In this document: piece by piece, positions 1 to 64,000 of the stretch
How the letters are laid out: each line of letters begins with the position of its first letter
Position numbering within the stretch: position 1 is the first letter of the stretch
From: a virus
Lineage: Duplodnaviria > Caudoviricetes
DNA: 64,000 nt
IMG/VR virus record: IMGVR_UViG_3300031088_000758
Strand: one strand, 5' to 3'
Notes under the pieces: model-generated
What the model saw: the letters and a program-made list of their open reading frames with translations, nothing else
Database searches by the model: none
What the model was told of the DNA's origin: nothing
Translations under genes and position numbers: made by a program

Positions 1-18
1 TGTATTGGGTTGTGTCAT
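1..18 (-). CDS. 5' end of a gene running off the window (MTQPNT...)
   Basis: ATG at 18 preceded by AAGGAGG RBS. Confidence 0.5.
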
Positions 19-68
19 ATATTCCTCCTTAATTGATTATAAAGTTATGTTTTGTAATATCTTTAAAA

Positions 69-413
69 TCAATTATATTCGCCAATGTAGTCTTCTTTGT
101 TGATTTTTTCAATTTCATTCAGGTTTTTTCGAGAATTATTGTTTAATTCTTTAAACTCTTCTATTAATTGAATTGCTGTTGCCTTAATATCTGAAGGTTG
201 AGTTACCTCTAGCAAACTATCAGTCATATAATTGCTTGTTCTTGTATTATAGAATTCGGGCAATGGTCTGGGAATAATCGCACTGAGGATAGCTTCTTTT
301 GTGTCATTCCTCCGTAGCGACATGATCAACCATCCTTTGCCAAAATTCTCTATTTTAAAATAATGGTTTTCTGGTGGTTTTTCAATTACTAATTGCATTT
401 TTCGTCCTTTCAT
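69..413 (-). CDS. hypothetical protein (start may be 398)
   Basis: 114-aa ORF overlapping stop of upstream Nudix gene, same operon. Confidence 0.7.
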   Translation of the reverse strand: MKGRKMQLVIEKPPENHYFKIENFGKGWLIMSLRRNDTKEAILSAIIPRPLPEFYNTRTSNYMTDSLLEVTQPSDIKATAIQLIEEFKELNNNSRKNLNEIEKINKEDYIGEYN

Positions 414-1150
414 GATGATTGGCGAAGTGGTGGATAAATTTCTTTAGCATTACCTGCTTTGTAAAGTTGAGATTCTCTGCCACCTTCAATTTTTGATGAA
501 CGTTTGTCATCAACGGATTCAAGTAAGTGAGGAACGCTTTGGATTTTTCGTCTAAAGTTGCTTGGAACAATTTTTTCGCCCCAGACGATTTCGTATACTT
601 TTCTAAGTTCGCTAATTGTAAAAGTATCATCATCTAAGAAATGGTGAGCCACAGGTGCGTACTCAATTTTTGATCTGACTCGGTTTAGTCCATCTTCTAT
701 AATTGTTTTATGGTCAAATGCTAATTCAAAATCTTCAAGAACGTCTTCCACAGCAAAGAAACGCGCTTCATCAGCATCATCTCCAGCTTTAGGTGTGCTA
801 GCATGAGGAATAAGAGCTACATAGGCTGTTGATATGACGTATCCACGAGGATCCCGAACTGGGCTTCCGTATGTCTTTAATTGTTCAAGATATCCATCAG
901 CAATTTTTAAATTAGTTTCTTCGACTAATTCACGAGCAGCAGCTTCATCGAGATTTTCTTTTGTATCTACAAAACCACCAGGTAATGCCCATTTTCCTTT
1001 GTGTGGATGTCCTCCGCGCTTTACAAGAAGTATAGATAGTTGATTATTCCTGATTGTAAAGATAGCAAGATCAACAGTACCAGCAATAGTAGGATATTTG
1101 CTCATATCGTAATTTTTAAGAAACTCTTCTTCTGTGATTTCGGTGTTCAT
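410..1150 (-). CDS. nrtR: NrtR-family Nudix hydrolase/regulator (ADP-ribose Nudix + C-terminal wHTH)
   Basis: Nudix box WALPGGFV..ENLDEAAARELVEET, RDPRG, LAFDH, then FTISELRKVYE..NFRRKI wHTH. Confidence 0.9.
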   Translation of the reverse strand: MNTEITEEEFLKNYDMSKYPTIAGTVDLAIFTIRNNQLSILLVKRGGHPHKGKWALPGGFVDTKENLDEAAARELVEETNLKIADGYLEQLKTYGSPVRDPRGYVISTAYVALIPHASTPKAGDDADEARFFAVEDVLEDFELAFDHKTIIEDGLNRVRSKIEYAPVAHHFLDDDTFTISELRKVYEIVWGEKIVPSNFRRKIQSVPHLLESVDDKRSSKIEGGRESQLYKAGNAKEIYPPLRQSS

Positions 1151-1180
1151 TGTAATTCTCCGTATCTTCGATTTATCTGA

Positions 1181-1705
1181 TCAGTATACTTTAGTTTTGT
1201 TAATAATATTGTCTTTGTTTAAAATCCAGAAATTTGCTTGTATGTATCGAGATTTTTCAACTTTAAAAATTCTTTTCCATGATTCTTCTTTAAGGTTTCC
1301 AGTAAGATTGAAATAATATTCGAAGGATTCTTCATCATCCTCATTTTCTGGGATACCTATGTCGTTTAACACATAATGCCATTTGTCAAAGTCAGATAAT
1401 AAAACTTCTTTATCAGGTATTTCAACTTCTAATATGTAATCATTTTTTGTCAAATTTTTGTAATATGAAGTTCTTCTATCTATTTTATAAGGTTTTCCAC
1501 GATAAGTGTGCCATGCCCATATAGGATAGGTTATTTCTTCGTTGCTTTTGGGAATTGAAGAATTCATTATTTTGGATAACCATTTATAAGAGTTTTCAAA
1601 TTCGCATTCTTGAATAAGTTCTGATTTTTCTGGATCACATATGAAATAATTCTTTTCATCAATTTCTTGAATTACTGCTTCGGGTTGAATAGTGAATAGT
1701 CTCAT
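1181..1705 (-). CDS. DUF3841-like protein
   Basis: LFTIQP, YPIWAW, LEVEIPDKEVLLSDFDKWHYVLN motifs. Confidence 0.7.
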   Translation of the reverse strand: MRLFTIQPEAVIQEIDEKNYFICDPEKSELIQECEFENSYKWLSKIMNSSIPKSNEEITYPIWAWHTYRGKPYKIDRRTSYYKNLTKNDYILEVEIPDKEVLLSDFDKWHYVLNDIGIPENEDDEESFEYYFNLTGNLKEESWKRIFKVEKSRYIQANFWILNKDNIINKTKVY

Positions 1706-1887
1706 TCTAAACCTCCGTCATCAATACCTTTCCAGTAGGGTATTGATGATTGCGATTTTATTTCTTCATGCCATTTTATATGTTGTTTTCGAGCGGGAGT
1801 TATTGATCCACATATCAAACATATGAACAGCTTAGTTTCTTTCTCCGTTTTTGGGTTTATCTTAGGAAGTTCTTTAAACTCAACCAT
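1702..1887 (-). CDS. small C2H2 zinc-finger-like protein
   Basis: CLICG...HIKWH; stop overlaps next start (ATGA). Confidence 0.55.
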   Translation of the reverse strand: MVEFKELPKINPKTEKETKLFICLICGSITPARKQHIKWHEEIKSQSSIPYWKGIDDGGLE

Positions 1888-1902
1888 ATCACAATCACAA
1901 CC

Positions 1903-2448
1903 TTATTCGTTATTCATTTTCCTATTATCATCAATTTTTTGTTGAATCTCTTTGTAGATTTCAGGATCAAATTCAGGAATATTTAATTCATGGTTTTTGA
2001 AAATATTAGTTCTTTCTTCCATTATAAGTATTTCTTCATGTGCTTTTTGTACATTGTTAGCAAGCTCAAAAGATTGTCCAAAGTTTCCTTCGTTAACGTA
2101 TTTAGTGTATTGCGCGAATACTTCATTAAAATTATTCAATGTTTTTTCAGAGTCAAGTTTAGGGTCATAATTGATATGAATCAAAACTTGTTTAACAGCG
2201 TCTTCTTTTACCCCAGAAGCACCATTCGGTAGTCTTACTATTTGTTCTAGTCCATGTTTTGCAATTAGTGGTTTGAGAAGGTGTGGAAAATTAGTTTCTT
2301 CATTTGGAAAAGTATCAATGTTTACACCTATCCATCCACAGGAACAAGAAGGATGGTATTGAGGAGGTTCTCCCCATCCAAGTACATTTATAACTGCTTT
2401 GTGCTGAGAATCGTTGCTTATGTATTCATTGTTGGACATTTTTACCAT
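1903..2448 (-). CDS. hypothetical protein
   Basis: 181-aa ORF in operon; HPSCSCGW motif. Confidence 0.7.
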   Translation of the reverse strand: MVKMSNNEYISNDSQHKAVINVLGWGEPPQYHPSCSCGWIGVNIDTFPNEETNFPHLLKPLIAKHGLEQIVRLPNGASGVKEDAVKQVLIHINYDPKLDSEKTLNNFNEVFAQYTKYVNEGNFGQSFELANNVQKAHEEILIMEERTNIFKNHELNIPEFDPEIYKEIQQKIDDNRKMNNE

Positions 2449-2470
2449 CCTTCTTGTTCCTGTTTTATGC

Positions 2471-3046
2471 TCAGATTACTTTAATGCCGTTTTCAGGAAG
2501 ATCGTAATCTAATGAGTTATCCACTCGATCTGAATCAATCCCCACAGTATAATCAGACCAAACAGTTGTATTAAATCCTTCTTGAGCTGCATCAAGAGCT
2601 GTAGCTTTTACACAATGCTCAGTAGCAATTCCTACAACAGTTACATCAGATACTTCAAGGACACGAAGAACTTCGGTTAGAGTTTGTCCCTCTACTGTCT
2701 GTCCCTCAAATCCTGAGTAAGCAGCTTCGTACATTCCTTTACGAATATTGATATGAGGAACAGATTCTAAAGCCTTCTGTAAAACTGGCACAATTTCTGA
2801 GCCTTTTTCTTCGGCAACACAATGAACCGGCCAGGTGTCCACAAAATCAGGATTCTCGGAGAAATGTGTTCCTGGGTCAATATGCCAGTCTTGAGTAACT
2901 ACAATGTGATCAAACATCTTTTGGAAAGTGTGAGGAACTTTGTCTGCTAAACGCTCAGCAACAAGTGTTCCACCATCAACAGCCAATGAACCACCCTCAA
3001 CAAAATCATTTTGGACATCTACAATAATAAGCGCATTTTTAGTCAT
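2471..3046 (-). CDS. pncA: nicotinamidase/pyrazinamidase
   Basis: ALIIVDVQNDFVEGGSL, QDWHIDPGTHFS..WPVHCV, KG..AYSGFEG, GIATEHCVKATA. Confidence 0.95.
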   Translation of the reverse strand: MTKNALIIVDVQNDFVEGGSLAVDGGTLVAERLADKVPHTFQKMFDHIVVTQDWHIDPGTHFSENPDFVDTWPVHCVAEEKGSEIVPVLQKALESVPHINIRKGMYEAAYSGFEGQTVEGQTLTEVLRVLEVSDVTVVGIATEHCVKATALDAAQEGFNTTVWSDYTVGIDSDRVDNSLDYDLPENGIKVI

Positions 3047-3096
3047 GATAATTTATCTCCTTTTTAAATTAAACAATAATATATTTTTATATTTTC

Positions 3097-3321
3097 TTAC
3101 ATTTCTTCGATGTAGTCATCCATATAAGACCTAAGCAAACTCAAATCAGAACGTAAATTTTCGTATTTTTCTGTAATTTGTTTAACAAGTTCAAAGAATT
3201 CTGGGTTCTCTTCTTCTTCAAGCATTGTATGATTCATACCGTATTCTGTAAAACCATAATCTATACCTTCATATTCAAGTTTGCTACAGAAGTCTCGAAC
3301 ACTCATCTTTGCATCATTCAT
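3097..3321 (-). CDS. hypothetical phage-like protein
   Basis: 74-aa ORF coupled to upstream gene. Confidence 0.65.
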   Translation of the reverse strand: MNDAKMSVRDFCSKLEYEGIDYGFTEYGMNHTMLEEEENPEFFELVKQITEKYENLRSDLSLLRSYMDDYIEEM

Positions 3322-3851
3322 TGAGTCAGCCTCTCCTTCGTCCAGTCAATAATCTTTACAATATCCTTTTTAGTAAGCCCCACACGTCCATTCGTATGAA
3401 TAATTAATGGTAGCTCCCTAAAATGACCTCTGATGTAATCACCCCAGAAGAAAGGTGCTAAATCATCAATCCAAATAAAAGGACGAGGGTTTTTAGCTTG
3501 ATCTTCTAGAATATATTCAGCTTTCCAACGAGTCCACTCCATCTTGCTTCCAGCATCTTTGTTAAGAACTGCTTCAGTGTGTTCAGAAAGGTTCTTAAAT
3601 CCCATGATTTCTGAAGCTTGTACAATGTTGCTACCATCATTCCAAGTAGTATGCCAAACAAAATCATACAAACCTGTTTCCAGTAGTTCAGACATGCTCT
3701 TCACAACCTCTGGATTCCACTTGATTTCATCCTTGTTTCGTAGAAAATGACTATTTTCAATTTCAATGGTTGCTGAAGCGGTTGCTGAACTATCAGAAAC
3801 GTTAAAGACACCATCAAAATCAGAATAAATAACAATCTTAGCAGATTTCAT
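3318..3851 (-). CDS. HAD phosphatase, Swiss-army-knife RNA-repair type (HAD_SAK-like)
   Basis: DFDGVFN motif I, WHTTW, RWK, PFIWIDD motif IV. Confidence 0.8.
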   Translation of the reverse strand: MKSAKIVIYSDFDGVFNVSDSSATASATIEIENSHFLRNKDEIKWNPEVVKSMSELLETGLYDFVWHTTWNDGSNIVQASEIMGFKNLSEHTEAVLNKDAGSKMEWTRWKAEYILEDQAKNPRPFIWIDDLAPFFWGDYIRGHFRELPLIIHTNGRVGLTKKDIVKIIDWTKERLTQ

Positions 3852-3970
3852 TTTTTAAATCCTAACATTTTAAAATTACGTATGAAAGGATTATAACATT
3901 AATTAGAGTTAAAAGTCAAACTGATTATTAGGATTATATGTTGTTAAAATCGAACTGAACAGTTTCAACA

Positions 3971-4174
3971 TCATCTTCCATAATAACCATCCGCTTTTTC
4001 GATTTTTATTGAAGTGTACCACTCACCTTCTCTGTCTTTAACCAATATAGCTTTGGTTGTACTATTTAAATCAACTGTAACAGATGAAATTGAAGAATCT
4101 GTTTCTTTCAGCTTTTGTGCAGTATTTAAAAGGTTCTCAATTTGATCTATTGTAATCTTCCCTGAATCATTCAT
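3971..4174 (-). CDS. hypothetical protein
   Basis: 67-aa ORF overlapping pncB end, RBS AGGAG. Confidence 0.6.
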   Translation of the reverse strand: MNDSGKITIDQIENLLNTAQKLKETDSSISSVTVDLNSTTKAILVKDREGEWYTSIKIEKADGYYGR

Positions 4175-5489
4175 TGTTGTCTTCTCCTAACAAAGTAGCC
4201 TCAAAAGCGCTTTCTCCGGCTGATGTGAGCTTTGCTTTTAGTGGCAAAGTATCTAATGTTTCTTTATGTAATTTTCTTGATTCTTCAATTGTCGGAATAT
4301 GAAAGTTTCCATTTTCTGCATAAACAATCTGTAATTTTTTGATTGTTTCAGTTTCTTCAATTTCATTAAAAGTGAAAAATTCTTCAAGAATGATTCCATT
4401 AGAATCATACTTACGGTAAGCGTTTTTAAATCCGCCTACTGATTTTTTCCCACTAGCTTTTTTGGCTACTGGTGTCATGTTCCCTGATTCATCTTCTCTT
4501 TCAACTAATTTAAAAACCATTCCAGCAGTAGGATGCCCTGATCCGGTCACAACACGTGTTCCAGCACCTACTTTATCTACTGGTGTTCCATTGTCTAAAA
4601 GTTCAGAAATAGTGAATTCGTCAATGTCTGAAGAAAGTACAATTTTAGTATTCACAGCACCAAGTTCATCAAGGAGTTTTCTTGCTTTAATGGTTTCTTC
4701 GCGCAGATCACCTGAGTCAATTCTAATGCCTCCAAGATTTGAACCAGCTACTGCTACGGCGTTGCGAATTCCTTGTTGAATGTCATAAGTATCCACTAGA
4801 AGAGTAGTAGATACACCTAATGCCTCTACCTGTGCTTTAAATGCTTCTACTTCATCTTTAAACGCAAGAGTAAAAGCATGAGCACTAGTTCCTGAGACGG
4901 GGATATTATATTTCATCCCCGCTTCTACGTTAGAAGTAGTGTCAAAACCAGCAATATAAGCTGCTCTTGCTGAGTCAACAGCTGCAATCTCATGAGTTCT
5001 CCTTGAACCCATTTCAATAAGAGGCATTCCTGAAGCTGCAACTACCATTCGAGAAGCTGCGCTCATCACAGCTGAGTCGTGGTTTAAAATAGATAACAAA
5101 ACTGTTTCGAGAAGAACAGAATCCCCAAAAGTTCCTTGAACAGTAAGAACAGGGCTGTTAGGGAAGAATACATCACCTTCCCTGTAGCCAATGATTGTTC
5201 CTTTAAAAGAGTAGTTTTTAAGGTAGTCAATTGTTTCATCTTTGACAACAGGGTTACTTTGTAGGTATTTTAATTGTTCATCCGTAAATGTAAAATTTTT
5301 GACAGCAGAAATAGCTCGGTTAATTCCTCCTACTACACCATACCTTCTGCCTGATGGTAGCCTTCTAGCAAACAAATCAAACGTTGCTTTTTCGTAAGCT
5401 TTTCCTGAAATAATTGCTGCTTGAAGCATAGAAATTTCGTAAAAGTCCGTAAGCAAAGCTGTACTTGTACTGTGATTTTGGTTAATCAT
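4167..5489 (-). CDS. pncB: nicotinate phosphoribosyltransferase
   Basis: LLTDFYEISM, EMGSRRTH, GTSAHAF, LLVDTYD, IRIDSGD, GAGTRVVTGSGHPTAGMVFKLV. Confidence 0.95.
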   Translation of the reverse strand: MINQNHSTSTALLTDFYEISMLQAAIISGKAYEKATFDLFARRLPSGRRYGVVGGINRAISAVKNFTFTDEQLKYLQSNPVVKDETIDYLKNYSFKGTIIGYREGDVFFPNSPVLTVQGTFGDSVLLETVLLSILNHDSAVMSAASRMVVAASGMPLIEMGSRRTHEIAAVDSARAAYIAGFDTTSNVEAGMKYNIPVSGTSAHAFTLAFKDEVEAFKAQVEALGVSTTLLVDTYDIQQGIRNAVAVAGSNLGGIRIDSGDLREETIKARKLLDELGAVNTKIVLSSDIDEFTISELLDNGTPVDKVGAGTRVVTGSGHPTAGMVFKLVEREDESGNMTPVAKKASGKKSVGGFKNAYRKYDSNGIILEEFFTFNEIEETETIKKLQIVYAENGNFHIPTIEESRKLHKETLDTLPLKAKLTSAGESAFEATLLGEDNNE

Positions 5490-5529
5490 TTTTTCTGCTC
5501 TCTTCTATCTTAGTTATAAGTTGTTGTTA

Positions 5530-5901
5530 TTATTCAACAATCTCTTCCAGGTCAAAAATCGTATTAAAATTCAGTAATTTATTTTGTATCATAATTTTGT
5601 GAATTTTATGTAATGTTTCCATGTCAATATTGTTTTCTTTAAGGCTTTCTTGAGTTTTTCGTATTTTCTTTACTTTGTCAAGATGGCGCTTATGTTCTGA
5701 ACCTTCTATGGTCCATTTACCAGGTTTATCTACTTCGTAAAACCAGCCGCATTGGTCTTCGTGATGAAGCTTGCATTTTTTCTCATGTAGAAGTTCAGCA
5801 AGCTCTTCATCGGAAAATTCCCTAAGCATTATGCTTTTTCGCTGTTCCATCAAAGTCTTGATTTGCGCATCTAATTGGCTGACTTGTGGATTGTTGTTCA
5901 T
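5530..5901 (-). CDS. small His/Cys protein, paralog A
   Basis: ATG after AAGGAG; LHEKKC..HH..CGWFYE..W..H. Confidence 0.7.
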   Translation of the reverse strand: MNNNPQVSQLDAQIKTLMEQRKSIMLREFSDEELAELLHEKKCKLHHEDQCGWFYEVDKPGKWTIEGSEHKRHLDKVKKIRKTQESLKENNIDMETLHKIHKIMIQNKLLNFNTIFDLEEIVE

Positions 5902-5905
5902 TGTT

Positions 5906-5943
5906 TTCTCCTTGTTCTTTAACCGGCGTAAGAGCAACCCGGA
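5906..5943 (-). repeat. 38-bp identical leader repeat, copy 1 (hairpin + RBS)
   Basis: TCCGGGTTGCTCTTACGCCGGTTAAAGAACAAGGAGAA, identical at 6268-6305. Confidence 0.9.
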
Positions 5944-5957
5944 AAATATTTTCGTTT

Positions 5958-6263
5958 TTAAAGTGCTTTAATGATAGAAACTATTGTTTCAAAATCAGAG
6001 ATTTTCAAAAGTTCTTGTGCCTTGGACAAATATGTTTTATGAGAATATTCTCTCCAATCATGAATTTCATCTACAATTCCATAATACCAGGAGCATTCTT
6101 CGGTATGGTCAGCATTGCATTTGCACTGTTTGTCATGAATATAGACCGCTAATTGCTGATCTTCCTTCATGTTAGTGATTTCTTTACGTCTTTTCTTAAG
6201 GTTCTCAACTGTTTTCTGCGCTTCGTTGATAGCGTCATCTAGATCGTTTATGTTAAAAGTCAT
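5958..6263 (-). CDS. small His/Cys protein, paralog B
   Basis: ATG after AAGGAG; IHDKQC..H..CSWYYG..W..H. Confidence 0.7.
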   Translation of the reverse strand: MTFNINDLDDAINEAQKTVENLKKRRKEITNMKEDQQLAVYIHDKQCKCNADHTEECSWYYGIVDEIHDWREYSHKTYLSKAQELLKISDFETIVSIIKAL

Positions 6264-6267
6264 TATC

Positions 6268-6305
6268 TTCTCCTTGTTCTTTAACCGGCGTAAGAGCAAC
6301 CCGGA
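6268..6305 (-). repeat. 38-bp identical leader repeat, copy 2
   Basis: identical to 5906-5943. Confidence 0.9.
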
Positions 6306-6386
6306 TGTTTTTAGTTCTAATGTTTATATCATACATTATAACAATTTAAATATCAAGTTGATACTTAAAATCGTGTCTTATATCAC

Positions 6387-6432
6387 AAATAAGGGAAAAA
6401 CAGACTACCAAATTACTGTTTTTCCCTTATTT
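6387..6432. terminator. inverted repeat, probable intrinsic terminator
   Basis: AAATAAGGGAAAAACAG / CTGTTTTTCCCTTATTT. Confidence 0.7.
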
Positions 6433-6461
6433 GCTAGGACTTAATTGATTTATACCGCTTT

Positions 6462-6809
6462 TCAGTTGTAATCAATATATGAAGAGATTTCACCAACTGG
6501 AAGAAGATCTAATGACTCTTCAAAAGTTTTTCCTGCCAACTCTTTAAGTGTAGGAAGTTTTTCATCAACTCCAAAACTGTCATCAAGATCATACCAACGT
6601 GAAAGGTTTTCGTCTTCACCAGAAACATTCAAAAGATCTAGAATTTCAGTTTCGGAGTAAACTTCACTGGAATCATTGTCATAGAACACAATTCCACCCC
6701 GTGATCCATACTCAGTTCCCCCAAAAATTACTAGAGACTGGAGCACAACAAAGTCAGGTGTGTAGTCATACTTTGGTTCAATAGCCATAATTTTCACATT
6801 CTCCTTCAA
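6462..6809 (-). CDS. hypothetical acidic protein
   Basis: 115-aa ORF; start uncertain. Confidence 0.6.
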   Translation of the reverse strand: MKENVKIMAIEPKYDYTPDFVVLQSLVIFGGTEYGSRGGIVFYDNDSSEVYSETEILDLLNVSGEDENLSRWYDLDDSFGVDEKLPTLKELAGKTFEESLDLLPVGEISSYIDYN

Positions 6810-6875
6810 AAGATTTTCAATATTAGTGACATTATCTTATCATGTAGGTTCTTAAAAATCAAGTTTTCAGAAAGA

Positions 6876-6911
6876 AAAATAGCAACTAAGGCTAAAATTA
6901 GTTGCTATTTT
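6876..6911. terminator. inverted repeat, probable terminator
   Basis: AAAATAGCAACTAA / TTAGTTGCTATTTT downstream of DivIVA-like gene. Confidence 0.6.
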
Positions 6912-6941
6912 CTATCTATCAGGGATTATGTTAATTAAAAA

Positions 6942-7502
6942 TCAGTTACTTTTTTTAACACTATCAAGATCATATACTTCTGAGGAATCTTCAGTTTCAT
7001 CTTTTTCGGCTTCCTCATTAGCTTCATGATCTTTTGAATCTTCTAATTCTAATTTTGTATCAGAAGATTTAAAAACCTCAGATTCAAGCTTGTTATCATC
7101 ATCATCCACTTCTACTGTGCCAGAGTCTTCTACTTTAAGTATAGAAGCAGCTACATCTACAATTCCTTGTAAGTCTTTTCTGTATTGTGCTTCAAATGCT
7201 TGGAGAAGCGCAATTTGAGTCTTTTGTGCTTCAAGCTGAGCTGCAGATTCCTGAATTAAGTTTGCAGCTTCAATTTTTGCTTGCTCCGTTTTTTCAGTGT
7301 GAACTTTTTCAGCTTCTTCAAGCAAACGAGAGGCTGTTGCTTCAGCATCACTAAGTATCTTATGGGCTTCTACTTCTGCTGTCTCAATTAACTGGTCATG
7401 TTTAGCTTGTCCTTCTTCTACGTGCTCATTGTATATCCTTTGAGCAAGTGCTAAAACACCTTCTGCTGATTGTCCTGATCCTACATTAGCGGGTTCTGTC
7501 AT
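6942..7502 (-). CDS. truncated DivIVA/Wag31-like coiled-coil protein (C-terminal region only)
   Basis: SAEGVLALAQRIYNEHVEEGQ..EA..I..AE and L.AFEAQYRKDL resemble actinobacterial DivIVA C-terminus; no N-terminal DivIVA motif. Confidence 0.7.
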   Translation of the reverse strand: MTEPANVGSGQSAEGVLALAQRIYNEHVEEGQAKHDQLIETAEVEAHKILSDAEATASRLLEEAEKVHTEKTEQAKIEAANLIQESAAQLEAQKTQIALLQAFEAQYRKDLQGIVDVAASILKVEDSGTVEVDDDDNKLESEVFKSSDTKLELEDSKDHEANEEAEKDETEDSSEVYDLDSVKKSN

Positions 7503-7651
7503 GTTTTCTCCTAACATTGATAATACATTAGCTAATGTTTTTAATATCGACTTTTGTTGACTTTTAAAAAAATAACTCCATCTTAAAGCATGTTTTAAAA
7601 GAAAATGTTTTTGGTTTTTATAAATTTATATTAATAACAAAATAGGTGAAT

Positions 7652-7681
7652 TTGACAGCATCAGTTTTTTTGTTGTATAGT
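7652..7681 (+). promoter_or_regulatory. sigma70/SigA-like promoter
   Basis: TTGACA-N18-TATAGT upstream of RNA ligase. Confidence 0.55.
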
Positions 7682-7721
7682 AATAGCATAATGTTAATCT
7701 ATGAGAGGAGAGTGTTTTGCG

Positions 7722-8363
7722 ATGAATAATCTTTATAAATATCCGCGTACACCTCATCTCCCTTCTTCACTTGGCGCAACTTCAGATGATAAGTATGCTT
7801 CAAAGGAAACTATTGATTTTTTGAAGAGTGGAGTAGAACTTGTAGTTACAGAGAAGCTTGATGGCGGAAATCTTACTTTTTATCGTGATGATTTCCATGG
7901 TCGTTCGCTGACTTCAGGAACTCACGCTTGGGATACTGCTGCTAAGGCTCTTTGGTCCTCTGTGCGACTTGAAATTCCTGTGGGTTGGCGTATCAGTGGA
8001 GAGAGTCTTTACGCTAGAAGAAGTGTTCCTTATGACAACCTACCAGGTGTATACATGGTTTTTGGTATTTGGAATGAGAATAATGAACTAATTTCTTGGG
8101 ATGATACTGTTGAATGGTGCGAAATGCTTGATCTTCCACATGCTCCTGTTCTTTACAGAGGCAACAACTTTGACGAGGCAATAAACATTTGGAGCAAGAC
8201 TCTTAATGATTCAGTTTCTGAAGGCTTTGTTCTTCGTAATTCGGAAAGCTTTACTTATGAAAACTTTGCTAACAATATAGCTAAGTGGGTCAGAAAAGAT
8301 CATGTGAGAACTTCAGCAGATTGGAGGCACCGCTCAGATTTTGCGGTTAATACCTTCCAATGA
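7722..8363 (+). CDS. RNA ligase family protein
   Basis: KYPRTPHLP, motif I TEKLDGGN, ISGESLY, EGFVLR, AKWVR; RBS AGGAG. Confidence 0.88.
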   Translation: MNNLYKYPRTPHLPSSLGATSDDKYASKETIDFLKSGVELVVTEKLDGGNLTFYRDDFHGRSLTSGTHAWDTAAKALWSSVRLEIPVGWRISGESLYARRSVPYDNLPGVYMVFGIWNENNELISWDDTVEWCEMLDLPHAPVLYRGNNFDEAINIWSKTLNDSVSEGFVLRNSESFTYENFANNIAKWVRKDHVRTSADWRHRSDFAVNTFQ

Positions 8364-8374
8364 TAAAAACTAAG

Positions 8375-8418
8375 GTAATCCCGGAACAATGTATTTTTAG
8401 CTATTGTTCCGGGATTAC
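8375..8418. terminator. bidirectional terminator
   Basis: 16-bp perfect IR between convergent genes. Confidence 0.75.
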
Positions 8419-8448
8419 TTTATAATTCTAATGAAGCAGATCTTTTAA

Positions 8449-8997
8449 TCAGTTAGAATAGAAAAGTTGTAATTCTTCGATTGCTTTATCAAATTTGTCA
8501 ATATGCCCTGAATAGAAATAAACAAGAGCCTCAACAAGATTAAACCACAAAGCTAAACTACCAATTTTGGGAAGATTCCACACGTCAAAGCTCGTGTCTG
8601 ATTCAAAAATACTTTTACCATTCTTAATAAGCGAAAACTCGTTGCGTACAAAAAGGTTAAGAATTGATACAGATTTGTCCCGGCTGCAAGCTCCACCTTC
8701 AAATTGACTAATATGAAATTTAACGAAATTGTCAATAGTAGAGATATGTTTATAAACTGATTTAATGCGCCAAGCTTCTCGGCTGTCAGTTTCTCTTTCT
8801 ATTAAAGCATCAATGATTGTGTCCATCTTTTTCGATTGCTTATATGAATAGCGTTCAAAATTGCTTATAGATGGAAATTTTTCAAATTCTTCAAACGCAA
8901 CAGCAATCTCTTCTTGATACTCAATAAAATCTCTTTTTCGAAAAGTTTCTGACATGGATGTAAGAAGTTCTTCAAGTTCGTTATTAATGTTTTCCAC
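8449..8997 (-). CDS. hypothetical protein
   Basis: 182-aa ORF. Confidence 0.7.
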   Translation of the reverse strand: MENINNELEELLTSMSETFRKRDFIEYQEEIAVAFEEFEKFPSISNFERYSYKQSKKMDTIIDALIERETDSREAWRIKSVYKHISTIDNFVKFHISQFEGGACSRDKSVSILNLFVRNEFSLIKNGKSIFESDTSFDVWNLPKIGSLALWFNLVEALVYFYSGHIDKFDKAIEELQLFYSN

Positions 8998-9242
8998 TAT
9001 ATACTCTTTTCTTTGTTCCTCTACAAGTGTTACCAGGATAGCTTTAACAAACTATTGTAGCATATGACTGTAGGAGTAGTCAATTTTCTTCGAAAGTTTA
9101 GTTCTATCATGACAAAACAAATAGTTCATTAACTATTCCGTAGCAAACTAGGCCAAACAGGCATGAATATGGATAAAGCTTGTTTCAACCTGTTTAAACA
9201 GCTATTTCTTTATCTTTGTAGGATCTTGACTGTGATAATGAA

Positions 9243-10799
9243 CTATTTGTTTGAATTTTTCTCGAAAATCTTGTCGAAAAGGTTAAATGCTTTTTCTCTC
9301 AATTCAGGATTATTTGTGATAGGTAAATGATCATAGTTATTGAACTTTTCCTTATTTAATAATCTATTGTCAATTCCTAATCTTGAGGAACTATAATGCT
9401 CAAAAAGTCGGGCAAAAATCTCGGTATTTGTTGAAAGATATTCCCTTCGACTCTGAGGTTCACCAGCTGGTATGTCCAAATTTTTAGTATATTCTTTGGC
9501 AATCTCTCTGAATTCAGGTCTTAATGAAGCATTATCTTTTGCAACAAGGTCAAGATAATGTCCATATTCGTGCACAAATGATTCTGAGGTGCGAACATCC
9601 ACTGCCAAAGAGTTTAAGGAGCTTGCGAAGAGCCCCGTTGCATTATGTTTGCCTAGTTTTTTAACAAATATGCGTGGCTCTCTTCCTTCTGGAATTGGAG
9701 GAAGCTTATCTTTTATCTCGTTGTAGGCTTTTTCAAAGTCCGCTAACTCGCCAGGATCAACATCATTATCTAATTCAACACTTTTAAAACTATTGTTTAA
9801 AGAGCTGTTTTTCATCATATCTTTGCGGATATCATCTGTATTCTTCTTTCTGTCAAAAACTCCTGCAATCTTTCCCGAATGTTCCCTAACGTATTTCTTT
9901 TGAGCAATGAAGTTAGAGCCTTCTAATTGAGCATCCTCTAACTTTAACAAAGCATCTGTTATCATGTTTCTCGAATAATCAGATTTTTTTGCTGTCATAA
10001 CAATTTCGTTCCGCAATGCCTCTGGAATCTCTTCGTTATCCTTAATTGCTTCAATAATAGCTTGGTTTTTCAACGCAAAATCTTTGCTTTCAGCTTCAAC
10101 ACTTTCGGTTTTTATAATAGTTTTTATAATGTTTATACCAGTCTTTTTTTCAGCGCGAGCATTTCCAGCCACTTTTCGTAAATCAAGTTTATTCCAATAT
10201 TTATAAGCTTTGAAATATTCATTACCTGTCCTGAATGCATAACGATTAATTTCAGCTCCCGCATTGCCATCAATCACAATTACTTCTTGATCTTCTAACT
10301 GCGCTTTCCAAGCTCTATTTGATTTAAAACCCTTTAAAAGTCTTTCGTCATTTATTTCTTGAATATTCTCAAATCCTTGTTCTGAAAGAAGTTGGATAGC
10401 CTTTTCGTTGTCAATTCCATTGTCAGAAGGCGCAGACAGTGAAGTGAGAAGTCTTGTACCTAATCCATTAACTCTTGTATAGCGAAGTTTTAACTCAGCT
10501 TCAGTAGCTTCGTTTTTAGCGAATTTTCCTCTTAAATCAGCATTAAAGAAACGGTTAGGTACACCTTCGAAATCTTCGTTAAATTGTTCTTCTTGTTTCT
10601 TGAACTCTTTTACAAAGGAATAACGAATCTTTTTATCTGTCAAACCGTGTTCCTTTGACAATTTTTCTTCTATGAAGGATTGTGCCTCTGAAACGTTAGT
10701 GTAGTGCCTTGTATCATCTTCGTCCTGATAAAACCTGCAGTTTGTTGGCTTTTTTGCTTTGCAAGGTTTCACCTCATCTTTGTTGTTTATATGGAACAC
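9243..10799 (-). CDS. HCCH-tagged protein; C-terminal zincin (HExxH)/LPD1-like polyvalent-protein domain
   Basis: N-term FHIN..C.A..C..HY..EA tag; FVHEYGHYLD and YLSTNTEIFARLFEHY. Confidence 0.8.
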   Translation of the reverse strand: MFHINNKDEVKPCKAKKPTNCRFYQDEDDTRHYTNVSEAQSFIEEKLSKEHGLTDKKIRYSFVKEFKKQEEQFNEDFEGVPNRFFNADLRGKFAKNEATEAELKLRYTRVNGLGTRLLTSLSAPSDNGIDNEKAIQLLSEQGFENIQEINDERLLKGFKSNRAWKAQLEDQEVIVIDGNAGAEINRYAFRTGNEYFKAYKYWNKLDLRKVAGNARAEKKTGINIIKTIIKTESVEAESKDFALKNQAIIEAIKDNEEIPEALRNEIVMTAKKSDYSRNMITDALLKLEDAQLEGSNFIAQKKYVREHSGKIAGVFDRKKNTDDIRKDMMKNSSLNNSFKSVELDNDVDPGELADFEKAYNEIKDKLPPIPEGREPRIFVKKLGKHNATGLFASSLNSLAVDVRTSESFVHEYGHYLDLVAKDNASLRPEFREIAKEYTKNLDIPAGEPQSRREYLSTNTEIFARLFEHYSSSRLGIDNRLLNKEKFNNYDHLPITNNPELREKAFNLFDKIFEKNSNK

Positions 10800-10894
10800 T
10801 TTAACTCCCTAATATGGCAAGAATATGTCTGATTTGACTTTATAGTATATTTTCTATATTATATAAATAATGTCTTTCGTTATAGGAGTGGATT

Positions 10895-12004
10895 ATGCAA
10901 GTTTTGAAAAGAACACCTGCTATGGTTATTTTTTTTATGTTTTTTGTAGGGTTAATTTTTGTTCCAGCGTCAGCTAATGCTCAAGGTTTTAAAGATGTGA
11001 AAAATGGGCAGGCATATAGCAAAGAAATCACTAGGATGAGTAATTTGAAGATAACTTCTGGTTACGGAGATGGAACTTATCGACCTAATTCATCTGTTCA
11101 ACGTGATCATATGATTGTCTTTATTTATCGAGCTATGGGTTCTCCCTCGTACAACCCGCCAAAAAAATCGCCTTTTACTGACATTGATTCTAAGAATCCT
11201 TATTACAAGGAAATCATGTGGGCACATAAAGAAGGTATTACTTCAGGTTATGCAATGAAGAACGGAACGAAACAGTTTCGACCTAAAACAAAGGTGCGTA
11301 GAGATCATATGGCTGTGTTCTTGATGAATGCTTCAAATGATAAAAAACCTTCAGTTAAGAGCAAGCCGTTTAAAGATGTCAAGAAAAACTATGCTTATGC
11401 TAAAGAAATCCAATGGATGAAAAACAATGGTATCTCCACAGGTACAGGAAGTGGTCATTACAAACCTAAATCAAACACTACTCGTGGTCATATGGCTGTG
11501 TTTATTACTAGTTGGTTTGATTATTCTGTCTGGCCTAATATGGCTTCTTCTAAAGAGCAAAAAGATTGGACAGCAAGCCTTCCAAAAGCTTGTAAAAATA
11601 TTGAAATTCGTGACTTTGTGAATACTAATCCGAACAAAAATGGTGCTTCCTTCAACGCTAGTGTCAAATATGATGGTAATGGTGTTATGTACTATACGTT
11701 GAAGATTAATGGCAATATGAAGCCAAGTTCTGCAGCTGCTAAGGCGCTTATGAAGCATGAGTGTGGACATGTTCTTATGGGCATTTACTCTGATAATAAG
11801 GGGCGTTCTGTTTTTCGTGCGCAACTTGATAAAGGATGGCCAGCATCAAACACATTACGTGTAGAACATGCTGCAGACTGCATTGCAGATCAGCTAGGTG
11901 CTGTTCGTCAAACCAGTAATTATAAAGTAGGATATGGAACTAAATGTTCATCTGCTCAAAAGAACGTAGCAAAGAATATTGTAAACTATTCACAATATAG
12001 ATGA
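10895..12004 (+). CDS. secreted 3xSLH protein with C-terminal HExxH domain
   Basis: signal peptide (ANA), three F.DV..GIT.G..Y.P..R..MA.F repeats, MKHECGHVLM. Confidence 0.88.
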   Translation: MQVLKRTPAMVIFFMFFVGLIFVPASANAQGFKDVKNGQAYSKEITRMSNLKITSGYGDGTYRPNSSVQRDHMIVFIYRAMGSPSYNPPKKSPFTDIDSKNPYYKEIMWAHKEGITSGYAMKNGTKQFRPKTKVRRDHMAVFLMNASNDKKPSVKSKPFKDVKKNYAYAKEIQWMKNNGISTGTGSGHYKPKSNTTRGHMAVFITSWFDYSVWPNMASSKEQKDWTASLPKACKNIEIRDFVNTNPNKNGASFNASVKYDGNGVMYYTLKINGNMKPSSAAAKALMKHECGHVLMGIYSDNKGRSVFRAQLDKGWPASNTLRVEHAADCIADQLGAVRQTSNYKVGYGTKCSSAQKNVAKNIVNYSQYR

Positions 12005-12086
12005 AATCAAATTTAAAATACTTAATTTTATCTTTCAATATGTTAGATATGATATAAGATATTAAAACAAAAAGGAACCTAATAAA

Positions 12087-13379
12087 ATGATAAAAACAAT
12101 CCATAAAAGATTGCTGTCCATCACTGCTAGTTCTGTCCTTGTAGGAATGATGTTTGCTGCTGGTTTATCACCAGCTATGGCTGACCCTGGTTCTTCTGAT
12201 CCTCTTCATGAAGATGGAATTTCGGAAGAAACTACTGAAACAGTTATTGAAGCTGATGAATTGCAAGAAGCATTAGAGACAAAAGACAGTGACCCCCTTG
12301 TGTTTCATGGTAGTGCTTCTACTACAGCCGCCAAAATCAAGTTTAAGGACGTTAACAAGTCCACTATTTTTTATAACGAGATTACTCAACTTGCGGATTA
12401 TGGCGTGACTGAAGGTTGGAAGAATAAGGATGGTTCTAGAAGGTACGAACCATTGTCAGAAGTTAAACGGGATGCTGTGATTGTGTTCCTATATCGTGCG
12501 ATGGGTTCACCAGAATACACTGCGCCTAAGAAATCACCTTTTGCTGATGTGAAGACAAATAACGTTTTTTACAAAGAAATTGCCTGGGCGCATGATACAG
12601 GCATTTCTACGGGGTGGAAAATGAAGGATGGAACACGTCAGTTTAGGCCACATCAAAATGTTAAGCGTGATGCTATGGCTGCATTCTTAATGAGAGCTAG
12701 CGGAGATAAAGCGCCTTCATATAAAAAAGCTTTTAAAGATGTTTCAGCTAACACGGTTTTTGCAGCCGAAATTCAGTGGATGAAAGATAAAGGTATTTCT
12801 ACTGGTTGGGCTAATGGAACTTATCAGCCCTTGTCTAATACGAAGCGTGATGCTATGGCAGCATTCATGATTCGATGGTTGGATAAAACTCCTCCTTCTA
12901 CTTCTAAAACCCGTAAAGCAACGGTGAAAGAACAAGAAGATTGGACTTCTTATTTACCTTCTGCATGTCAAAAAATCGAAATCAGAAACTTTAGAATCAC
13001 AAATCCCTCTAAGAAGAGCGCTTCCTTCAACGCAAGCGTGACATATGACAAAAATGGAGAAATGTATTATAGTTTGTCAATTGATGGTAATTTGCCTTAC
13101 TATTCAGCACCTGCTAAGGCACTTATGAAGCATGAGTGTGGACATGTTCTTATGGGTATCTATTCCGATACCAAAGGGCGTTCTGCGTTTCGTGCTGAAC
13201 TTGATAAAGGATGGCCTGCATCAAACACATTGCGCGTAGAAAACGCTGCTGATTGTATTGCTGATGAATTAGGTGCTATTCGACAAACTAGTAGTTACAA
13301 AGTAGGATATGGAACTAAATGTTCATCCGCTCAAAAGAATGTAGCAAAAACAATCACAAATTATTCAAAAAATCGTTGA
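12087..13379 (+). CDS. secreted 3xSLH protein with C-terminal HExxH domain
   Basis: signal peptide (AMA), KRDAMAAF SLH repeats, MKHECGHVLM. Confidence 0.88.
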   Translation: MIKTIHKRLLSITASSVLVGMMFAAGLSPAMADPGSSDPLHEDGISEETTETVIEADELQEALETKDSDPLVFHGSASTTAAKIKFKDVNKSTIFYNEITQLADYGVTEGWKNKDGSRRYEPLSEVKRDAVIVFLYRAMGSPEYTAPKKSPFADVKTNNVFYKEIAWAHDTGISTGWKMKDGTRQFRPHQNVKRDAMAAFLMRASGDKAPSYKKAFKDVSANTVFAAEIQWMKDKGISTGWANGTYQPLSNTKRDAMAAFMIRWLDKTPPSTSKTRKATVKEQEDWTSYLPSACQKIEIRNFRITNPSKKSASFNASVTYDKNGEMYYSLSIDGNLPYYSAPAKALMKHECGHVLMGIYSDTKGRSAFRAELDKGWPASNTLRVENAADCIADELGAIRQTSSYKVGYGTKCSSAQKNVAKTITNYSKNR

Positions 13380-13387
13380 ATGTAAAT

Positions 13388-13436
13388 AAAAATAAAATTA
13401 TCTTACATAAAACTACTGTAAGATAATTTTATTTTT
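13388..13436 (+). terminator. inverted repeat, probable terminator
   Basis: 20-bp IR directly after stop. Confidence 0.6.
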
Positions 13437-13525
13437 TCTAAGTTAGAAATAAAAAGCGTAATAAGATATTATAAAAACGTGCCATGATTGAAAAATTCAA
13501 TATGGTTAAATACAAGGAAAAACAA

Positions 13526-14320
13526 ATGAAAAAAATATTTTCTATAATTGCTCTTATCGTAACAAGTGTTATGTTAAGCTCTCTAGCAGCTCCTGCAATG
13601 GCAGCTCAGCCTTTATATACAGTAGCAAAGACTACTACTCAAACTGTTGTTAAAAGCAATACTTTGAACATGCGATCAGGTGCTAGCACTAAGCATAAAG
13701 TTGTAAAAAACCTTAAAAAGAACAATGTTGTTTCTAAAACTGGCAAAAAATCAGGAAAATGGGTTCAAATCAAAGTTAGCAAAACAACAGGATGGGTTCA
13801 CTCTTCTTATTTAACTGCCAAGAAATCAACTAGTTATGCTCCTGCTAAGCCCCGAGTGGCGACAGCAAGTGAACAAAAAGCATGGACAGCTAGCCTTCCT
13901 GCTGCCTGTAAAAAAGTTCAAATTAAAGAATTTATTCATGTTAACAAAAACAAGAATGGGGCTTCTTTTAAAGCAAGTGCCAAATACGATAGTAAAGGAA
14001 AGATGTACTTTACTTTAAGCATTGATGGTAATATGAAACCTACTGATGGTGCAGCTAAGGCACTTATGAAGCATGAGTGTGGACATGTTCTTATGGATAT
14101 CTATTCAAAAGGCAAAGGAAAAACTAACTTCCAGAATACTCTTAGCAAAGGATGGGCATCTTCAAACAAAATGAGAGTTGAAAATGCAGCTGATTGTATT
14201 GCTGATCAGTTAGGTGCTGTTCGTCAAACCAAAAATTATAAAGTAGGGTACGGAACTAAATGTTCATCTGCTCAAAAGAACGTAGCAAAGACAATCACTA
14301 ATTACTCTAAGAATCGTTGA
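13526..14320 (+). CDS. secreted SH3b protein with C-terminal HExxH domain
   Basis: signal peptide, LNMRSGAST..WVQI..GWVHSSYL SH3b, MKHECGHVLM. Confidence 0.88.
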   Translation: MKKIFSIIALIVTSVMLSSLAAPAMAAQPLYTVAKTTTQTVVKSNTLNMRSGASTKHKVVKNLKKNNVVSKTGKKSGKWVQIKVSKTTGWVHSSYLTAKKSTSYAPAKPRVATASEQKAWTASLPAACKKVQIKEFIHVNKNKNGASFKASAKYDSKGKMYFTLSIDGNMKPTDGAAKALMKHECGHVLMDIYSKGKGKTNFQNTLSKGWASSNKMRVENAADCIADQLGAVRQTKNYKVGYGTKCSSAQKNVAKTITNYSKNR

Positions 14321-14336
14321 TTTTAACTAAACATTA

Positions 14337-14381
14337 AAAGCTGGGGATAAAAGCTAAATAATAGCTTTTATCCCCAGCTTT
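14337..14381. terminator. intrinsic terminator
   Basis: 20-bp perfect IR AAAGCTGGGGATAAAAGCTA. Confidence 0.8.
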
Positions 14382-14452
14382 CTAGATATAATTAACTAAT
14401 AACTGTGTTTGATAAGATTATACAAATAGAACCAATGGATACTGAGGTTAAG

Positions 14453-15523
14453 ATGATACGTTTTGAAGATTTACAGAATAAAATTAATGGTTTAGTGTAC
14501 GGCTCAGCTTTAGGTGATGCATGGGGTTATAAAACAGAATTTCAAAAATTCGATAGTATTAAAAGAAATCCCGCTCCTATACCCGAAGAATTAGTGGTTT
14601 CAGATGACACACAGATGAGCATTTACACTATAAAGGCAATTGAAGAATTGTTCAACCAATATAGCATTCATGAAATAGATAATATTGCTTATAATGTAGA
14701 GCTTCAAAATTTTGCGAGAAAAACTTTTGCTAAACATTATTCTGAGTGGTATTCTGATCCTAGAAATAATCGAGCGCCAGGAACTACTTGTATTCAGTCA
14801 TTGCAAAAATATATTAAAACTGAAATAAAGCTACGTGGAAATGAAGGTAGTTGGGGTAATAATAAAAAAGGGTGTGGCACAATAATGCGTGCTCCATGGA
14901 TAGGAGCTCTGCCTCTGAAAAGAGAAACTATTGCAGTGCTATCAATTCTCCAGTCAGAAACCACACATGCTCACCCTACAGCTGGTATCTCTTCTGCTGT
15001 AGCTTCATTAATGGTCAACGATTTATTCAATGAAACATATAATTTATTAGGAAATGACGAAGCCTTTAGAATTGCTTTTAAAATAGTAGAAGAAATTAAA
15101 AGAATAGAGATTCCTTTGGTTGAAAATTCTTTATTAGGCATTCAAGAAGTAGAGAACACTCTAATTGACAGCGTTAATAAATGGGAGTTATTTTTCCATT
15201 CACAAGATGACTATGATATGAATGTTTATTTTGGTGAAGGGTGGATAGCGGAAGAGGCATTGGCTAACTCGATAGCATCTGTAAGTTTGTATTCACCTTC
15301 TTTTTTGAACAATTCTTTAAAAGGTGTTCAAAGATTAGTTTATACTAATGGAGATTCAGATAGTATAGCATCAATAGGTGGGGCTTTCTTAGGTGTTTAC
15401 AATGGTTATAATTCTTTTGATTATCACATAAAAGAAGACATTGAAGAATACTACAAAAGTGAACTTAAATATGTATCAAATTTTCTTATTGACACGATAA
15501 AAGATAATGTTGAAATATATTGA
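14453..15523 (+). CDS. ADP-ribosylglycohydrolase (DraG/ARH family)
   Basis: GSALGDAWG, SDDTQM, GCGTIMR, TTH.HP, NGDSDSIASIGGAFLG. Confidence 0.92.
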   Translation: MIRFEDLQNKINGLVYGSALGDAWGYKTEFQKFDSIKRNPAPIPEELVVSDDTQMSIYTIKAIEELFNQYSIHEIDNIAYNVELQNFARKTFAKHYSEWYSDPRNNRAPGTTCIQSLQKYIKTEIKLRGNEGSWGNNKKGCGTIMRAPWIGALPLKRETIAVLSILQSETTHAHPTAGISSAVASLMVNDLFNETYNLLGNDEAFRIAFKIVEEIKRIEIPLVENSLLGIQEVENTLIDSVNKWELFFHSQDDYDMNVYFGEGWIAEEALANSIASVSLYSPSFLNNSLKGVQRLVYTNGDSDSIASIGGAFLGVYNGYNSFDYHIKEDIEEYYKSELKYVSNFLIDTIKDNVEIY

Positions 15524-15640
15524 TTTTTATCATGGGTTATGTTTTTATTGTATAATTTTATTTTCTATTTAGATATAACATAGAGTTGTTTAAGCAACTT
15601 TTCTTTCGTTAATAAAATAACAAAAAGGATTATATAACAT

Positions 15641-17695
15641 ATGAAAAGCATAAAAAAGAAAATTTATATTACAGCTGCTGTTCTTGCAGCTACAGCACCT
15701 GCTTTGATAGGTGTTCCAGCATTAGCTGATCCGATAACAAACTCTGATACGGTTGCCTCCTCAGGACAGGAGGCAACCGTAAAGCTTATTATTGCTAGTC
15801 TGAGTATTCGAGATATTCCAGATGCTTCCGGTGAAAGACTTGGTGTAATTTCCAGAAATACACCTGCTGTTGTTACAGGAAACGTTGAAGGAAAATATAC
15901 AGAAATATTTCATGAAGGTATTACTGGTTGGGTAGAAACACGTTTTGTGAAAGATTACGAAGGTGAAGCCCCTCAATTACCTCAACCTGAAGAACCTATT
16001 GAAGAAACTTCCGAAACAGTTCAAATTATTGCTAGTTTAAGCATTCGTGAAAAGGCTGACTCTACAAGTACTAGATTAGGTGTAGTTCCAAGATTGTCTA
16101 TTGCTAAGACTACAGGAAAAACAGAAGGAAGCTATTCAGAGATTACTTATAATGGTATTACTGGTTGGGTAGAAACACGTTTTGTAAAAGATTACGAAGG
16201 TGAATTGCCTGAAGAGCCAACTACACCTGAACCTGAAACACCTGAACCTGAAACACCTGAAACTGGGACAAAAGAAACAGTTCAAATCATTGCTAGTTTA
16301 AGCATCCGTGAAAACGCTGATTCTACAAGCACTAGACTAGGTGTAGTTCCAAGGCTATCTATTGCTAAGACCACAGGTGAAGTTGAAGGAAAATATTCTA
16401 GAATCGTTTACGAAGATCTTACTGGTTGGGTAGAGACACGCTTCGTGAAAGACTATGAAGGTGAATTGCCTGAAGAGCCAACAACTCCTACTCCTGAACC
16501 TGAGACACCTATTGAAGATACAACAGATGCCAGAAGAACAGTCACTGCTAGTATCAGTCTCTTCAAAACAGGTGAAGCAAATGAAAGAATCGCTGGTGTA
16601 GTCAGAAACACTAATGTTACGGTTACAGGAAAAACTTATGGTAAGTATACCGAAGTTTCCGTTGATGGTCTTATTGGTTGGGTAGAATCAAGATTTGTTA
16701 AAGAATATGACGCTGAATTTGATGTAACACCTTCTGAAGACTTAAACCCTTCTGATAAGGGAAGTGTTGCTGAATTAGGAAAACAAGAAGTAAGAAGCCC
16801 TAATGCTTATTTCTACCAAAAAGCTGACGCTAAGAGTTTAGTTGTTGCTAAACTTCCTAAGTATTCTGTTGTTGAAGTTTTGGAAATTGATGGTCCATGG
16901 GCAAAGGCTAAACTTGAAAACGGAAAAGAAGGATATGTTGTTGTAACTCACTTAGGTGAATATGTTGCTGATACTTATTCCAAATGGAAACTATCAACTG
17001 ATAGAATGATTCACATCTATGATACAAATGAATCAGGAAGAACAAAAATAACTTCTGAAACTGCGGGAAGACCAATTGAAGTTCTAGAAACTAAAGGTAC
17101 TTGGACTAAGGTTAGAATTTATGACGGAACAAGCACTAGAATTACTGATGGAACTGTTGGTTGGACTCAAACTTCAAAATTAAAGAATTTCAATCCTAGT
17201 GAAGTTACATCAAATGCTTATTATCAGCCTGCAAGCGAAAGAGTTCAACGTCAATGGACTGATGCTCTTCCTAGTGTTTGTAAAGACACTACAATTGCTC
17301 AGGTAGATATAAAGAACACTGATAAAACTGGTGCTAGTTATATTTTCTCCACAAAAGTTGATAGTGAAGGCGGAAACTTCTTCATCATTACTATTGATGG
17401 AAATATTGATCCATTTAGTGAAACTGGTCAAGCAATCATGAAGCATGAATGTGGACATGTTCTTATGACTAAATACGATCAAGAACATGGACGCACTGCT
17501 TGGAGAGCTTTCTTAGACCGTGGATGGCCAAATCGTGAAGCAAGTAGAGTAGAAAACTTAGCAGATTGTATTGCTGATGAGTTAGGTGCTACTCGCGGTG
17601 GAGTTGGTTATGGTACAAGATGTACAGATGCTCAAAAACAATTGGCTAAAGAATTAGTTGATATGTATGCACCTGATGCACGTGAAAATTCTTGA
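15641..17695 (+). CDS. secreted multi-SH3b (about 6) protein with C-terminal HExxH domain
   Basis: signal peptide, repeated SLSIR..GWVETRFVK units, PEPET linkers, MKHECGHVLM. Confidence 0.88.
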   Translation: MKSIKKKIYITAAVLAATAPALIGVPALADPITNSDTVASSGQEATVKLIIASLSIRDIPDASGERLGVISRNTPAVVTGNVEGKYTEIFHEGITGWVETRFVKDYEGEAPQLPQPEEPIEETSETVQIIASLSIREKADSTSTRLGVVPRLSIAKTTGKTEGSYSEITYNGITGWVETRFVKDYEGELPEEPTTPEPETPEPETPETGTKETVQIIASLSIRENADSTSTRLGVVPRLSIAKTTGEVEGKYSRIVYEDLTGWVETRFVKDYEGELPEEPTTPTPEPETPIEDTTDARRTVTASISLFKTGEANERIAGVVRNTNVTVTGKTYGKYTEVSVDGLIGWVESRFVKEYDAEFDVTPSEDLNPSDKGSVAELGKQEVRSPNAYFYQKADAKSLVVAKLPKYSVVEVLEIDGPWAKAKLENGKEGYVVVTHLGEYVADTYSKWKLSTDRMIHIYDTNESGRTKITSETAGRPIEVLETKGTWTKVRIYDGTSTRITDGTVGWTQTSKLKNFNPSEVTSNAYYQPASERVQRQWTDALPSVCKDTTIAQVDIKNTDKTGASYIFSTKVDSEGGNFFIITIDGNIDPFSETGQAIMKHECGHVLMTKYDQEHGRTAWRAFLDRGWPNREASRVENLADCIADELGATRGGVGYGTRCTDAQKQLAKELVDMYAPDARENS

Positions 17696-17726
17696 AAATC
17701 ATTTTAAAAAGATAAAACGATAACAA

Positions 17727-17776
17727 ACAACAAAAAGCACCAAAACTTTTAATTTAGTTTTGGTGCTTTTTGTTGT
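17727..17776. terminator. bidirectional terminator
   Basis: 21-bp perfect IR between convergent genes. Confidence 0.8.
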
Positions 17777-17946
17777 CACTTAGCAGCGTTTAAACATCTG
17801 CGTCCCTTGCTAGCACATACACTCTTCTTTCGGCATCGCCATACCTTCTTGCCGGAGTAATTGTTCCGCTGCCACATGAACTTCGCTCTACGAGTCCTGC
17901 GGCACCGAGTACAAGTATGAAGCATAGTATCCTTCTCGTCATTCAT
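17776..17946 (-). CDS. 56-aa basic Cys-rich small protein (not in ORF track)
   Basis: MNDEKDTMLHTCTRCRRTRRAKFMWQRNNYSGKKVWRCRKKSVCASKGRRCLNAAK; RBS AGGAGG; TTGACA/TATAAT-like promoter upstream. Confidence 0.7.
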   Translation of the reverse strand: MNDEKDTMLHTCTRCRRTRRAKFMWQRNNYSGKKVWRCRKKSVCASKGRRCLNAAK

Positions 17947-18090
17947 AACAACATCCTCCTGGCCTTAAACTCTTGTGTAATAATTTTATTATATCATAAA
18001 TACAATATTCTTGTCAAATTCCTCAAAAAAGCCTCTTAACCTTAGTCAAAACGTAAAAATATTCTCTATAAAAAATCCTTAAAACACCTT

Positions 18091-18147
18091 AGAAAATATA
18101 CCCCAAAAAGATTCCTATTTAACAACGCTTTTTGGGCTATATTTTTA
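18091..18147. repeat. palindromic element copy 1 (about 20-bp arms, 17-nt spacer)
   Basis: AGAAAATATACCCCAAAAAG-N17-CTTTTTGGGCTATATTTTTA; related to 40521-40577. Confidence 0.7.
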
Positions 18148-18275
18148 TATTTTTAGAAGCTTTTAACGAAAAACGTTTTTTAGGGTAAGAGGGGACCAAA
18201 CTTAAGAAATAATTCGCCACAATGCTTTACATGGTTTTAGTTGCCACTCATCTTATTGTTTCACAAGGAATAATC

Positions 18276-18929
18276 TCATATGAATTTGAGAGAACTTGAA
18301 TCTTTTGATTTTGTATGAACATCACCGTTTTTAAAACCTATTGTTATATGTAAATTATGTTTAGGTAATTCGAGTCCTCTTCTGTATTCATCAATCTCTT
18401 TTGAATCAGCTGTAATGAACCATGCTTCCTTATCGTTGTCAGATACAGAACCAATTCCAGTTAAAGCAACACTGAAATCAGGTAGATCAATATTTTGACC
18501 TTTTTTCTTTAAACTTCTGGTTTCTTTAGGAGATAAAGCTGTAATGTGAAAATGATATCCTCCATCACGATTGATTTTAGCCTCTTCCATTTCTTGGGCT
18601 AAATCATTTCCAATTTCATTTCGCCACACTTTTAAATATTGCTGAATTGATTCTTCGGGAATACTTAACCCATAATAACTACCACCCTTTTTAGCCTTAA
18701 GACGTGAAGATAGTGTAATTTGAGGAAGATTTACTTTTTTAGGAAAACCATTATTGCTCTTCTTATATAGAACTGTTTGTGAAAGATTCAACATTTTCTC
18801 TTCGTAAATTTTCTGTGCTTCTTGCACGTTGTCATAATGAGAATCGTTCGAATCTCTTGTGATAGGGCAATTTCCCTTTTTAGCTGAACATAGTTTAGGT
18901 CCATCTTCTGTTATATGATAATTATTCAT
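18276..18929 (-). CDS. HCCH-tagged 2H phosphoesterase
   Basis: N-term tag; two HxT motifs (FHITALS, LHITIGF). Confidence 0.85.
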   Translation of the reverse strand: MNNYHITEDGPKLCSAKKGNCPITRDSNDSHYDNVQEAQKIYEEKMLNLSQTVLYKKSNNGFPKKVNLPQITLSSRLKAKKGGSYYGLSIPEESIQQYLKVWRNEIGNDLAQEMEEAKINRDGGYHFHITALSPKETRSLKKKGQNIDLPDFSVALTGIGSVSDNDKEAWFITADSKEIDEYRRGLELPKHNLHITIGFKNGDVHTKSKDSSSLKFI

Positions 18930-19037
18930 AACTAGTATTCCTTAAGTCTTTATAAGCATATAGTAATATTATCTAATGAATTGTTAATTTCACTAACATA
19001 AATTACCTAAAAAGTGGATAGTGTTTTTGTAAAAAGT

Positions 19038-19793
19038 TCAACAAGAATATAGTAATTCTTCAATTTTTAACATATTGGCTGAAATAGTTTCTTTACGTAA
19101 GGATTTATTTCCTTTCCATCTAATGGTAGGAATAACTGTTTTCCATTTTATTGATTTAACAGTATAGCCTTCATTAACAAGTATAGTGTTCATTCCGTCA
19201 ATGTGTTTAGCACCCCAAAAAAGATATACATTGTTTTTAGTTTTCAAAGCCTTATCCAAAGCAACTTTATTTCTTCTATGTAAGATTATATCTTCGTTAT
19301 CTATGCTCACATTACTAGAACCTACACTCATCAATACCATATTACTTAATGGTGAGGAACCAATATTAAGAACATGATTATTCAATAACTTAGTTTTATT
19401 GTTTTGAGTAAATTTTTTCAAATTGTCTATCATTTCTTTGTTGAATATTTTATCTGTAATCTCAACATCTTCAATGTCGTAATTAAAAATCTTCCTGTTA
19501 TCACAAAGATTTTTGTTGATGTAAGTCTTTTGGTAGTCAAGGTTGAGGACAGAAGCAAAAGTTGAATAAATACTATCTAATAGATGTTTATTGTGTAAAT
19601 TTTCTTCTTTCGTGCTGATTATACCTTCTAGATGAACTTCACCATCAAATCCTTTGATTTTGTCTAAAATTTTTTCATAAAATCTTCTGTCTCCGATATG
19701 AACTGCACCTTGAATAACTATTTCTTTATTTTTATTCTTGTATGTTATTTCAGGAACTTGGACACCAGATGGTCTCATTCTAATAAATTTCAT
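19038..19793 (-). CDS. possible TraB/GumN (Tiki-like) metallo-protein
   Basis: GAVHIG, HLEG, RRN, WGAKH pattern. Confidence 0.5.
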   Translation of the reverse strand: MKFIRMRPSGVQVPEITYKNKNKEIVIQGAVHIGDRRFYEKILDKIKGFDGEVHLEGIISTKEENLHNKHLLDSIYSTFASVLNLDYQKTYINKNLCDNRKIFNYDIEDVEITDKIFNKEMIDNLKKFTQNNKTKLLNNHVLNIGSSPLSNMVLMSVGSSNVSIDNEDIILHRRNKVALDKALKTKNNVYLFWGAKHIDGMNTILVNEGYTVKSIKWKTVIPTIRWKGNKSLRKETISANMLKIEELLYSC

Positions 19794-19841
19794 GTAAAGC
19801 CTCTCAAATATTTAACGTATGCTAATTTTATCAATATATTG

Positions 19842-21809
19842 TTATTGTATTTGATGTTTTCTCGCAGCGTCATTTACTCTTCCTAAATGAAGAGCTTTTT
19901 GTCGTTCATCAGAAGTTGCTTTACTGATTAAAACTTTTTTATGAATAAATAAAGACTCTTGAAAAACCCTTAATGCGTTCATCATCATCATTGTATCAGT
20001 TATAGCATTATGAGCACCTTCATAGGCAATTCCATTGTCCTCACTAAAAGTTTCAAGATTGTTTTTAGATGAAGCTGACATCAGATTTGAACAGATTTGC
20101 ATTGTATCTAAAATAATTAATTCATCATTGTCAAGAAGTTCCGCGAATCCCATTAGATTAACGATTAGCCAGTCCCTTTCGAACGAAGAATTGTGAGCAA
20201 CCATCACACCTTTTTTCAGAGTTTCTAGAATTGTTTTTTGAATCGACAATTCATCAAAACTTGGTTTACCTTCTATGTCACTTACATCAATTCTATGAAC
20301 TGTTGAATCTCCAGCACCAATAGTCATTTTAGATAAAGCTGGTATGTCATGTAGAGTTGCTAAAACTGTTTCTTGTTTGCCGTTAGGGTATGAAACAACA
20401 ATACCAGTTTCAATAATTCGCCCTTGCTTAGGTGACAATCCGTTTGTTTCTATGTCTATACCGATTAGAGGGGTGTTTCTTTGAAAAGGATCATGTTCAG
20501 CATATAAAGCAGTTAAAGTATCTTGAATAATAGGATGTTCTATTTTCTTACCATGTATTTCTTTAATCTTGTCAAATTTAGATTTAACATTGACATAAGT
20601 TGTTTCAAAACTTTCGCCATTATAAGCTGAAAGTTTACGTGCTGATTCTTTCATGTTTAAAGTTCTAGGGAAGCCTTTTCTGGATTGTGATGGAGCAACA
20701 ACATTTCTCAAACCTTTTTGCCTTACAGCAGCGCGAGTTTTAACAACATTTTCCCAAAAATCTTTAACTTGAGCTAACATCTGATTCCACTCATCAATGA
20801 TACGAGGCTCTTTCATGTCTAAATGGTATTCACGATAAATAACATCATCTAAGACAGCCACAATAACTGCTTTATCTACATCAGCGTTTTTTGCATACCA
20901 TATTGCTTGCATCCGGTAGTTTGCCGGAACAGCATTAAAACTATCAGCAGGATCCCCCCATTCATCTGTAAGAGATCCCGTTTTTATTTCAATAATGCTT
21001 ATAGGGTTGCCTTTTTCATCCAGTTCTAAACCATCAAATTGAGCACGCATAAAATCTAATTCATCTTCACCAATCCAACGAGAATCACATATAGCAATAT
21101 TTTTATCTGGATTATTATCAGCATATTGACAAAGTATATACTCTTCCCAATTGTTTCCACGTTGAATAGCTTGGCTAGGTTCGCTGTATTCTTTCTCAAT
21201 AACACCTATTTTAATATTGAATAAATCTTTGTAGTACTGCGTTGCATATTTAGGATGTGTTTTCATTATTTTTGAAACATCACTACCACCAATTCCACCA
21301 AGTTTATACTCTGTCCATTCCTCATCATTTTTAGGCTTTTTGTCGTTAATAACAAAATTACCAATACGTTCTGAATAGTATTTTTGAATTGACGGAATAC
21401 CTTCTACTTTTGAAGTATTTCTTAAATAAGAAAGGCAAGAAACAGCTCTTGCGGTTATCTCACGATAATCATCTAATTTTTTATGGATTAATAATGATTT
21501 TTCGTAAATATTGCGGTACTTTAAAGAATGTTCTCTTACATCAACATAGCAAGTTTTCTTTTTTCCGTCTGAGTGGGCAATATTGCCTTTTGCTATGTTG
21601 ATGTTCTTATCAATTTTAGCAAGCTCTTCTTTAAGTAAGTAGGAATGTTCTAATACGGAAAGAAATATTTCATTAGATAGTCTTTCATTGATCAATTTCT
21701 CTAATTTGCAATAATCTTTTTCGGATAACATTTTATTTATTGATCTTATGATATGAGATTTTTTAGTAGTATCTTCTATTTCAAAGTTTTCATTGATTTC
21801 AATAAGCAT
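19842..21809 (-). CDS. YqaJ-like (lambda-exo fold) nuclease fused to DEDDh 3'-5' exonuclease
   Basis: GIGGSDVS, GNNWE, FDG, IEIKT, QAIWY; then DIETNG, AHNSSFE, DT, HNAITD. Confidence 0.85.
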   Translation of the reverse strand: MLIEINENFEIEDTTKKSHIIRSINKMLSEKDYCKLEKLINERLSNEIFLSVLEHSYLLKEELAKIDKNINIAKGNIAHSDGKKKTCYVDVREHSLKYRNIYEKSLLIHKKLDDYREITARAVSCLSYLRNTSKVEGIPSIQKYYSERIGNFVINDKKPKNDEEWTEYKLGGIGGSDVSKIMKTHPKYATQYYKDLFNIKIGVIEKEYSEPSQAIQRGNNWEEYILCQYADNNPDKNIAICDSRWIGEDELDFMRAQFDGLELDEKGNPISIIEIKTGSLTDEWGDPADSFNAVPANYRMQAIWYAKNADVDKAVIVAVLDDVIYREYHLDMKEPRIIDEWNQMLAQVKDFWENVVKTRAAVRQKGLRNVVAPSQSRKGFPRTLNMKESARKLSAYNGESFETTYVNVKSKFDKIKEIHGKKIEHPIIQDTLTALYAEHDPFQRNTPLIGIDIETNGLSPKQGRIIETGIVVSYPNGKQETVLATLHDIPALSKMTIGAGDSTVHRIDVSDIEGKPSFDELSIQKTILETLKKGVMVAHNSSFERDWLIVNLMGFAELLDNDELIILDTMQICSNLMSASSKNNLETFSEDNGIAYEGAHNAITDTMMMMNALRVFQESLFIHKKVLISKATSDERQKALHLGRVNDAARKHQIQ

Positions 21810-21871
21810 TATTCACCTTGAGCTTTTTATTGATTTTTATCGAATATCAAAAGAATCTTTGAATATTTAGG

Positions 21872-22888
21872 TTATTCGTTTAGTGATTTGTTTTCATCTA
21901 CTATTTTGTCAACTATCTCTATATATGCTTTCACATCGTTGTAAAAATCTTTTTGTTCGTTTTTAGTAAGATTAGCAAAAGTTTTCGCACTTTCCCCACG
22001 ATTTTTCTTCAACCGATGAATAGCTGAGTATATTTCTTTTTGTGCGCTGTAAACATCACCAATTTTATAAGCATTTTTCTCGTAAATTTTTTCCATGTCA
22101 TTCACAAAGTCTTTGTTAAGCTTTTGAGAAGCATGTTCTCTTATATCTTGTTTGATTTTTTCAGATAAAATATTTTTTCGCCATATTAAACCTTTAAATG
22201 CGCGTTTTGGTTCTAATAAATGGTTTAATTCAGAAGCTACATATTCATCTGCAACATTTTCAATAATTGAACGATTACTCATCTTTTTGGAAGATATCAT
22301 GGCTTCTGCAGGCATGATAATTTCCCATGTACCTTTTTCAGGTTTATTCTCTTTTGACCATTCATTCCAATCCGATAAAATCATTCCACTGTTCCAAAAC
22401 TTTTCAGCTGCTTCTTTGAATTTTTCGCTTTCAGCACCATATAAATTTTGAATAGATGATGCTTTCTCATAATCTTCAACATTGTAAACATATACAGAAT
22501 TAGCATCAATAGTTATCTCATGACTATCTAAAGCACCTTCATGTTTGTTCCACTGGTTGCCTCTCACCCACCTAGCATGAGAATTCAAGTCAGGACTAGC
22601 AAATATACCTTTGTATCTGCCTTGTCTTCCCTCCGGTTTAAATTTATCCATATCTTGAAGAATGCTTTCTAAACTTTCAAAATATGTTTCAGGTGGAGTT
22701 AATGTTCCCACACGATAAACTTTCATTTTCTTCACAGGTTTAATCGTTTTTGTTGACATGCTATTTTCGTAATGTTTTTCAGCTTCTTCTTTGCTGTCAA
22801 AATGAGGAGATTGTTCACCAAAAGGGCAATTGCCATTGGACGCTGAACATTGCTTAGCATTTCCATCTTCGTTTATATGAAATCTCAT
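21872..22888 (-). CDS. HCCH-tagged protein, possible ADP-ribosyltransferase fold
   Basis: N-term tag; KVYRVG / GIFASP / WEII resemble R-S-E ART strands. Confidence 0.65.
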   Translation of the reverse strand: MRFHINEDGNAKQCSASNGNCPFGEQSPHFDSKEEAEKHYENSMSTKTIKPVKKMKVYRVGTLTPPETYFESLESILQDMDKFKPEGRQGRYKGIFASPDLNSHARWVRGNQWNKHEGALDSHEITIDANSVYVYNVEDYEKASSIQNLYGAESEKFKEAAEKFWNSGMILSDWNEWSKENKPEKGTWEIIMPAEAMISSKKMSNRSIIENVADEYVASELNHLLEPKRAFKGLIWRKNILSEKIKQDIREHASQKLNKDFVNDMEKIYEKNAYKIGDVYSAQKEIYSAIHRLKKNRGESAKTFANLTKNEQKDFYNDVKAYIEIVDKIVDENKSLNE

Positions 22889-22918
22889 TGTTGTTCATCC
22901 TTGTGAATTATGTTTGTA

Positions 22919-23848
22919 TCATTCTGAAATTACAAAATAATGTGCTTTATGTGCGCCATTGTTACGTAAATCTTTTAAGCGATGATATCCGTCTACAATG
23001 TGATATGTATGTCTATTTTTATCATAGAAAGCAACACCAGCTATTTCTTTTGATGAGTTAAAACTTTGCATAGGTCTTTGTTCAACGCGGTTATAGTAAT
23101 GAGTTGCTCCTATCTGAATTTGATGAGTATTCAAAATTTCCGCTCGAACATGATTCGATCTTTCTACATAGCCACTTCTCTTTTCGCCATTTTCCTCAGT
23201 TAATTGTGTTTTCAAAGCTTCCAATGGGTTTAATCCTGTCGTATCTACACCTTTGCTTCGAACATATTCTAAAACACCATCTTTATCAACAGCGTTATTT
23301 CTTGAATAATAATATTTTTCAATGTCTTTTAAAGCCATGTCACTATTGAAAAAGGTAATAGTGACATCATTAAGGTTATTTCCATAGACATAATAATTAT
23401 CTAATTCTTCTGCTCCGTGTGCTTGAAGAATTTCTGCAACTTTATCTTTGCTGTTTTCATCGTAATAGACTATTTCTTCTGCCCAAGAATTAACATCAAC
23501 GTAAGACACTTCAAAAGAAGTTGGATCAATAATACTATCCCCTTCCTCATCTTCTATATAATCATAATCGTACTGTAAGAAATACGATGGTGATATAGAC
23601 GAAGATAAAGAGCTTGTATAAAAACGATCTGATGATTCTATGTTGCGAATTTCATCGCGCTTTCTTTCTAAAGCCGATTTATTCTGAATAGTTTTTGTCA
23701 TTCCTAATTCTTTTGATAGTATGTTTTCAATGTGCTGTTTAGCTTCATTTCTGTCAGTGAAATGTTGCCCTCCAACAGGACATTGGCGTACATCAGCTTT
23801 ACAGATATTTGGCTGCTTTGTTGCCTGATTAATGTGATAATTAGTCAT
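22919..23848 (-). CDS. HCCH-tagged protein with C-terminal ParB/Srx-like domain
   Basis: N-term tag; YHIVDGYHRL. Confidence 0.7.
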   Translation of the reverse strand: MTNYHINQATKQPNICKADVRQCPVGGQHFTDRNEAKQHIENILSKELGMTKTIQNKSALERKRDEIRNIESSDRFYTSSLSSSISPSYFLQYDYDYIEDEEGDSIIDPTSFEVSYVDVNSWAEEIVYYDENSKDKVAEILQAHGAEELDNYYVYGNNLNDVTITFFNSDMALKDIEKYYYSRNNAVDKDGVLEYVRSKGVDTTGLNPLEALKTQLTEENGEKRSGYVERSNHVRAEILNTHQIQIGATHYYNRVEQRPMQSFNSSKEIAGVAFYDKNRHTYHIVDGYHRLKDLRNNGAHKAHYFVISE

Positions 23849-23948
23849 TGTTAGCTCCATATTAAAAATACCTTCAAAATATGATTATCTAAACACTGTA
23901 TTTTTAAAATATTTGGGTATTCTTTATATTGAAATTTTTCAACTACTA

Positions 23949-25274
23949 TCATTGATTTCTTGGGTCATCCGGGTCTAAGTTGTTCCCACTATACCCATTC
24001 TTATCTGCCCATTCTTTAAAACCGGGCAATTGTTTGCTAAGAATAGCGGTCCAATCTAGCTTTTCTGCGTTCTCAACTAAATATTTATCATCAGGCAAAT
24101 CACCTTTTTGTGCTTCCTTCATGAAAAACGCTAAACTGTCAGCTGCTTGTTTAGTATCCCCAAAAGAAATTTCAGCAAAATAACCATGCTTATTGCTGCT
24201 TGCATAAGGTAAATCCCCTGAGTCCTTATTCCAATTAGTCAAACCATTAATAATGATTGAATCAGTGTTGCGATGTTCATATACGCTGAAACTGCGAGTA
24301 TTACCGTCAGGCTGATACACAGTATAAACATTTCCTACTTCACGACCATTAACAAAAGCGTCAACTTTTACATTTTTAACACCGTTTTCTTTTAAAGAGT
24401 TTTTTAATTCTTCATTTGGAAAAGCGAGTGCTAAATATGCTTTTTGATCATAAGGATTACCACTTTCATCTTTAGATAACATGGCAAACACTCTTTGATC
24501 AGGATTCATATACGAAGTTTCCCATTCATGTCCCATGTTCAAATCATCATAAGCATCAGCTTTGAGGGTCAATTTATCACCTGCATTAATACGATTCAAA
24601 GCTTCATCAACATGTTTCTCGTCACCAAAACTAGTCTTTCCATAAATAGAGTTATCTTCAATATAGCTTTCATAAGCGCTTTCTAATTCACTAGGATTAT
24701 AAAAAACCTCTTTCAAATCACTACGATCACGAGGTATCACTAATTCGTGTGTTTCTTGTTCCCATTTTTTACGAATTGCTAAAACTTTTGGTAACTCTGT
24801 TAAATACTCATCACGATATATAGGATCGTTGCTACTCCAACCACTCTTCTTAAAACGGTTCTTTTTAGGTCTCAGCATTTTAATTAAATCATCAGCTTTT
24901 TTGAAGTCTTCGTCACTGACATTATTCTTATCTAAAATTTTGGCAACTTTCTCAACTATAATAAAATTCTCTTTTTCATCAGCGGTCCAACTGTTTTCAT
25001 CTCGAAAAATATTATCATAAATGTATTTTATAGTGCTGCTGTCACGCGCTGTGCTAGGATTTATAATTTTTGATATACGATTATCTAATCTGTCAATATC
25101 CGCTGATTCAGCTTCCATCGTAATTTCATAACTCTTTTGAGCGTCTTCTTTAGAGTCGAAGTGTTGAACAGCAACAGTTCCATTTTTACTGAATTTGCAA
25201 CCCTTAGCAGTTTTTGCTTGACACTTATTAGCATTGCCAGTTTCGGGATTAACGTGATAACGCACTGATGACAT
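23949..25274 (-). CDS. HCCH-tagged protein, unknown C-terminal domain
   Basis: YHVNPETG..C.A..C..HF..EDA tag; VYEHRNTD motif. Confidence 0.8.
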   Translation of the reverse strand: MSSVRYHVNPETGNANKCQAKTAKGCKFSKNGTVAVQHFDSKEDAQKSYEITMEAESADIDRLDNRISKIINPSTARDSSTIKYIYDNIFRDENSWTADEKENFIIVEKVAKILDKNNVSDEDFKKADDLIKMLRPKKNRFKKSGWSSNDPIYRDEYLTELPKVLAIRKKWEQETHELVIPRDRSDLKEVFYNPSELESAYESYIEDNSIYGKTSFGDEKHVDEALNRINAGDKLTLKADAYDDLNMGHEWETSYMNPDQRVFAMLSKDESGNPYDQKAYLALAFPNEELKNSLKENGVKNVKVDAFVNGREVGNVYTVYQPDGNTRSFSVYEHRNTDSIIINGLTNWNKDSGDLPYASSNKHGYFAEISFGDTKQAADSLAFFMKEAQKGDLPDDKYLVENAEKLDWTAILSKQLPGFKEWADKNGYSGNNLDPDDPRNQ

Positions 25275-25325
25275 ATTAATGCTCCTTTTTAAAAATATAC
25301 TATTTTAGTATCTAAAAGAAAAACA

Positions 25326-26372
25326 TCAATTAGGGGTGTATCCTTCAATCCAGTCTTCAACATACTTTAAAGGTGTTTCATCATTATATTCAGGAAAATT
25401 GACAGAAGGAACAATTTCTTTGTTAGGGTTTGTTAAATGTTTTGTATAATCAAAACCCTGCTGAGTGAAACTGCCACTTGAATGAACTTTCTCAACATTG
25501 TGTTCTTTCGCCAACTCATTTAATAATTTCTTCATATACCCTTGTTGTCTGTATTCTGGACGAGTTTCCAATGTCATTAAATGTGGGCCATCATCTTCTA
25601 AGCGATAATGTGCCACAGCAACTTTCACTTCATCAACTTTCAAAAAACTTACATAACTACCATTAAGTTTTTTCATCGGTTTGTCTAAAACAGCTGTCTC
25701 CAACAAAGGATTGTATTCGTCTGGTTTAACTTTTGGCAGTTCAGCAGCTCGTGGATCTGGAGGTGGTGGAATATAATCTTCAACCCCCATGAAAGAAATT
25801 TTGTCTAAATCTTTTTTCCAATTGTCTAAACTGTCAACATATGGGTAATCCGCATTAGGATTTACTTCACTATACGCAAAATCAACAACGTATTCTTCCC
25901 GTGCACCAGTATCAGGATTCTTCACAGTAAAAATATTTGCTGAATGTTCTTGTATCTCGTTTCCAATTGGTGTATATGTTGTTGTCGAAAGTGGGATAAA
26001 ATATTCTTCTTCATCATCTTCCATTGGCTGAGAAAAAGCACTTATATAATCTGCTATTGCTTTGCTGTTTCCTTGTGAATGTTCTTGGTATGAGGATAAA
26101 TCAAAATATTCCCATTCTTTTCCATTAATAACGATTTTTCTACCGGATTCATTAATAGCAACAACTGTGTCCATATTATCATTTTCTATAACTTTCAACC
26201 ATTTAGTTTCAGCTACGCTTTTAATTGGTTTTGTTGACATAATCTTTTCGAAATGTGCTTGTGCTTCTTGCTTGTTGTTGAAATGTGGCATTGAATCACC
26301 GAAAGGACATGATATAGATGCCTTACACGGCTTTGCTTCACCCGTAGATGGACTTATATGGTATTTACTCAT
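25326..26372 (-). CDS. HCCH-tagged GNAT acetyltransferase
   Basis: N-term tag; LETRPEYRQQGYMKKLL acetyl-CoA-binding motif A. Confidence 0.8.
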   Translation of the reverse strand: MSKYHISPSTGEAKPCKASISCPFGDSMPHFNNKQEAQAHFEKIMSTKPIKSVAETKWLKVIENDNMDTVVAINESGRKIVINGKEWEYFDLSSYQEHSQGNSKAIADYISAFSQPMEDDEEEYFIPLSTTTYTPIGNEIQEHSANIFTVKNPDTGAREEYVVDFAYSEVNPNADYPYVDSLDNWKKDLDKISFMGVEDYIPPPPDPRAAELPKVKPDEYNPLLETAVLDKPMKKLNGSYVSFLKVDEVKVAVAHYRLEDDGPHLMTLETRPEYRQQGYMKKLLNELAKEHNVEKVHSSGSFTQQGFDYTKHLTNPNKEIVPSVNFPEYNDETPLKYVEDWIEGYTPN

Positions 26373-26454
26373 TGTCTATCTGTATCCTTAAAAAAGTCTC
26401 TTAAAACACTATATATGACTTTCTAATGTTTGCGAAGATGTGTACTCCAATTTT

Positions 26455-27114
26455 TTATAAGTCATATGCTACGAGAACATTATCTTGAGTGTATCCAACT
26501 TGACCACCATCAACCATTCCCACCCAAGAAGGAAGAGATTTATAATCAAGGTTTTCTATCGGTGATACCCTTTCCATCTTAATATAGAATAAGTCATCTT
26601 TTTCAATTGCTTCTGTTTTAGCAATAGGAATATAATCTTCAGGACTTTTTATGTACCCATCACTAGTTCTCACTTCAAGAGAAGATGCTGTGACACCTTC
26701 ATCAGTAATAGGTATTTTTATTACAGAATCTTTCTCCATGAAAACTACACGAGTTCTTGCGCATACGATACTATCTGTTTTATTCATATATTCATACACA
26801 AGTTCTAAAGTCTTATCCGCATATTCCTCACCAAAAGCCGAACTTAATTCCTCATTTACTATACGATATGCTAAAGAAAAATCATCTTTATGCTTTTCAG
26901 GGACTTTGTATTTCCCAATTTTAACCAATTTTTTAGAATGACTTTTGTTTAATTTCTGTAATGAATCATGTTGTTCTTCGTATATTTCACTTGCCCATTT
27001 CCTGGCTTGGTTTAATGAACCTTCAAAATGAGGTGAATCGCTACCTAATGGACATTGGATTCGAGCTGAACAAATTTTAGCATCTCCATCATTATTTATA
27101 TGGTATTTTGTCAT
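26455..27114 (-). CDS. HCCH-tagged protein, possible minimal kinase-like fold
   Basis: N-term tag; RTRVVF..VIKIP..E..YIKMERV..D..QVG..LVAYD. Confidence 0.65.
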   Translation of the reverse strand: MTKYHINNDGDAKICSARIQCPLGSDSPHFEGSLNQARKWASEIYEEQHDSLQKLNKSHSKKLVKIGKYKVPEKHKDDFSLAYRIVNEELSSAFGEEYADKTLELVYEYMNKTDSIVCARTRVVFMEKDSVIKIPITDEGVTASSLEVRTSDGYIKSPEDYIPIAKTEAIEKDDLFYIKMERVSPIENLDYKSLPSWVGMVDGGQVGYTQDNVLVAYDL

Positions 27115-27169
27115 TTTAAAACACTCTTTGTTTGTCATCATTTATATTTTGTGCGAATACCTTGTAATT

Positions 27170-28006
27170 TCAGTATCCTCTTGTTTCATAAATTTCTTTT
27201 TCAAGCTCTCTTCTCTTCTGTTCAAGCTTTTTAATTTTCTGCTCTTGTTCTTCTTTTTTCTGTTTTCTTTCAGCGTCTTCACGAAGAAAAGCTTCAGCAC
27301 CTTCATCACGAATTACAGAAGTGATTATAGAAGCGCCATTATGTTTTGAATTCCTTACATCATCTATACTTTTTCCCATTATGTAGCTATCTTTCATTGA
27401 ATTCATTGTAGTTTTATCATTGTGCAATAAAACATGGTTTCCTAAATGGCCTGTTTTTATTCTTGCTGTGTAATTTACAGGACCCGAAGAATTAGGATAC
27501 ATAGAAACTGTAATAATATCCCCGGTTTGAACTTCTGAAAGTGGAACTTCTTTAAACTCACCAACAGGCTTGACAGTTTTGTCAGTATGATACAACTCTC
27601 TATCATCGTACAAAGTAGTATTTCCACTGTAATGAAATTTATCTTGTATCTCCTTTTCGGAATACCCCTGGGCTTTGTACTTGCTGTAGAGAGTGTCAAA
27701 TTTGTCCATTATCTTCTGAGTATTTTTATTAGATTTTACTAATTGTTTCTCACGCCTTTTTTCTTCTCTACTTTTCTTCGCAGAAGACTTAGCAAAAGTA
27801 CCATAATCTCTTTGAAGAGCATTTTGAGCAACATCACTTTGAGGGTCAGCTTCAATCATCATGCTTTCATAATCGGCCTGTAAGTCTTGTGCTTTCTCCG
27901 AATCACCAGATTGAATTGCTTCCTTAATCTCATTTTCGTAACTCTTTATAGCAGTATCTTTTGCACAAAATTTACCTGCTGCATCATGATAAGGGTTGCC
28001 TGACAT
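27170..28006 (-). CDS. hypothetical protein with N-terminal NPYHDxxGKF motif
   Basis: ATG at 28006 after AGGAG; MSGNPYHDAAGKFC. Confidence 0.75.
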   Translation of the reverse strand: MSGNPYHDAAGKFCAKDTAIKSYENEIKEAIQSGDSEKAQDLQADYESMMIEADPQSDVAQNALQRDYGTFAKSSAKKSREEKRREKQLVKSNKNTQKIMDKFDTLYSKYKAQGYSEKEIQDKFHYSGNTTLYDDRELYHTDKTVKPVGEFKEVPLSEVQTGDIITVSMYPNSSGPVNYTARIKTGHLGNHVLLHNDKTTMNSMKDSYIMGKSIDDVRNSKHNGASIITSVIRDEGAEAFLREDAERKQKKEEQEQKIKKLEQKRRELEKEIYETRGY

Positions 28007-28191
28007 AATAAATCTCCTAAATAGAACTTCATTTTCTTGTTTTTCTAACAAAAACTTAAACAATAGAACCTACTGCCCTAAACAACATTATTTTGTCCTT
28101 GTTTACCGATTCGAGAACAATATTTGAAAATCTACTTTTAATAAATTTGATAAACTATTCCACAGAAAAAACGAAAGGGCCTGCTAAAACA

Positions 28192-29417
28192 ATGAAAGAA
28201 TATAATGATGAACTGTGGCAAAAACTTGAAAAAGAATATTCATCAAAAAACGATAATCCCTTTTCAAAAATAACTCCCGGATCTCATAAAATTTATCAAT
28301 GGATATGCGAAAACCATGAAGAAACATATAGCAGCAGTGCAGCTGCAAGGTTCAGAGGACAAAACTGTCATTACTGCTCAAACAACAAGATTTTAGTAGG
28401 ATACAATGATCTAGCCACTAAACATCCAGAATTTTTACAAGAATGGGATTATGAGAAGAATGATATAACCCCGCAACAAGTTCAACCTAAAAGCAGCAAA
28501 AAAGCATGGTGGATTTGTCAAAAAGGACACTCTTATCATCAACATATATATAAACATACAGATGGAAGAAAATGTCCGTATTGCGCTGGAAGAAAAGTGC
28601 TAGAAGGCTTTAATAACATAGAAAACGAAAACTTAATCAAAGAATGGGACAAAAAACTAAACAGTAAAACAATCAGTGAATACACAAATGGTTCAAACCA
28701 TATTGCCTACTGGATTTGTCCGTTGAACCACTCTTACAAAGCATCTATATATAATAGAACTCAAAGAAACTATGGATGTCCTTATTGCAGTGGAAGAAAA
28801 GTTCTTCAAGGTTTCAATGATCTTAAAAGCCAAGCTCCTGAAATCCTTAAAGAATGGGATTATGAAAAAACGATCATCTAGAACCTACAAAAATAACATA
28901 CAAAAGCACTAAAAAAGCTTGGTTCAAATGTTTAAGTTGCCATCATGAGTGGAGAACACCTATCTATAACCGAAGCGTTTTAAAAACAGGATGCTCTCAA
29001 TGTGCTTATAATGTAACTGTGTCAAAAGGAGAATTAGAGCTTAGAGAATTTGTTCGAAAAATAGTTAATGTAGAAATTGAGTTTAACAATCGAACTATTC
29101 TACATCCGATGGAAATAGATATCCACATACCAAGTTTAAGGATAGGAATAGAGTACAATGGCGATTATTGGCATAGCGAAGAAAAAATACAACAATTGAA
29201 GAATATGTCAGCTGTTGGCTATCATTGTAGGAAAATAATTATGGCGAAACAAAAAGATGTTCTTCTCCTTATGGTATGGGAAGATGATTGGAAGAATAAC
29301 ACCGGGAAAGTTCAAGAATATTTAAAGAAAGTTTTTCATTCATCAAATGAGGTTCTTTCTGTACATGAAATCGAAGTTCCATCTATTCTGGCAAAAACTG
29401 AAAGTGATATTATTTAA
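28192..29417 (+). pseudogene. Zn-ribbon repeat (DUF4379-like) + Vsr-like endonuclease, one-base frameshift at A-run about 28865-28870
   Basis: W.C..GH....CPYC repeats; adding one A gives YEKNDHLEPTK..WFKC..CSQC continuing in frame into SKGE..EIDIHIP..IEYNGDYWH..VWEDDW. Confidence 0.75.
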
Positions 29418-29451
29418 GAATATGAATGTAATTAAGTAGTTAGGGAACTTT

Positions 29452-29607
29452 ATGAAAATTAAGGAAATCAGAGAGATTCAGCCTGAACTGGCAAGGTGTA
29501 TCGAAGTTGACTCCCCCGACCGATTATTTGCGGTTGAAGGAACCAGAAAAGATTCTGACAAGAATAACCAAAACAGCAGTGCAGCTAGTAAAATTATCAC
29601 CCACAAT
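29452..29607 (+). mobile_element. split intein C-half #1 (class 3)
   Basis: MKIKEI..RCIEVDSPDRLFAV..ITHN followed by Ser. Confidence 0.85.
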
Positions 29608-30267
29608 TCAGTCATCCAGCGCAATATTCTGTTCGGCGCTATTCTTCGTCCTGATAGTTGGCGAGTGCTTTGCATAGATTTGAAGAAAGTGGAATTATCA
29701 GGATACAGGGCTTACTCTAATGTTGTATTAGGCGTCGCCACAACTATTGAAGATGCTTTAACTGTTCTAAGGTTTGCTCAACAGACAATGATGAAAAGAT
29801 ATGCGGAGATGGAATCCTTGGGCGTAAATAATTTCTTAGATCTTCCAGAACAGGGCCAGGCACTAATGCTAATGGTCGATGAAGCAGGTGAATTGCTTTC
29901 TCCCTCTGGTGTAAAAGCGCTGGTAAGTTCAACAATTCTTCCAACTCCTGATGGTAAAATAAAACTAGAAAATTTAAACATTGGCGACACAATTTATGAC
30001 AATTACGGACAAGAAACCGTTATCACTAATAAATACACACCAGTTGAACAATCACGTTATGAAATAAAAATAACTAGTGATAAAACAAAAATTAGCGAAA
30101 ATTTTGTTGCTGGTTCAGAACATAACTGGGTTGCTTATTTCACGTATCCTGATGGTGAAGTTGAAGGTCCAGAAATTGTTGATACACAATACTTATATGA
30201 ATTTAAAAAACACCAAGAAACATTCCCCATTGAAGAACGCACAACTGTTAAATTTAAAAAAGGCTGA
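29452..30267 (+). CDS. FtsK-family ATPase middle fragment flanked by split-intein halves (IntC-extein-IntN)
   Basis: IntC ends THN|S; extein IDLKKVEL..RY..LMVDEAGELL (Walker B); IntN begins K|ALVSSTILPTPDG. Confidence 0.88.
   Translation: MKIKEIREIQPELARCIEVDSPDRLFAVEGTRKDSDKNNQNSSAASKIITHNSVIQRNILFGAILRPDSWRVLCIDLKKVELSGYRAYSNVVLGVATTIEDALTVLRFAQQTMMKRYAEMESLGVNNFLDLPEQGQALMLMVDEAGELLSPSGVKALVSSTILPTPDGKIKLENLNIGDTIYDNYGQETVITNKYTPVEQSRYEIKITSDKTKISENFVAGSEHNWVAYFTYPDGEVEGPEIVDTQYLYEFKKHQETFPIEERTTVKFKKG
29917..30264 (+). mobile_element. split intein N-half #2 (Ala1, class 3)
   Basis: ALVSSTILPTPDG..LNIGDTIYD..G; block B AGSEHNW; ends in stop with no C-half. Confidence 0.85.
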
Positions 30268-30422
30268 TCTTTATTTGTTAATATTGTCCATGTTCAAACT
30301 TTAAAAATTGTCAAAATACTATACGGAATAGTTTAAAATCAGTTGCTATATTTAGGTTATTTAATCTGTTTTTCTTGGTAAGATACATATAAGAAAGACA
30401 ATATTGAGTGGAGCTTTTGCAA

Positions 30423-32237
30423 ATGGCGGATAAAATATGTGAATGGTGCAATGAGAAATATAATGGTGCCAAGAATAGTCGCTGGTGCAAGAAGCCTCAT
30501 TACAAAACTTGCGATAATCTTGAATGCAACAATACTTTCATCATCAAAGAAATGAAACGCCCAGCTAAAACTTGTTCAAAACCTTGCGCTGATGCTCTTA
30601 CAAAAATTAATTCAACAAAAGAAAAAGTTTGTCAATGGCATAATTGCGGAAAGACTTTCACAAGTTCTAAACATGATGCTATGTATTGTTCGAACTCTCA
30701 TTACGATACATGTGTTGTGTGCAAAAATGAGTTTGAAATACACACGGTTCATAAGCCTGCTAAAACTTGTTCAAAAAAATGCGCTTGGAATTTAGTGGAA
30801 GATGTTGAAAGTGTTGTTGAAAAGAGGAAAAAGAGCAATCAATTAAAATATGGTGTTGATAATCCTTCTCAGGCTCAAAAAATTAAAGATAAAAAAACTA
30901 AATCAGCGCAAAAAAGATATGGTGTTGATAATGTTTCACAAGCTGAAGAAGTAAAAGAAAAAAGGGTGGGAACGTTTATTGAACGTTATGGTGCTGATAA
31001 CCCTATGAGAAACAAAGATATTCAAGAAACTCTTAGACAATCCATTAATGACAAATATGGAGTAGATAATGTTTTTGCTAATGAAGAAATTAAGTTAAAA
31101 GTTAAACAAACTATTCTTGAAAAATACGGTGTGGAGAATATTTCCCAGCTTCCTTCTAATCAAGACAAAGTTAGAGCAACAACACTTATTCGATTTGGAG
31201 TGGAAAGTGTTCTACAGTTACCAGAAAATCAATTAAAAGCGAGTTTAGCGAATGGCAAAAGAATCTCTAAAATAAATAAGAAATGGAAAGAGATCTTAAC
31301 AAAAGAGGCCAATAAAGAATTTAAGATGGAAACGCATTTCGGTGATAACTACTACGCTGATTTAGGTTATGATAACGTCCTTATTGATATCAACCCAACA
31401 ATAACGCATAATTCAACCAATTCTTTTGTCCATTTCACTAGTATTTGTAAAGTTGATGGTTGTGAAAAGAAGTCTCACGCTCCAAGAGATACAGAATACC
31501 ATCAGAAACGCGCTCTGATGGCTGAAGAGAACGGATATGTTCTTCTCCAATATTTTGACTGGTATGATCCTGAGATTTTCATAAGTATTGTCAAATCAAA
31601 ACTTAAACAAGAAGATAAAAAGGTATATGCGCGGAAAACTGTTCTCAAAGAAATTAGCCAAGCTGATGCTAATCGTTTCTTCCGGGAGAATCATCTTATG
31701 GGAGCCAGCAATGGGCAAACTTTGTGTTTAGGCTTATTCTATAATGATGAGTTAATCCATGTTCAAACTTATGGTAAAGCACGTTTGAACAAGAACTATG
31801 AATGGGAAGCTATTCGTTCAGCATCTAGAATTAATCATCATATTCCAGGCGCTTTTAGTAAATGTGATAAATATTTTTTCAATAAAATGAAACCTAAGAG
31901 TGTTATTAGTTATGTTGATTTAAGTATTAGTCAGGGGCATACTGATTCTATGTTTGATGGCTGGGTTCTGAAATCATTGAACAAACCTTCCGCTACTTGG
32001 GTGAGAGTAATTGAAGATGAAGCAGCAAAGATAGAGAACCGGAAACCTTTGCCAAGATTTGTTAAAGATTCTGCTGCAAGGCGTGTTAGTGCAGACAGGT
32101 TGCTTGGATTTGAAGTTGGAGAAAAATATCCACGTTTTGATGAAAACGGTTTAAAGATAACTAATGATTACGTTTTTATGTCAGAAGGTTATATGAAAGT
32201 GTTTGATGCTGGTACAAGAACTTATGTATGGCAATGA
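30423..32237 (+). CDS. putative homing endonuclease (Cys-rich, six YGVDN-type repeats, Vsr-like, C-terminal ARK..GG.SK domain)
   Basis: CxxC clusters; KYGVDN repeats; ADLG..IDIN..H..FDW; YARKT..H..GAFSK..SYVD..DAG. Confidence 0.75.
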   Translation: MADKICEWCNEKYNGAKNSRWCKKPHYKTCDNLECNNTFIIKEMKRPAKTCSKPCADALTKINSTKEKVCQWHNCGKTFTSSKHDAMYCSNSHYDTCVVCKNEFEIHTVHKPAKTCSKKCAWNLVEDVESVVEKRKKSNQLKYGVDNPSQAQKIKDKKTKSAQKRYGVDNVSQAEEVKEKRVGTFIERYGADNPMRNKDIQETLRQSINDKYGVDNVFANEEIKLKVKQTILEKYGVENISQLPSNQDKVRATTLIRFGVESVLQLPENQLKASLANGKRISKINKKWKEILTKEANKEFKMETHFGDNYYADLGYDNVLIDINPTITHNSTNSFVHFTSICKVDGCEKKSHAPRDTEYHQKRALMAEENGYVLLQYFDWYDPEIFISIVKSKLKQEDKKVYARKTVLKEISQADANRFFRENHLMGASNGQTLCLGLFYNDELIHVQTYGKARLNKNYEWEAIRSASRINHHIPGAFSKCDKYFFNKMKPKSVISYVDLSISQGHTDSMFDGWVLKSLNKPSATWVRVIEDEAAKIENRKPLPRFVKDSAARRVSADRLLGFEVGEKYPRFDENGLKITNDYVFMSEGYMKVFDAGTRTYVWQ

Positions 32238-32370
32238 ATAAAAATATATGACGTTTTAAAATTTTGGTTTCTAAAACTTCAAAATTATTTATTATTCTAA
32301 GATAGAAAACTCTTTGTTAATATTGTTTATTCATAGTAAACGATTAAAATGTCTATTAGGTAGGTTCAAT

Positions 32371-33222
32371 ATGTTTTATCATGTAAGTAATGATGGTGTC
32401 CCAAGAGTTTGTCATGCAACATCACCTTCTAAGTGCCCTATATCTAAAAGCGGGGATTTAAAAGAACACTTTATGGATACTGTAGAAGCAGCAAAAGCCT
32501 ATGAAAACCATATGGAATCAAAAAATTCGAAAAACATTCTACAAAAGACCAAATCTTCCAAAAATGATTCAACTGGTTCTTTTTCCTATGTTGATTCTGA
32601 TACAGTTAATCTTTTTAAAAACAAAATTCAAGAACTTTACCCATTGTTTAAAAATTATTCTCATGATTACACTAACTATAATCCTGATGAACGACCTGGT
32701 GAACGTGAATTCATAGAAAACTATAACCCTAAGAAATACACGGATAAAGATGTCTCATATACCGCTGATAATATTATTTTGCGTGTAGATCCAGAAGATA
32801 ATGTTTTAAAAGTTCTTATGATAAAAAGAGGTGGACATCCTTATAAGAATCATTGGGCACATCCTGGTGGTTTTATTGATGATATAAAAGATGGTACAGG
32901 TTCTATCATGCGGTCTGAGACAAGGTTTGAAGCGGCTTCACGCGAACTTAAAGAAGAAACTGGAATGATTGTTGAACCACATCAAATGGACGCTGTAAAC
33001 GTCTATAAACACCATGGAAGAGACCCCCGTATGGATGTTCACATGAATACGCATGTCGTACTTATGGATGAAGAACGTGAGTTTGAAGCAGCTGATGATG
33101 CTACTGATGCAAAGTATATTCCTGTTTCAGATATCTATTCTGATAAAATTGATGTAGCTTTTGACCATAAACTAAGCATTAAAGATGCGTTAAACTTTGT
33201 CATCAAATCAAACAAAAATTAA
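32371..33222 (+). CDS. HCCH-tagged Nudix hydrolase (ADP-ribose pyrophosphatase-like)
   Basis: MFYHVSNDG..C.A..CP..HF..EA tag; WAHPGGF..AASRELKEETG, RDPR, AFDH. Confidence 0.88.
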   Translation: MFYHVSNDGVPRVCHATSPSKCPISKSGDLKEHFMDTVEAAKAYENHMESKNSKNILQKTKSSKNDSTGSFSYVDSDTVNLFKNKIQELYPLFKNYSHDYTNYNPDERPGEREFIENYNPKKYTDKDVSYTADNIILRVDPEDNVLKVLMIKRGGHPYKNHWAHPGGFIDDIKDGTGSIMRSETRFEAASRELKEETGMIVEPHQMDAVNVYKHHGRDPRMDVHMNTHVVLMDEEREFEAADDATDAKYIPVSDIYSDKIDVAFDHKLSIKDALNFVIKSNKN

Positions 33223-33278
33223 ACAATGTGAATATAGTAATAATATATCGAACATGACAGTAATGTATAAGATATATC

Positions 33279-33307
33279 TTGACAAATATAGAATCTCCTT
33301 GTAGAAT
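33279..33307 (+). promoter_or_regulatory. SigA-like promoter
   Basis: TTGACA-N17-TAGAAT. Confidence 0.6.
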
Positions 33308-33350
33308 TAGTTCGAAAATATAATTCTAAAATTCTACAAGGAGATTCTTC

Positions 33351-33893
33351 ATGGTCCGTCGAAGCGTAGAGGACATTAAAAACGATTACAACCTGCATAC
33401 TGCTGTTTATCATCAGAGTAAACAAGCTTACAAAGAAGCAGAAATTAAGCATGAACAGAAACAGAGCAAATTTTACACAGCATATTTTATTTTGTTTGCC
33501 ATGAGTTCAGTTGCGGTTTGGTTTAGCACTCACAGTATTGAAACCTTAATCGGTTATATTTTTATGGGATTTTTCGTAAGTGTTACCTTAACCTCACATA
33601 TCTTTGTTTCAATCTTTACCGATAGAAGCACACCGCAAGCTGCAGATTATAATTGTTCAAGGACAGAGCGCGAAAAATACGTCAATGACATTAAACACGA
33701 GATTGTCGAATCTATGATTCAAGGCCATATTATGAAAATTGATTTTAAAAAGTCTAGTTATTCTACGTGGAACATGATTGTTACACTAGATGAAGATAAT
33801 AAGTCTCATGAGTACTATGCTGAATTTTTCTTTGATGATGAAAAATCAACTATTGATGTTAATGTTCATGAATTTGTCGCTAAAAACAACTGA
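33351..33893 (+). CDS. membrane protein (2 TM)
   Basis: two hydrophobic segments; RBS AGGAG. Confidence 0.75.
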   Translation: MVRRSVEDIKNDYNLHTAVYHQSKQAYKEAEIKHEQKQSKFYTAYFILFAMSSVAVWFSTHSIETLIGYIFMGFFVSVTLTSHIFVSIFTDRSTPQAADYNCSRTEREKYVNDIKHEIVESMIQGHIMKIDFKKSSYSTWNMIVTLDEDNKSHEYYAEFFFDDEKSTIDVNVHEFVAKNN

Positions 33894-33984
33894 CTTCAAA
33901 TAAGATTAATAAAATCTTCTGACTACTAATCATAGTGTTGTATTTAAGTATTGCTATCTAACACATTTATTCGAAAGGCATAAT

Positions 33985-34734
33985 ATGTCCATCTATAGTC
34001 TCTATTCTGCTTTTAATAAAAAAGAATTTTCTAAAATTGACTCTAAACAAATTTTTCAAAAACTACAATACACTTCGTTATCTGGAGAAGTGAGAGATTT
34101 AAATTTTGACAAAGATGAATTCAACAAAGATAGAGTAGAATTTGAAAATCTATATGGGTATTCTAGCAATGTTAAGTATTATTTTTATCAAGATTCAGAA
34201 GATTCTACATATGCTTATTGTATAGTTAATATAGGTTCCCGAAAGTATCTTTTTAGAGTAGATGGTAAAAAGTTTGTAAGAAAAAGTATGTTCTCCAATG
34301 AAAAGAAAATCAGATGGGGAGCTTTATACAGATTATTGTTGAAAACTAAAAAATACTCATCAGATGACATGCAAACAAAAAATATCGCTTTAACAACGCT
34401 TCATGATTATAATATGTACGGAATCAATTGTTTTCAAAAACCAAAACACAATAATTCTTTGAGTGAAAATTATTCGAATATGCTAATTCGTGTTTTTGAA
34501 GCGAAATTCAGTATTGATGAAATCGGATTAAATAAAATAGAAAAAGTTTTTCATGCAACTAAACCTCATGATGTTTTATACAATGATTTATTAATTAAGT
34601 TAGAAAATTCAGCAGATTTGTATAATCTTAAAAAAACAGAATATTATACAGCTATCAAAAACTTAAAAGACACAATTAATCACTATGATAGAAAAGAATT
34701 TGAAAGAAAACAGTTAGAAGTTCTTTCTTCTTGA
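33985..34734 (+). CDS. hypothetical protein
   Basis: 249-aa ORF with RBS. Confidence 0.7.
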   Translation: MSIYSLYSAFNKKEFSKIDSKQIFQKLQYTSLSGEVRDLNFDKDEFNKDRVEFENLYGYSSNVKYYFYQDSEDSTYAYCIVNIGSRKYLFRVDGKKFVRKSMFSNEKKIRWGALYRLLLKTKKYSSDDMQTKNIALTTLHDYNMYGINCFQKPKHNNSLSENYSNMLIRVFEAKFSIDEIGLNKIEKVFHATKPHDVLYNDLLIKLENSADLYNLKKTEYYTAIKNLKDTINHYDRKEFERKQLEVLSS

Positions 34735-34823
34735 AATTTAGTTTGAAAATTTTACTCTTATGTTGAATTTTTCTCATACTTAGAGAATGCATCTCATCAG
34801 AAACCTTAATAAATACTTTAACT

Positions 34824-36590
34824 TTAAGGTTTCTGATGAGATGTTTTTTGTTTGAGTTCAGCTAATTCTCTTCTGCACTTAAAACATGAATACAGATCTT
34901 TACCTTTTCTTGGAACTGGTTTGATTTCAGTGTTGCATATTACACAATTCCAATCATGAGGATTAGAACAGAATAGTTGGTTCTTGTTCTTAGCTTCGAA
35001 TTCTTTGTGGCATAGTTGACAAACATTTATTAAGGCTTTCTTCTCAAAGAGAGGTTTTCTTGATTCCTCTTTAATCTCTTTTTGACAGATGCTGCAATCC
35101 TTATTGGTTTTACCTTTGCTTTCATCATGATATCTGTGTGCTGCTTTGTCAGCAGTACATTTGCTACAGCTTTTACCTTTGTGCTTTGTTTCACCGTGAA
35201 TTAAACATTCTCTAATGTTTATAGAACCTTCGGCGCGACATTTTGAACATTTTCCATTCATATGTTTTGTTGTGCCATGAATCAAACATTCTTGTATCTC
35301 TACAATGTTTTCACGACACTTTAAACATTCGCTGTTGACAAAATATGTTTCGCCATGGACTTTACAGTTGTCTAATGTATATTTTGTGTTTCGGCATTTG
35401 TAGCATTTGTTTCCGACATGTTTAGTTAAACCATGATTTGAGCAATTCTTCATGGTGATATTTTTTTCATTCAAGCATTTTCGACATTGATTACCTATGT
35501 GTTTCGTGTTACCGTGAATTTCGCATTTTTTGGTATTGATAGATTTTTCGGCAGTGCATCTACAACAAGTTTTTCCAGCATGTTTAGTTAAACCATGGAT
35601 TGAGCAGTTTTTGTCCTCAAAACGCAAAAGTTGTCCTCGATTAAAACCTGTGTAATGACCACCTGTAATACTATTTAAACAATTTGGATCAGTGTGCCAA
35701 AGATCTTGAATTAACTCTTTTTCATGACGATATGCTTGTGATCTAGTGTCAAATATACTTAGGACTTCTTTTTTAAGAGTTTTTCTGTATTTCTTTTTCC
35801 AGTTGCCAAATTTATTGTTTTCAGATGCTTTGCCTCCGCTTCCATAATAGCCATCATTTAGGCAGTCTTCTATAGTAATTTCGCTATAAGGTTTCTTAAC
35901 ACTTGAAACTCCATAGTAGTACTTTTCAGATTTTGATGAAGTTATTTTATAAGTGTAAAAGCTAATGTTTGGATTAAACCAAGCATAGACTTTATCACCA
36001 GTTGTTTCTTCTATGCTCCATCCTAACTCTTCAACGAATAGTTCTATATTTGTTTTTCTTTTTCCGTTCTTATGAAAAACTTCACCTAATGTAGTTCCGA
36101 GAATATTATCAGGACCTAAACTTACAACATAAGGAATTGAAAGTTTCTCTTTGCCTCTGGCAGTAGAAATATTCTTATTTGGAGCAATTAAGTAACTTTT
36201 TGTTTTGTCTTGAGAAATTAGCTTAAAACCAGCATGTTCATAAACTTTTGTATTTTCGCCTGTTGTGTCTTGATAAGTAAAGATGTCATAAGGCGAAAAT
36301 TCTTGTTTGTAATAGTTGACTAGTTTACTGGCACCACCTGTAACCCTGACATTTTGCTTAAAACACAGTCTTAAAAGCTCAGTAGAGTATTCAGCTTTTT
36401 TCGCGGAAGTTCTTGGGGAGCAAAATTGTGCTACAGCAATAAGTTCTTTTTTGTATAAAAGACCAATACTGAATACTCTTGTATTAGGTGCGGCAGAACC
36501 GCTCGAATGATAAGCCTCAACAAAGCTTTGTGCTGTTTCTGAATCAATAACTTTCACAATTGTTTTTCTTGCGTATACCCTTCGCTGCAT
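34824..36590 (-). CDS. putative homing endonuclease: ARK..GG.SK domain + GIY-YIG-like + six CxxHG..CxxC repeats
   Basis: YARKT..ELLRLCF..GGASKL; YTYKIT..YYYG..YYGSG..E; repeated C..HG.TKH...C..C. Confidence 0.75.
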   Translation of the reverse strand: MQRRVYARKTIVKVIDSETAQSFVEAYHSSGSAAPNTRVFSIGLLYKKELIAVAQFCSPRTSAKKAEYSTELLRLCFKQNVRVTGGASKLVNYYKQEFSPYDIFTYQDTTGENTKVYEHAGFKLISQDKTKSYLIAPNKNISTARGKEKLSIPYVVSLGPDNILGTTLGEVFHKNGKRKTNIELFVEELGWSIEETTGDKVYAWFNPNISFYTYKITSSKSEKYYYGVSSVKKPYSEITIEDCLNDGYYGSGGKASENNKFGNWKKKYRKTLKKEVLSIFDTRSQAYRHEKELIQDLWHTDPNCLNSITGGHYTGFNRGQLLRFEDKNCSIHGLTKHAGKTCCRCTAEKSINTKKCEIHGNTKHIGNQCRKCLNEKNITMKNCSNHGLTKHVGNKCYKCRNTKYTLDNCKVHGETYFVNSECLKCRENIVEIQECLIHGTTKHMNGKCSKCRAEGSINIRECLIHGETKHKGKSCSKCTADKAAHRYHDESKGKTNKDCSICQKEIKEESRKPLFEKKALINVCQLCHKEFEAKNKNQLFCSNPHDWNCVICNTEIKPVPRKGKDLYSCFKCRRELAELKQKTSHQKP

Positions 36591-36734
36591 AGTTGCTCCT
36601 GTTCTTCTTTATTGATAATTGTATCTTACCAAAAAATCTATTACAATGCTATGTTTTTAACATAATTGAGCAGTGCTTTAAAGAGCTTAGGTTGATATTT
36701 ATGTAAATATATTTTTAGAAAGTTAGGAAGCTTT

Positions 36735-36908
36735 ATGGATAAAAGTAATGAACTTAGCGAAAACATAAATGTCAACGCTGAAGAAGAGTGGTTTACATTA
36801 GAGAATATTGCGATCTCTGACAATGATGAAACTTTGTATTGTATAAGCGTTGATTCACCTGATAAACAATTCTTGATTGGTGAAGATATCGCTGTTCCCA
36901 CACATAAT
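36735..36908 (+). mobile_element. split intein C-half #2 (class 3)
   Basis: block F Cys, block G THN, +1 Ser. Confidence 0.85.
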
Positions 36909-37625
36909 AGCGAAGAAGGTAAGGCCGAGGATGAGCTAAAAGGCGAAGCCGCAATGATCATTGGAAGTATAGCAAGGTTAGGTCGAGCCGCAGGTGTACA
37001 CCTCGTTATTGCTACGCAGAGACCTGACGCTACTATTATTAGTGGTGAGACGAAGGCTAACCTTGGTGTAAGAATTAACGCTGGTAGAACTGATTCAAAT
37101 GCTTCTTCAATGATTTTGGGAACTAGTGATGGAACTCGTGTTAAGGCTAACCCTCGTGGTAGGCTTTATTTGAGGATATATGGAAGCGGAAACCATGGTC
37201 AAGGATTTTTTGCTGAACAATCTTGGATAGACAATTACCTTGCTTCTCAAGGCAAAAATCCTGATGGTTCTCCAATTTCTGAGAAGCGTTCTAAACTTGC
37301 TAAGGTTGCTGATATGAGTCAATTTGAGGATGCTGACCTTGATGAGCGTGAGGGTGTTGACAATTCAACAGTTATTGAACAAATAAGAGCTGAAGAATCG
37401 GGTGAAGAATTTGACAATCTTATGACAGATGATGATGATGCGGAATCTGATAGTGATGATTGGGGATTTGATACGGAGGACGAAGCAATTGATGAACCTG
37501 AAGAAGATAAGCTTGGTCGTCCTGATTTAGCTAGTGTTGGTGGAACAGACATGGATAAGTTCAAAAGACCAGAAGAAAGCTGGGACTCAGAATTAGAAGA
37601 TCTTTTAGCAGAGAATAATGAGTGA
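36735..37625 (+). CDS. FtsK-family ATPase C-terminal fragment with N-terminal split-intein C-half
   Basis: YCISVDSPDKQFLIG..PTHN|S then IARLGRAAGVHLVIATQRPD..KANLGVRI..RGR; acidic tail. Confidence 0.88.
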   Translation: MDKSNELSENINVNAEEEWFTLENIAISDNDETLYCISVDSPDKQFLIGEDIAVPTHNSEEGKAEDELKGEAAMIIGSIARLGRAAGVHLVIATQRPDATIISGETKANLGVRINAGRTDSNASSMILGTSDGTRVKANPRGRLYLRIYGSGNHGQGFFAEQSWIDNYLASQGKNPDGSPISEKRSKLAKVADMSQFEDADLDEREGVDNSTVIEQIRAEESGEEFDNLMTDDDDAESDSDDWGFDTEDEAIDEPEEDKLGRPDLASVGGTDMDKFKRPEESWDSELEDLLAENNE

Positions 37626-37754
37626 ATGCGATAGTTCATAATTGTGAATAAGTTGAATTGTTTTTAATGTTTTTATGAATAGTCAAAAATTGACTTAGTT
37701 TTGTGTTATTTTGTTAAGATAGTAATACGAAAGTAATATGTTTGAAGGTGGATT

Positions 37755-38975
37755 GTGGGTAAGATCAATAGTTCTATTTCTTATTTAGTTTCTGTTCAGC
37801 GTCCTGATCTTAGGGAGTTCTGGTCTAAGAAAAATATTTTAAGTTTTGATGAAGTTTCTGTAGGTAAAGCAGTTGATGTTTGGTGGACATGCAGTAAAGG
37901 TCATGAGTTTGAGCATAGTTTGAAAAATATGGCTGGAGTAAGAAAATACTTTAGATGTTCTGAATGCTACTTTTTGGAATCTGTTGCTTATTTGCATCCT
38001 GAAATTGTTCCTATGTGGGATGTTGAAAGAAATGGATTTTCAGCTGAAAAAAGCTTATTGAAAAACAACTCATCAGTTTGGTGGAAATGCGATAAAAGCC
38101 ATTCTTCTAAGAGGAAAGTTCAAAGTTATCTTAATGATCCTAATTGTTATGAATGTGTTGAAAAGCCATTTAGCAAAGTTTTTGAAAGTTATCCTGAACT
38201 AAAAAAAATTTGGGATTTTGATAAGAACCCTGATCCTAATAAGGTAAGTTCCTGGGATCTTAGTTTGTTTTATTGGAAATGCTTGAACGGACATAGTTTC
38301 ACAAGGACAATTTATCGTCAAGCAAGATTAGCTGAAAACAATTGTTTAATTTGTTATCGTGGTGGAACAATTTTTGATAAAACAAAAGAATTGTTGCCAT
38401 ACAAAGTTGATGTTGAGAAGACCCAAGAATTACTTTATCCAGATTTTGATGTATATGTTTACACACAGGGATTTAAGAAACCTGTTTATTGGTTATGTAA
38501 TTTTGGGCATTCTTTTAAAAGAGGATTTTCTGATCAATTGAAGAATAAAAGGAATTGCCGTGAATGCCATAATAATGTTTCTTCTTTAGAGCTAAAGGTT
38601 CGTACAGAAGTTAGTCGTTTATTTTCTGGTTTGAAGGTAGAGTACAATTACACTGGCTTAGATCAGGTTTATGAAGTTGATTTATTTTTTCCTGAACTTA
38701 ATAAGGCAATTGACGTAAACGGCGAATATTGGCATAGTGATGTTATTGCGCAGAAGAATGGATGGAATAGTTCTTATTCTAAACATTCGAGCAAGATTCA
38801 AAAATGTTTGGATAATGGTGTTCAGCTTGTTTATGTCTGGGAAGATGATTGGAACGAAGAATTAGATAAGTTATTGACTGCTTTGAAGGATTTTGTTGTG
38901 AATGACTCAATTGACAAGTTATTGTTGAGGTTGTATAGTCATTATGATAGTAAACAAGCTCTTTTTAAAAAATAA
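37755..38975 (+). CDS. Zn-ribbon repeat + Vsr-like endonuclease
   Basis: WW.C..GH..C..C repeats; S.LE..EVDLFFP..IDVNGEYWH..VWEDDW. Confidence 0.8.
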   Translation: MGKINSSISYLVSVQRPDLREFWSKKNILSFDEVSVGKAVDVWWTCSKGHEFEHSLKNMAGVRKYFRCSECYFLESVAYLHPEIVPMWDVERNGFSAEKSLLKNNSSVWWKCDKSHSSKRKVQSYLNDPNCYECVEKPFSKVFESYPELKKIWDFDKNPDPNKVSSWDLSLFYWKCLNGHSFTRTIYRQARLAENNCLICYRGGTIFDKTKELLPYKVDVEKTQELLYPDFDVYVYTQGFKKPVYWLCNFGHSFKRGFSDQLKNKRNCRECHNNVSSLELKVRTEVSRLFSGLKVEYNYTGLDQVYEVDLFFPELNKAIDVNGEYWHSDVIAQKNGWNSSYSKHSSKIQKCLDNGVQLVYVWEDDWNEELDKLLTALKDFVVNDSIDKLLLRLYSHYDSKQALFKK

Positions 38976-39041
38976 GTTGGATTTTATTTAATTTTATGTA
39001 ATAATATAACAGACATTGTATTTTATTGAGATGAGGTTTTT

Positions 39042-40427
39042 GTGAGTATTGAAAAATTAGATTATGAGACGAATGATGAAGTTGTTAAATCAAGTTCTCG
39101 TAATTCTCTTATGAAAAAATATTCTGATCAGTGGATTAATCAACTATATGAGAAAAATTTTAGCGAATATATTGATGTCAAAAAATGGGCTGTTAGGTTT
39201 TATAGAGAGAATGGTGTTAAACCTAGTGTTGCAGCAGCTGCTAGTTATTTTGGGGTTCCTTCTCCTACCATTAGCGTTCTTAAAAGTCGTGAAAATTTGA
39301 ATAACTATTTTAATGTAGTAAGCTCTGACAAGGAAACTTCGCTTGAAGATTTTCTCAGTTCTAATGTCCCGTCTGTAAAATGTTTGCGTAATGCGACTGA
39401 TGTAGTTGAGGGGCATACTTTGGATTTTTATTTTCCTGATTTTAATTTTGCTGTGGAGATTGCTTCTACTTTGACGCATCATTCTAATGATTTTAAGAAT
39501 GATTTGGTGAAGGATGTGTATGATGAGATGAAGCCTCCTGGCTATAGTTTGAATAAGGCTCTTGCTTCTGAAAAGGCTGGGGTAGAATTGTTTACTATTT
39601 TTGATTGGATGCCTTGGGCGAAAAGTTTAAATATGATTAAACATAAATTATCAGGATCTAATCAAACTGTTTATGGTCGTAAAGCCAGCGTGCATTTTGT
39701 AGATAAAACTATTCATAGGAACAAGAAAGTTGCTCGTAAGGTAAAAGATTTTATTGATGAAAATCATGTACTTGGATTCAATGGTCGCGGTTCTCAGTTT
39801 TATGTGTACCTTGAAAACAATGATGAAATTATTGCAGCTTCTGCTTGGGGTAAGCCACGTAATCTGAGTATTAAAAACCTTGGAAAAGAACGCGGCACTG
39901 ATATCATTGAATTAACACGAATGTGTTTTAAGCCTGGTATCTCTATTCCTGGTGGAGCATCTAAAATGATGAAAGCTTTCATGCGAAATTATCCTGAGAA
40001 GTTAAACAGCTTGATTACGTTTAGTGATTATGATCTTGGCTTCGGGAATGTGTATGAAACTTTAGGTTTTGAAATGATTGAGAAGCCTTCGGCTCAGAAA
40101 AACTATGTGCATCCTATTCTAGTAAAGGGTGATGGACATAATGAATACAATTTCCGTATTAAGTCAAGTAGTCTTCATTTTGCTGGTAGTGATCGTTTGT
40201 TGCAAAATATTCCTGGCTATATTCCAGTGGGCATGGAATGTCAACATGAAGAAACGTATCATCCTAATGGAAGCTGTTTGCCTACGAATCCTCAAATTGT
40301 TGAATCTTATGGGTTCTTACCTGTGTATGATTGCGGATACAAAAAGTGGCGTAGATTTGTTTCTGAAGATGAGCAAAAAAACAAAAATAAGACTAATGAG
40401 GAAGTTAAAGAAAATACTTTATTTTAA
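39042..40427 (+). CDS. putative endonuclease with C-terminal ARK..GG.SK domain
   Basis: LDFYFP..AVEI..H..FDW; ELTRMCF..GGASKM..TFSD..YDCG. Confidence 0.75.
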   Translation: MSIEKLDYETNDEVVKSSSRNSLMKKYSDQWINQLYEKNFSEYIDVKKWAVRFYRENGVKPSVAAAASYFGVPSPTISVLKSRENLNNYFNVVSSDKETSLEDFLSSNVPSVKCLRNATDVVEGHTLDFYFPDFNFAVEIASTLTHHSNDFKNDLVKDVYDEMKPPGYSLNKALASEKAGVELFTIFDWMPWAKSLNMIKHKLSGSNQTVYGRKASVHFVDKTIHRNKKVARKVKDFIDENHVLGFNGRGSQFYVYLENNDEIIAASAWGKPRNLSIKNLGKERGTDIIELTRMCFKPGISIPGGASKMMKAFMRNYPEKLNSLITFSDYDLGFGNVYETLGFEMIEKPSAQKNYVHPILVKGDGHNEYNFRIKSSSLHFAGSDRLLQNIPGYIPVGMECQHEETYHPNGSCLPTNPQIVESYGFLPVYDCGYKKWRRFVSEDEQKNKNKTNEEVKENTLF

Positions 40428-40520
40428 AAAATGCGTTTTTGGTCTTAGTGTAAGTATATTTTGTTTTTAAGAGGTTTTTAGTGCTATAAAAACATTGTGT
40501 TTTTTCTCTAAAAATGGCTT

Positions 40521-40577
40521 AGAAAATATACCTCAAAAAATATGCTATAGAAGGCGCTTTTTTGAGGTATATTTTCT
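40521..40577. repeat. palindromic element copy 2 (perfect 20-bp arms, 17-nt spacer)
   Basis: AGAAAATATACCTCAAAAAA-N17-TTTTTTGAGGTATATTTTCT. Confidence 0.75.
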
Positions 40578-40672
40578 TGTTTTTTGTGAGTTTTTTTAAA
40601 GATGCTGTTTTTAGTGTCCTGGGCTATCGAGTAGAATTCTTGCGTCTTAAAAAGGCTTAGGTTTCACAAAAA

Positions 40673-40716
40673 ATAATTGCCCAAATGTTTGATGTGATGA
40701 ACATTTGGGCAATTAT
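40673..40716. terminator. terminator
   Basis: 17-bp perfect IR between convergent genes. Confidence 0.7.
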
Positions 40717-40755
40717 AATTATTCTTGGTTTTGTTTTAACCTGATTATTCTATTT

Positions 40756-41340
40756 TCAATTCGATGGAATTAGTTCTTTAACTTCGAGAATAAATTCTGT
40801 GTCCATTGAAAACATTCTTTCTACAGGAACTAGATATCCAGGCATTGTTGAGCTGTGAGTAGCGTTTTCGTCAATCTTCTTAGCAACTGCTTCTACTTCA
40901 TCTTTACGAGATACTACTTTTTCATTGCTGATTGCTGTTAATGTAATGTCTCCTGTTTCGTCATCTTCTTCTATGATGTTCAACATTCCGTTTTCATCCA
41001 GAAGTAGTTGTGCTTCTCTTCTTACCAAATTGTTTTCAACAGCGTCTTTTACTTCTCTTTTTGCTTTAATCAAAGATTCCCAGATTTTCAGATTTTCTAA
41101 GGTTTCTTCAAGAGCAACTTCTTCTTCTGAGATAAAAACTAGTCTTCCGTTCTTTTCTTTTACGTCTTTGAAGGTTTCTGTTATCTCACGTGTGATTTCT
41201 TTAACATCTTCATGCTTTTTGCTTATCAGTCCTGAGTTGTAGAATTCAACAAAATCTTTTACGCTTCTAAAGATCTGTTGAGAAAGACGTGATTCAAGGT
41301 CTTGTGCTTTTTCATTGCTGACAGGTATAAAATGAGACAT
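40756..41340 (-). CDS. hypothetical protein
   Basis: 194-aa ORF with GGAG RBS. Confidence 0.75.
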   Translation of the reverse strand: MSHFIPVSNEKAQDLESRLSQQIFRSVKDFVEFYNSGLISKKHEDVKEITREITETFKDVKEKNGRLVFISEEEVALEETLENLKIWESLIKAKREVKDAVENNLVRREAQLLLDENGMLNIIEEDDETGDITLTAISNEKVVSRKDEVEAVAKKIDENATHSSTMPGYLVPVERMFSMDTEFILEVKELIPSN

Positions 41341-41481
41341 GTTTCTCCAAACTGTGGTATTCTTATTAACTTAATAATAATATCAGAATGTTCTTAATTT
41401 CAACAAAAAACAACCATTTTTATTGACTTTTTTGTGTACTCTTGGTAAGATTCAAATATAGAGGAATGTGAAAGGGAGATT

Positions 41482-43110
41482 ATGTCCAATAAAGAGTTAG
41501 ATAGTGTTCAAGACAGAAAACGATTAATGAATATTCTCAAATCAGGTGGTGTAGCGGCAGGTTTGGCTGGTCCATTTGTTCTGTCTTCTACTGCTTATGC
41601 TGAATATGATGTTGTTGCTGAATCAATTAGTGGACTTAATGAATATTTAATTTTTCATCATGAAGGTGCCTCTTTATCCTCAGCTGAGATTTTTGCTGAG
41701 AAGCTGGTAGGCACCAACTTAAGCGTTGTTATTGTCACTCCCGAACAGTTGGGTGGGAAAGACCCTGTGGAAGTTGCTAATATTGTGCAACAGAATACTG
41801 AACAGGTAGATGCTGTGATTTTAGTTGTAGATGGTGATAAAGATAGTTTGTATGTGGGAAGCGAAAATAAGAATATTGAATCATCTTTACAGGAAGTTTT
41901 AGGTAATGATGAAGTTGATGATGCTGGTTGGCATTTGATGAATAAATCAGAAGATTTGAGTCTAAGTTATGCTCTAGCAGGAGGTGCTGTCTCTGATGAA
42001 TACATGAATACTGTTAGCGAAAATGTAAAGGATAGCGTTATTGTTCAAGGTTCAATAAATGGTTTGTCAAGTGATCATGTTTTTGTTAATGAGGGTTCTA
42101 CTATTTCACATGAAAATGTTTTAGAATCAAATTTTGCACCTGGAGAGATTGAAGTTGTTGTTGTTCCTGATGATGCAACACTTCTTAGTGCTGAGCAGTT
42201 TGGTGAGATTATTTTAGAGGAGCATAACCCTAATTCACTTATTGTTGTTATTGATGGGGAGGAAGATCAAATTAGTGTTGTCAGCGAAAATTCTGAGATG
42301 CAAGCTGAAATGTCTTCTGTAATAGGAAATGAAACAGTAGATGATGCTGGGGAAACGTTATTTAATGTACATAATGAGTTAGTAGCAGTTGAGAGTAGCT
42401 ATCTCACAACAAGCGAGAAAGCAATGAATTTTTTAGGTGGCACAGGCATACTTCTTAGTGCTGTTGTAGTTGTTGTAGCCGGAGTAAAGGGTGCTCAGAA
42501 GCTTATTCAGTTGAAGAAGGACAAAAGAGAGCGCGAAATGACATATGCTAAAAAATTGAAAGATAAGTATAGTCAAGTTAGTGAAGATTTTTTAGATTCG
42601 ATGGTGGGGTTAGAAGAGCTTTCTGTCAAACATTCAAACGTTGATTCTTCTCAGGGTTTGTCTTTGGAGATTAAAGATCTTTCTAAAAGGTTACATGATA
42701 TGTTAGATGTTTTAGAGGATAACAAGATTTCAGAGGGAAAAAGGCGTCAACTTGAAATTGGGTATTCTGATAAACTTAATAAGTTAACTGATTTGTTAGG
42801 CGAAAAATACTATCTTGATCTGTTGGATAATTCTGATTATTGGGATTCTTCGGATGATAGAGTGAAGAAGGTTCAAGAAATTCTTTCTGGAATGACTGCT
42901 AATGTAGTTGACAATATTCGTCGTGTGAATAAGGATCATGATATTGATGTTCAAGTTGCTTTGGCTTCTCTTGAAGGTGTCAATCAAAGATACATCACTG
43001 ATGTTTTCAAAGAGAAGAATAGCGGTGCTAATAGTGTAAGTAGTCCAAAGACACAGGATAACAGACTTAAAAAAGGAATATCCAGTTGGTTTACTCGTGA
43101 GGCGAGTTGA
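41482..43110 (+). CDS. membrane protein: duplicated extracellular (TPM-like) domain, TM, cytoplasmic helical domain paralogous to 43270
   Basis: internal repeat VVVP..LIVVIDG..D.I.V.SEN..VDDAG; TM; C-term Y.D...N...W similar to next gene. Confidence 0.65.
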   Translation: MSNKELDSVQDRKRLMNILKSGGVAAGLAGPFVLSSTAYAEYDVVAESISGLNEYLIFHHEGASLSSAEIFAEKLVGTNLSVVIVTPEQLGGKDPVEVANIVQQNTEQVDAVILVVDGDKDSLYVGSENKNIESSLQEVLGNDEVDDAGWHLMNKSEDLSLSYALAGGAVSDEYMNTVSENVKDSVIVQGSINGLSSDHVFVNEGSTISHENVLESNFAPGEIEVVVVPDDATLLSAEQFGEIILEEHNPNSLIVVIDGEEDQISVVSENSEMQAEMSSVIGNETVDDAGETLFNVHNELVAVESSYLTTSEKAMNFLGGTGILLSAVVVVVAGVKGAQKLIQLKKDKREREMTYAKKLKDKYSQVSEDFLDSMVGLEELSVKHSNVDSSQGLSLEIKDLSKRLHDMLDVLEDNKISEGKRRQLEIGYSDKLNKLTDLLGEKYYLDLLDNSDYWDSSDDRVKKVQEILSGMTANVVDNIRRVNKDHDIDVQVALASLEGVNQRYITDVFKEKNSGANSVSSPKTQDNRLKKGISSWFTREAS

Positions 43111-43269
43111 TTTCAAAAATATATTTATATCTTGACAATATATTATTGATGTGTTAATATATTTATATATATTTATTAGACAACTCTAAGGAGAAAACGA
43201 TGCGGAAGTTTTCTAAACATGTAGTTGTGTCTTTTATTAGTCCTTTAAGCTGGGACGAAGGAGGATACA

Positions 43270-43887
43270 ATGATTGATACATTACCTGAAGTTTTAGCAA
43301 TGCTTGGTGGTTTTGCTGGAAGTGTAGGTGTGGTTGCTGGTTCTACACGTATTTATCTTGCTGCGAAGAGGAATGAGATTCGTAGAGTTAGAACACCTTT
43401 TATCACAACTAGTGCTAAATCGTTTACAGAAGCTTTTAACAGTACTGTTGATGCGTTGAAAACTTTGATTGATCAACATCACGTTTTAGGGTATAAAAAA
43501 ACTGCTTCTAAAATGAGGTCAATTCTTGTGTCTACGGATGAGCTTTTTGAGCGTATTCAGAAGAAAGGCACTAATGATCAGCTTACTATGGCTTCTGTCA
43601 AATATGCTCATCTTTTTGAGAAAGTTGCTTTTGCTATGAATGATGATCATTATATTGACATTGCTAAGAATCCTGGACTATGGGAAGAACCTGAGCAACG
43701 ATTAAAGGAAGCTGAGAATGCTTTAGATTCTGTTCATAAACAGATTATCGACAATATTAAACAGGTTAATTCTAGCAAAGACCTTGACTTCAAGATTGCT
43801 TTGGAAGCGTTAACAGCTGTTACAGAAAAGCAAAATGTTATGGAAGAAATTTTTATTAAAGAAAAGATTAAGGATGTTACAAGATGA
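43270..43887 (+). CDS. membrane-anchored helical protein (XpaC-like position upstream of telA)
   Basis: N-term TM; coupled to toxic anion resistance gene. Confidence 0.6.
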   Translation: MIDTLPEVLAMLGGFAGSVGVVAGSTRIYLAAKRNEIRRVRTPFITTSAKSFTEAFNSTVDALKTLIDQHHVLGYKKTASKMRSILVSTDELFERIQKKGTNDQLTMASVKYAHLFEKVAFAMNDDHYIDIAKNPGLWEEPEQRLKEAENALDSVHKQIIDNIKQVNSSKDLDFKIALEALTAVTEKQNVMEEIFIKEKIKDVTR

Positions 43888-45224
43888 CTAACACTATGGA
43901 TTCATTGATTAATGGTAAGCAACAGACTGAAGTTGAAGTTGTCGAAGAAACAGCTCTTGAACATGAGGTTGCTAGTGTAAATAATGAAGAGTTCAAAATC
44001 AAAAAGCCGGAAGAAACTTCTATTAAGTTCCGTAATCAGCTTAGTGCGGAGGATTTAGAGGCTGTTCGCAAAGCAGCTCCTGATCTTGCCAAGCGAATGC
44101 GTAATGATTTTAGCTTTATTATTGACTTTGGCTCTGAGGTTACTGAAGAACTAAACGAAATCAGTTCTCGTATGCTACATGAGCAAAAGGGAATTGAAAT
44201 TCCTGAAGCGGATCAGGCTGTGAACAACATTCTTCGTGAACTTGATGGTTACTCCGCTAAATACGCTGACCCTAAAACTAGAAATTTCTTCAACAAGATT
44301 ATTGAAAAGTTCAAAGGTTCTACTTATACTATTAAGAACATGGTTCGTGATGCTAAGCCTATTGAAGAAAAGCTTAACATTGCTGGAGCTGAAATTTATA
44401 AAATGGAACTTAAGCTCTCTGACAACATTAACCGTGGTCATCAATTACGTAAGACTACCATGAAAACAGTTAATAACGTTGTTAAAGTCCTAGCCTTGTT
44501 TGAAGAGATTATTGATGTTGCTAGACAAGATGCTTTGGCAATGGATAACAAGCGCAAAGCAGCTGAGGCACAGGGTCCTGATAGCGTCATTTCTTGGAAC
44601 GATGAGAAATACACAATCGAAGAGTTTAATGAACTGCTACAAAATCAGGTCAATGCTATTGGTGAAATGGAGAAAACTTGGTTTGCTTGGAGGCAAAAAT
44701 TCTTCATCTATACTGCTAATGTTTCTGCTATTCGAAACATTGTAACAACTTCAATTGGGTTGCTTCGCACATGCCATAGAGTAAGAACTGATGCTATTCC
44801 TTCTGCTAGGACTCAAATTGCGGTTTGGCAGCAGGCTGAATTGGCTAATCAGGGCGCTGAAATGGCTAACAGGGCTAATGAAGGCGTGGATCGTCTCATT
44901 GCGGGAGCTAGCAAAGGTATGGCTGATGCTGTGGCCGCTGGAGCAGAAGCGAATCAGCGTCCTATGCTTTCTGAGAAGACTATCGTTGCTATGACTGAAG
45001 ATTTGAAGCGTCAATTCACAGCAGTGGTTGAGGCTGAGAACAAGGGTCGTGAGGTTAGAGCACGTAATCTTGACCTTATGGCTCAAAGTGAGAAAGCTAT
45101 TGCCCAAGCTTCGGAAGAAGCAAGACAAGCTCTCCTTGAAAATGCTATGGCAGCTGTTCGTGAGAATTCTGCTGAATCCAACAAGGAAGAGACTAATGAT
45201 GTTTTGTCCATGTTGAACAAATGA
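43884..45224 (+). CDS. toxic anion resistance protein (TelA/KlaA family)
   Basis: IIDFGSEV..L..IS.RML, long coiled coil, IP...Q.A typical of TelA. Confidence 0.75.
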   Translation: MTNTMDSLINGKQQTEVEVVEETALEHEVASVNNEEFKIKKPEETSIKFRNQLSAEDLEAVRKAAPDLAKRMRNDFSFIIDFGSEVTEELNEISSRMLHEQKGIEIPEADQAVNNILRELDGYSAKYADPKTRNFFNKIIEKFKGSTYTIKNMVRDAKPIEEKLNIAGAEIYKMELKLSDNINRGHQLRKTTMKTVNNVVKVLALFEEIIDVARQDALAMDNKRKAAEAQGPDSVISWNDEKYTIEEFNELLQNQVNAIGEMEKTWFAWRQKFFIYTANVSAIRNIVTTSIGLLRTCHRVRTDAIPSARTQIAVWQQAELANQGAEMANRANEGVDRLIAGASKGMADAVAAGAEANQRPMLSEKTIVAMTEDLKRQFTAVVEAENKGREVRARNLDLMAQSEKAIAQASEEARQALLENAMAAVRENSAESNKEETNDVLSMLNK

Positions 45225-45255
45225 GCAACATTTAATATTTGTTTCGGATAAAATT

Positions 45256-45300
45256 AAATGTTAGAACCCCACAGTCCGCATCTGTGGGGTTCTAACATTT
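45256..45300. terminator. bidirectional terminator
   Basis: 19-bp perfect IR between convergent genes. Confidence 0.8.
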
Positions 45301-45319
45301 TCGTTTTTGTTTGTAGTGT

Positions 45320-46111
45320 TTATTTAAAATCTTTTATAGATTCGTCAAAAATTCTTGTATAAGCATCAAAAGGTTTAATACAGCTTACAACAATTTGCGA
45401 AATCAAAGTAGAATTTATTGTGTTTCTATCATTTTCTTCTGAATTATCGTAAATATAATCTAAATGATCGAAAAGATTTTCAATAGTGACAAGTCTAAAT
45501 CCTTGTTTTTTCCAATTAGAATCCATTTTTACATACACTTTATCAGCATTTATACATACTACTGAGTGAACTTTTGCACTTTTATGTAAGTACTTTTTCC
45601 ATAAGTATTTCGCTGCTTTTGCGTTAACATGGCTACCCCCGAAAGTTCTGCCTGGCTTACCTTTTCCATTTGACCTTAGTATAGAGCCTTTATCACTTAT
45701 AGAATACGATCTTTTGCTTTGCCACCTTTTACTGTCTATTAATATAACGTGATTCCCTATGACCAGAACATGATCAGTGTCACCACCATCCACAGTTCCA
45801 TTTTCAAGATCTATTGTTTCTTTGCCTAATCCTTTCACATGTACCGAATCAACAAGTACAGCATTAGGTTTATCTTTAATCCACTTTTGAAGCTTTTTTG
45901 AAGTATTTCTCTCGCCTTCTAACCCTAATATTATAAGTTTTCTTTTAAACTCACTATCGTAATCAGGATTGTTAGCATGATGAGTCAAAGAAGCACCTGC
46001 AGAACCAAAATACCTTCTTCCTCGGGTTAGCATTTCAGAAATTTTTAAAGCTACTGAATGCTTTACACCAGGAAGTTCAGGAGTAGGTGGTTGAATTTTA
46101 ATATTATTCAT
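45320..46111 (-). CDS. NERD-domain nuclease-like protein
   Basis: GLEGERNT, DTDHVLVIG..LIDSKRW. Confidence 0.75.
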   Translation of the reverse strand: MNNIKIQPPTPELPGVKHSVALKISEMLTRGRRYFGSAGASLTHHANNPDYDSEFKRKLIILGLEGERNTSKKLQKWIKDKPNAVLVDSVHVKGLGKETIDLENGTVDGGDTDHVLVIGNHVILIDSKRWQSKRSYSISDKGSILRSNGKGKPGRTFGGSHVNAKAAKYLWKKYLHKSAKVHSVVCINADKVYVKMDSNWKKQGFRLVTIENLFDHLDYIYDNSEENDRNTINSTLISQIVVSCIKPFDAYTRIFDESIKDFK

Positions 46112-46136
46112 GGTAATCACTCAGTATATTCTCTGC

Positions 46137-46925
46137 TCATTTGAATTCTCTTAGACTATTCATATCAAAGACATTTGAGTATACATCAAAAGGTTTGATA
46201 CATTGGACTACTGACTGAGCAACAAGTGTTGTGTTTATGCGATGTTGATCTTCTTCTTCAATTTCTTCCCATTTTTTATCTAAAAGTTCTTCAAATCTGT
46301 CAAGTTCTACTAATCGGTAGACCTGTGTGAACCAGTTCTTGTTCCTTAGCACAGTTGCTTCTTCATTGTTTATACATACCATGCCAGTGATAGAGGCATC
46401 TTCTTCTTCAAAGTAATCTAACCATGAATAAATAGCTTCTTTCATTATTACATCTCCACCAGGAAAGTTTTTGTTAGTCATAAGTGCATTACCATCATCA
46501 TCTATACTATAATTTTTTTTCTTTTTCCAACGCTTAGTGTCAATGAGTAATACTTCATTTCCTATGAGAAGAATGTGATCTGTGTCTCCACCATCAATAA
46601 TTCCGTAATCTGGGTTGATTTCTTCTTCACGGTCCCAGTCAGGTATTCTTACAGAATCAATAAGAACAGCCGCAGGTTTATCTTTTATCCATTTTTTTAA
46701 AAATTCTGTAATTTCTCGTTCCGCATTTAAATAGTCTTTTGCTGTCTCACGATTTAAGTTTTCTTTATCAGCAAAATCGGGCGAGCTAGCCTGATACGTC
46801 ATAGCTGCGCCAGAAGAACCAAAATACCTTCTTCCTTTTATAAGCATTTTTTCTATCTTATCTGCTACATTATTCTTCACACCATCAATGTCTTTTATAG
46901 GTGGTTCAATAACAATTTTTGGCAT
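46137..46925 (-). CDS. NERD-domain protein, paralog of 45320
   Basis: GRRYFGS.GA, DTDHILLIG..LIDTKRW, CIKPFD shared. Confidence 0.75.
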   Translation of the reverse strand: MPKIVIEPPIKDIDGVKNNVADKIEKMLIKGRRYFGSSGAAMTYQASSPDFADKENLNRETAKDYLNAEREITEFLKKWIKDKPAAVLIDSVRIPDWDREEEINPDYGIIDGGDTDHILLIGNEVLLIDTKRWKKKKNYSIDDDGNALMTNKNFPGGDVIMKEAIYSWLDYFEEEDASITGMVCINNEEATVLRNKNWFTQVYRLVELDRFEELLDKKWEEIEEEDQHRINTTLVAQSVVQCIKPFDVYSNVFDMNSLREFK

Positions 46926-46942
46926 GTTATAAAAATCCTTTC

Positions 46943-48808
46943 TCATGCTAATTCGGCAGTGGCTCTAGGTATATATCCTGCAGTAGAAGAACAATTTACA
47001 GTTATTTCTTGTTCACTCTCAATATCAATAGAAATAGGTTCAGATGAACATTCTTTTGACATTACTGGAATTATCCATGTCTTAGGATTAATACTAGGTT
47101 GTAAACTGTATACTTTAACATTTATTGTTATGTCTGAAAGTATGACATCACCTGTATTCTCAATTTTTGCGGAAGTCATTCCACCATTGTATTTAATTTC
47201 ATGAATAGATATCGCACCATTATCAGGTAGTTCATCATTAGTATACGATCTTGGAACCGACATGAAACTAACCATAACAAGACCCAGCAATAATAGTACA
47301 ATGGGCATATAAGTTGCTATTTTTTGCAAAGCTTTCGAGGCTGACAACAAAGGTTTTACAAATTTTCCAATGAAAGGAATTTTAGACAGAATACCCAAAA
47401 CGAAATTCAACAAAGAGAAACATAATTTAACAATAAACAAGTATGCTTTTTTAAAGGGTGAAAAAATTTTAAAAATCTTTAAATTATTCAAATTTTTGAA
47501 AGGATTCTTCCCGGCTTTTGTATTGCCTTTTTTCTTTCTTTCATCAGGATTTTTATTTTTGTCTTTATCTTTCTCAGTGGGTTCATCTTCTACATCCTCA
47601 GGCAAACTTTGAGGAATTTCTTCTCCTTTAATGTCAGCCATTATCTGTTCTTTAATAAGCTTTAATCTATTGAGTAAAGCATTCCCTGAACCTTTATCTT
47701 TATTTTTTTCTGGTTTTGGTGAACTTTTACTCACATCATCAGGATCAGTAGTTTCGTCTAATGGTTCTGATTTCTTCTTTTTACTCAAAACAGGTATGCT
47801 AAATTCTGGTTCTTCTTCTTCAGGCAGATTATCATCTGCTGTTTCATCTTTTGGATCAAAGGTAGATTCTTCATCGTTTTCGAATTCATCATCAATGGTA
47901 TCAAAAGACCAATCAATGTTTTCTTCTTCGTCTTCTTCGTCATTATCATCTTCATCATCAAAAAACAAATCTGATTTTTCTTCTAAAGTATTTTCGTTTG
48001 CATCATTGTCTAAATCTTCGTCATCATTAATGAATATTATTGAGTCTTCTTCATCTTCTTCATCTTCAGATTCAAATGAAAAATTGTTTTCTTGGATTGA
48101 GTTATCTTCAGAAACAGAATCGTCAAGATTGTCTACAATATTTATCTCTGATTCTTCATCCGAGTTTTCTTCTTCATTATCATCATCCATTAATGCATTC
48201 ATTCTTGACATTAAAGTTTCAAAATCCACTTCATCATCGTCTGAATCTTCTTCGTTATCTGGTATTGCTTCATCTAATATGGAATCTTCTGAAATAGAAG
48301 CGCTTTCTTCATCGTCCCATTCTTGAACGATAATTGGCTCATCATTTTCTTCATCAATATGAATTTCTGCGCTTAATTCGTTGTTGTAAGCTTCTTCTGT
48401 TTCTTCAACCCTCGAATTGTCAGTAATCTCATCTTGGTCATTTTCATCATTAAAGTCAAAGATAAAGTTTTCTATTTCTTTATCATCTTCGTTTTCATCT
48501 TCTGACGATATCTGTTGAATGTCATCAAGAGCTTCGAAGTCTTCGTCAAGTCCCAGAAGTTTATCAAGTTCAGCTTTATCAAGGTTTTTTACTTCTTCGG
48601 ACACTTCAGCTTTGTTTTCAAATGCTATTTTTTCATCATCATCAAAAGCATCTTCAAAATCAGGTAGTGCATCATCTTCTGCTAAGCTGGTATCAAAGTT
48701 ATCAATGTCATCACTTTGTAAAAGTATATTTTGGTGGTCTTGCATTGTGGCACCATTTTTAACAACCTTAGCCGGGTTGATTCCATTAATGTTTCTTGGT
48801 ATAGCCAT
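46943..48808 (-). CDS. membrane protein with long Asp/Glu-rich N-terminal region and small C-terminal beta domain
   Basis: about 300 aa acidic low-complexity region, TM segments, IENTG..C..C. Confidence 0.8.
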   Translation of the reverse strand: MAIPRNINGINPAKVVKNGATMQDHQNILLQSDDIDNFDTSLAEDDALPDFEDAFDDDEKIAFENKAEVSEEVKNLDKAELDKLLGLDEDFEALDDIQQISSEDENEDDKEIENFIFDFNDENDQDEITDNSRVEETEEAYNNELSAEIHIDEENDEPIIVQEWDDEESASISEDSILDEAIPDNEEDSDDDEVDFETLMSRMNALMDDDNEEENSDEESEINIVDNLDDSVSEDNSIQENNFSFESEDEEDEEDSIIFINDDEDLDNDANENTLEEKSDLFFDDEDDNDEEDEEENIDWSFDTIDDEFENDEESTFDPKDETADDNLPEEEEPEFSIPVLSKKKKSEPLDETTDPDDVSKSSPKPEKNKDKGSGNALLNRLKLIKEQIMADIKGEEIPQSLPEDVEDEPTEKDKDKNKNPDERKKKGNTKAGKNPFKNLNNLKIFKIFSPFKKAYLFIVKLCFSLLNFVLGILSKIPFIGKFVKPLLSASKALQKIATYMPIVLLLLGLVMVSFMSVPRSYTNDELPDNGAISIHEIKYNGGMTSAKIENTGDVILSDITINVKVYSLQPSINPKTWIIPVMSKECSSEPISIDIESEQEITVNCSSTAGYIPRATAELA

Positions 48809-48837
48809 TTGATAACCTAACTTATATGTATAAGAAG

Positions 48838-48875
48838 CTCTGCAAACTAATTTATAAAGTAATTAGTTTGCAGAG
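48838..48875 (-). terminator. terminator after dnaE C-half
   Basis: 15-bp perfect IR. Confidence 0.65.
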
Positions 48876-48882
48876 TTCCCTA

Positions 48883-51800
48883 TCATTCATCATCTAAACT
48901 GTTCGGGTTGAAGACTCCGAAATCATAAGCACCATAACCAACATATTTTTCAATTGCTTGCTCAACTTTTTGGTTTTTGTCGGTACTGTATCCTGAGTTT
49001 TCATATACGAGATTTTCTATTGCATCAATAATATCTTCTTTTGAAGGTTTAATACTATATGCTCTTTCAATTTGAGGAGGCCATACATGTTCAACACCTT
49101 CACCATCAAGTTTAGTCATGTCATACGCTGTTTCATAGAGGATCTTATCATCTACAAATAATTCATCTTCAGAGTATGATGCTGTGTAAACAGGATAATC
49201 ACCAGGAAGTTTTTTCTCTAGATTGTAAGGTAAAGCTTTTTTCAATTTAGCCATTTTTTCTTGGTTATTATCAGTATTTTTAAATCTTATCCTTACAGGC
49301 ATTGTTCCATTATCCGCTAGTTGAAGAGGTTTCATATAGTTAACTCTTGCCCTATATGGTGAATCTTCTTTTCCAGGACGATATGTGATATCCATTATAT
49401 ATAGATTATATTTTTCAATATCTTTAACAATTTTTACATCCGGGTTAGTAGCCTTGTCTAATACTTCAGATTTTATATCAGATTTGCCTTTTTCATAAGC
49501 TACACGAATTTGATTCTGAGCATTGTACTTATCAATTCCATCAACAATTTGTTTGCTTACATCTACATTCATGAATCCACTTCCATCATCTAAGTCAAGA
49601 AGAATAGATTTAGAGCCGCGTCTACTTCGCTTGATTTCCATACCAAGGACAGAAGCAATAATTGTAGTTCGTATAGGCTTAGGTGATTTCGAAGCCAATA
49701 ATTTAGCTATGTTTTGTGAATAATCCTTGGACATAGCATTGCCGATTTTATCAGTAGGGTGTGCTGTAAGATACAAACCTACCATTTCTGCTTCACTCTT
49801 CAATCGTGTGAGGAATGGATAATCTTCACCTGTTAATTCTATTTCTAGAGAATCGTCTTCCATCTCGAACATGTCAAACAATGATTCACCTTTTTTAGCT
49901 TTTGTTTTACTAGTATCCATAAGATGGACAATATTTTCAAAAGTCTTCTTTCGGCTTACACCAAGACTGTCAAAAGCCCCTGAAAGAGCAAGGTTTTCAT
50001 AAACCGTTCTCTTGTCAACACCTAAAGGAAAACATCTATCAATAAGATCTTTTACAGAAGTGTATAGTCCATTTTTTTCGCGCTCTTGGACAATTAGTTC
50101 AGCCATTTTAGCAGAAACAGATTTCACCCCAGAGAGTCCAAAAATAATGTCATAAGAATCTTCGTCTTTTTTCGCATAGTTAGGTGCCACTCTGACTTCT
50201 GAAAGATTTATGTCAGTAGAACCAACTTTTATCCCCATACGATTAGCATCACGTAAATAAAGCAGAGTCTTATCTTTATTGTCTACGTGTTGAGCAATTA
50301 AAGCTGCCATGAATTCCACAGGATAGTGAACTTTTAGATATGCGCTTTGATAACTGTTCATAGCGTAAGCAACAGCATGAGAATTATGAGAAACAATTCC
50401 ATTAGCAATAAAGTTTGCTGGACCAGTGGTGTCCATTTCAATATCATATGTCATTTCACGAAGAATTGAGCCATTGTTAAGAATTTTTGGTTCAATAATT
50501 TCAACAATTTCGTCTCCGTTCTCAATATGGTGAGACATCAGAGCATTATCTATTTCATCACCAAAGTTGCTAGGAGTCAGATAAACAAAAGGAATCTCAT
50601 TGCCATATTTTTCTTTAACAAAATATTCTCTTCCTCTTCTTAAGCCATCCATTTCAAAATAAAGACCATTAGCGTAAAAATCGGTAATTTTTGCTGTGCC
50701 ATGAACAGAAGTGAAAACTTTATGCATTTCAAAATCTATTCCTCTGCTTAGTAAATATTCAGCAGCAGCTGCTTCAGCAATAGAATCAGCTACTCTTCCA
50801 TCAGAAAGAACAGTGGGAATTCCATAACCTTTTCTTGATGCAGCAGATTCTTCAAACCATTTTTGCGAATTTTCAAGAATTTGTTTTTGCCATTCAAGAT
50901 CATTCTTTCTTAAATGACTTAATCTTTCTTGCATTGCTTTGAGGGGCTTCAAAGAACGTTGTGGATTGCTCAATTGAATTTGCTTTTGATGCGCAGATCT
51001 ATCAGCAAAAGAGAGTGTTTCTTGATAAGCAATCATCCGTTCTCTTGCTTTTTCACGCTGTTCATCAGTTTTGTTAACTTTTGACATGGTTTTTTGTCGA
51101 GTAAGTCTTGTTTCATCAGAAATTCGTTTTGTCCATTCGCCATCAATAATAAGTTCTTTTCCAACTGTCAATATACCATCATCAATAGAACCATAACCAT
51201 CAGTAGTAAGAAGCCTATGTTCTTTTGTCAATCGAATGATGCGCCCACTCTTGGTTTTAACCTTGTATAGTGGTTTAACACCTGTCTGAACAATATTGCT
51301 TATCTTGTGTGGTCGAATTTCGCCATCTTCAAACATAGAGAGGATTTCTATATCTTTCTCTCCATTTGCAAATCTTTCGTAAAGGTTCTCTATAGAGATT
51401 TTTCCTTGACCATTAGGCAATGAAACAAGAGTGCGTCCATAGAGACATTTGTTGAATCCATACTTGGCGAAGGGCTCCAAAGTTTCCCATAACACAGTGA
51501 TAGCCTCTTCTGAGAAGCCATTTTTCATAGCACCTTCATAAAACTTAGGACGCATAGCATCCATAACTTTTTTCTTCTTTTTACCCATGGCACGACGCAA
51601 ATCATCACCCTCTTGAAGCGTCATCCCGGCTATTTTGTTAGATATCTGCTGAACCTGTTCCTGATAAATTACTAAACCTTGAGTTTTTTCAAGAATCTCT
51701 TCCATAACAGTTCCCTTGAATTCAGGGTGGATATAGTCAATTTCTTCACGGCCATTTTTACGATCAGCATACTTTGTGTGGGATTGTAATCCCATAGGGC

Positions 51801-52599
51801 CAGGGCGAGCAACAGAAGTAATTGCGGGAAGGTCAGCAAATTCCGTAGGCTTAGTAAGATGCAGCAATTGCTGAACCATTTCAGAACCAAACTGAAAAAT
51901 ACCAATAGTGTTTCCCTGTTGGAAAAGTTTATAAACTTCGGGATCATCCATTGGGCCATGAATCAAATCAATCATATTAGGAGGTGTTTTACCCATTTTA
52001 GCAATATTTTGAACACTATTTTGGACTAAATCAACAGTATCTAAACCTAAGAAGTCCATTTTTAACAGACCTAAAGCTTCACATTCAGGATATGTCCATT
52101 GCGTAATGGTTCTTTCATCAGATTGACGAACATGAAGAGGAATAGCATCGGATAAGGGAACATTACTAATTATAATTCCGCAGGCGTGCACCCCCGTTGA
52201 TTTGTTTCGCCCTTCAATTGCTCTTGCACCTTCAATAATTTTTTCCCATTCTTTGCCCGAAACAGCTTCACGGAAATCAGCACCTTCGGCATAACGATCA
52301 CTATCAGGGTTGTATATATCTTCTAAGGTGGCACTGACACCTTCAATCATAGGTGGATAAAGAGAAGTGATTTTGTTTGCTTGAGCAAAATTAACTTCAT
52401 AAATTGTGCACATTTGCTTAAAGGCAGCCTTGCCAGCTAAGGTTCCAAATGTAACGATGTTAGCTACGTTATCTCTACCATAAACATCACTTACATGCTC
52501 AATAGCTCTTTCCCTGAATTCAGTATGAAAATCGCTATCTACATCAGGCGGGCTACCACTTGAAATTACTTCAATTTTTGCAATTTTTTTACTACTCAT
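48883..52599 (-). CDS. dnaE: DNA polymerase III alpha, C-terminal half (contains cis intein)
   Basis: PDVDSDF, GVHACG, LLKMDFLGL, GIFQF, YQEQV, YGFNK|intein|SHAVAY, YLTAHP. Confidence 0.93.
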   Translation of the reverse strand: MSSKKIAKIEVISSGSPPDVDSDFHTEFRERAIEHVSDVYGRDNVANIVTFGTLAGKAAFKQMCTIYEVNFAQANKITSLYPPMIEGVSATLEDIYNPDSDRYAEGADFREAVSGKEWEKIIEGARAIEGRNKSTGVHACGIIISNVPLSDAIPLHVRQSDERTITQWTYPECEALGLLKMDFLGLDTVDLVQNSVQNIAKMGKTPPNMIDLIHGPMDDPEVYKLFQQGNTIGIFQFGSEMVQQLLHLTKPTEFADLPAITSVARPGPMGLQSHTKYADRKNGREEIDYIHPEFKGTVMEEILEKTQGLVIYQEQVQQISNKIAGMTLQEGDDLRRAMGKKKKKVMDAMRPKFYEGAMKNGFSEEAITVLWETLEPFAKYGFNKCLYGRTLVSLPNGQGKISIENLYERFANGEKDIEILSMFEDGEIRPHKISNIVQTGVKPLYKVKTKSGRIIRLTKEHRLLTTDGYGSIDDGILTVGKELIIDGEWTKRISDETRLTRQKTMSKVNKTDEQREKARERMIAYQETLSFADRSAHQKQIQLSNPQRSLKPLKAMQERLSHLRKNDLEWQKQILENSQKWFEESAASRKGYGIPTVLSDGRVADSIAEAAAAEYLLSRGIDFEMHKVFTSVHGTAKITDFYANGLYFEMDGLRRGREYFVKEKYGNEIPFVYLTPSNFGDEIDNALMSHHIENGDEIVEIIEPKILNNGSILREMTYDIEMDTTGPANFIANGIVSHNSHAVAYAMNSYQSAYLKVHYPVEFMAALIAQHVDNKDKTLLYLRDANRMGIKVGSTDINLSEVRVAPNYAKKDEDSYDIIFGLSGVKSVSAKMAELIVQEREKNGLYTSVKDLIDRCFPLGVDKRTVYENLALSGAFDSLGVSRKKTFENIVHLMDTSKTKAKKGESLFDMFEMEDDSLEIELTGEDYPFLTRLKSEAEMVGLYLTAHPTDKIGNAMSKDYSQNIAKLLASKSPKPIRTTIIASVLGMEIKRSRRGSKSILLDLDDGSGFMNVDVSKQIVDGIDKYNAQNQIRVAYEKGKSDIKSEVLDKATNPDVKIVKDIEKYNLYIMDITYRPGKEDSPYRARVNYMKPLQLADNGTMPVRIRFKNTDNNQEKMAKLKKALPYNLEKKLPGDYPVYTASYSEDELFVDDKILYETAYDMTKLDGEGVEHVWPPQIERAYSIKPSKEDIIDAIENLVYENSGYSTDKNQKVEQAIEKYVGYGAYDFGVFNPNSLDDE
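50383..51447 (-). mobile_element. cis intein (355 aa, class 1) in DnaE with internal non-LAGLIDADG endonuclease-like domain
   Basis: K|CLYGRTLV, block B LTKEHRLLT, TYDIEM..NFIANGIVSHN|S. Confidence 0.92.
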
Positions 52600-52652
52600 T
52601 TTTCTCCTACCACCATTAATAAATCATATACACCACTACTTTTCCTATGATT

Positions 52653-54317
52653 CTATCTTAACAACTTTTTCCAAATTATTCTTCCCGGATCATAAATTTT
52701 ATCTACATCATCTTTACATTGGAGTGGTAGAACACTTTCTTGATTGCTTATATCGTTCTCTAGAACAACTTGATCAGGCATCATTCGTTTTTTGTTCTTT
52801 ACTAACCAATACCCAACTGACAAAGTTTCATGCTCAATGAAACCAGTATTATTCAGCAGCTCTTTATCTACACTTCCATTTTCAAGTACATAATGTATTT
52901 CAGACGGATTAAATTTTTCTGTTATATGCGAAATAAAAAAATTAAATATTGCAAAAGCATCATTTGTGTAGTATTTAGCAGAATTGATGACTAATTTAGT
53001 TTCCGAAAAAACGAAATTAAAAGATGCTTCTACTTTTTCAATCTTATCCGTTATCGTAATCAACTCGGCTATTCTTTCGATACCGCTATCTTCGGTTGTA
53101 GATTCGGGGTGTGTTTTAATCTTTAAAATTTGATTATTTTTTAGTTTGTTTTTATGGTTTTGATTTGGTATGAAGTCTGAGATTAAAATTGTTTTTAGCA
53201 TATGTTGAACATGTTCTCTGCTATAATCCCACTCATCTTCCCATATATTAATAAGTTTTATGTTTTTGCTAAGACAGATTTGGCTTTTATTTTTGTGATA
53301 TTCTTTTGATTTTAATCTATTATGAGAATGCCAGTATAAACCATTAAATTCAAGTGCAATATTCTTTTCAGGAATATAAATATCAAGTTCATAAGGCGAA
53401 ATTATTTGTCTAGTATTTACTTTAATTTTTCCTGAATAAATTGATCTAATGTATCGCAAAAGATCCTTTTCTTTAGCAGAGAAAGGTTGAAACTTAGAAC
53501 AAATTATGCAGTCTGTTGAGGAGAGAACTCTGTTTCTTATTGAAGATTTATAAGAGTGCCCTTTATCGCATTTCCACCAAACTTTCAACTTTGATGAATG
53601 AGTATATTCATTTGGAGATTTTTTGTTTTTTGAAAAATCCCAAAATTTAATCATTTCGGGTCTAACATATTCTAAATCGTTAAATCCTTCTAAAACTTTA
53701 ATGTTTGCACAATATGGACAACCTTTGCCTGTTGTTCTATTATGAATTGCTGTTTTCCATTCATGGCTATTTTCGCAATTCCACCAGATAGACTTATTAG
53801 AACCAGCTTTCACTTCGTATGGCTGAATAGTGTTCTTCAAACTCCATTGACATACTATGTGTGGATGTGTAGTCATTAAATCGTTTTCGCCACGAATAGC
53901 ATATCTTCCCGAACAATACGGGCAACCTATATTTCGATCAATTTTATAAGCTAAGTTAGCTTCATATGAATGATTCTTTTCGCATATCCACCAGTATTTC
54001 TTATTGCTTCTATAATATATAGATTCAGGTGATAAAGTATTCTTAGTTGTGTCAAATTGTTTCGCAATTGCTGGTTTTTGACTTAAAAGATCATTATATC
54101 CTTGAAGAACTTTTTTGTTAGCACAATAAGGGCAATCACTTCCGGCTTTGGATGTGCGATTTGCCATTGTTGCTTGCCATTCATGGTTATTTTCGCAAAT
54201 CCACCAAACTTTTTTATGGCTTTTCAATGATACAGTTTTTGGATCAATCTCAGTATTTTTGACATAGTTCCATTGTTGAATTAATTCTTTATATTCCACA
54301 ATGGTTTTTGTTGTCAT
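52653..54317 (-). CDS. Zn-ribbon repeat + Vsr-like endonuclease between the dnaE halves
   Basis: four WW.C..H..C..C repeats; ELDIYIP..LEFNGLYWH..IWEDEW. Confidence 0.82.
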   Translation of the reverse strand: MTTKTIVEYKELIQQWNYVKNTEIDPKTVSLKSHKKVWWICENNHEWQATMANRTSKAGSDCPYCANKKVLQGYNDLLSQKPAIAKQFDTTKNTLSPESIYYRSNKKYWWICEKNHSYEANLAYKIDRNIGCPYCSGRYAIRGENDLMTTHPHIVCQWSLKNTIQPYEVKAGSNKSIWWNCENSHEWKTAIHNRTTGKGCPYCANIKVLEGFNDLEYVRPEMIKFWDFSKNKKSPNEYTHSSKLKVWWKCDKGHSYKSSIRNRVLSSTDCIICSKFQPFSAKEKDLLRYIRSIYSGKIKVNTRQIISPYELDIYIPEKNIALEFNGLYWHSHNRLKSKEYHKNKSQICLSKNIKLINIWEDEWDYSREHVQHMLKTILISDFIPNQNHKNKLKNNQILKIKTHPESTTEDSGIERIAELITITDKIEKVEASFNFVFSETKLVINSAKYYTNDAFAIFNFFISHITEKFNPSEIHYVLENGSVDKELLNNTGFIEHETLSVGYWLVKNKKRMMPDQVVLENDISNQESVLPLQCKDDVDKIYDPGRIIWKKLLR

Positions 54318-54391
54318 ACTTAATACTTCTCCTTCAAGTCATTGATTAAACTATATCTTTGTTGTAGCCTTTTTAAGAGATTTAATAAAAA

Positions 54392-54444
54392 CCCGGCAAA
54401 ACCAAGACAGTAAAACAACTGTGGTAGATCTTGGTTTTGCCGGG
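54392..54444 (-). terminator. terminator after dnaX
   Basis: 16-bp perfect IR followed by T-run on minus strand. Confidence 0.7.
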
Positions 54445-54449
54445 AAGTT

Positions 54450-55538
54450 TCATTCGCCTCTGGAATCAGCTAGTTTTTTCAGTTTCTTTAACTTAGTGAT
54501 TGATTTGACTAAAGCAATTTCAAAATGAATTCTTGAATCAGCACCTAACGTCATATGTGTAAGTGCTTCTCCTACCTCTTCTAATACCAGAGTAGTCCCA
54601 GAACGCCCTACAAAGCCTTTGGCAAGACTTTTAACGTCTTCTACGGGGAAAGACTGGACAAGGCTCTTATCGGCCCCTGAGACGAGCAGTAAGAGGTCTC
54701 GCAAATCCGAGAACATTTGTTCTGCTAAGTCTCTGCCTTCAAAGCCATTGGCAACAGCATCAGAAACAGTTTTTAGAGCAGCTGACAAATCGTGGTTGGA
54801 TAAGTTGACTAACAAATCAGCACTATAAAGTTCTTCAACTTCATCATCAGTAGACAAGATTGCTTCAAAACTACTTAAAGTATCTCTTACAGAACCACGG
54901 CCACGTCTAATAGCATCATTAATTTGCGAATCTGTTGCATTAAAGTTTTCTTTATCGTTTATCTTTTCCAAAAGAGCTAACATTGTTTCAGCATCAATAA
55001 GGTTGAATTTACGAGTTTGCACACGAGATAAGATTGTATCAGGTATCTTTTCTACTTCTGTGGAACATAGTATGAATAATACGTTTGGGTTTCTTTCTTC
55101 AAGCGGAATAAGAAGAGCATCAAAAGCTTGTTTTGAAAGATTGTGAACTTCGTCAAGAATCCATATTTGTTTTTCTACAGGTTGGTGTAGTTTAGACTGG
55201 TTAACTAATTTTCGAACATCATCAACAGAACCATTGTTTGCCATTGAAATGTAATTAACGCCAACCTGAGAACCATGATCTATGTTATAGCAAACTTCAC
55301 AGTTATTACACGGATTTCCGCTGTTTGAGGCGTTAAGGCAGTTTAATGATTTAGCTGTTAGAAATGCTGAACTGGTTTTACCAGAACCTCTAATTCCTAC
55401 AAAAAGATAAGCTGTGGGAATCTTTTTTTTCACAATTGCTGCTCTTAAAGAACGTGCTGTTTTTTCTTGCCCAACTAAATCATCCCAAGTAGAAGGTTTA
55501 TACTTCTTGTATAATTCGATATGAGTCTCGTCGTTCAT
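54450..55538 (-). CDS. dnaX: DNA polymerase III gamma/tau (clamp loader), gamma-length
   Basis: LYKKYKP..DLVGQ, GIRGSGKTS, C..PCNNC..C, ILDEVHNLS, TILSRVQ. Confidence 0.93.
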   Translation of the reverse strand: MNDETHIELYKKYKPSTWDDLVGQEKTARSLRAAIVKKKIPTAYLFVGIRGSGKTSSAFLTAKSLNCLNASNSGNPCNNCEVCYNIDHGSQVGVNYISMANNGSVDDVRKLVNQSKLHQPVEKQIWILDEVHNLSKQAFDALLIPLEERNPNVLFILCSTEVEKIPDTILSRVQTRKFNLIDAETMLALLEKINDKENFNATDSQINDAIRRGRGSVRDTLSSFEAILSTDDEVEELYSADLLVNLSNHDLSAALKTVSDAVANGFEGRDLAEQMFSDLRDLLLLVSGADKSLVQSFPVEDVKSLAKGFVGRSGTTLVLEEVGEALTHMTLGADSRIHFEIALVKSITKLKKLKKLADSRGE

Positions 55539-55606
55539 TTTTCTCCTCAATAATTTTTTAGAACACTTACTAAGTTTATCAATTAATGGTCATAAAATTA
55601 TGCTTA

Positions 55607-57094
55607 TCATTCAAAATCTTCTTCAGTGTTCATTTCTTCAATTTCATCTCCAATTTTGAGTTGATGAATATATTTGTTAGTTCTTTCACCATTTGTCTCA
55701 ACAACACTCTTTTCTTCGCTAACAACAATCTCTTCTACGCTACCATCATCATACGTTAAACGATAAGTTGCACCTCTACCTTTACCTAAGAATCTTTCAA
55801 AAATAAGATCATGTTCAATAGGACAAACTTCTGAAATACCTAACATGTAAGCATGAATACTACCGGCCACACTTCCACGTCCCGGTCCTATAGAAGAGGC
55901 TAACACATCATTGTCTTCTGAATATACGGAATATTTTTCCTTAGTCCAATTCAAATAATTTCTAACCACTAACATGTAGTCAATAAAGTTCGAAGAGTGA
56001 AGAACTTCATATTCTATTTTACTTCTTTTAATAGCTTCTTTTCTTATCTCAATAGGTTTGTCCCCATATCGTTCTTTCATTCCAATCTTCAGCAAGTATT
56101 TGTAGTAATCAGTTGAATCTTTAAATCCATCTGGAAGTACAGGTCTTGCCATGAGGTTAGGATTATAATCTAATGAAATATCCGAAGCCATTTCGGTGAT
56201 CAACAATGAATTTGACAGAGCACCTGGAAAATCTCGTTCGGGGAATATATGTTCCATCTCTTGAAAAGATTTAAGGTAATACTGGTTGCCATTGAACGAG
56301 AACCTATTTCCGCCTTCATCATATGTTTTGTCAGACATGCGTGAACCTGATTGAGCACAAAGCATTTCTTCATGCGAGATACTGTTCTCGGAAAAAGCAT
56401 AATGTGAATCATTAGTTGCAAGCAAAGGAAGCCCCATGTCTTTTGCTAACTTTAATTGCTTAGGAAGAAGATCACGCTCTAAGCTAATTGACATATTATG
56501 ATCCATAATTTCTAAGAACAATCTATCTTGAAAAACTTCTTTTAATCTTCCAGCATACTCATAAGCTTTGTCATCTTGTCCTAGCAAAAATCTTGTACTT
56601 ATTTCAGAAGATGGACAACCAGTAGAAATAATCAACCCATCTGAATGATCCGCTAAAAGATCGAAATCAATACGAGGTTTCTTGTATACTCTTGATGGAT
56701 CATTAGACAAAGTTGAGAGCCTGAAAAGATTATGTAAACCTTGGTTATTATAAGCCCACATGGTTAAATGAAGAAATGCTCCGCTACCAGAAACATCATT
56801 TCTTGATTTTGTTCCCTCAGGTGCATAAAATACTTGACTTTTTCTTTTTGCCCCATCAGGGTTAACAGGAGCCATATAAGCTTCCATTCCGGGAACTGCT
56901 GTAACTCCATATTCTTTTGATTTATTAATCAGATCGAAAATTCCATGTAAAGTTCCATGATCAGTCATACCAATTCCTCTTTGACCGATTTCTACTGCCC
57001 GTGATAAATACTCATCATTAGTAGAGTACCCATCTAAAAGAGAACCATGGTGGCTGTGATTATGGAGATTAACAAAACCGTCTTTATTTGCCAT
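55607..57094 (-). CDS. dnaE: DNA polymerase III alpha, N-terminal half (PHP + palm start) with HINT-like C-terminal tail
   Basis: NLHNHS..SLLDG, TDHG, ATNDSHY, GPGRGSVAGS, LIFERFL then 55-aa non-DnaE tail. Confidence 0.93.
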   Translation of the reverse strand: MANKDGFVNLHNHSHHGSLLDGYSTNDEYLSRAVEIGQRGIGMTDHGTLHGIFDLINKSKEYGVTAVPGMEAYMAPVNPDGAKRKSQVFYAPEGTKSRNDVSGSGAFLHLTMWAYNNQGLHNLFRLSTLSNDPSRVYKKPRIDFDLLADHSDGLIISTGCPSSEISTRFLLGQDDKAYEYAGRLKEVFQDRLFLEIMDHNMSISLERDLLPKQLKLAKDMGLPLLATNDSHYAFSENSISHEEMLCAQSGSRMSDKTYDEGGNRFSFNGNQYYLKSFQEMEHIFPERDFPGALSNSLLITEMASDISLDYNPNLMARPVLPDGFKDSTDYYKYLLKIGMKERYGDKPIEIRKEAIKRSKIEYEVLHSSNFIDYMLVVRNYLNWTKEKYSVYSEDNDVLASSIGPGRGSVAGSIHAYMLGISEVCPIEHDLIFERFLGKGRGATYRLTYDDGSVEEIVVSEEKSVVETNGERTNKYIHQLKIGDEIEEMNTEEDFE

Positions 57095-57167
57095 ACTATA
57101 TTACCCATCCTTAAAACTAACAACTTTGATAAATACATCTTAACACATCAAATAGATAAAAGCATTT

Positions 57168-58421
57168 TCAAACTGTTTTATTCTTACCTCTTCTTTTGAC
57201 AAATTTAGTACTATCTTTATCCAAATCCTCTTCAACTTTTCCAATCCTAGAAATAGCAATTCTTTGCTTTTGTTTAATCGGTTGAGTATACAAACTCATT
57301 TCAGCATCAATCATAGTAATTATGTCATCTGGGTCTTTAAGGTCAATTTTATGAAGATTTTTTTGAGCAATGTGTTTTTGACGATTTGATATCTTCTTCG
57401 GATTTGTGGGCGAAGAATCTCTTGTAGAATTACTTATGCTTTCCTCCAGAAGAGACTTTGAAGGGATTATGCCTACGGGTATTGGCTTCTTGCTATCAGG
57501 AACTTTTACACCAATAACTCTTGGCGAATTACCATTATTATTATTAAGGTCAAGCAGAATTAAATTAATATTAGCGTTTCTGCTTTTCCAAATAGGAAGT
57601 TTAGTGAAAACAAGATTTAATAACCAAGGATTCACATTGTTGTCTTTATAGCCCAACATCACGTTTTTCTTAGTTTCAATACTAGTAAATGATTCATCCA
57701 TGTACACAGGATAAAGAATATAACATTTTTCATCCCATACTAGTACCGTTCCAGAGTCTTCATTTTCGGATTTTAAAGAAGTAGCAGACCATCCATTGTT
57801 TTCAAAAGTTTCAATAATTTTTTTGTCAAGTTCTGATGTAAGTATGTTAGTGGGCATTTCGCTGACTAGATACTTATTTTTGTTTCCTGTCTTATAAAGA
57901 AAAACAAAACTTAGGATAGATACAATAGAGCCGAAAAGTGCTGACAGAGATATATTTAAACCACCTATCCCTAAAGCATAAGTTATGATAAACCCAAGGA
58001 CAGTAGAGACACCAATGATTGGCCATCTACTTTTTGAACTTGTCACCATATAACTAACAGCTAAAACAGAGAAGAAGGAGAAGAAGATACTAGACATCCA
58101 TACTAATCCTCCAGTGCCAGTACTGTCAGCAAAACTACCTATTTGAAAAGCTGTAGTGCTCATAAAAAGATTTAGTAAAGAAACTACTGCAATTTTAATG
58201 AAAACTCTAGCATTCATATACAAAAAAATCACTAAAAAGACAGCAGCTATACCTGCTATAAGAACCCACCAGTTTTCTCTATTTTCTACAATAGACAACC
58301 CAGAAACAACAATCACAGCTATACTAAATATAGTAAAAAGCCTACCATTGTCTTTAATCGTCTCAGTAAACGGTGATAAAAAACTTCTATTTTGTCCTAT
58401 ACTCATCTTGGCACCTGTCAT
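57168..58421 (-). CDS. multi-pass membrane protein
   Basis: about six hydrophobic segments followed by soluble domain. Confidence 0.75.
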   Translation of the reverse strand: MTGAKMSIGQNRSFLSPFTETIKDNGRLFTIFSIAVIVVSGLSIVENRENWWVLIAGIAAVFLVIFLYMNARVFIKIAVVSLLNLFMSTTAFQIGSFADSTGTGGLVWMSSIFFSFFSVLAVSYMVTSSKSRWPIIGVSTVLGFIITYALGIGGLNISLSALFGSIVSILSFVFLYKTGNKNKYLVSEMPTNILTSELDKKIIETFENNGWSATSLKSENEDSGTVLVWDEKCYILYPVYMDESFTSIETKKNVMLGYKDNNVNPWLLNLVFTKLPIWKSRNANINLILLDLNNNNGNSPRVIGVKVPDSKKPIPVGIIPSKSLLEESISNSTRDSSPTNPKKISNRQKHIAQKNLHKIDLKDPDDIITMIDAEMSLYTQPIKQKQRIAISRIGKVEEDLDKDSTKFVKRRGKNKTV

Positions 58422-58502
58422 TAACGCTTGTAATAATTACTATATAAGTTTAACATAATCAAAAGTTTATGAATTGATTAAAAGTTGTTGATTGTATGTT
58501 TT

Positions 58503-59207
58503 TCAAGATTTAAGATGATAAACGAAAGAATCCGTATCACCAATGTATGACTCAACAAAATCATAATCTTGAGGTGCCGAAGTTTTATTTATCCATATAG
58601 AATTTTTTCCACGTACAATTTCTTGTAGAATCATTTCGTTCAAAGGGCCTGTTTGCAGAGAAGTTCCGGCAACTATCAACAAATCTGAAAACCTTATCAT
58701 GTTTCTAGCAGTAGAAGAATGCTGAATACCTTCAAAAAACAAAGAGACATCAGGTTTCAGTGGTTCCTTACATCTGGGACATGTTGGTGTTTTTTCTCTT
58801 TTAAAAAACTTAGAAGCAAAAATAACTTGCTCTGCAACGCAAATCAAAATTGAAGAATTTCCGTGGATTTCTAATACCTGAGCACTTCCGGCTTTAGAAT
58901 GAAGCATATCTGTGTTTTGCGTTACAATATTAACATTTTTAGTGAATTCCAATTCTTTAACCCATTTATGAAAAACTGTGGGCATCGCATTTTCAACTGG
59001 TTTTTGTAATTCTCTATAAATTTGCCAAAATCTTGTTGGATTTTGTTTAAAGAAAGGATATGACATTACACTATATCTGTCTTCCTCATATTTCCAATCT
59101 TTATCTATTGTTTGAAAAGTAGGGATTCCAGCTGATACGGATATTCCAGCACCAGTTACTACAGATATACTGCTAGAATTATTTAACAAATTTGTAATGT
59201 TGTTCAT
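58503..59207 (-). CDS. Sir2/CobB-family NAD-dependent deacylase
   Basis: TGAGISVSAGIPTF, TQNTD.LH..AG, EIHG, KPDV, GTSL. Confidence 0.92.
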   Translation of the reverse strand: MNNITNLLNNSSSISVVTGAGISVSAGIPTFQTIDKDWKYEEDRYSVMSYPFFKQNPTRFWQIYRELQKPVENAMPTVFHKWVKELEFTKNVNIVTQNTDMLHSKAGSAQVLEIHGNSSILICVAEQVIFASKFFKREKTPTCPRCKEPLKPDVSLFFEGIQHSSTARNMIRFSDLLIVAGTSLQTGPLNEMILQEIVRGKNSIWINKTSAPQDYDFVESYIGDTDSFVYHLKS

Positions 59208-59270
59208 AGTATTGCAATCCCTTTCGCAATAAATTTAATTGATAGTCAAAACTGATGAATTAAATAAAGA

Positions 59271-60977
59271 TTAAATAATTTTAACTGTTAACTTCCACTT
59301 TTGTTTTCCGCAATCCCATATTCTATATATATTGTTCAAAACAGCTAACTGTGACTCCGATAAGTCTTCATCGTATAGAAGCTTAGCGTTATTTTTAAAT
59401 GTAGACTTTCTGAAAGAAAATTTATGAAATCTTTTCTTTCCAATTACGTACATATAGTTTGGTTTTAAATTTTTTTCCAAGATAAATCCATTTGATGAGT
59501 ATAATTTTCCGTTGCTTTTACAATTGTCACTAAAAGTATATATGTATTTTACGTTTTTTATATCTTTTGTTGCATGATGCAAAAGTTTGCTAAAACCACC
59601 TTGTACATTTTGAGAAGAACAAAATCTAATTATATTATATGTATCTTCTTCATTCTGTGTTTTATTAAGAACTATTACAGAAACAATTTCATTATCATAT
59701 TTTAAAGCATAATTGTATTTTCCATCAACTTCACCTTGAACATGGTGTTTTAGAAGAAAGGATTTTGCTTCTTTTGGTGAGATTTTCTCAATAATTGTTT
59801 TTCTAGCTGGAATTTTTTCAAGGTCAGAAATATGCAACTTGGACTTTATGAGATTTTCTATGATTTTTCTTTTATTCTTCCATTCATCTTCCCATATTGT
59901 TATTAGTTGAATTCCTTGATTTTGGCACTCTTTCCACTTATCATAATGATAATTTTTTGTTCTACCAGATATTTCACTATGCCAATATATCCCATTCATT
60001 TCAATAGCGATTTTTTGGGATGGAATATAAAAATCTAGCTTTTTTCCGTTCAAAATTTTTCGGTCATTTTTAATAATCGTTTCATTTTTTAAAAAACCTT
60101 TTAAAAAGTTAAACATTTCTGTTTCTTGGGACGATTCGATGGGATAGCAGATTATGCATCTTCCATTTCCGTTTGTTCGATGAAATATATACGCATTCCA
60201 CTCATGACCTTTATCACATTCCCATAAAGCTTTGTAGCAAGATTGATATGTATATGCTGATAAAGGTTTTTCGTTGTTATCCGACCATTCGTTTTTTAAA
60301 AGAGGATATAAAGTCTCTAAATCGTTAACCCCATTTTCATTTATAACACCACGACAATATGGACATGCTTCTAGTTTTTTTTCGCTTATTCTGTGATATA
60401 GAGAGGATTCCCAAACATGTTTGTTATTATGGCGACAAACCCATTTAGCATTTATTCTATAATCTTCTATTGCAACTCCCCAGATACTCTCAACAGGGAT
60501 ATCATTATCAATATGGTATTCTTCAGCTATTTCAGGATAAGAAGTTTGCAAATCGTTGTATCCTACTTTTTTTAAATAACCACTGCAATAAGGACACCCA
60601 CGATTTAAAATAACAGCATTTTTTATTATTTGTTCATATTCATGTCCCTTATCGCAAAGAAACAGTGCGCGTCTTTTTGAACCACGTGTTACATCAGTAG
60701 GAGAGTATGGACTGTTATGTGAAAATTTTTCAATCATTTGTGGATCGGTAGTTGCTACATCATTAAATCCTACAAGAACTCTTTGCCCAGCACAGTAAGG
60801 GCATTTTAATCCACGTTCTATTCTATGAACTAATTTGAGCGTATAATCATGACCTATAGGACATTCCCATATATAATCATAACTTTTATGAAGTTCTTTC
60901 CAAGAAGATAAGTTTTTATTAGACCATTCATTTTTTAATTCAGGATAGTTATCTAAATTTATTAACGGATGTTTCAT
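59271..60977 (-). CDS. Zn-ribbon repeats + Vsr-like endonuclease + ARK..GG.SK domain
   Basis: CPYC repeats; LDFYIP..IEMNGIYWH..IWEDEW; PARKT..GGFSKLL..IWDCG. Confidence 0.82.
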   Translation of the reverse strand: MKHPLINLDNYPELKNEWSNKNLSSWKELHKSYDYIWECPIGHDYTLKLVHRIERGLKCPYCAGQRVLVGFNDVATTDPQMIEKFSHNSPYSPTDVTRGSKRRALFLCDKGHEYEQIIKNAVILNRGCPYCSGYLKKVGYNDLQTSYPEIAEEYHIDNDIPVESIWGVAIEDYRINAKWVCRHNNKHVWESSLYHRISEKKLEACPYCRGVINENGVNDLETLYPLLKNEWSDNNEKPLSAYTYQSCYKALWECDKGHEWNAYIFHRTNGNGRCIICYPIESSQETEMFNFLKGFLKNETIIKNDRKILNGKKLDFYIPSQKIAIEMNGIYWHSEISGRTKNYHYDKWKECQNQGIQLITIWEDEWKNKRKIIENLIKSKLHISDLEKIPARKTIIEKISPKEAKSFLLKHHVQGEVDGKYNYALKYDNEIVSVIVLNKTQNEEDTYNIIRFCSSQNVQGGFSKLLHHATKDIKNVKYIYTFSDNCKSNGKLYSSNGFILEKNLKPNYMYVIGKKRFHKFSFRKSTFKNNAKLLYDEDLSESQLAVLNNIYRIWDCGKQKWKLTVKII

Positions 60978-61026
60978 TGTATATTCTTATCTCTTAAGTC
61001 GTTTATAGGAATATCAACCTACCTCG

Positions 61027-61378
61027 TGGATCTGCAGGGATTCGAACCCTGGTGTTTCAGTAATTAATAATCTTTAAATCTACAAGTTTATTCATTCTTT
61101 AAAATTTCTCATATATTTAAGAATGACAGAAATCTATATGAGATTTTGTTTCTAAAATTCTTCATCAAGCCGAAACGTTCTTGATAAATAGGTTTCTTAG
61201 ATGACACCAGTTGATAAAATCAGAAACCAAAATCATATCCTGGTGGATCACGCAGCTAAGGCGAAATCGTTTTTATTTGCGTTTGCAATTATATTTATTT
61301 GAATCTTTTTGACATCTATTATTCAAAGATGACTTGCATCAAAGGTTTTATTACCGAAGTCGAGACCAATTCAGACCC
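61027..61378 (-). ncRNA. ssrA: tmRNA (about 352 nt), tag ANANKNDFALAA
   Basis: 5' GGGTCTG pairs with 3' CAGATCC-A (G3:U); GGTCTCGAC D-like loop; T arm CAGGG-TTCGAAT-CCCTG; tag ORF 61286-61248. Confidence 0.95.
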
Positions 61379-61400
61379 TTATTTATTTTTCAATATAGTC

Positions 61401-61428
61401 ATTATATCAATATTAACAAAAAAGTCAA
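61401..61428 (-). promoter_or_regulatory. SigA-like promoter of tmRNA
   Basis: TTGACT-N16-TATAAT. Confidence 0.6.
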
Positions 61429-61442
61429 GTTTTTAAAAAATA

Positions 61443-62171
61443 TCAACCATCAGAAGCATCCTGAACTGATTGAGCATTAGCATAGATTGATTCATAAGTT
61501 TTTTGCCCATCAATTTTCCAAACACCATTTACATAAGTTAAATGCAAAGAAGATGTACCTAAAACATCATTAACAACTTGTTCTTCCTCATTTATAAGCA
61601 TTGTTAATTTGGAATATGATACAGTAGCTGAATTACCATCTATTGTAATACTTTCATCTGGAACTGTCATTTTTACTGTCTGTTCAGATAAAGGGCTTAA
61701 AAAAACAGAAGAAGCAATAATCAAAAGATTCAATACTGCACGATCTTTGTCATTCATTTGAGAATAATCAAAAAAGTCTGCGGAAGGATTAAGCTCTTGA
61801 ATACGATCAGCAAGTTCTTTTGCCTGTTCTTCGTTTAAATCATCGAATTCTGAAAAAGGATCAGTAGTATTAGCAAAAGCCTCATAAGAAGCATCACCGG
61901 ATACTTCTCTTATGATTTTTTCTACTTCTTCAGAGTTTTTCATAGCAGTAGATGAATCCGAAATCAAATGTGAATAATAACTATTTACGGTCTCTGATAC
62001 ACCTTCGTTGTTCTTGCTGCTTGAAGTGTTTTTATCTTCTTCACCACCATTATCTGACGCTGACGATGATGCTGCAGGCGGATCAGTTTTTTCCTGTGTA
62101 CATCCAGTAATAGCAAGAGATAGAGCTATAATAACGCTACTACTAAGGATGGCGATTTTATTGTTTTTCAT
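61443..62171 (-). CDS. lipoprotein
   Basis: signal peptide with lipobox LAITG-C, Ser-rich linker. Confidence 0.8.
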   Translation of the reverse strand: MKNNKIAILSSSVIIALSLAITGCTQEKTDPPAASSSASDNGGEEDKNTSSSKNNEGVSETVNSYYSHLISDSSTAMKNSEEVEKIIREVSGDASYEAFANTTDPFSEFDDLNEEQAKELADRIQELNPSADFFDYSQMNDKDRAVLNLLIIASSVFLSPLSEQTVKMTVPDESITIDGNSATVSYSKLTMLINEEEQVVNDVLGTSSLHLTYVNGVWKIDGQKTYESIYANAQSVQDASDG

Positions 62172-62297
62172 ACTATTACCTCAGTTTTTCAAATTGGATA
62201 TATTTGATAGAAATTTAAACCCATATGATTATATTGCTTCTGCAGATTTTAAATACCATGTTAATTCAATAGTTTTAAACTATACTTTGAAATTTAC

Positions 62298-62867
62298 TCA
62301 TTGAGAATCTTTGACAATTTTAGGTGTGCGGTCAGGCTCTTCATTATTGATGATTGCTTCTAAATCAGGATCGAAATAATTATCGCCTTTTAAAATTTTT
62401 CCAAAGGGCTTTACTTTTCCATCGTGTTTAGCTGGGGTCACACCATCTGAAAGAACAGGATTTCCTTCATCATCAAGTTTACTCATGTTCGAAGCGTGAA
62501 TTTCGTCAAAGATTTTATCTGCTGGAATACCAGCTTCAATGTTAAGACCCTCAATGACGTAGACTAAATCACCTAATGCATCAGCAGCTTCAACAACATC
62601 ACGTGTTCCATCATCTGCTTTTTGTGCTTTAAGCCATCCCTCTTCTATAATTGCTCCAGCTTCATGACCATAGACAGCTTCAACTAATTCAGCAAACTCT
62701 TCAGCAATAAGTGTCATCTTCAGATGAAGCCTATCTTCACTGATGTTTTCTGGTTTTAGTGATGCTGGACCTTCTGAAACAAACTCCTGTTGGTTAAATC
62801 CTTCATAAAATTCTCGAACCTTATCGTTACTTGTTTTAAAGTTGCTCACGTTAAAATCTCCATTCAT
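62298..62867 (-). CDS. MazG-like/PRA-PH nucleoside triphosphate pyrophosphohydrolase
   Basis: LIAEEFAEL, EAADALGDLVYV, EIHASNMSK, GKILKG. Confidence 0.88.
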   Translation of the reverse strand: MNGDFNVSNFKTSNDKVREFYEGFNQQEFVSEGPASLKPENISEDRLHLKMTLIAEEFAELVEAVYGHEAGAIIEEGWLKAQKADDGTRDVVEAADALGDLVYVIEGLNIEAGIPADKIFDEIHASNMSKLDDEGNPVLSDGVTPAKHDGKVKPFGKILKGDNYFDPDLEAIINNEEPDRTPKIVKDSQ

Positions 62868-62928
62868 TCACTTCTTGTGTGTGTTTCGTTGTTAAATTAC
62901 TTTAAAAATATCTTAACAATAAAAGGCG

Positions 62929-62972
62929 CTAAAAAGCCAAGCTAAGAATAAATACTTAGCTTGGCTTTTTAG
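62929..62972. terminator. terminator
   Basis: 18-bp perfect IR. Confidence 0.75.
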
Positions 62973-62983
62973 ATGTTTAGTTC

Positions 62984-64000
62984 TCAACGCTTACGAAGCA
63001 TAGAAAGGTTCGTAAGAACAGTTCGGTTATTGACCGAGATTCCCGTATCAGAAGCAACAGGAATTAGAGCAGAAATAGCCTGATGAATGGTTACAGCCGG
63101 GATATTACCAGGCCAGACAGCATTAACTTTGGCTGTTCCTGAATCAGTAGGCATAAAGACAACCATTGCCGAAACTTCCATGTCAGGATAATGCTTCTTG
63201 AATCGTTCCTTAGCCATACTCATGTTCTTGCTCATCTTACGAGGCTTATTAACAAACTTTCCAGTAGTGTTATCAACGCAAATCAGCTGGTCTCCGTGAG
63301 ACGTATAAGTAACATCACCAGAAGCATAAAACTTTGTATCCACCAGAATAATATTCTCACCCGTAACGATTACAGCATCAATGTCAGTCTTGTACTTGGA
63401 ATCAGGTCGGGAAGGGTCATTCTCAGAAGGCATAGCAATGGACCAAAAAGAGTTCACATTGTCAATAATCGTGTTATGAGAAGCCTTGTTTAGGGGAAGA
63501 ACAACCTTAGAGAGAGCCTTAGAGAAGTTAACCTCACCCTTCTTACCTGTCTTAACATTGTAGTTACTCATATGAGAAGCAGCTTCAAGACCCACACCGG
63601 GAACACCACGCATATAAGGGGTCTGAGGAACATTCAGATTATCCATAACACGCGGCTCATACCCGGTAATTCGACCAGGAGCAGAAGCCTTATTGATGAT
63701 ATTCTCGGGGTTGAGATAGGGCTGCTCCACGGAAATCTTATTAGTGCTACGAGAAGGAGCATGAAGATTAGAAGTAGAGGAAGGCTTTGAATCGTGAGTG
63801 TAGAAAGAGTTTCGAGTAATGATTCGAACAATAGGGAAAGTCTTGATCGTAATCTTAGCAGCATATCGAAGAACTACGGCAAGCACAACAGCGCTAATGA
63901 CAACACCAAAGAAGCCAAAATCAGGGAACCAGATAAAGACAACAATGCCTAGACGCCACATGATCATCCAAGTCATCTTGATAGTGTCAAAGATACTCAT
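62984..64000 (-). CDS. membrane-anchored NERD-domain protein (start may lie beyond window)
   Basis: N-term TMs; GKKGE..F, DIDAVIV..LVDTKFY. Confidence 0.75.
   Translation of the reverse strand: MSIFDTIKMTWMIMWRLGIVVFIWFPDFGFFGVVISAVVLAVVLRYAAKITIKTFPIVRIITRNSFYTHDSKPSSTSNLHAPSRSTNKISVEQPYLNPENIINKASAPGRITGYEPRVMDNLNVPQTPYMRGVPGVGLEAASHMSNYNVKTGKKGEVNFSKALSKVVLPLNKASHNTIIDNVNSFWSIAMPSENDPSRPDSKYKTDIDAVIVTGENIILVDTKFYASGDVTYTSHGDQLICVDNTTGKFVNKPRKMSKNMSMAKERFKKHYPDMEVSAMVVFMPTDSGTAKVNAVWPGNIPAVTIHQAISALIPVASDTGISVNNRTVLTNLSMLRKR

Follow-up and report, generated by a model that had tools for sequence, protein, structure and literature searches.

An apparently undescribed N-terminal His-Cys-Cys-His module heads unrelated enzymes in a family of giant plasmid-like elements

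Polyvalent proteins (PMC5512222; Iyer, Burroughs, Anand, de Souza and Aravind 2017) carry 2 to 15 effector domains on each polypeptide and, together with ArdC, are described as travelling with the DNA. The polymorphic toxins, including the LXG/T7SS and MuF types, are built differently: a constant N-terminal head (about 200 aa and helical for LXG, a domain of its own for MuF) is joined to unrelated C-terminal enzymes, homologous cargo can bear alternative heads, and a cognate immunity gene lies immediately downstream of the toxin. The capsid targeting sequence of phage T4, found on the internal proteins and Alt, is an N-terminal address common to unrelated proteins that accompany the DNA; it is a peptide of about 10 residues that is cleaved by the prohead protease. 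Known signals of T4SS substrates are C-terminal. Among giant mobile genomes, Bacillus phage G has expanded a small zinc ribbon in a lineage-specific way to about 35 copies, which are described as standing alone and to which a role in transcription control or DNA binding is ascribed as a proposal (PMC7824862). The Inocles are circular extrachromosomal elements of oral Streptococcus, about 245-395 kb long, that are intracellular and not particle-borne, their DNA being missing from filtered particle fractions treated with nuclease (PMC12340149).

The window considered here, a stretch of 64,000 nt analysed over its whole length, belongs to a 727-kb phyllosphere metagenome contig. Exactly eight of its ORFs open in a module of about 48 aa with a His-Cys-Cys-His (H-C-C-H) pattern. 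Their starts, seven on the minus strand and one on the plus strand, are those claimed in the initial annotation, and a Shine-Dalgarno-like AGGAG/AAGGA sequence lies ahead of every one. Three related near-complete elements (G1, G2 and G3, rated complete by CheckV) served for comparison. The tagged genes, and last a neighbouring ORF, are as follows.

9243 to 10799, minus strand: tagged ORF 1, 518 aa, module about 10656-10799 (43 bits against the foreign profile described below); C-terminus with a weak match to LPD1, a zincin-associated domain (E 1e-4; 22.6 bits, cut-off 27)
18276 to 18929, minus strand: tagged ORF 2, 217 aa, module about 18786-18929; 2H-SAK phosphoesterase (Pfam, E 2e-15), likewise tagged in its G3 orthologue
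21872 to 22888, minus strand: tagged ORF 3, 338 aa, module about 22745-22888 (80 bits); first of the tandem five
22919 to 23848, minus strand: tagged ORF 4, 309 aa with the ATG at 23848 as start, the length that the public record's gene call also gives, and another ATG upstream at 23860; module about 23705-23848
23949 to 25274, minus strand: tagged ORF 5, 441 aa, module about 25104-25274; C-terminus phrog_6319-like
25326 to 26372, minus strand: tagged ORF 6, 348 aa, module about 26229-26372; C-terminal GNAT acetyltransferase (Pfam Acetyltransf_1, 23 bits, above cut-off)
26455 to 27114, minus strand: tagged ORF 7, 219 aa with the ATG at 27114 as start, and another ATG upstream at 27141; module about 26971-27114
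32371 to 33222, plus strand: tagged ORF 8, 283 aa with the ATG at 32371 as start, and a TTG upstream at 32314; module 32371-32520; NUDIX hydrolase (Pfam, E 2e-13)
27170 to 28063, minus strand: ORF lying immediately upstream of the tandem five, N-terminus ..NPYH..GKFC.K....Y.

The 2H, Nudix and GNAT labels first given to these cargos are borne out by Pfam, LPD1 stays below threshold, and the ART-like identity of the ORF 3 cargo is only a lead: this cargo matched no family in the Pfam search, and in the ESM Atlas its feature rows reach 0.83-0.84 with ART-PolyVal, PARP and Arr. The ParB-like and kinase-like labels find no support in Pfam, PHROGs or the PDB; the same three sources yielded no family assignment for the ORF 4 and ORF 7 cargos, and the IVDGYHR motif in the C-terminus of ORF 4 is ParB-like by eye only. 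A second NUDIX paralogue, at 410-1150, has no tag, and the window also contains phage-like genes (YqaJ, Mom-like, split DnaE and tmRNA).

As the initial annotation had stated, five tagged genes lie in tandem at 21872-27114, all on the minus strand. The gaps between them are 30-100 nt and hold no same-strand ORF of at least 60 aa, and hence no immunity-type small gene; the proposed designation of a polymorphic effector system therefore does not fit. The arrangement does resemble the LXG, MuF and polymorphic-toxin systems in its constant head on unrelated enzymes. However, the head is here a 48-aa mini-domain of metal-binding type, the cargos are takeover and repair enzymes rather than obvious toxins, and no link to T7SS or a virion was seen. 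Swappable-head behaviour is also observed, with homologous cargo occurring under other N-terminal heads. The module is present on 32 of 46 homologues of the ORF 5 cargo, and one such homologue (P0304) has in its place an NPYH..GKF start. The N-terminus of the neighbouring ORF at 27170-28063 gives no match with the module profile, and the NPYH..GKF start may represent a cysteine-poor alternative handle.

The eight aligned N-termini share five invariant residues (His4, Cys14, Ala16, Cys21 and His29). A profile built from 55 modules of other metagenomes, with no window sequence included, picked out exactly these eight ORFs in a six-frame search (43-80 bits, E 2e-12 to 5e-24), the best non-tag segment scoring 5.3 bits, and the regular expression of the initial annotation matched eight times in the window against none in 200 shuffles. 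The window tags are on average 36% identical in aa and 50% in nt, so they are old paralogues and not recent copies. The pattern H, C, A, C, H is invariant in 150/150 of the best 150 of 4,697 profile matches, and besides the four ligands there are conserved surface positions at Y3, G9, A16, P22, E/A 35-36 and Y/E 40-41. In the AF2 model (pLDDT 81; hairpin 2-5 and 11-14; helix 33-47), the module is an autonomous N-terminal mini-domain of about 48 residues, composed of a beta-hairpin, a loop and an alpha-helix. One zinc ion is probably held by the His of strand 1, the Cys of strand 2, the loop Cys and the His preceding the helix. The module is slightly acidic, with an average net charge of -0.7. 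The 30 residues that follow it are rich in K, E, L and S and about neutral, so the Lys/Ser linker first described is not general. Phage G likewise multiplies a small metal-binding domain within one giant mobile genome, but its ribbons are not enzyme heads (PMC7824862).

The module is portable and, as proposed, almost strictly N-terminal. It begins at residue 1-15 in 262/266 collected proteins (98%) and is internal or C-terminal in two; within the best 150 of the 4,697 cluster representatives found at E<=1e-3, it begins at residue 1 in 146. It seldom stands alone (15 short profile matches against 381 longer ones). Some proteins nevertheless consist of modules only, with three in tandem or in the order module - coiled coil - module, and two proteins have a C-terminal module. 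In 185,579 species genomes the module is all but missing, the strict pattern occurring at one locus only, and tblastn of a phage collection returned no match to it.

The suggestion that the domain is undescribed is supported: nothing in Pfam, NCBIfam, PHROGs or the PDB was found to cover it, and the HMM matched no characterised domain. No Pfam model covers the module region in the eight window proteins or 150 other full proteins; for 63 isolated modules the best Pfam match was DUF7552 (E 0.003, in 7 of the 63). NCBIfam gave nothing below E 0.016, PHROGs nothing on the N-termini, and the PDB profile search a best E of 0.06. Among fold searches, Foldseek returned nothing at E<=0.001, and the best VIA match had a Z of 4.0, with top rows of Kunitz-like topology. 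The module is absent from the mentions of zinc, cysteine and ZnR in PMC5512222, and the Inocle paper (PMC12340149) does not mention it. The domain is abundant, with thousands of clusters at 50% identity, yet missing from the family libraries and literature searched.

Cargos found by Pfam beyond the window include ADPrib_exo_Tox, RNA_lig_T4_1, Zeta_toxin, YqaJ, RNase_T and LPD29, and there are also ArdcN with Peptidase_M78, zf-C4_Topoisom and a CCA enzyme; G1 and G3 have tagged ART-PolyVal and ArdC-like metallopeptidase (Peptidase_M78/DUF6782) proteins. The orthologues of ORF 2 and ORF 5 in G3 and G1 (37-42% identity) retain the tag, which, with the low identity among the window tags, speaks for a stable association of tag and cargo. 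This cargo overlaps the polyvalent-protein repertoire, and the fused domains (LPD1, 2H-SAK, NUDIX, GNAT, ART-PolyVal and ArdC-type) are, as had been noted, typical of phage and plasmid polyvalent proteins. In PMC5512222, the counterparts are LPD1, LPD29, ART-PolyVal, ArdC-N with a zincin peptidase, 2H, NUDIX and RNA-repair domains, and both the kind of host element and the presumed early role after DNA entry are the same. The difference lies in the architecture. Instead of several effector domains on one polypeptide, there are separate enzymes of 200-520 aa (217-518 aa in the window) with a common small N-terminal His/Cys domain, each with at most one recognisable cargo domain, in the window and likewise in G1 and G3.

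The window is syntenic with its relatives, which span 32-56% GC. Related elements of 0.3-0.8 Mb have 11-15 module copies apiece, and in one 828-kb contig 11 tagged genes lie within 20.8 kb. An AAA_10 (VirB4-like) ATPase (157-177 bits) and a TraG-D_C (VirD4-like) coupling protein (36-43 bits) are encoded in 3/3 of G1-G3, providing a point of likeness to T4SS substrates, and a TpcC (TcpC-like) protein in 2/3; in G3, 10 of the 14 tagged genes are at most 50 kb from the VirD4/TcpC genes. The window itself has no transfer genes. Four Pfam models (Terminase_6C, Terminase_6N, Phage_capsid and Phage_portal) matched nothing in G1-G3, and the positive controls were detected. Because VirB4-, VirD4- and TcpC-like genes are present and terminase, portal and HK97 capsid went undetected, these resemble giant conjugative elements of the Inocle kind more than they resemble phages, and the module is a hallmark of a widespread giant (0.3-0.8 Mb) plasmid-like family with Gram-positive-type conjugation genes. 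The family resembles the Inocles in a GC of about 32%, a size of hundreds of kb, VirB4, VirD4, DNA polymerase III alpha, gyrase, a RecD-like helicase, sigma factors and NrdH, although the likeness is one of gene content alone and the circular Inocles are smaller than the 727-kb contig (PMC12340149). Three of the relatives are held in IMG/VR as viral records, BFVD lists 11 proteins with the module under 'Siphoviridae sp. ctHip2', and module clusters in the ESM Atlas are labelled Uroviricota.

The reading we prefer, with a probability of about 0.35, is that the module is a protein-recognition handle and that a transfer apparatus co-delivers the separate effectors. Each element places the module on some 10-20 separate enzymes acting on RNA, DNA, NAD or proteins, of the same kinds that other mobile elements string into single polyvalent proteins. 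A single partner encoded by the element would recognise the handle, the best candidate being the conjugative transfer machinery or the coupling protein that belongs to it, and the separately encoded effectors would pass into the cell just entered, or work jointly there, as a 'distributed polyvalent protein'. The tagged genes may, however, lie in the leading region and be expressed early from the incoming DNA, in which case transfer of the proteins would be unnecessary. It is tentatively possible that the giant elements inject into the recipient, before expression begins, at least a dozen separately encoded enzymes for anti-defence, RNA repair and NAD modification, with a folded, zinc-stabilised N-terminal domain as a Gram-positive-type T4SS export signal. 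Against delivery by such a signal stands the C-terminal position of the known ones, which would make a folded N-terminal one unprecedented.

The proteins made of modules only and those with a C-terminal module point to a general binding domain more than to an address label, and the cargo-less tandem modules together with the slightly acidic charge leave other partner-binding readings open. In one of these, which we consider doubtful, the module would be a docking handle for a common partner or hub, with no role in transport. The hub might be the host RNA polymerase, the ribosome or SSB-coated DNA, or else an element-encoded scaffold, chaperone or inhibitor that would hold the enzymes together, silent or short-lived. 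The two- and three-module proteins and those with a coiled coil between modules resemble multivalent adaptors, the charge suits contacts with protein better than with nucleic acid, the surface is strongly conserved besides the four ligands, and a single shared control would be economical where there are no per-gene immunity partners. Yet no candidate hub was found, a docking domain does not need so strict an N-terminal position, and a host hub would leave the restriction to T4SS-bearing giant elements unexplained.

It is rather unlikely that the module is a nucleic-acid-binding zinc domain that tethers the enzymes to RNA, ssDNA or a hybrid. The layout would parallel that of RNase H1, in which a flexible linker joins a small N-terminal hybrid-binding domain to the catalytic one; the sequence pattern of the module may resemble that of the RNase H1 N-domain. 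Such a tether could let the proteins ride the transferred strand. Many cargos are of a suitable kind (RNA ligases, CCA enzyme, RNase T, YqaJ, 2H, NUDIX and the topoisomerase zinc finger), tandem modules are common among nucleic-acid binders, and there are structural matches to an ESM Atlas cluster of DUF5710 plus RNase H from giant viruses (TM 0.52 over 40 residues) and weak rows to ribosomal large-subunit chains. The acidic charge speaks against this reading, the ART, GNAT, zincin and Zeta-kinase cargos need no nucleic acid, the 63 isolated modules gave no Pfam match to Cauli_VI (PF01693) or zinc fingers at E<=10, and no PDB fold exceeds a Z of 4, the top rows being Kunitz-like.

That the module is a capsid-packaging address and the elements are huge phages injecting head-loaded enzymes, the virion loading first envisaged, is very improbable: the virus labels and the phage-like genes of the window favour it, but the relatives have VirB4-, VirD4- and TcpC-like genes and no match to the four terminase, capsid and portal models (which huge-phage structural proteins can escape). 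The tag also differs from the T4 targeting peptide in being a conserved domain of 48 aa, modelled as folded.

The module provides a simple sequence marker for poorly known giant plasmid-like elements that are currently filed as phages in virus catalogues, and for their effector arsenals, in which many cargo domains have no known function. Should its role be docking or nucleic-acid binding, it would still be a new family of small metal-binding folds that is readily accessible to experiment. If it is a delivery signal, it would represent a new protein-translocation code and a T4SS signal of a new class, offering a modular counterpart to polyvalent proteins, and everything that these elements send into a new host could in practice be listed and fused to reporters.

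Eight genes carry the module, an N-terminal His-Cys-Cys-His domain of about 48 residues, and the ORF listing places their starts where the initial annotation had put them (10799, 18929, 22888, 23848, 25274, 26372 and 27114 on the minus strand; 32371 on the plus strand). Five of the genes do lie head to tail, at 21872-27114 (-), and an AGGAG/AAGGA-type ribosome-binding stretch precedes every one of the eight proposed starts. The ORF listing shows no immunity-like genes between the tandem tagged genes. Five residues are invariant across the eight heads: His4, Cys14, Ala16, Cys21 and His29, numbered as in the ORF starting at 22888. The regular expression that first defined the group gives 8 matches in the window and none in 200 shuffles. 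A profile of 55 modules from other metagenomes, which includes no window sequences, picks exactly these eight ORFs from the six-frame translation (43-80 bits; the runner-up segment scores 5.3 bits). With only 36% protein and 50% DNA identity among them, the heads are, to judge from these values, old paralogous modules that protein-level selection has kept, not recent copies; the 50% nucleotide identity led us to reject gene conversion or a recent duplication as the origin of the common heads.

Within 160 nt upstream of all eight tagged genes, the GATATT motif is absent. Several of them (18929, 23848, 25274 and 32371) have a TAGATAAT/TAGATAC-like box 30-60 nt upstream, which may be a shared promoter element distinct from the GATATT motif.

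Among 1.84 billion cluster representatives, 4,697 proteins match a profile built on the eight heads at E<=1e-3, and 158 of them still do so at E<=1e-10. Among the best 150 of the 4,697, the H, C, A, C and H residues are invariant, and the match begins at residue 1-5 in 146. The N-terminal placement also holds in the 266 collected members (median length 266 aa): the module lies within the first 15 residues in 262 and is C-terminal in two, and seven members have two or three modules per protein. A word-indexed search returned 381 longer module proteins versus 15 of 26-97 aa, so stand-alone modules are rare. The view that this is not a named domain was upheld, as the module falls outside every Pfam, NCBIfam and PHROG model and has no PDB sequence match; literature and library searches found no paper or family-library entry describing it. 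One 50-aa copy has no tblastn match at E<=0.01 in the phage collection, and the tandem block has no megablast match in the phage and plasmid collections.

AlphaFold2, given a 63-sequence alignment, predicts a confident small fold (pLDDT 81) in which a loop connects a beta-hairpin (residues 2-5 and 11-14) to a helix (33-47). Foldseek of the module against the PDB returned nothing at E<=0.001, and the good matches in BFVD and the ESM Atlas are solely other members of the family. In a VIA-wide fold search the best hits were Kunitz-like rows (Z up to 4.0), with no convincing PDB relative, and the likeness of the predicted fold to these rows is one of topology only. From the invariant H-C-C-H set we infer that the module would bind zinc. 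Co-folding two module copies with zinc scored 0.00, with the partner fold uncertain, and so speaks neither for nor against self-association. We rejected an ATCUN-type N-terminal metal site, since the His does not always sit at position 3.

The window derives from a phyllosphere metagenome; ENA lists one of its proteins on a 727,572-bp metagenome contig, and a relative is located on a JGI contig of 828,236 bp (L002). Among the sequencing runs, no RNA run is listed as containing the tandem block. Three related IMG/VR records of 309, 438 and 345 kb have 11, 21 and 14 module matches, respectively, where the 21 correspond to about 15 distinct copies because the 438-kb record is partly palindromic. 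In this record (G002; 437,576 bp) the matches form mirror-image pairs up to ~107 kb from each end, so either its "inverted terminal repeats" are very long or they are an artefact of fold-back assembly. Every module copy is N-terminal in the other two records, G1 and G3. Arrays can be very dense: in L002 (GC 56%; 3431-18920) a single strand carries 11 tagged genes within 20.8 kb, and one protein of this array, P0005, has two tandem modules. In 185,579 species genomes the strict module pattern turns up at one place, a 7.6-kb MAG contig with 3 tagged genes. The GC content of the element family spans 32-56%.

Other genes noted in the window:
61024-61378 (-), the element's own tmRNA (Rfam, 122.5 bits; tag peptide ANANKNDFALAA)
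55607-57094 (-), DnaE part 1, PHP and N-terminal part
54450-55550 (-), clamp-loader gene, between the DnaE parts
52653-54317 (-), four-repeat DUF4379 protein, between the DnaE parts
48883-52599 (-), DnaE part 2, the remainder, with an intein
29452-30267 and 36735-37625 (+), FtsK/SpoIIIE-like ATPase in two pieces 6.5 kb apart, with a tagged NUDIX gene in between

The replication block, which includes the split DnaE and the clamp loader, shows synteny with G1 and G3 (40-70% identity). This places them in one element family, and both have the same split DnaE layout. The FtsK/SpoIIIE-like ATPase is a single contiguous gene in G1 (382 aa) and G3 (368 aa), and its two pieces in the window fit a split-intein reading. 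A VirB4-like AAA_10 ATPase (157-177 bits), a VirD4-like TraG-D_C protein and an FtsK-like ATPase are each present in all three related records, and TpcC in two. The data favour a conjugative element. The closest described type, by gene-content profile, is the Inocle; Inocles are intracellular, low in GC and hundreds of kb long, with VirB4 and VirD4 and their own DnaE, gyrase, RecD and sigma factors (PMC12340149). Hodor megaplasmids (44-47% GC, about 357 kb, human gut) were set aside because GC and habitat differ (PMC12934698).

Two further gene groups were noted. One, at 410-5489 (-) and 14405-15523 (+), lies beside the tagged genes and has an NAD/ADP-ribose theme (NrtR-like NUDIX regulator, DUF3841 protein, isochorismatase/nicotinamidase, HAD_SAK_2, NAPRTase and ADP-ribosylglycohydrolase), to which a SIR2 family protein somewhere in the window can be added. 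The other comprises four secreted proteins at 10895-17695 (+) with SLH or SH3 N-terminal parts and a common C-terminal domain of ~130 aa, with an HExxH-like "MKHECGHVLM" motif and conserved cysteines; they may represent an element-encoded family of wall-anchored metallopeptidases.

The cargos, i.e., the parts of the tagged proteins beyond the module, had been described as eight unrelated enzymes. Pfam confirms the 2H-SAK, NUDIX and GNAT labels, and gives a match for LPD1 that is sub-threshold. "ART-like", for 21872-22888, survives as a lead only: ESM-Atlas feature rows link it to ART-PolyVal, PARP and Arr (0.83-0.84), and structural rows to DUF2441, DUF3841 and DUF4291. Searches of Pfam, PHROGs and PDB sequences gave nothing to support the "ParB-like" and "kinase-like" labels. 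PHROGs adds unknown-function families only, and the four cargos without family assignment have no match among PDB sequences.

Here each tagged protein has at most one recognisable cargo domain. Fusions across the family include ADP-ribosyltransferases (ADPrib_exo_Tox, ART-PolyVal), T4-type RNA ligase, CCA/poly(A) polymerase with HD, RNase T, YqaJ, Zeta/AAA_33 kinases, NUDIX, GNAT, NTP_transf_2, LPD29, a topoisomerase zinc finger, and ArdC-N joined to an M78/zincin peptidase. Polyvalent proteins, which are thought to enter the recipient together with the DNA, have this repertoire (PMC5512222). The tag is retained on orthologous cargos in different elements. For the cargo of ORF 5 (23949-25274, minus strand), the module is found on 32 of 46 homologues; the remaining 14 have other N-termini, one of which (P0304) starts with NPYH..GKF in place of it. 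A cysteine-poor motif of this kind, NPYH..GKF...K....A, heads the untagged ORF beside the tandem five (27170-28063, minus strand), and further Cys/His-rich heads start the ORF 5 cargo homologues P0286, P0288 and P0295.

Three observations point to a recognition handle common to a functional cohort and away from a substrate-binding domain: the strictly N-terminal position, surface conservation that extends past the four ligands, and confinement to T4SS-bearing giant elements combined with polyvalent-type cargo. We rank first, at a probability of roughly 35%, the co-delivery of tagged proteins through the transfer apparatus, which would recognise the module and carry the tagged enzymes along. 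Modules-only proteins and the two C-terminal copies speak against a pure address label, and known T4SS signals are C-terminal as well. A docking or control handle with no part in transport comes second, as a somewhat doubtful reading. That the module is a nucleic-acid-binding domain is less likely again; it is slightly acidic (charge -0.7) and some cargos are non-nucleic-acid, both of which speak against simple binding of this kind. Packaging into a capsid, the virion form of the original proposal, is very improbable, and Terminase_6C, Terminase_6N, Phage_capsid and Phage_portal were undetected in G1-G3 with control genomes positive. A constant head on variable effectors is a known principle; what is new is the domain, along with its scale and its host elements.

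Follow-up and report, generated by a model that had tools for sequence, protein, structure and literature searches.

A fractured FtsK-like ATPase in an uncultured mobile element, and an intein apparently found in nature as three pieces

Introduction

The first natural split intein of class 3 to be reported was AceL NrdHF (Hoffmann et al. 2020, PMC7891396). Like the two split inteins described in this paper, which we call intein 1 and intein 2, it lacks a cysteine at position 1 and carries one at block C2:4 (F:4), and its host gene, also of metagenomic origin, is fractured and accompanied by a free-standing homing endonuclease. Its canonical split, into 98 + 48 aa, resembles that of our intein 2 (116 + 58 aa). 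However, AceL NrdHF has an MCT triplet and is without two conserved histidines, whereas intein 2 has the full W-C-T triplet together with His-Asn; and AceL NrdHF is a characterised, two-piece intein, whereas our intein 1 appears to be in three pieces. A preliminary description of this locus had supposed that the characterised natural split inteins are of class 1 and in two pieces. Given AceL NrdHF the first half of that statement does not stand, and, since that intein is published, a split class-3 intein is by itself rare rather than new. Of inteins that are in three pieces by nature, we met none in the literature searched.

Fractured genes are host genes broken inside an intein, with free-standing homing endonuclease genes at the break (Dassa, London, Stoddard, Schueler-Furman and Pietrokovski 2009, PMC2677866). 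In the cases of that study a single locus holds one endonuclease gene with a piece on either side of it, whereas here there are four genes, and three inteins in one ATPase. Eight host enzymes are listed there, and an FtsK-like protein is absent among them.

Natural inteins may also be split at an atypical position, the S1 site. For example, VidaL has an IntN of 16 aa and PolB16 OarG one of 15 aa (summarised in PMC13014065). In both, the IntN of ~15 aa ends after the first strands, just as the tail of the N-fragment does in our intein 1, and one relative of our locus (L002, with proteins P0122 and P0066) is likewise a two-piece S1 split. The remainder of VidaL and PolB16 OarG is one IntC of ~100-130 aa, whereas in intein 1 a second break, at the canonical site, divides the remainder into a middle piece (IntM) and a 52-aa IntC.

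Inteins in three pieces have been made synthetically (Sun, Yang and Liu 2004, as cited in PMC13014065; Weis et al. 2023, bioRxiv 10.1101/2023.01.30.526203); according to Weis et al., inteins in more than two fragments are not proved to occur in nature. In the synthetic systems, N, M and C fragments are all needed for trans-splicing and M is without an extein, which is our working model for intein 1. They are, however, engineered and of class 1, whereas intein 1 is a natural arrangement, with class-3 signatures, that a large clade has conserved. Class-3 inteins are also found in cis in DnaB helicases (MchDnaB-1, 6RIX/6RIY; Msm DnaBi1, 6BS8; MP-Be DnaB, PMC2807308). These give the best sequence and structure matches, after gp41-1, of IntM and of the IntN of intein 2 (IntN2), and they share with our inteins a WCT-type signature and an insertion in a P-loop ATPase, but they are contiguous and interrupt a different host protein. 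Judged from its genes, intein 1 appears to be a natural example of an intein in three parts, a form so far made only in the laboratory.

Results

Gene anatomy of the locus

The window, by which we mean the whole 64,000-nucleotide stretch of DNA analysed, comes from an uncultured 727-kb mobile element, whose contig of 727,572 bp carries all four genes considered here. Two of them lie in the window and have the layout given in the preliminary description: p1 (29452-30267, 271 aa) encodes an IntC (52 aa), an FtsK extein (103 aa) and an IntN (116 aa), and p2 (36735-37625, 296 aa) encodes an IntC (58 aa) followed by the FtsK C-terminal extein. The other two, which lie outside the window, encode the N-fragment (P0223) and IntM (P0335). 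The features in the window are these:

28093..29417, + strand: homing-endonuclease gene made up of two ORFs, with DUF4379 zinc fingers in 28093-28881 and the nuclease part in 29019-29417, directly upstream of p1
29452..29607, + strand: IntC of intein 1 (IntC1), p1 residues 1-52, canonical-size; block F Cys16, block G Thr50-His51-Asn52
29608..29916, + strand: middle extein of the FtsK-like ATPase, p1 residues 53-155, starting with the Walker A Ser (+1) and ending shortly after Walker B (DEAGE)
29917..30267, + strand: IntN of intein 2, p1 residues 156-271 and stop; Ala1, block A Thr, block B His224-x-Trp226
30408..32237, + strand: homing-endonuclease-family gene with zinc ribbons, DUF7487 repeats and a Mom-like C-terminus, directly downstream of p1's IntN2 end
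34824..36590, - strand: second homing-endonuclease-family gene, with a Mom-like N-terminus and zinc ribbons, in the 6.5 kb that separate p1 from p2
36735..36908, + strand: IntC of intein 2 (IntC2), p2 residues 1-58; block F Cys36, block G Thr56-His57-Asn58
36909..37625, + strand: C-terminal extein of the FtsK-like ATPase, p2 residues 59-296 and stop; Ser+1, ATQRPD motif
37755..38975, + strand: homing-endonuclease gene, DUF4379 and nuclease, directly downstream of p2

The endonuclease genes are assigned by profile matches. The gene upstream of p1 matches Pfam DUF4379 (E 1.4e-45) and, in its 29019-29417 part, phrog_3339 'homing endonuclease' (E 3.9e-24); it is probably degenerate. The gene downstream of p1 matches Pfam DUF7487 (E 2.2e-43) and phrog_3339 (E 2e-56), and a 43-aa remnant of its product's C-terminus stands in the same place in relative L005. 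For the minus-strand gene the matches are to phrog_3339 (E 5e-25), phrog_314, also 'homing endonuclease' (E 3.5e-10), and Pfam Mom (E 4.7e-6), and for the gene downstream of p2 to Pfam DUF4379 (E 4.3e-24), phrog_559 and phrog_3339, with a Pfam Vsr match that is below the cut-off (E 0.044). Genes of phrog_3339 adjoin all three extein-bearing genes, standing immediately downstream of the N-fragment, p1 and p2; that is, each intein break has the free-standing homing endonuclease gene that characterises fractured genes.

Since homing endonuclease genes are found everywhere in this genome, the fragmentation might be thought an artefact of mis-assembly, of frameshifts, of an alternative genetic code, or of joining at the RNA level, as by group I introns. 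However, window positions 19452-40267 recur with 100% identity in L001, a Logan assembly made independently, which rules out mis-assembly as the source of the split, and more than 100 relatives have the same ORF ends. Each piece is preceded by its own Shine-Dalgarno-like site and can be read under table 11 with its own start; Rfam detects no group I intron in the window or in L004; and the N-fragment is separated from IntM by other genes, one of which has the opposite orientation. We consider the chance of an artefact to be negligible.

The exteins are collinear with FtsK

Pfam FtsK_SpoIIIE (PF01580) matches p1 residues 53-152 with profile positions 53-154 (31.8 bits, cut-off 24) and p2 residues 72-97 with profile positions 194-219 (17.3 bits for p2 alone, against the same cut-off of 24); fused relatives also carry this domain. 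In PHROG 1358 (FtsK/SpoIIIE-like) the p1 extein corresponds to profile positions 617-717 and the p2 extein to 722-823, and from this order we conclude that the two exteins are collinear. The middle extein matches the FtsK structure 2IUS (E 9.6e-9); the NCBIfam FtsK, EccC and TraB models gave only matches far below their cut-offs. At the second junction the sequence SPSGVK|SEEGK is unbroken in the intein-less relatives P0102 and P0107-P0120, which read straight across the K|S join that had been proposed at the outset, and relative P0111 has a cis version of intein 2.

The preliminary description had placed the first junction within Walker A (GK|S) and predicted a third gene, outside the window, that ends in Walker A GK and an IntN. 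This gene exists: it is P0223, elsewhere on the 727,572-bp contig. Its product of 486 aa consists of TM segments, an N-domain, a cis class-1 mini-intein (residues 321-460), the 11 residues CFVGGGTGGGK, and directly after these a 15-aa intein N-strand (residues 472-486) that is the putative IntN of intein 1. The Walker A motif GGGTGGGK, which is invariant, closes the N-extein, and Ser53 of p1 opens the next one; Walker B (DEAGE) is in p1, before the second junction, and ATQRPD is in p2. The Walker A/B arrangement is therefore whole only once the pieces are joined, and three inteins are packed in ~115 residues of one P-loop core. The predicted IntN is thus present after GK, but it is just 15 aa long and starts with Ser rather than Ala. 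Similarly, the motor had been envisaged as three genes and two split inteins; three genes do bear exteins, but a fourth, IntM, would be needed to complete intein 1, and the N-fragment holds a third intein, in cis and of class 1.

Relatives of the N-fragment end 12-60 aa past Walker A in 120/120 cases among the matches listed, and their tail strand is conserved as [SA]-L-x-x-D-T-x-V-x-V. Within the clade, searched in length classes other than 'longer', we found no unsplit or intein-1-free homologue with a native GK-S junction.

The order IntC-extein-IntN of p1 is also that of engineered cyclisation, and IntC1 and IntC2 are paralogous (tblastn E 0.006-0.011). One could thus imagine p1 as a SICLOPPS-like cassette for self-cyclisation or polymerisation, in which IntN2 pairs with the IntC1 of the same or another copy. 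Yet both ends of p1 have dedicated partners, namely the N-fragment with IntM on one side and p2 on the other, and the three exteins are collinear with FtsK. Moreover, in many relatives without intein 2 the p1-type extein runs straight on into the C-terminal one, which identifies it as an internal part of one ATPase. The odds of such a cassette are very slim.

A free-standing gene for the probable middle piece of intein 1

In the mid-fragment relatives IntC1 is always 35-52 aa long. Together with a 15-aa N-strand this leaves ~90 intein residues, including block B, absent from both pieces. Using an HMM of IntN2, we detected a 215-aa ORF (L004:18311-18958) and its syntenic 208-aa counterpart (L007:13186-13812). 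IntM of our element (P0335, 215 aa) is encoded by its own gene, 6.85 kb downstream of the N-fragment, and has no extein. Positions 5-62 of the IntM profile align to residues 17-72 of the gp41-1 intein (E 2.5e-8), and the same profile aligns to residues 15-67 of the class-3 MchDnaB-1. By VIA, residues 31-59 and 187-207 of the IntM model match residues 55-99 of Npu DnaE and 45-87 of MchDnaB-1 (Z 4.6, rmsd 1.9 A, 42-44 residues). IntM begins at the counterpart of residue 15-17 in solved inteins and reaches the canonical split point; by these alignments, it covers what the 15-aa strand leaves missing up to that point.

The most conserved stretch of IntM is its block B, Gly-Asn-His-Leu-Trp-Tyr. In L002 there is a natural fusion, P0066, of IntM with IntC1-extein-IntN2; upstream of it stands the short-tailed N-fragment P0122, with a homing endonuclease gene exactly between the two. 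The family comprises 93 representative clusters (57 at 90% identity), nearly all of them free-standing proteins of ~190-260 aa. Matches to the N-fragment and to IntM have nine contig sizes in common (727572, 72828, 37481, 42266, 20757, 697643, 105554, 344889 and 43606). Of the five complete IMG/VR relatives, four have IntM on the strand of the N-fragment and 0.9-9 kb downstream of it, with the mid-fragment 70-110 kb distant.

We also modelled the N-fragment, IntM and IntC1 as a complex, for which the ipSAE is 0.71, versus 0.00 for the best of three controls; this mark is reached by 58/80 solved complexes and 2/110 mismatched pairs, though with our own alignments and three chains the model departs from the tool's calibration, and since solved split-intein complexes exist its pass may reflect likeness to them. 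Contact agreement between runs is at least 88% and partner pLDDT at least 80, and the predicted contacts join IntM residues 1-57 and 191-205 with the N-tail (469-486) and IntC1 (1-33). The model supports, but does not prove, the binding of IntM to both other pieces.

IntM holds a ~125-aa helical insert, which could serve another function. Foldseek returns weak MarR-like rows for the insert, and Pfam has no match in IntM, both of which would suit a protein with a separate role (e.g. DNA-binding or regulatory) that is not needed for splicing, intein 1 then being dead or a two-piece intein of 15+52 aa. But the MarR-like rows are not significant (E 0.07), and a 67-residue intein would be short of block B and of half the HINT fold; the strong conservation of block B and the fusion of IntM to IntC1 in P0066 also speak against a separate role, which we find very unlikely.

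Catalytic residues and the class-3 signature

Residue counts refer to 80 aligned mid-fragment (p1) relatives, 93 N-fragment tails and 96 IntM relatives. In p1, Cys16 (block F:4), His51, Asn52, Ser53 (+1), Lys155, Thr161, His224 and Trp226 are invariant (80/80), and Ala156, which is position 1 of intein 2, occurs in 78/80. The IntN2 region matches residues 4-70 of the gp41-1 intein (E 1e-6). On the p2 side, intein 2 has block G Thr56, the C-terminal Asn58 and Ser59 (+1); its Cys36 (block F) is present here, in L005 (IntC at 11920-12768) and in P0111.

Position 1 of intein 1 is Ser472 here and is Ser in 62 and Ala in 31 of the 93 relatives; given this variation, it is not an essential nucleophile. 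The block A Thr is found in 88/93. In block B of IntM, His is universal (96/96), while Trp, which is Trp56 in this genome, is kept in 82/96 and replaced in 14/96 (by Phe in 9). At block G:5 the relatives have Ser (42) or Thr (38), with Thr50 here. With the Trp replaced in 14/96 and about half of the relatives having Ser at G:5, intein 1 does not adhere strictly to the WCT triplet.

In this genome, both split inteins have the residue signature of class 3, namely no Cys at position 1, an F:4 Cys (the block F position being assigned by eye, from alignment to the canonical IntC pattern), a block B Trp and a G:5 Thr, and the WCT signature noted at the outset is thus borne out. From these residues we infer for both inteins a class-3 route, with a branched thioester on the block F Cys.

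The loose WCT triplet would also fit if intein 1 were a non-splicing relic, whose strand, IntM and IntC1 merely hold the ATPase pieces together non-covalently while the P-loop works across a broken backbone. However, the F:4 Cys, His-Asn, Ser+1 and block B His are invariant in relatives down to ~40-50% identity, and a Walker A broken between Lys and Ser, with 15 + 52 extra residues, is hard to square with nucleotide binding unless these are removed. A relic is, in our judgement, improbable.

Discussion

The gene anatomy, collinearity, conservation and co-occurrence of the pieces are directly established, and the complex model is supportive. On these grounds we think it likely that a membrane-anchored FtsK/SpoIIIE-like ATPase is made as four polypeptides, which three splicing events would turn into the mature protein. 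The order of the pieces would be P0223, IntM (P0335), p1 (IntC1-extein-IntN2) and p2 (IntC2-C-terminal extein). The cis intein of P0223 would splice via the class-1 route, and the 15-aa strand, IntM and IntC1 would assemble non-covalently into one HINT fold. Cys16 of block F in p1 would attack the Lys471-Ser472 bond, by the class-3 route; the acyl group would pass to Ser53 and Asn52 would cyclise, restoring the Walker A GK-S. IntN2 and IntC2 would act likewise through Cys36 of p2, joining ..GVK to SEEGK.. after Walker B.

More speculatively, and with considerable doubt, one may imagine IntM as a trans-acting licensing factor, such that the ATPase is matured only when the N-fragment, IntM, the mid-fragment and the C-fragment are all present. 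The system would then be a natural multi-input AND gate at the protein level, timing or localising the activation of a DNA translocase, and the helical insert of IntM could supply a further input, e.g. DNA or partner binding.

AceL NrdHF is the only characterised natural split class-3 intein, and this locus adds two predicted ones with near-canonical signatures. Together with more than 90 related clusters, it offers a directly testable natural case of an intein in more than two fragments. The 10-15-aa N fragment of intein 1, which would need no N-terminal nucleophile, makes it an appealing candidate for ligating short peptides to proteins by semisynthesis. The case also illustrates the degree to which the traffic of homing endonucleases can break up a gene that appears to be essential and is seemingly still under selection. 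With a natural, extein-less M fragment, regulation of protein maturation in trans becomes conceivable.

The ATPase pieces within the window

Two reading frames carry pieces of an FtsK-like ATPase in the window, and their layout agrees with the preliminary description in every part:

29452-30267, (+): p1, 271 aa, consisting of IntC1 (52 aa), the middle FtsK extein (103 aa) and IntN2 (116 aa); the mid-fragment
36735-37625, (+): p2, 296 aa, consisting of IntC2 (58 aa) and the C-terminal FtsK extein; the C-fragment

Pfam FtsK_SpoIIIE matches residues 53-152 of p1 (profile 53-154) with 31.8 bits, against a cut-off of 24 bits, and residues 72-97 of p2 (profile positions 194-219). In PHROG 1358 (FtsK/SpoIIIE-like) the p1 extein occupies profile positions 617-717 and the p2 extein 722-823; because these stretches are successive, the two pieces are collinear. 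The junction between them (GVK|SEEGK) is the site of intein 2, formed by IntN2 and IntC2. In proteins P0102 and P0107-P0120 the predicted junction is uninterrupted (..SPSGVK followed by SEEGK..), and P0111 has a contiguous (cis) intein 2 at the same site. We therefore disfavour the reading of p1 as a cyclisation cassette, given that the pieces are collinear with the FtsK-like profile and that relatives have this extein fused to the C-terminal one.

Window 19452-40267 recurs with 100% identity in an independent Logan assembly (L001). Cultured or deposited phages gave no megablast match to 29000-38000, the end of the window had no exact match among viral contigs (viral_contigs), and a promoter and terminator scan of 28800-38000 found nothing above shuffled expectation. 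Among the runs listed in a sequencing-run search none was RNA; the best DNA match was a phyllosphere metagenome, which may be the sequence's own source.

The N-terminal fragment

Neither regular-expression nor tblastn searches found a gene joining Walker A to an IntN, or a middle piece, within the window. A relative's contig, L002, yielded an N-fragment, P0122, and searching with P0122 returned about 190 N-fragments. Among these is P0223, a 486-aa protein whose contig of 727,572 bp has the same length as those of p1, p2 and the other pieces. The third gene that had been predicted to lie outside the window, with Walker A GK and an IntN, is thus found in P0223, whose GGGK is followed by a block-A-like tail:

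L004:10001-11461: P0223, N-fragment, 1461-nt ORF
L004:10961-11380: cis mini-intein of P0223, 140 aa, Cys321 to Asn460, with Cys461 as +1

P0223 opens with membrane segments, followed by a conserved N-domain that ends in ..TTSPM; after it comes the mini-intein (residues 321-460), matched faintly by Pfam Intein_splicing. Its motifs are Cys1, T-x-x-H, and ..TSN before Cys+1; since block B reads T-x-x-H, we assign it to class 1. It is inserted 10 residues ahead of this ATPase's Walker A Lys; being found in about 13 of the 93 N-fragments aligned, it is sporadic. The protein ends with CFVGGGTGGGK and only 15 further residues, which resemble intein block A. Directly after it lies a homing-endonuclease gene, P0338 (phrog_3339), for which Pfam reports no family. 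A tblastn search of phages with an N-fragment (P0136) gave no match, and GTDB species genomes scanned with the N-fragment alignment gave no relative.

A free-standing middle piece

The break between N-fragment and mid-fragment (GK|S) is the site of intein 1. In all 120 relatives listed, the N-fragment ends 12-60 residues past Walker A, and the tails share a ten-residue strand, [SA]-L-x-x-D-T-x-V-x-V. All mid-fragment relatives start with an IntC1 of 35-52 aa, canonical in size and pattern. In canonical split inteins the IntN measures 100-120 aa and the IntC 35-50 aa, while natural S1-type atypical split inteins combine an IntN of 15-16 aa with a long IntC (PMC13014065). Intein 1 differs from both in having a short N end and a short C end together, and so about 90 residues, block B included, are absent. 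An HMM of the paralogous IntN2 segments detected a candidate for them, IntM:

L004:18311-18958: IntM (P0335), 215 aa, 648-nt ORF, IntN2 HMM match
L007:13186-13812: IntM counterpart, 208 aa, IntN2 HMM match
L004:17398-18243 and L007:12344-13189: conserved 281-aa gene directly upstream of IntM

The two IntM ORFs are syntenic, each separated from the upstream N-fragment by a few genes (6850 nt from its ORF in L004), and IntM too is located on the 727,572-bp contig. In L002 the IntM sequence is fused to IntC1-extein-IntN2 (P0066), and upstream of it stand an endonuclease gene and an N-fragment with a short tail; this fusion leads us to assign IntM to intein 1. Searched against the full database with HMMER, the middle region of P0066 gave 93 representative clusters, nearly all of them free-standing proteins of about 190-260 aa, and a second search gave 57 clusters at 90% identity. 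IntM has no extein. IntN2 as the source of the missing middle was rejected, as relatives lacking intein 2 retain IntM.

Pfam reports no family for IntM, and Foldseek of its model against the PDB returned nothing at E <= 0.001. The IntM profile, over positions 5-62, aligns with gp41-1 intein residues 17-72 (E 2.5e-8) and also with residues 15-67 of MchDnaB-1, a class-3 intein. In the AlphaFold model (pLDDT 90.9), residues 14-59 form strands, 61-185 a helical insert and 187-190 a final strand. VIA-align superposes model residues 31-59 and 187-207 onto Npu DnaE 55-99 and MchDnaB-1 45-87 (Z 4.6, rmsd 1.9 A; partial matches only). From these profile and model alignments we conclude that IntM takes over at the end of the 15-aa tail and extends to the canonical IntN end.

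The insert (residues 61-185, ~125 aa) follows block B, is helical and confidently modelled, and has conserved Arg125, Gly131 and Gln167; in a wide VIA-align search of the IntM model it drew only non-specific helical matches, and it has no significant structural match. The 281-aa gene belongs to no known family, with no Pfam match, and in L007 its end overlaps the start of IntM by 4 nt, which suggests co-translation.

The pieces might instead be joined at the RNA level through a group I intron. Against this, Rfam at gathering thresholds reports no such intron in the window or in L004, genes of both strands separate the N-fragment from IntM, and a Shine-Dalgarno-like site stands in front of each piece.

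Catalytic residues and a model of the complex

By the published definition, class-3 inteins lack Cys at N1:1, have it at C2:4, and carry the WCT triplet (PMC7891396). Position 1 of intein 1 is Ser in 62 and Ala in 31 aligned relatives, an interchange that speaks against residue 1 as the nucleophile. The block A Thr is present in 88/93; block B of IntM has His in 96/96 and Trp in 82/96; Cys at block F:4, His-Asn, and Ser+1 each occur in 80/80, and G:5 is Ser (42) or Thr (38). In intein 2, Ala1 is found in 78/80, and the block A Thr as well as His and Trp in 80/80; p2 itself has Cys36, Thr56, His57, Asn58 and Ser59. Judged by sequence, both inteins are class 3 under this definition, and the class-3 signature first noticed in the split inteins is supported. 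The main rival is that intein 1 is a non-splicing relic, against which stand the invariance of the catalytic residues and the place of the break, which separates the Walker A Lys from its Ser.

We modelled the N-tail (P0223 residues 457-486), IntM and p1 residues 1-75 as three chains. The ipSAE was 0.71, the best of 3 controls scoring 0.00; the mark for this score is reached by 58/80 solved complexes and 2/110 mismatched pairs, and the pass may reflect likeness to known structures, because split-intein complexes have already been solved. Runs agreed in at least 88% of contacts, with partner pLDDT of at least 80. The modelled contacts join IntM 1-57 and 191-205 to N-tail 469-486 and IntC1 1-33, so that binding among the three is supported, not demonstrated.

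Distribution across relatives

Matched on equal bp, N-fragment and IntM both occur on contigs of 727572, 72828, 37481, 42266 and 20757 bp, and likewise of 697643, 105554, 344889 and 43606 bp. On a JGI contig of 436,870 bp the four genes, for N-fragment, IntM, mid-fragment and C-fragment, share one strand and are clustered in about 20 kb. Of five complete IMG/VR records (309-437 kb), four have the gene for IntM 0.9-9 kb downstream of that for the N-fragment, on the same strand, and the mid-fragment 70-110 kb away; these four lack intein 2, the mid and C exteins being fused. From this survey, therefore, the three-piece intein 1 is the clade's fixed state, and intein 2 and the cis intein occur sporadically.

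In a distant relative (39% identity; L010/L046, IMGVR_UViG_3300044557_000292), the split intein seemingly lies a few residues earlier, with an IntC ending THN ahead of TGGGKS. No IntM-like gene was detected there, and the open frame immediately ahead of IntC contains block-B-like residues, EHLW; possibly the intein is split in another way here.

Three-piece inteins have been made synthetically, and inteins of more than two pieces were called not proved in nature (10.1101/2023.01.30.526203); natural atypical S1/S2 splits are known (PMC13014065). The full-text literature search turned up neither a natural three-piece intein nor an FtsK split by inteins. The earlier belief that characterised natural split inteins are class 1 does not hold, AceL NrdHF being the first natural split class-3 intein (PMC7891396). 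We consider it most likely, with good confidence, that intein 1 is a natural three-piece class-3 split intein.

Mobile modules and other fractured genes

Fractured genes with associated endonucleases have been described (PMC2677866). Homing-endonuclease-family genes (Pfam, PHROG) flank every ATPase piece; tests for Vsr-like nucleases (PDB, Pfam) gave weak matches only. Two further kinds of module recur:

window 30408-32237, 34824-36590 (-) and 39042-40427; L003:4928-6823 and 8117-10111: large genes with zinc ribbons, DUF7487 repeats and a Mom-like domain
window 26455-27141 (-) and 32314-33222 (+); L004:12976-14277 and 14323-15642; L005:11074-11658 (-); L007:11129-12253: His/Cys-rich module

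The large genes match phrog_3339 'homing endonuclease', repeatedly adjoin ATPase pieces, and may be mobile agents of the intein-2 break. The His/Cys-rich module, of ~45 aa (..H.N..TG....C.A...C.FG...H......A...YE), opens the N-terminus of many otherwise unrelated proteins.

DnaE (DNA polymerase III alpha) is likewise fractured, across window 48883-57094 (-), with two genes between its halves:

55607-57094, (-): DnaE N-half, PHP and NTPase profile 5-98
54450-55550: clamp-loader-like gene
52653-54317: DUF4379 endonuclease gene
48883-52599, (-): DnaE C-half, NTPase profile 100-260, finger and HHH, with a cis intein at residues 392-739 (Pfam Intein_splicing)

In the 436-kb relative, L007:15536-19235 encodes a PFL-like glycyl-radical enzyme, probably NrdD-type, followed by a separate 81-aa Gly_radical ORF and a DUF4379 endonuclease gene; this is apparently another fractured gene.

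Proposed assembly of the ATPase and nature of the element

The preliminary description, of an ATPase in three or more genes with two split inteins, stands and is extended: the ATPase requires four genes and three inteins, all mechanistic steps being inferred. Splicing of the cis class-1 mini-intein, together with trans-splicing by intein 1 and intein 2, would assemble it.

The window also contains a full-length tmRNA gene at 61024-61378 (-) (Rfam RF00023, 122.5 bits), carried here by an extrachromosomal or virus-like element. Five IMG/VR relatives, G001-G005 (L008, L009, L010, L013, L020), are filed as complete viruses of 309-437 kb with terminal repeats. Pfam Phage_capsid (HK97) and Terminase_6N have no match in these five, and therefore we are not confident in calling the element a phage. 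All five have a VirB4-like AAA_10 ATPase, and near the N-fragment there is a TrbL-like gene; on these grounds the assembled ATPase may be a conjugation-type coupling or translocase protein, and the clade may consist of conjugative elements rather than phages.
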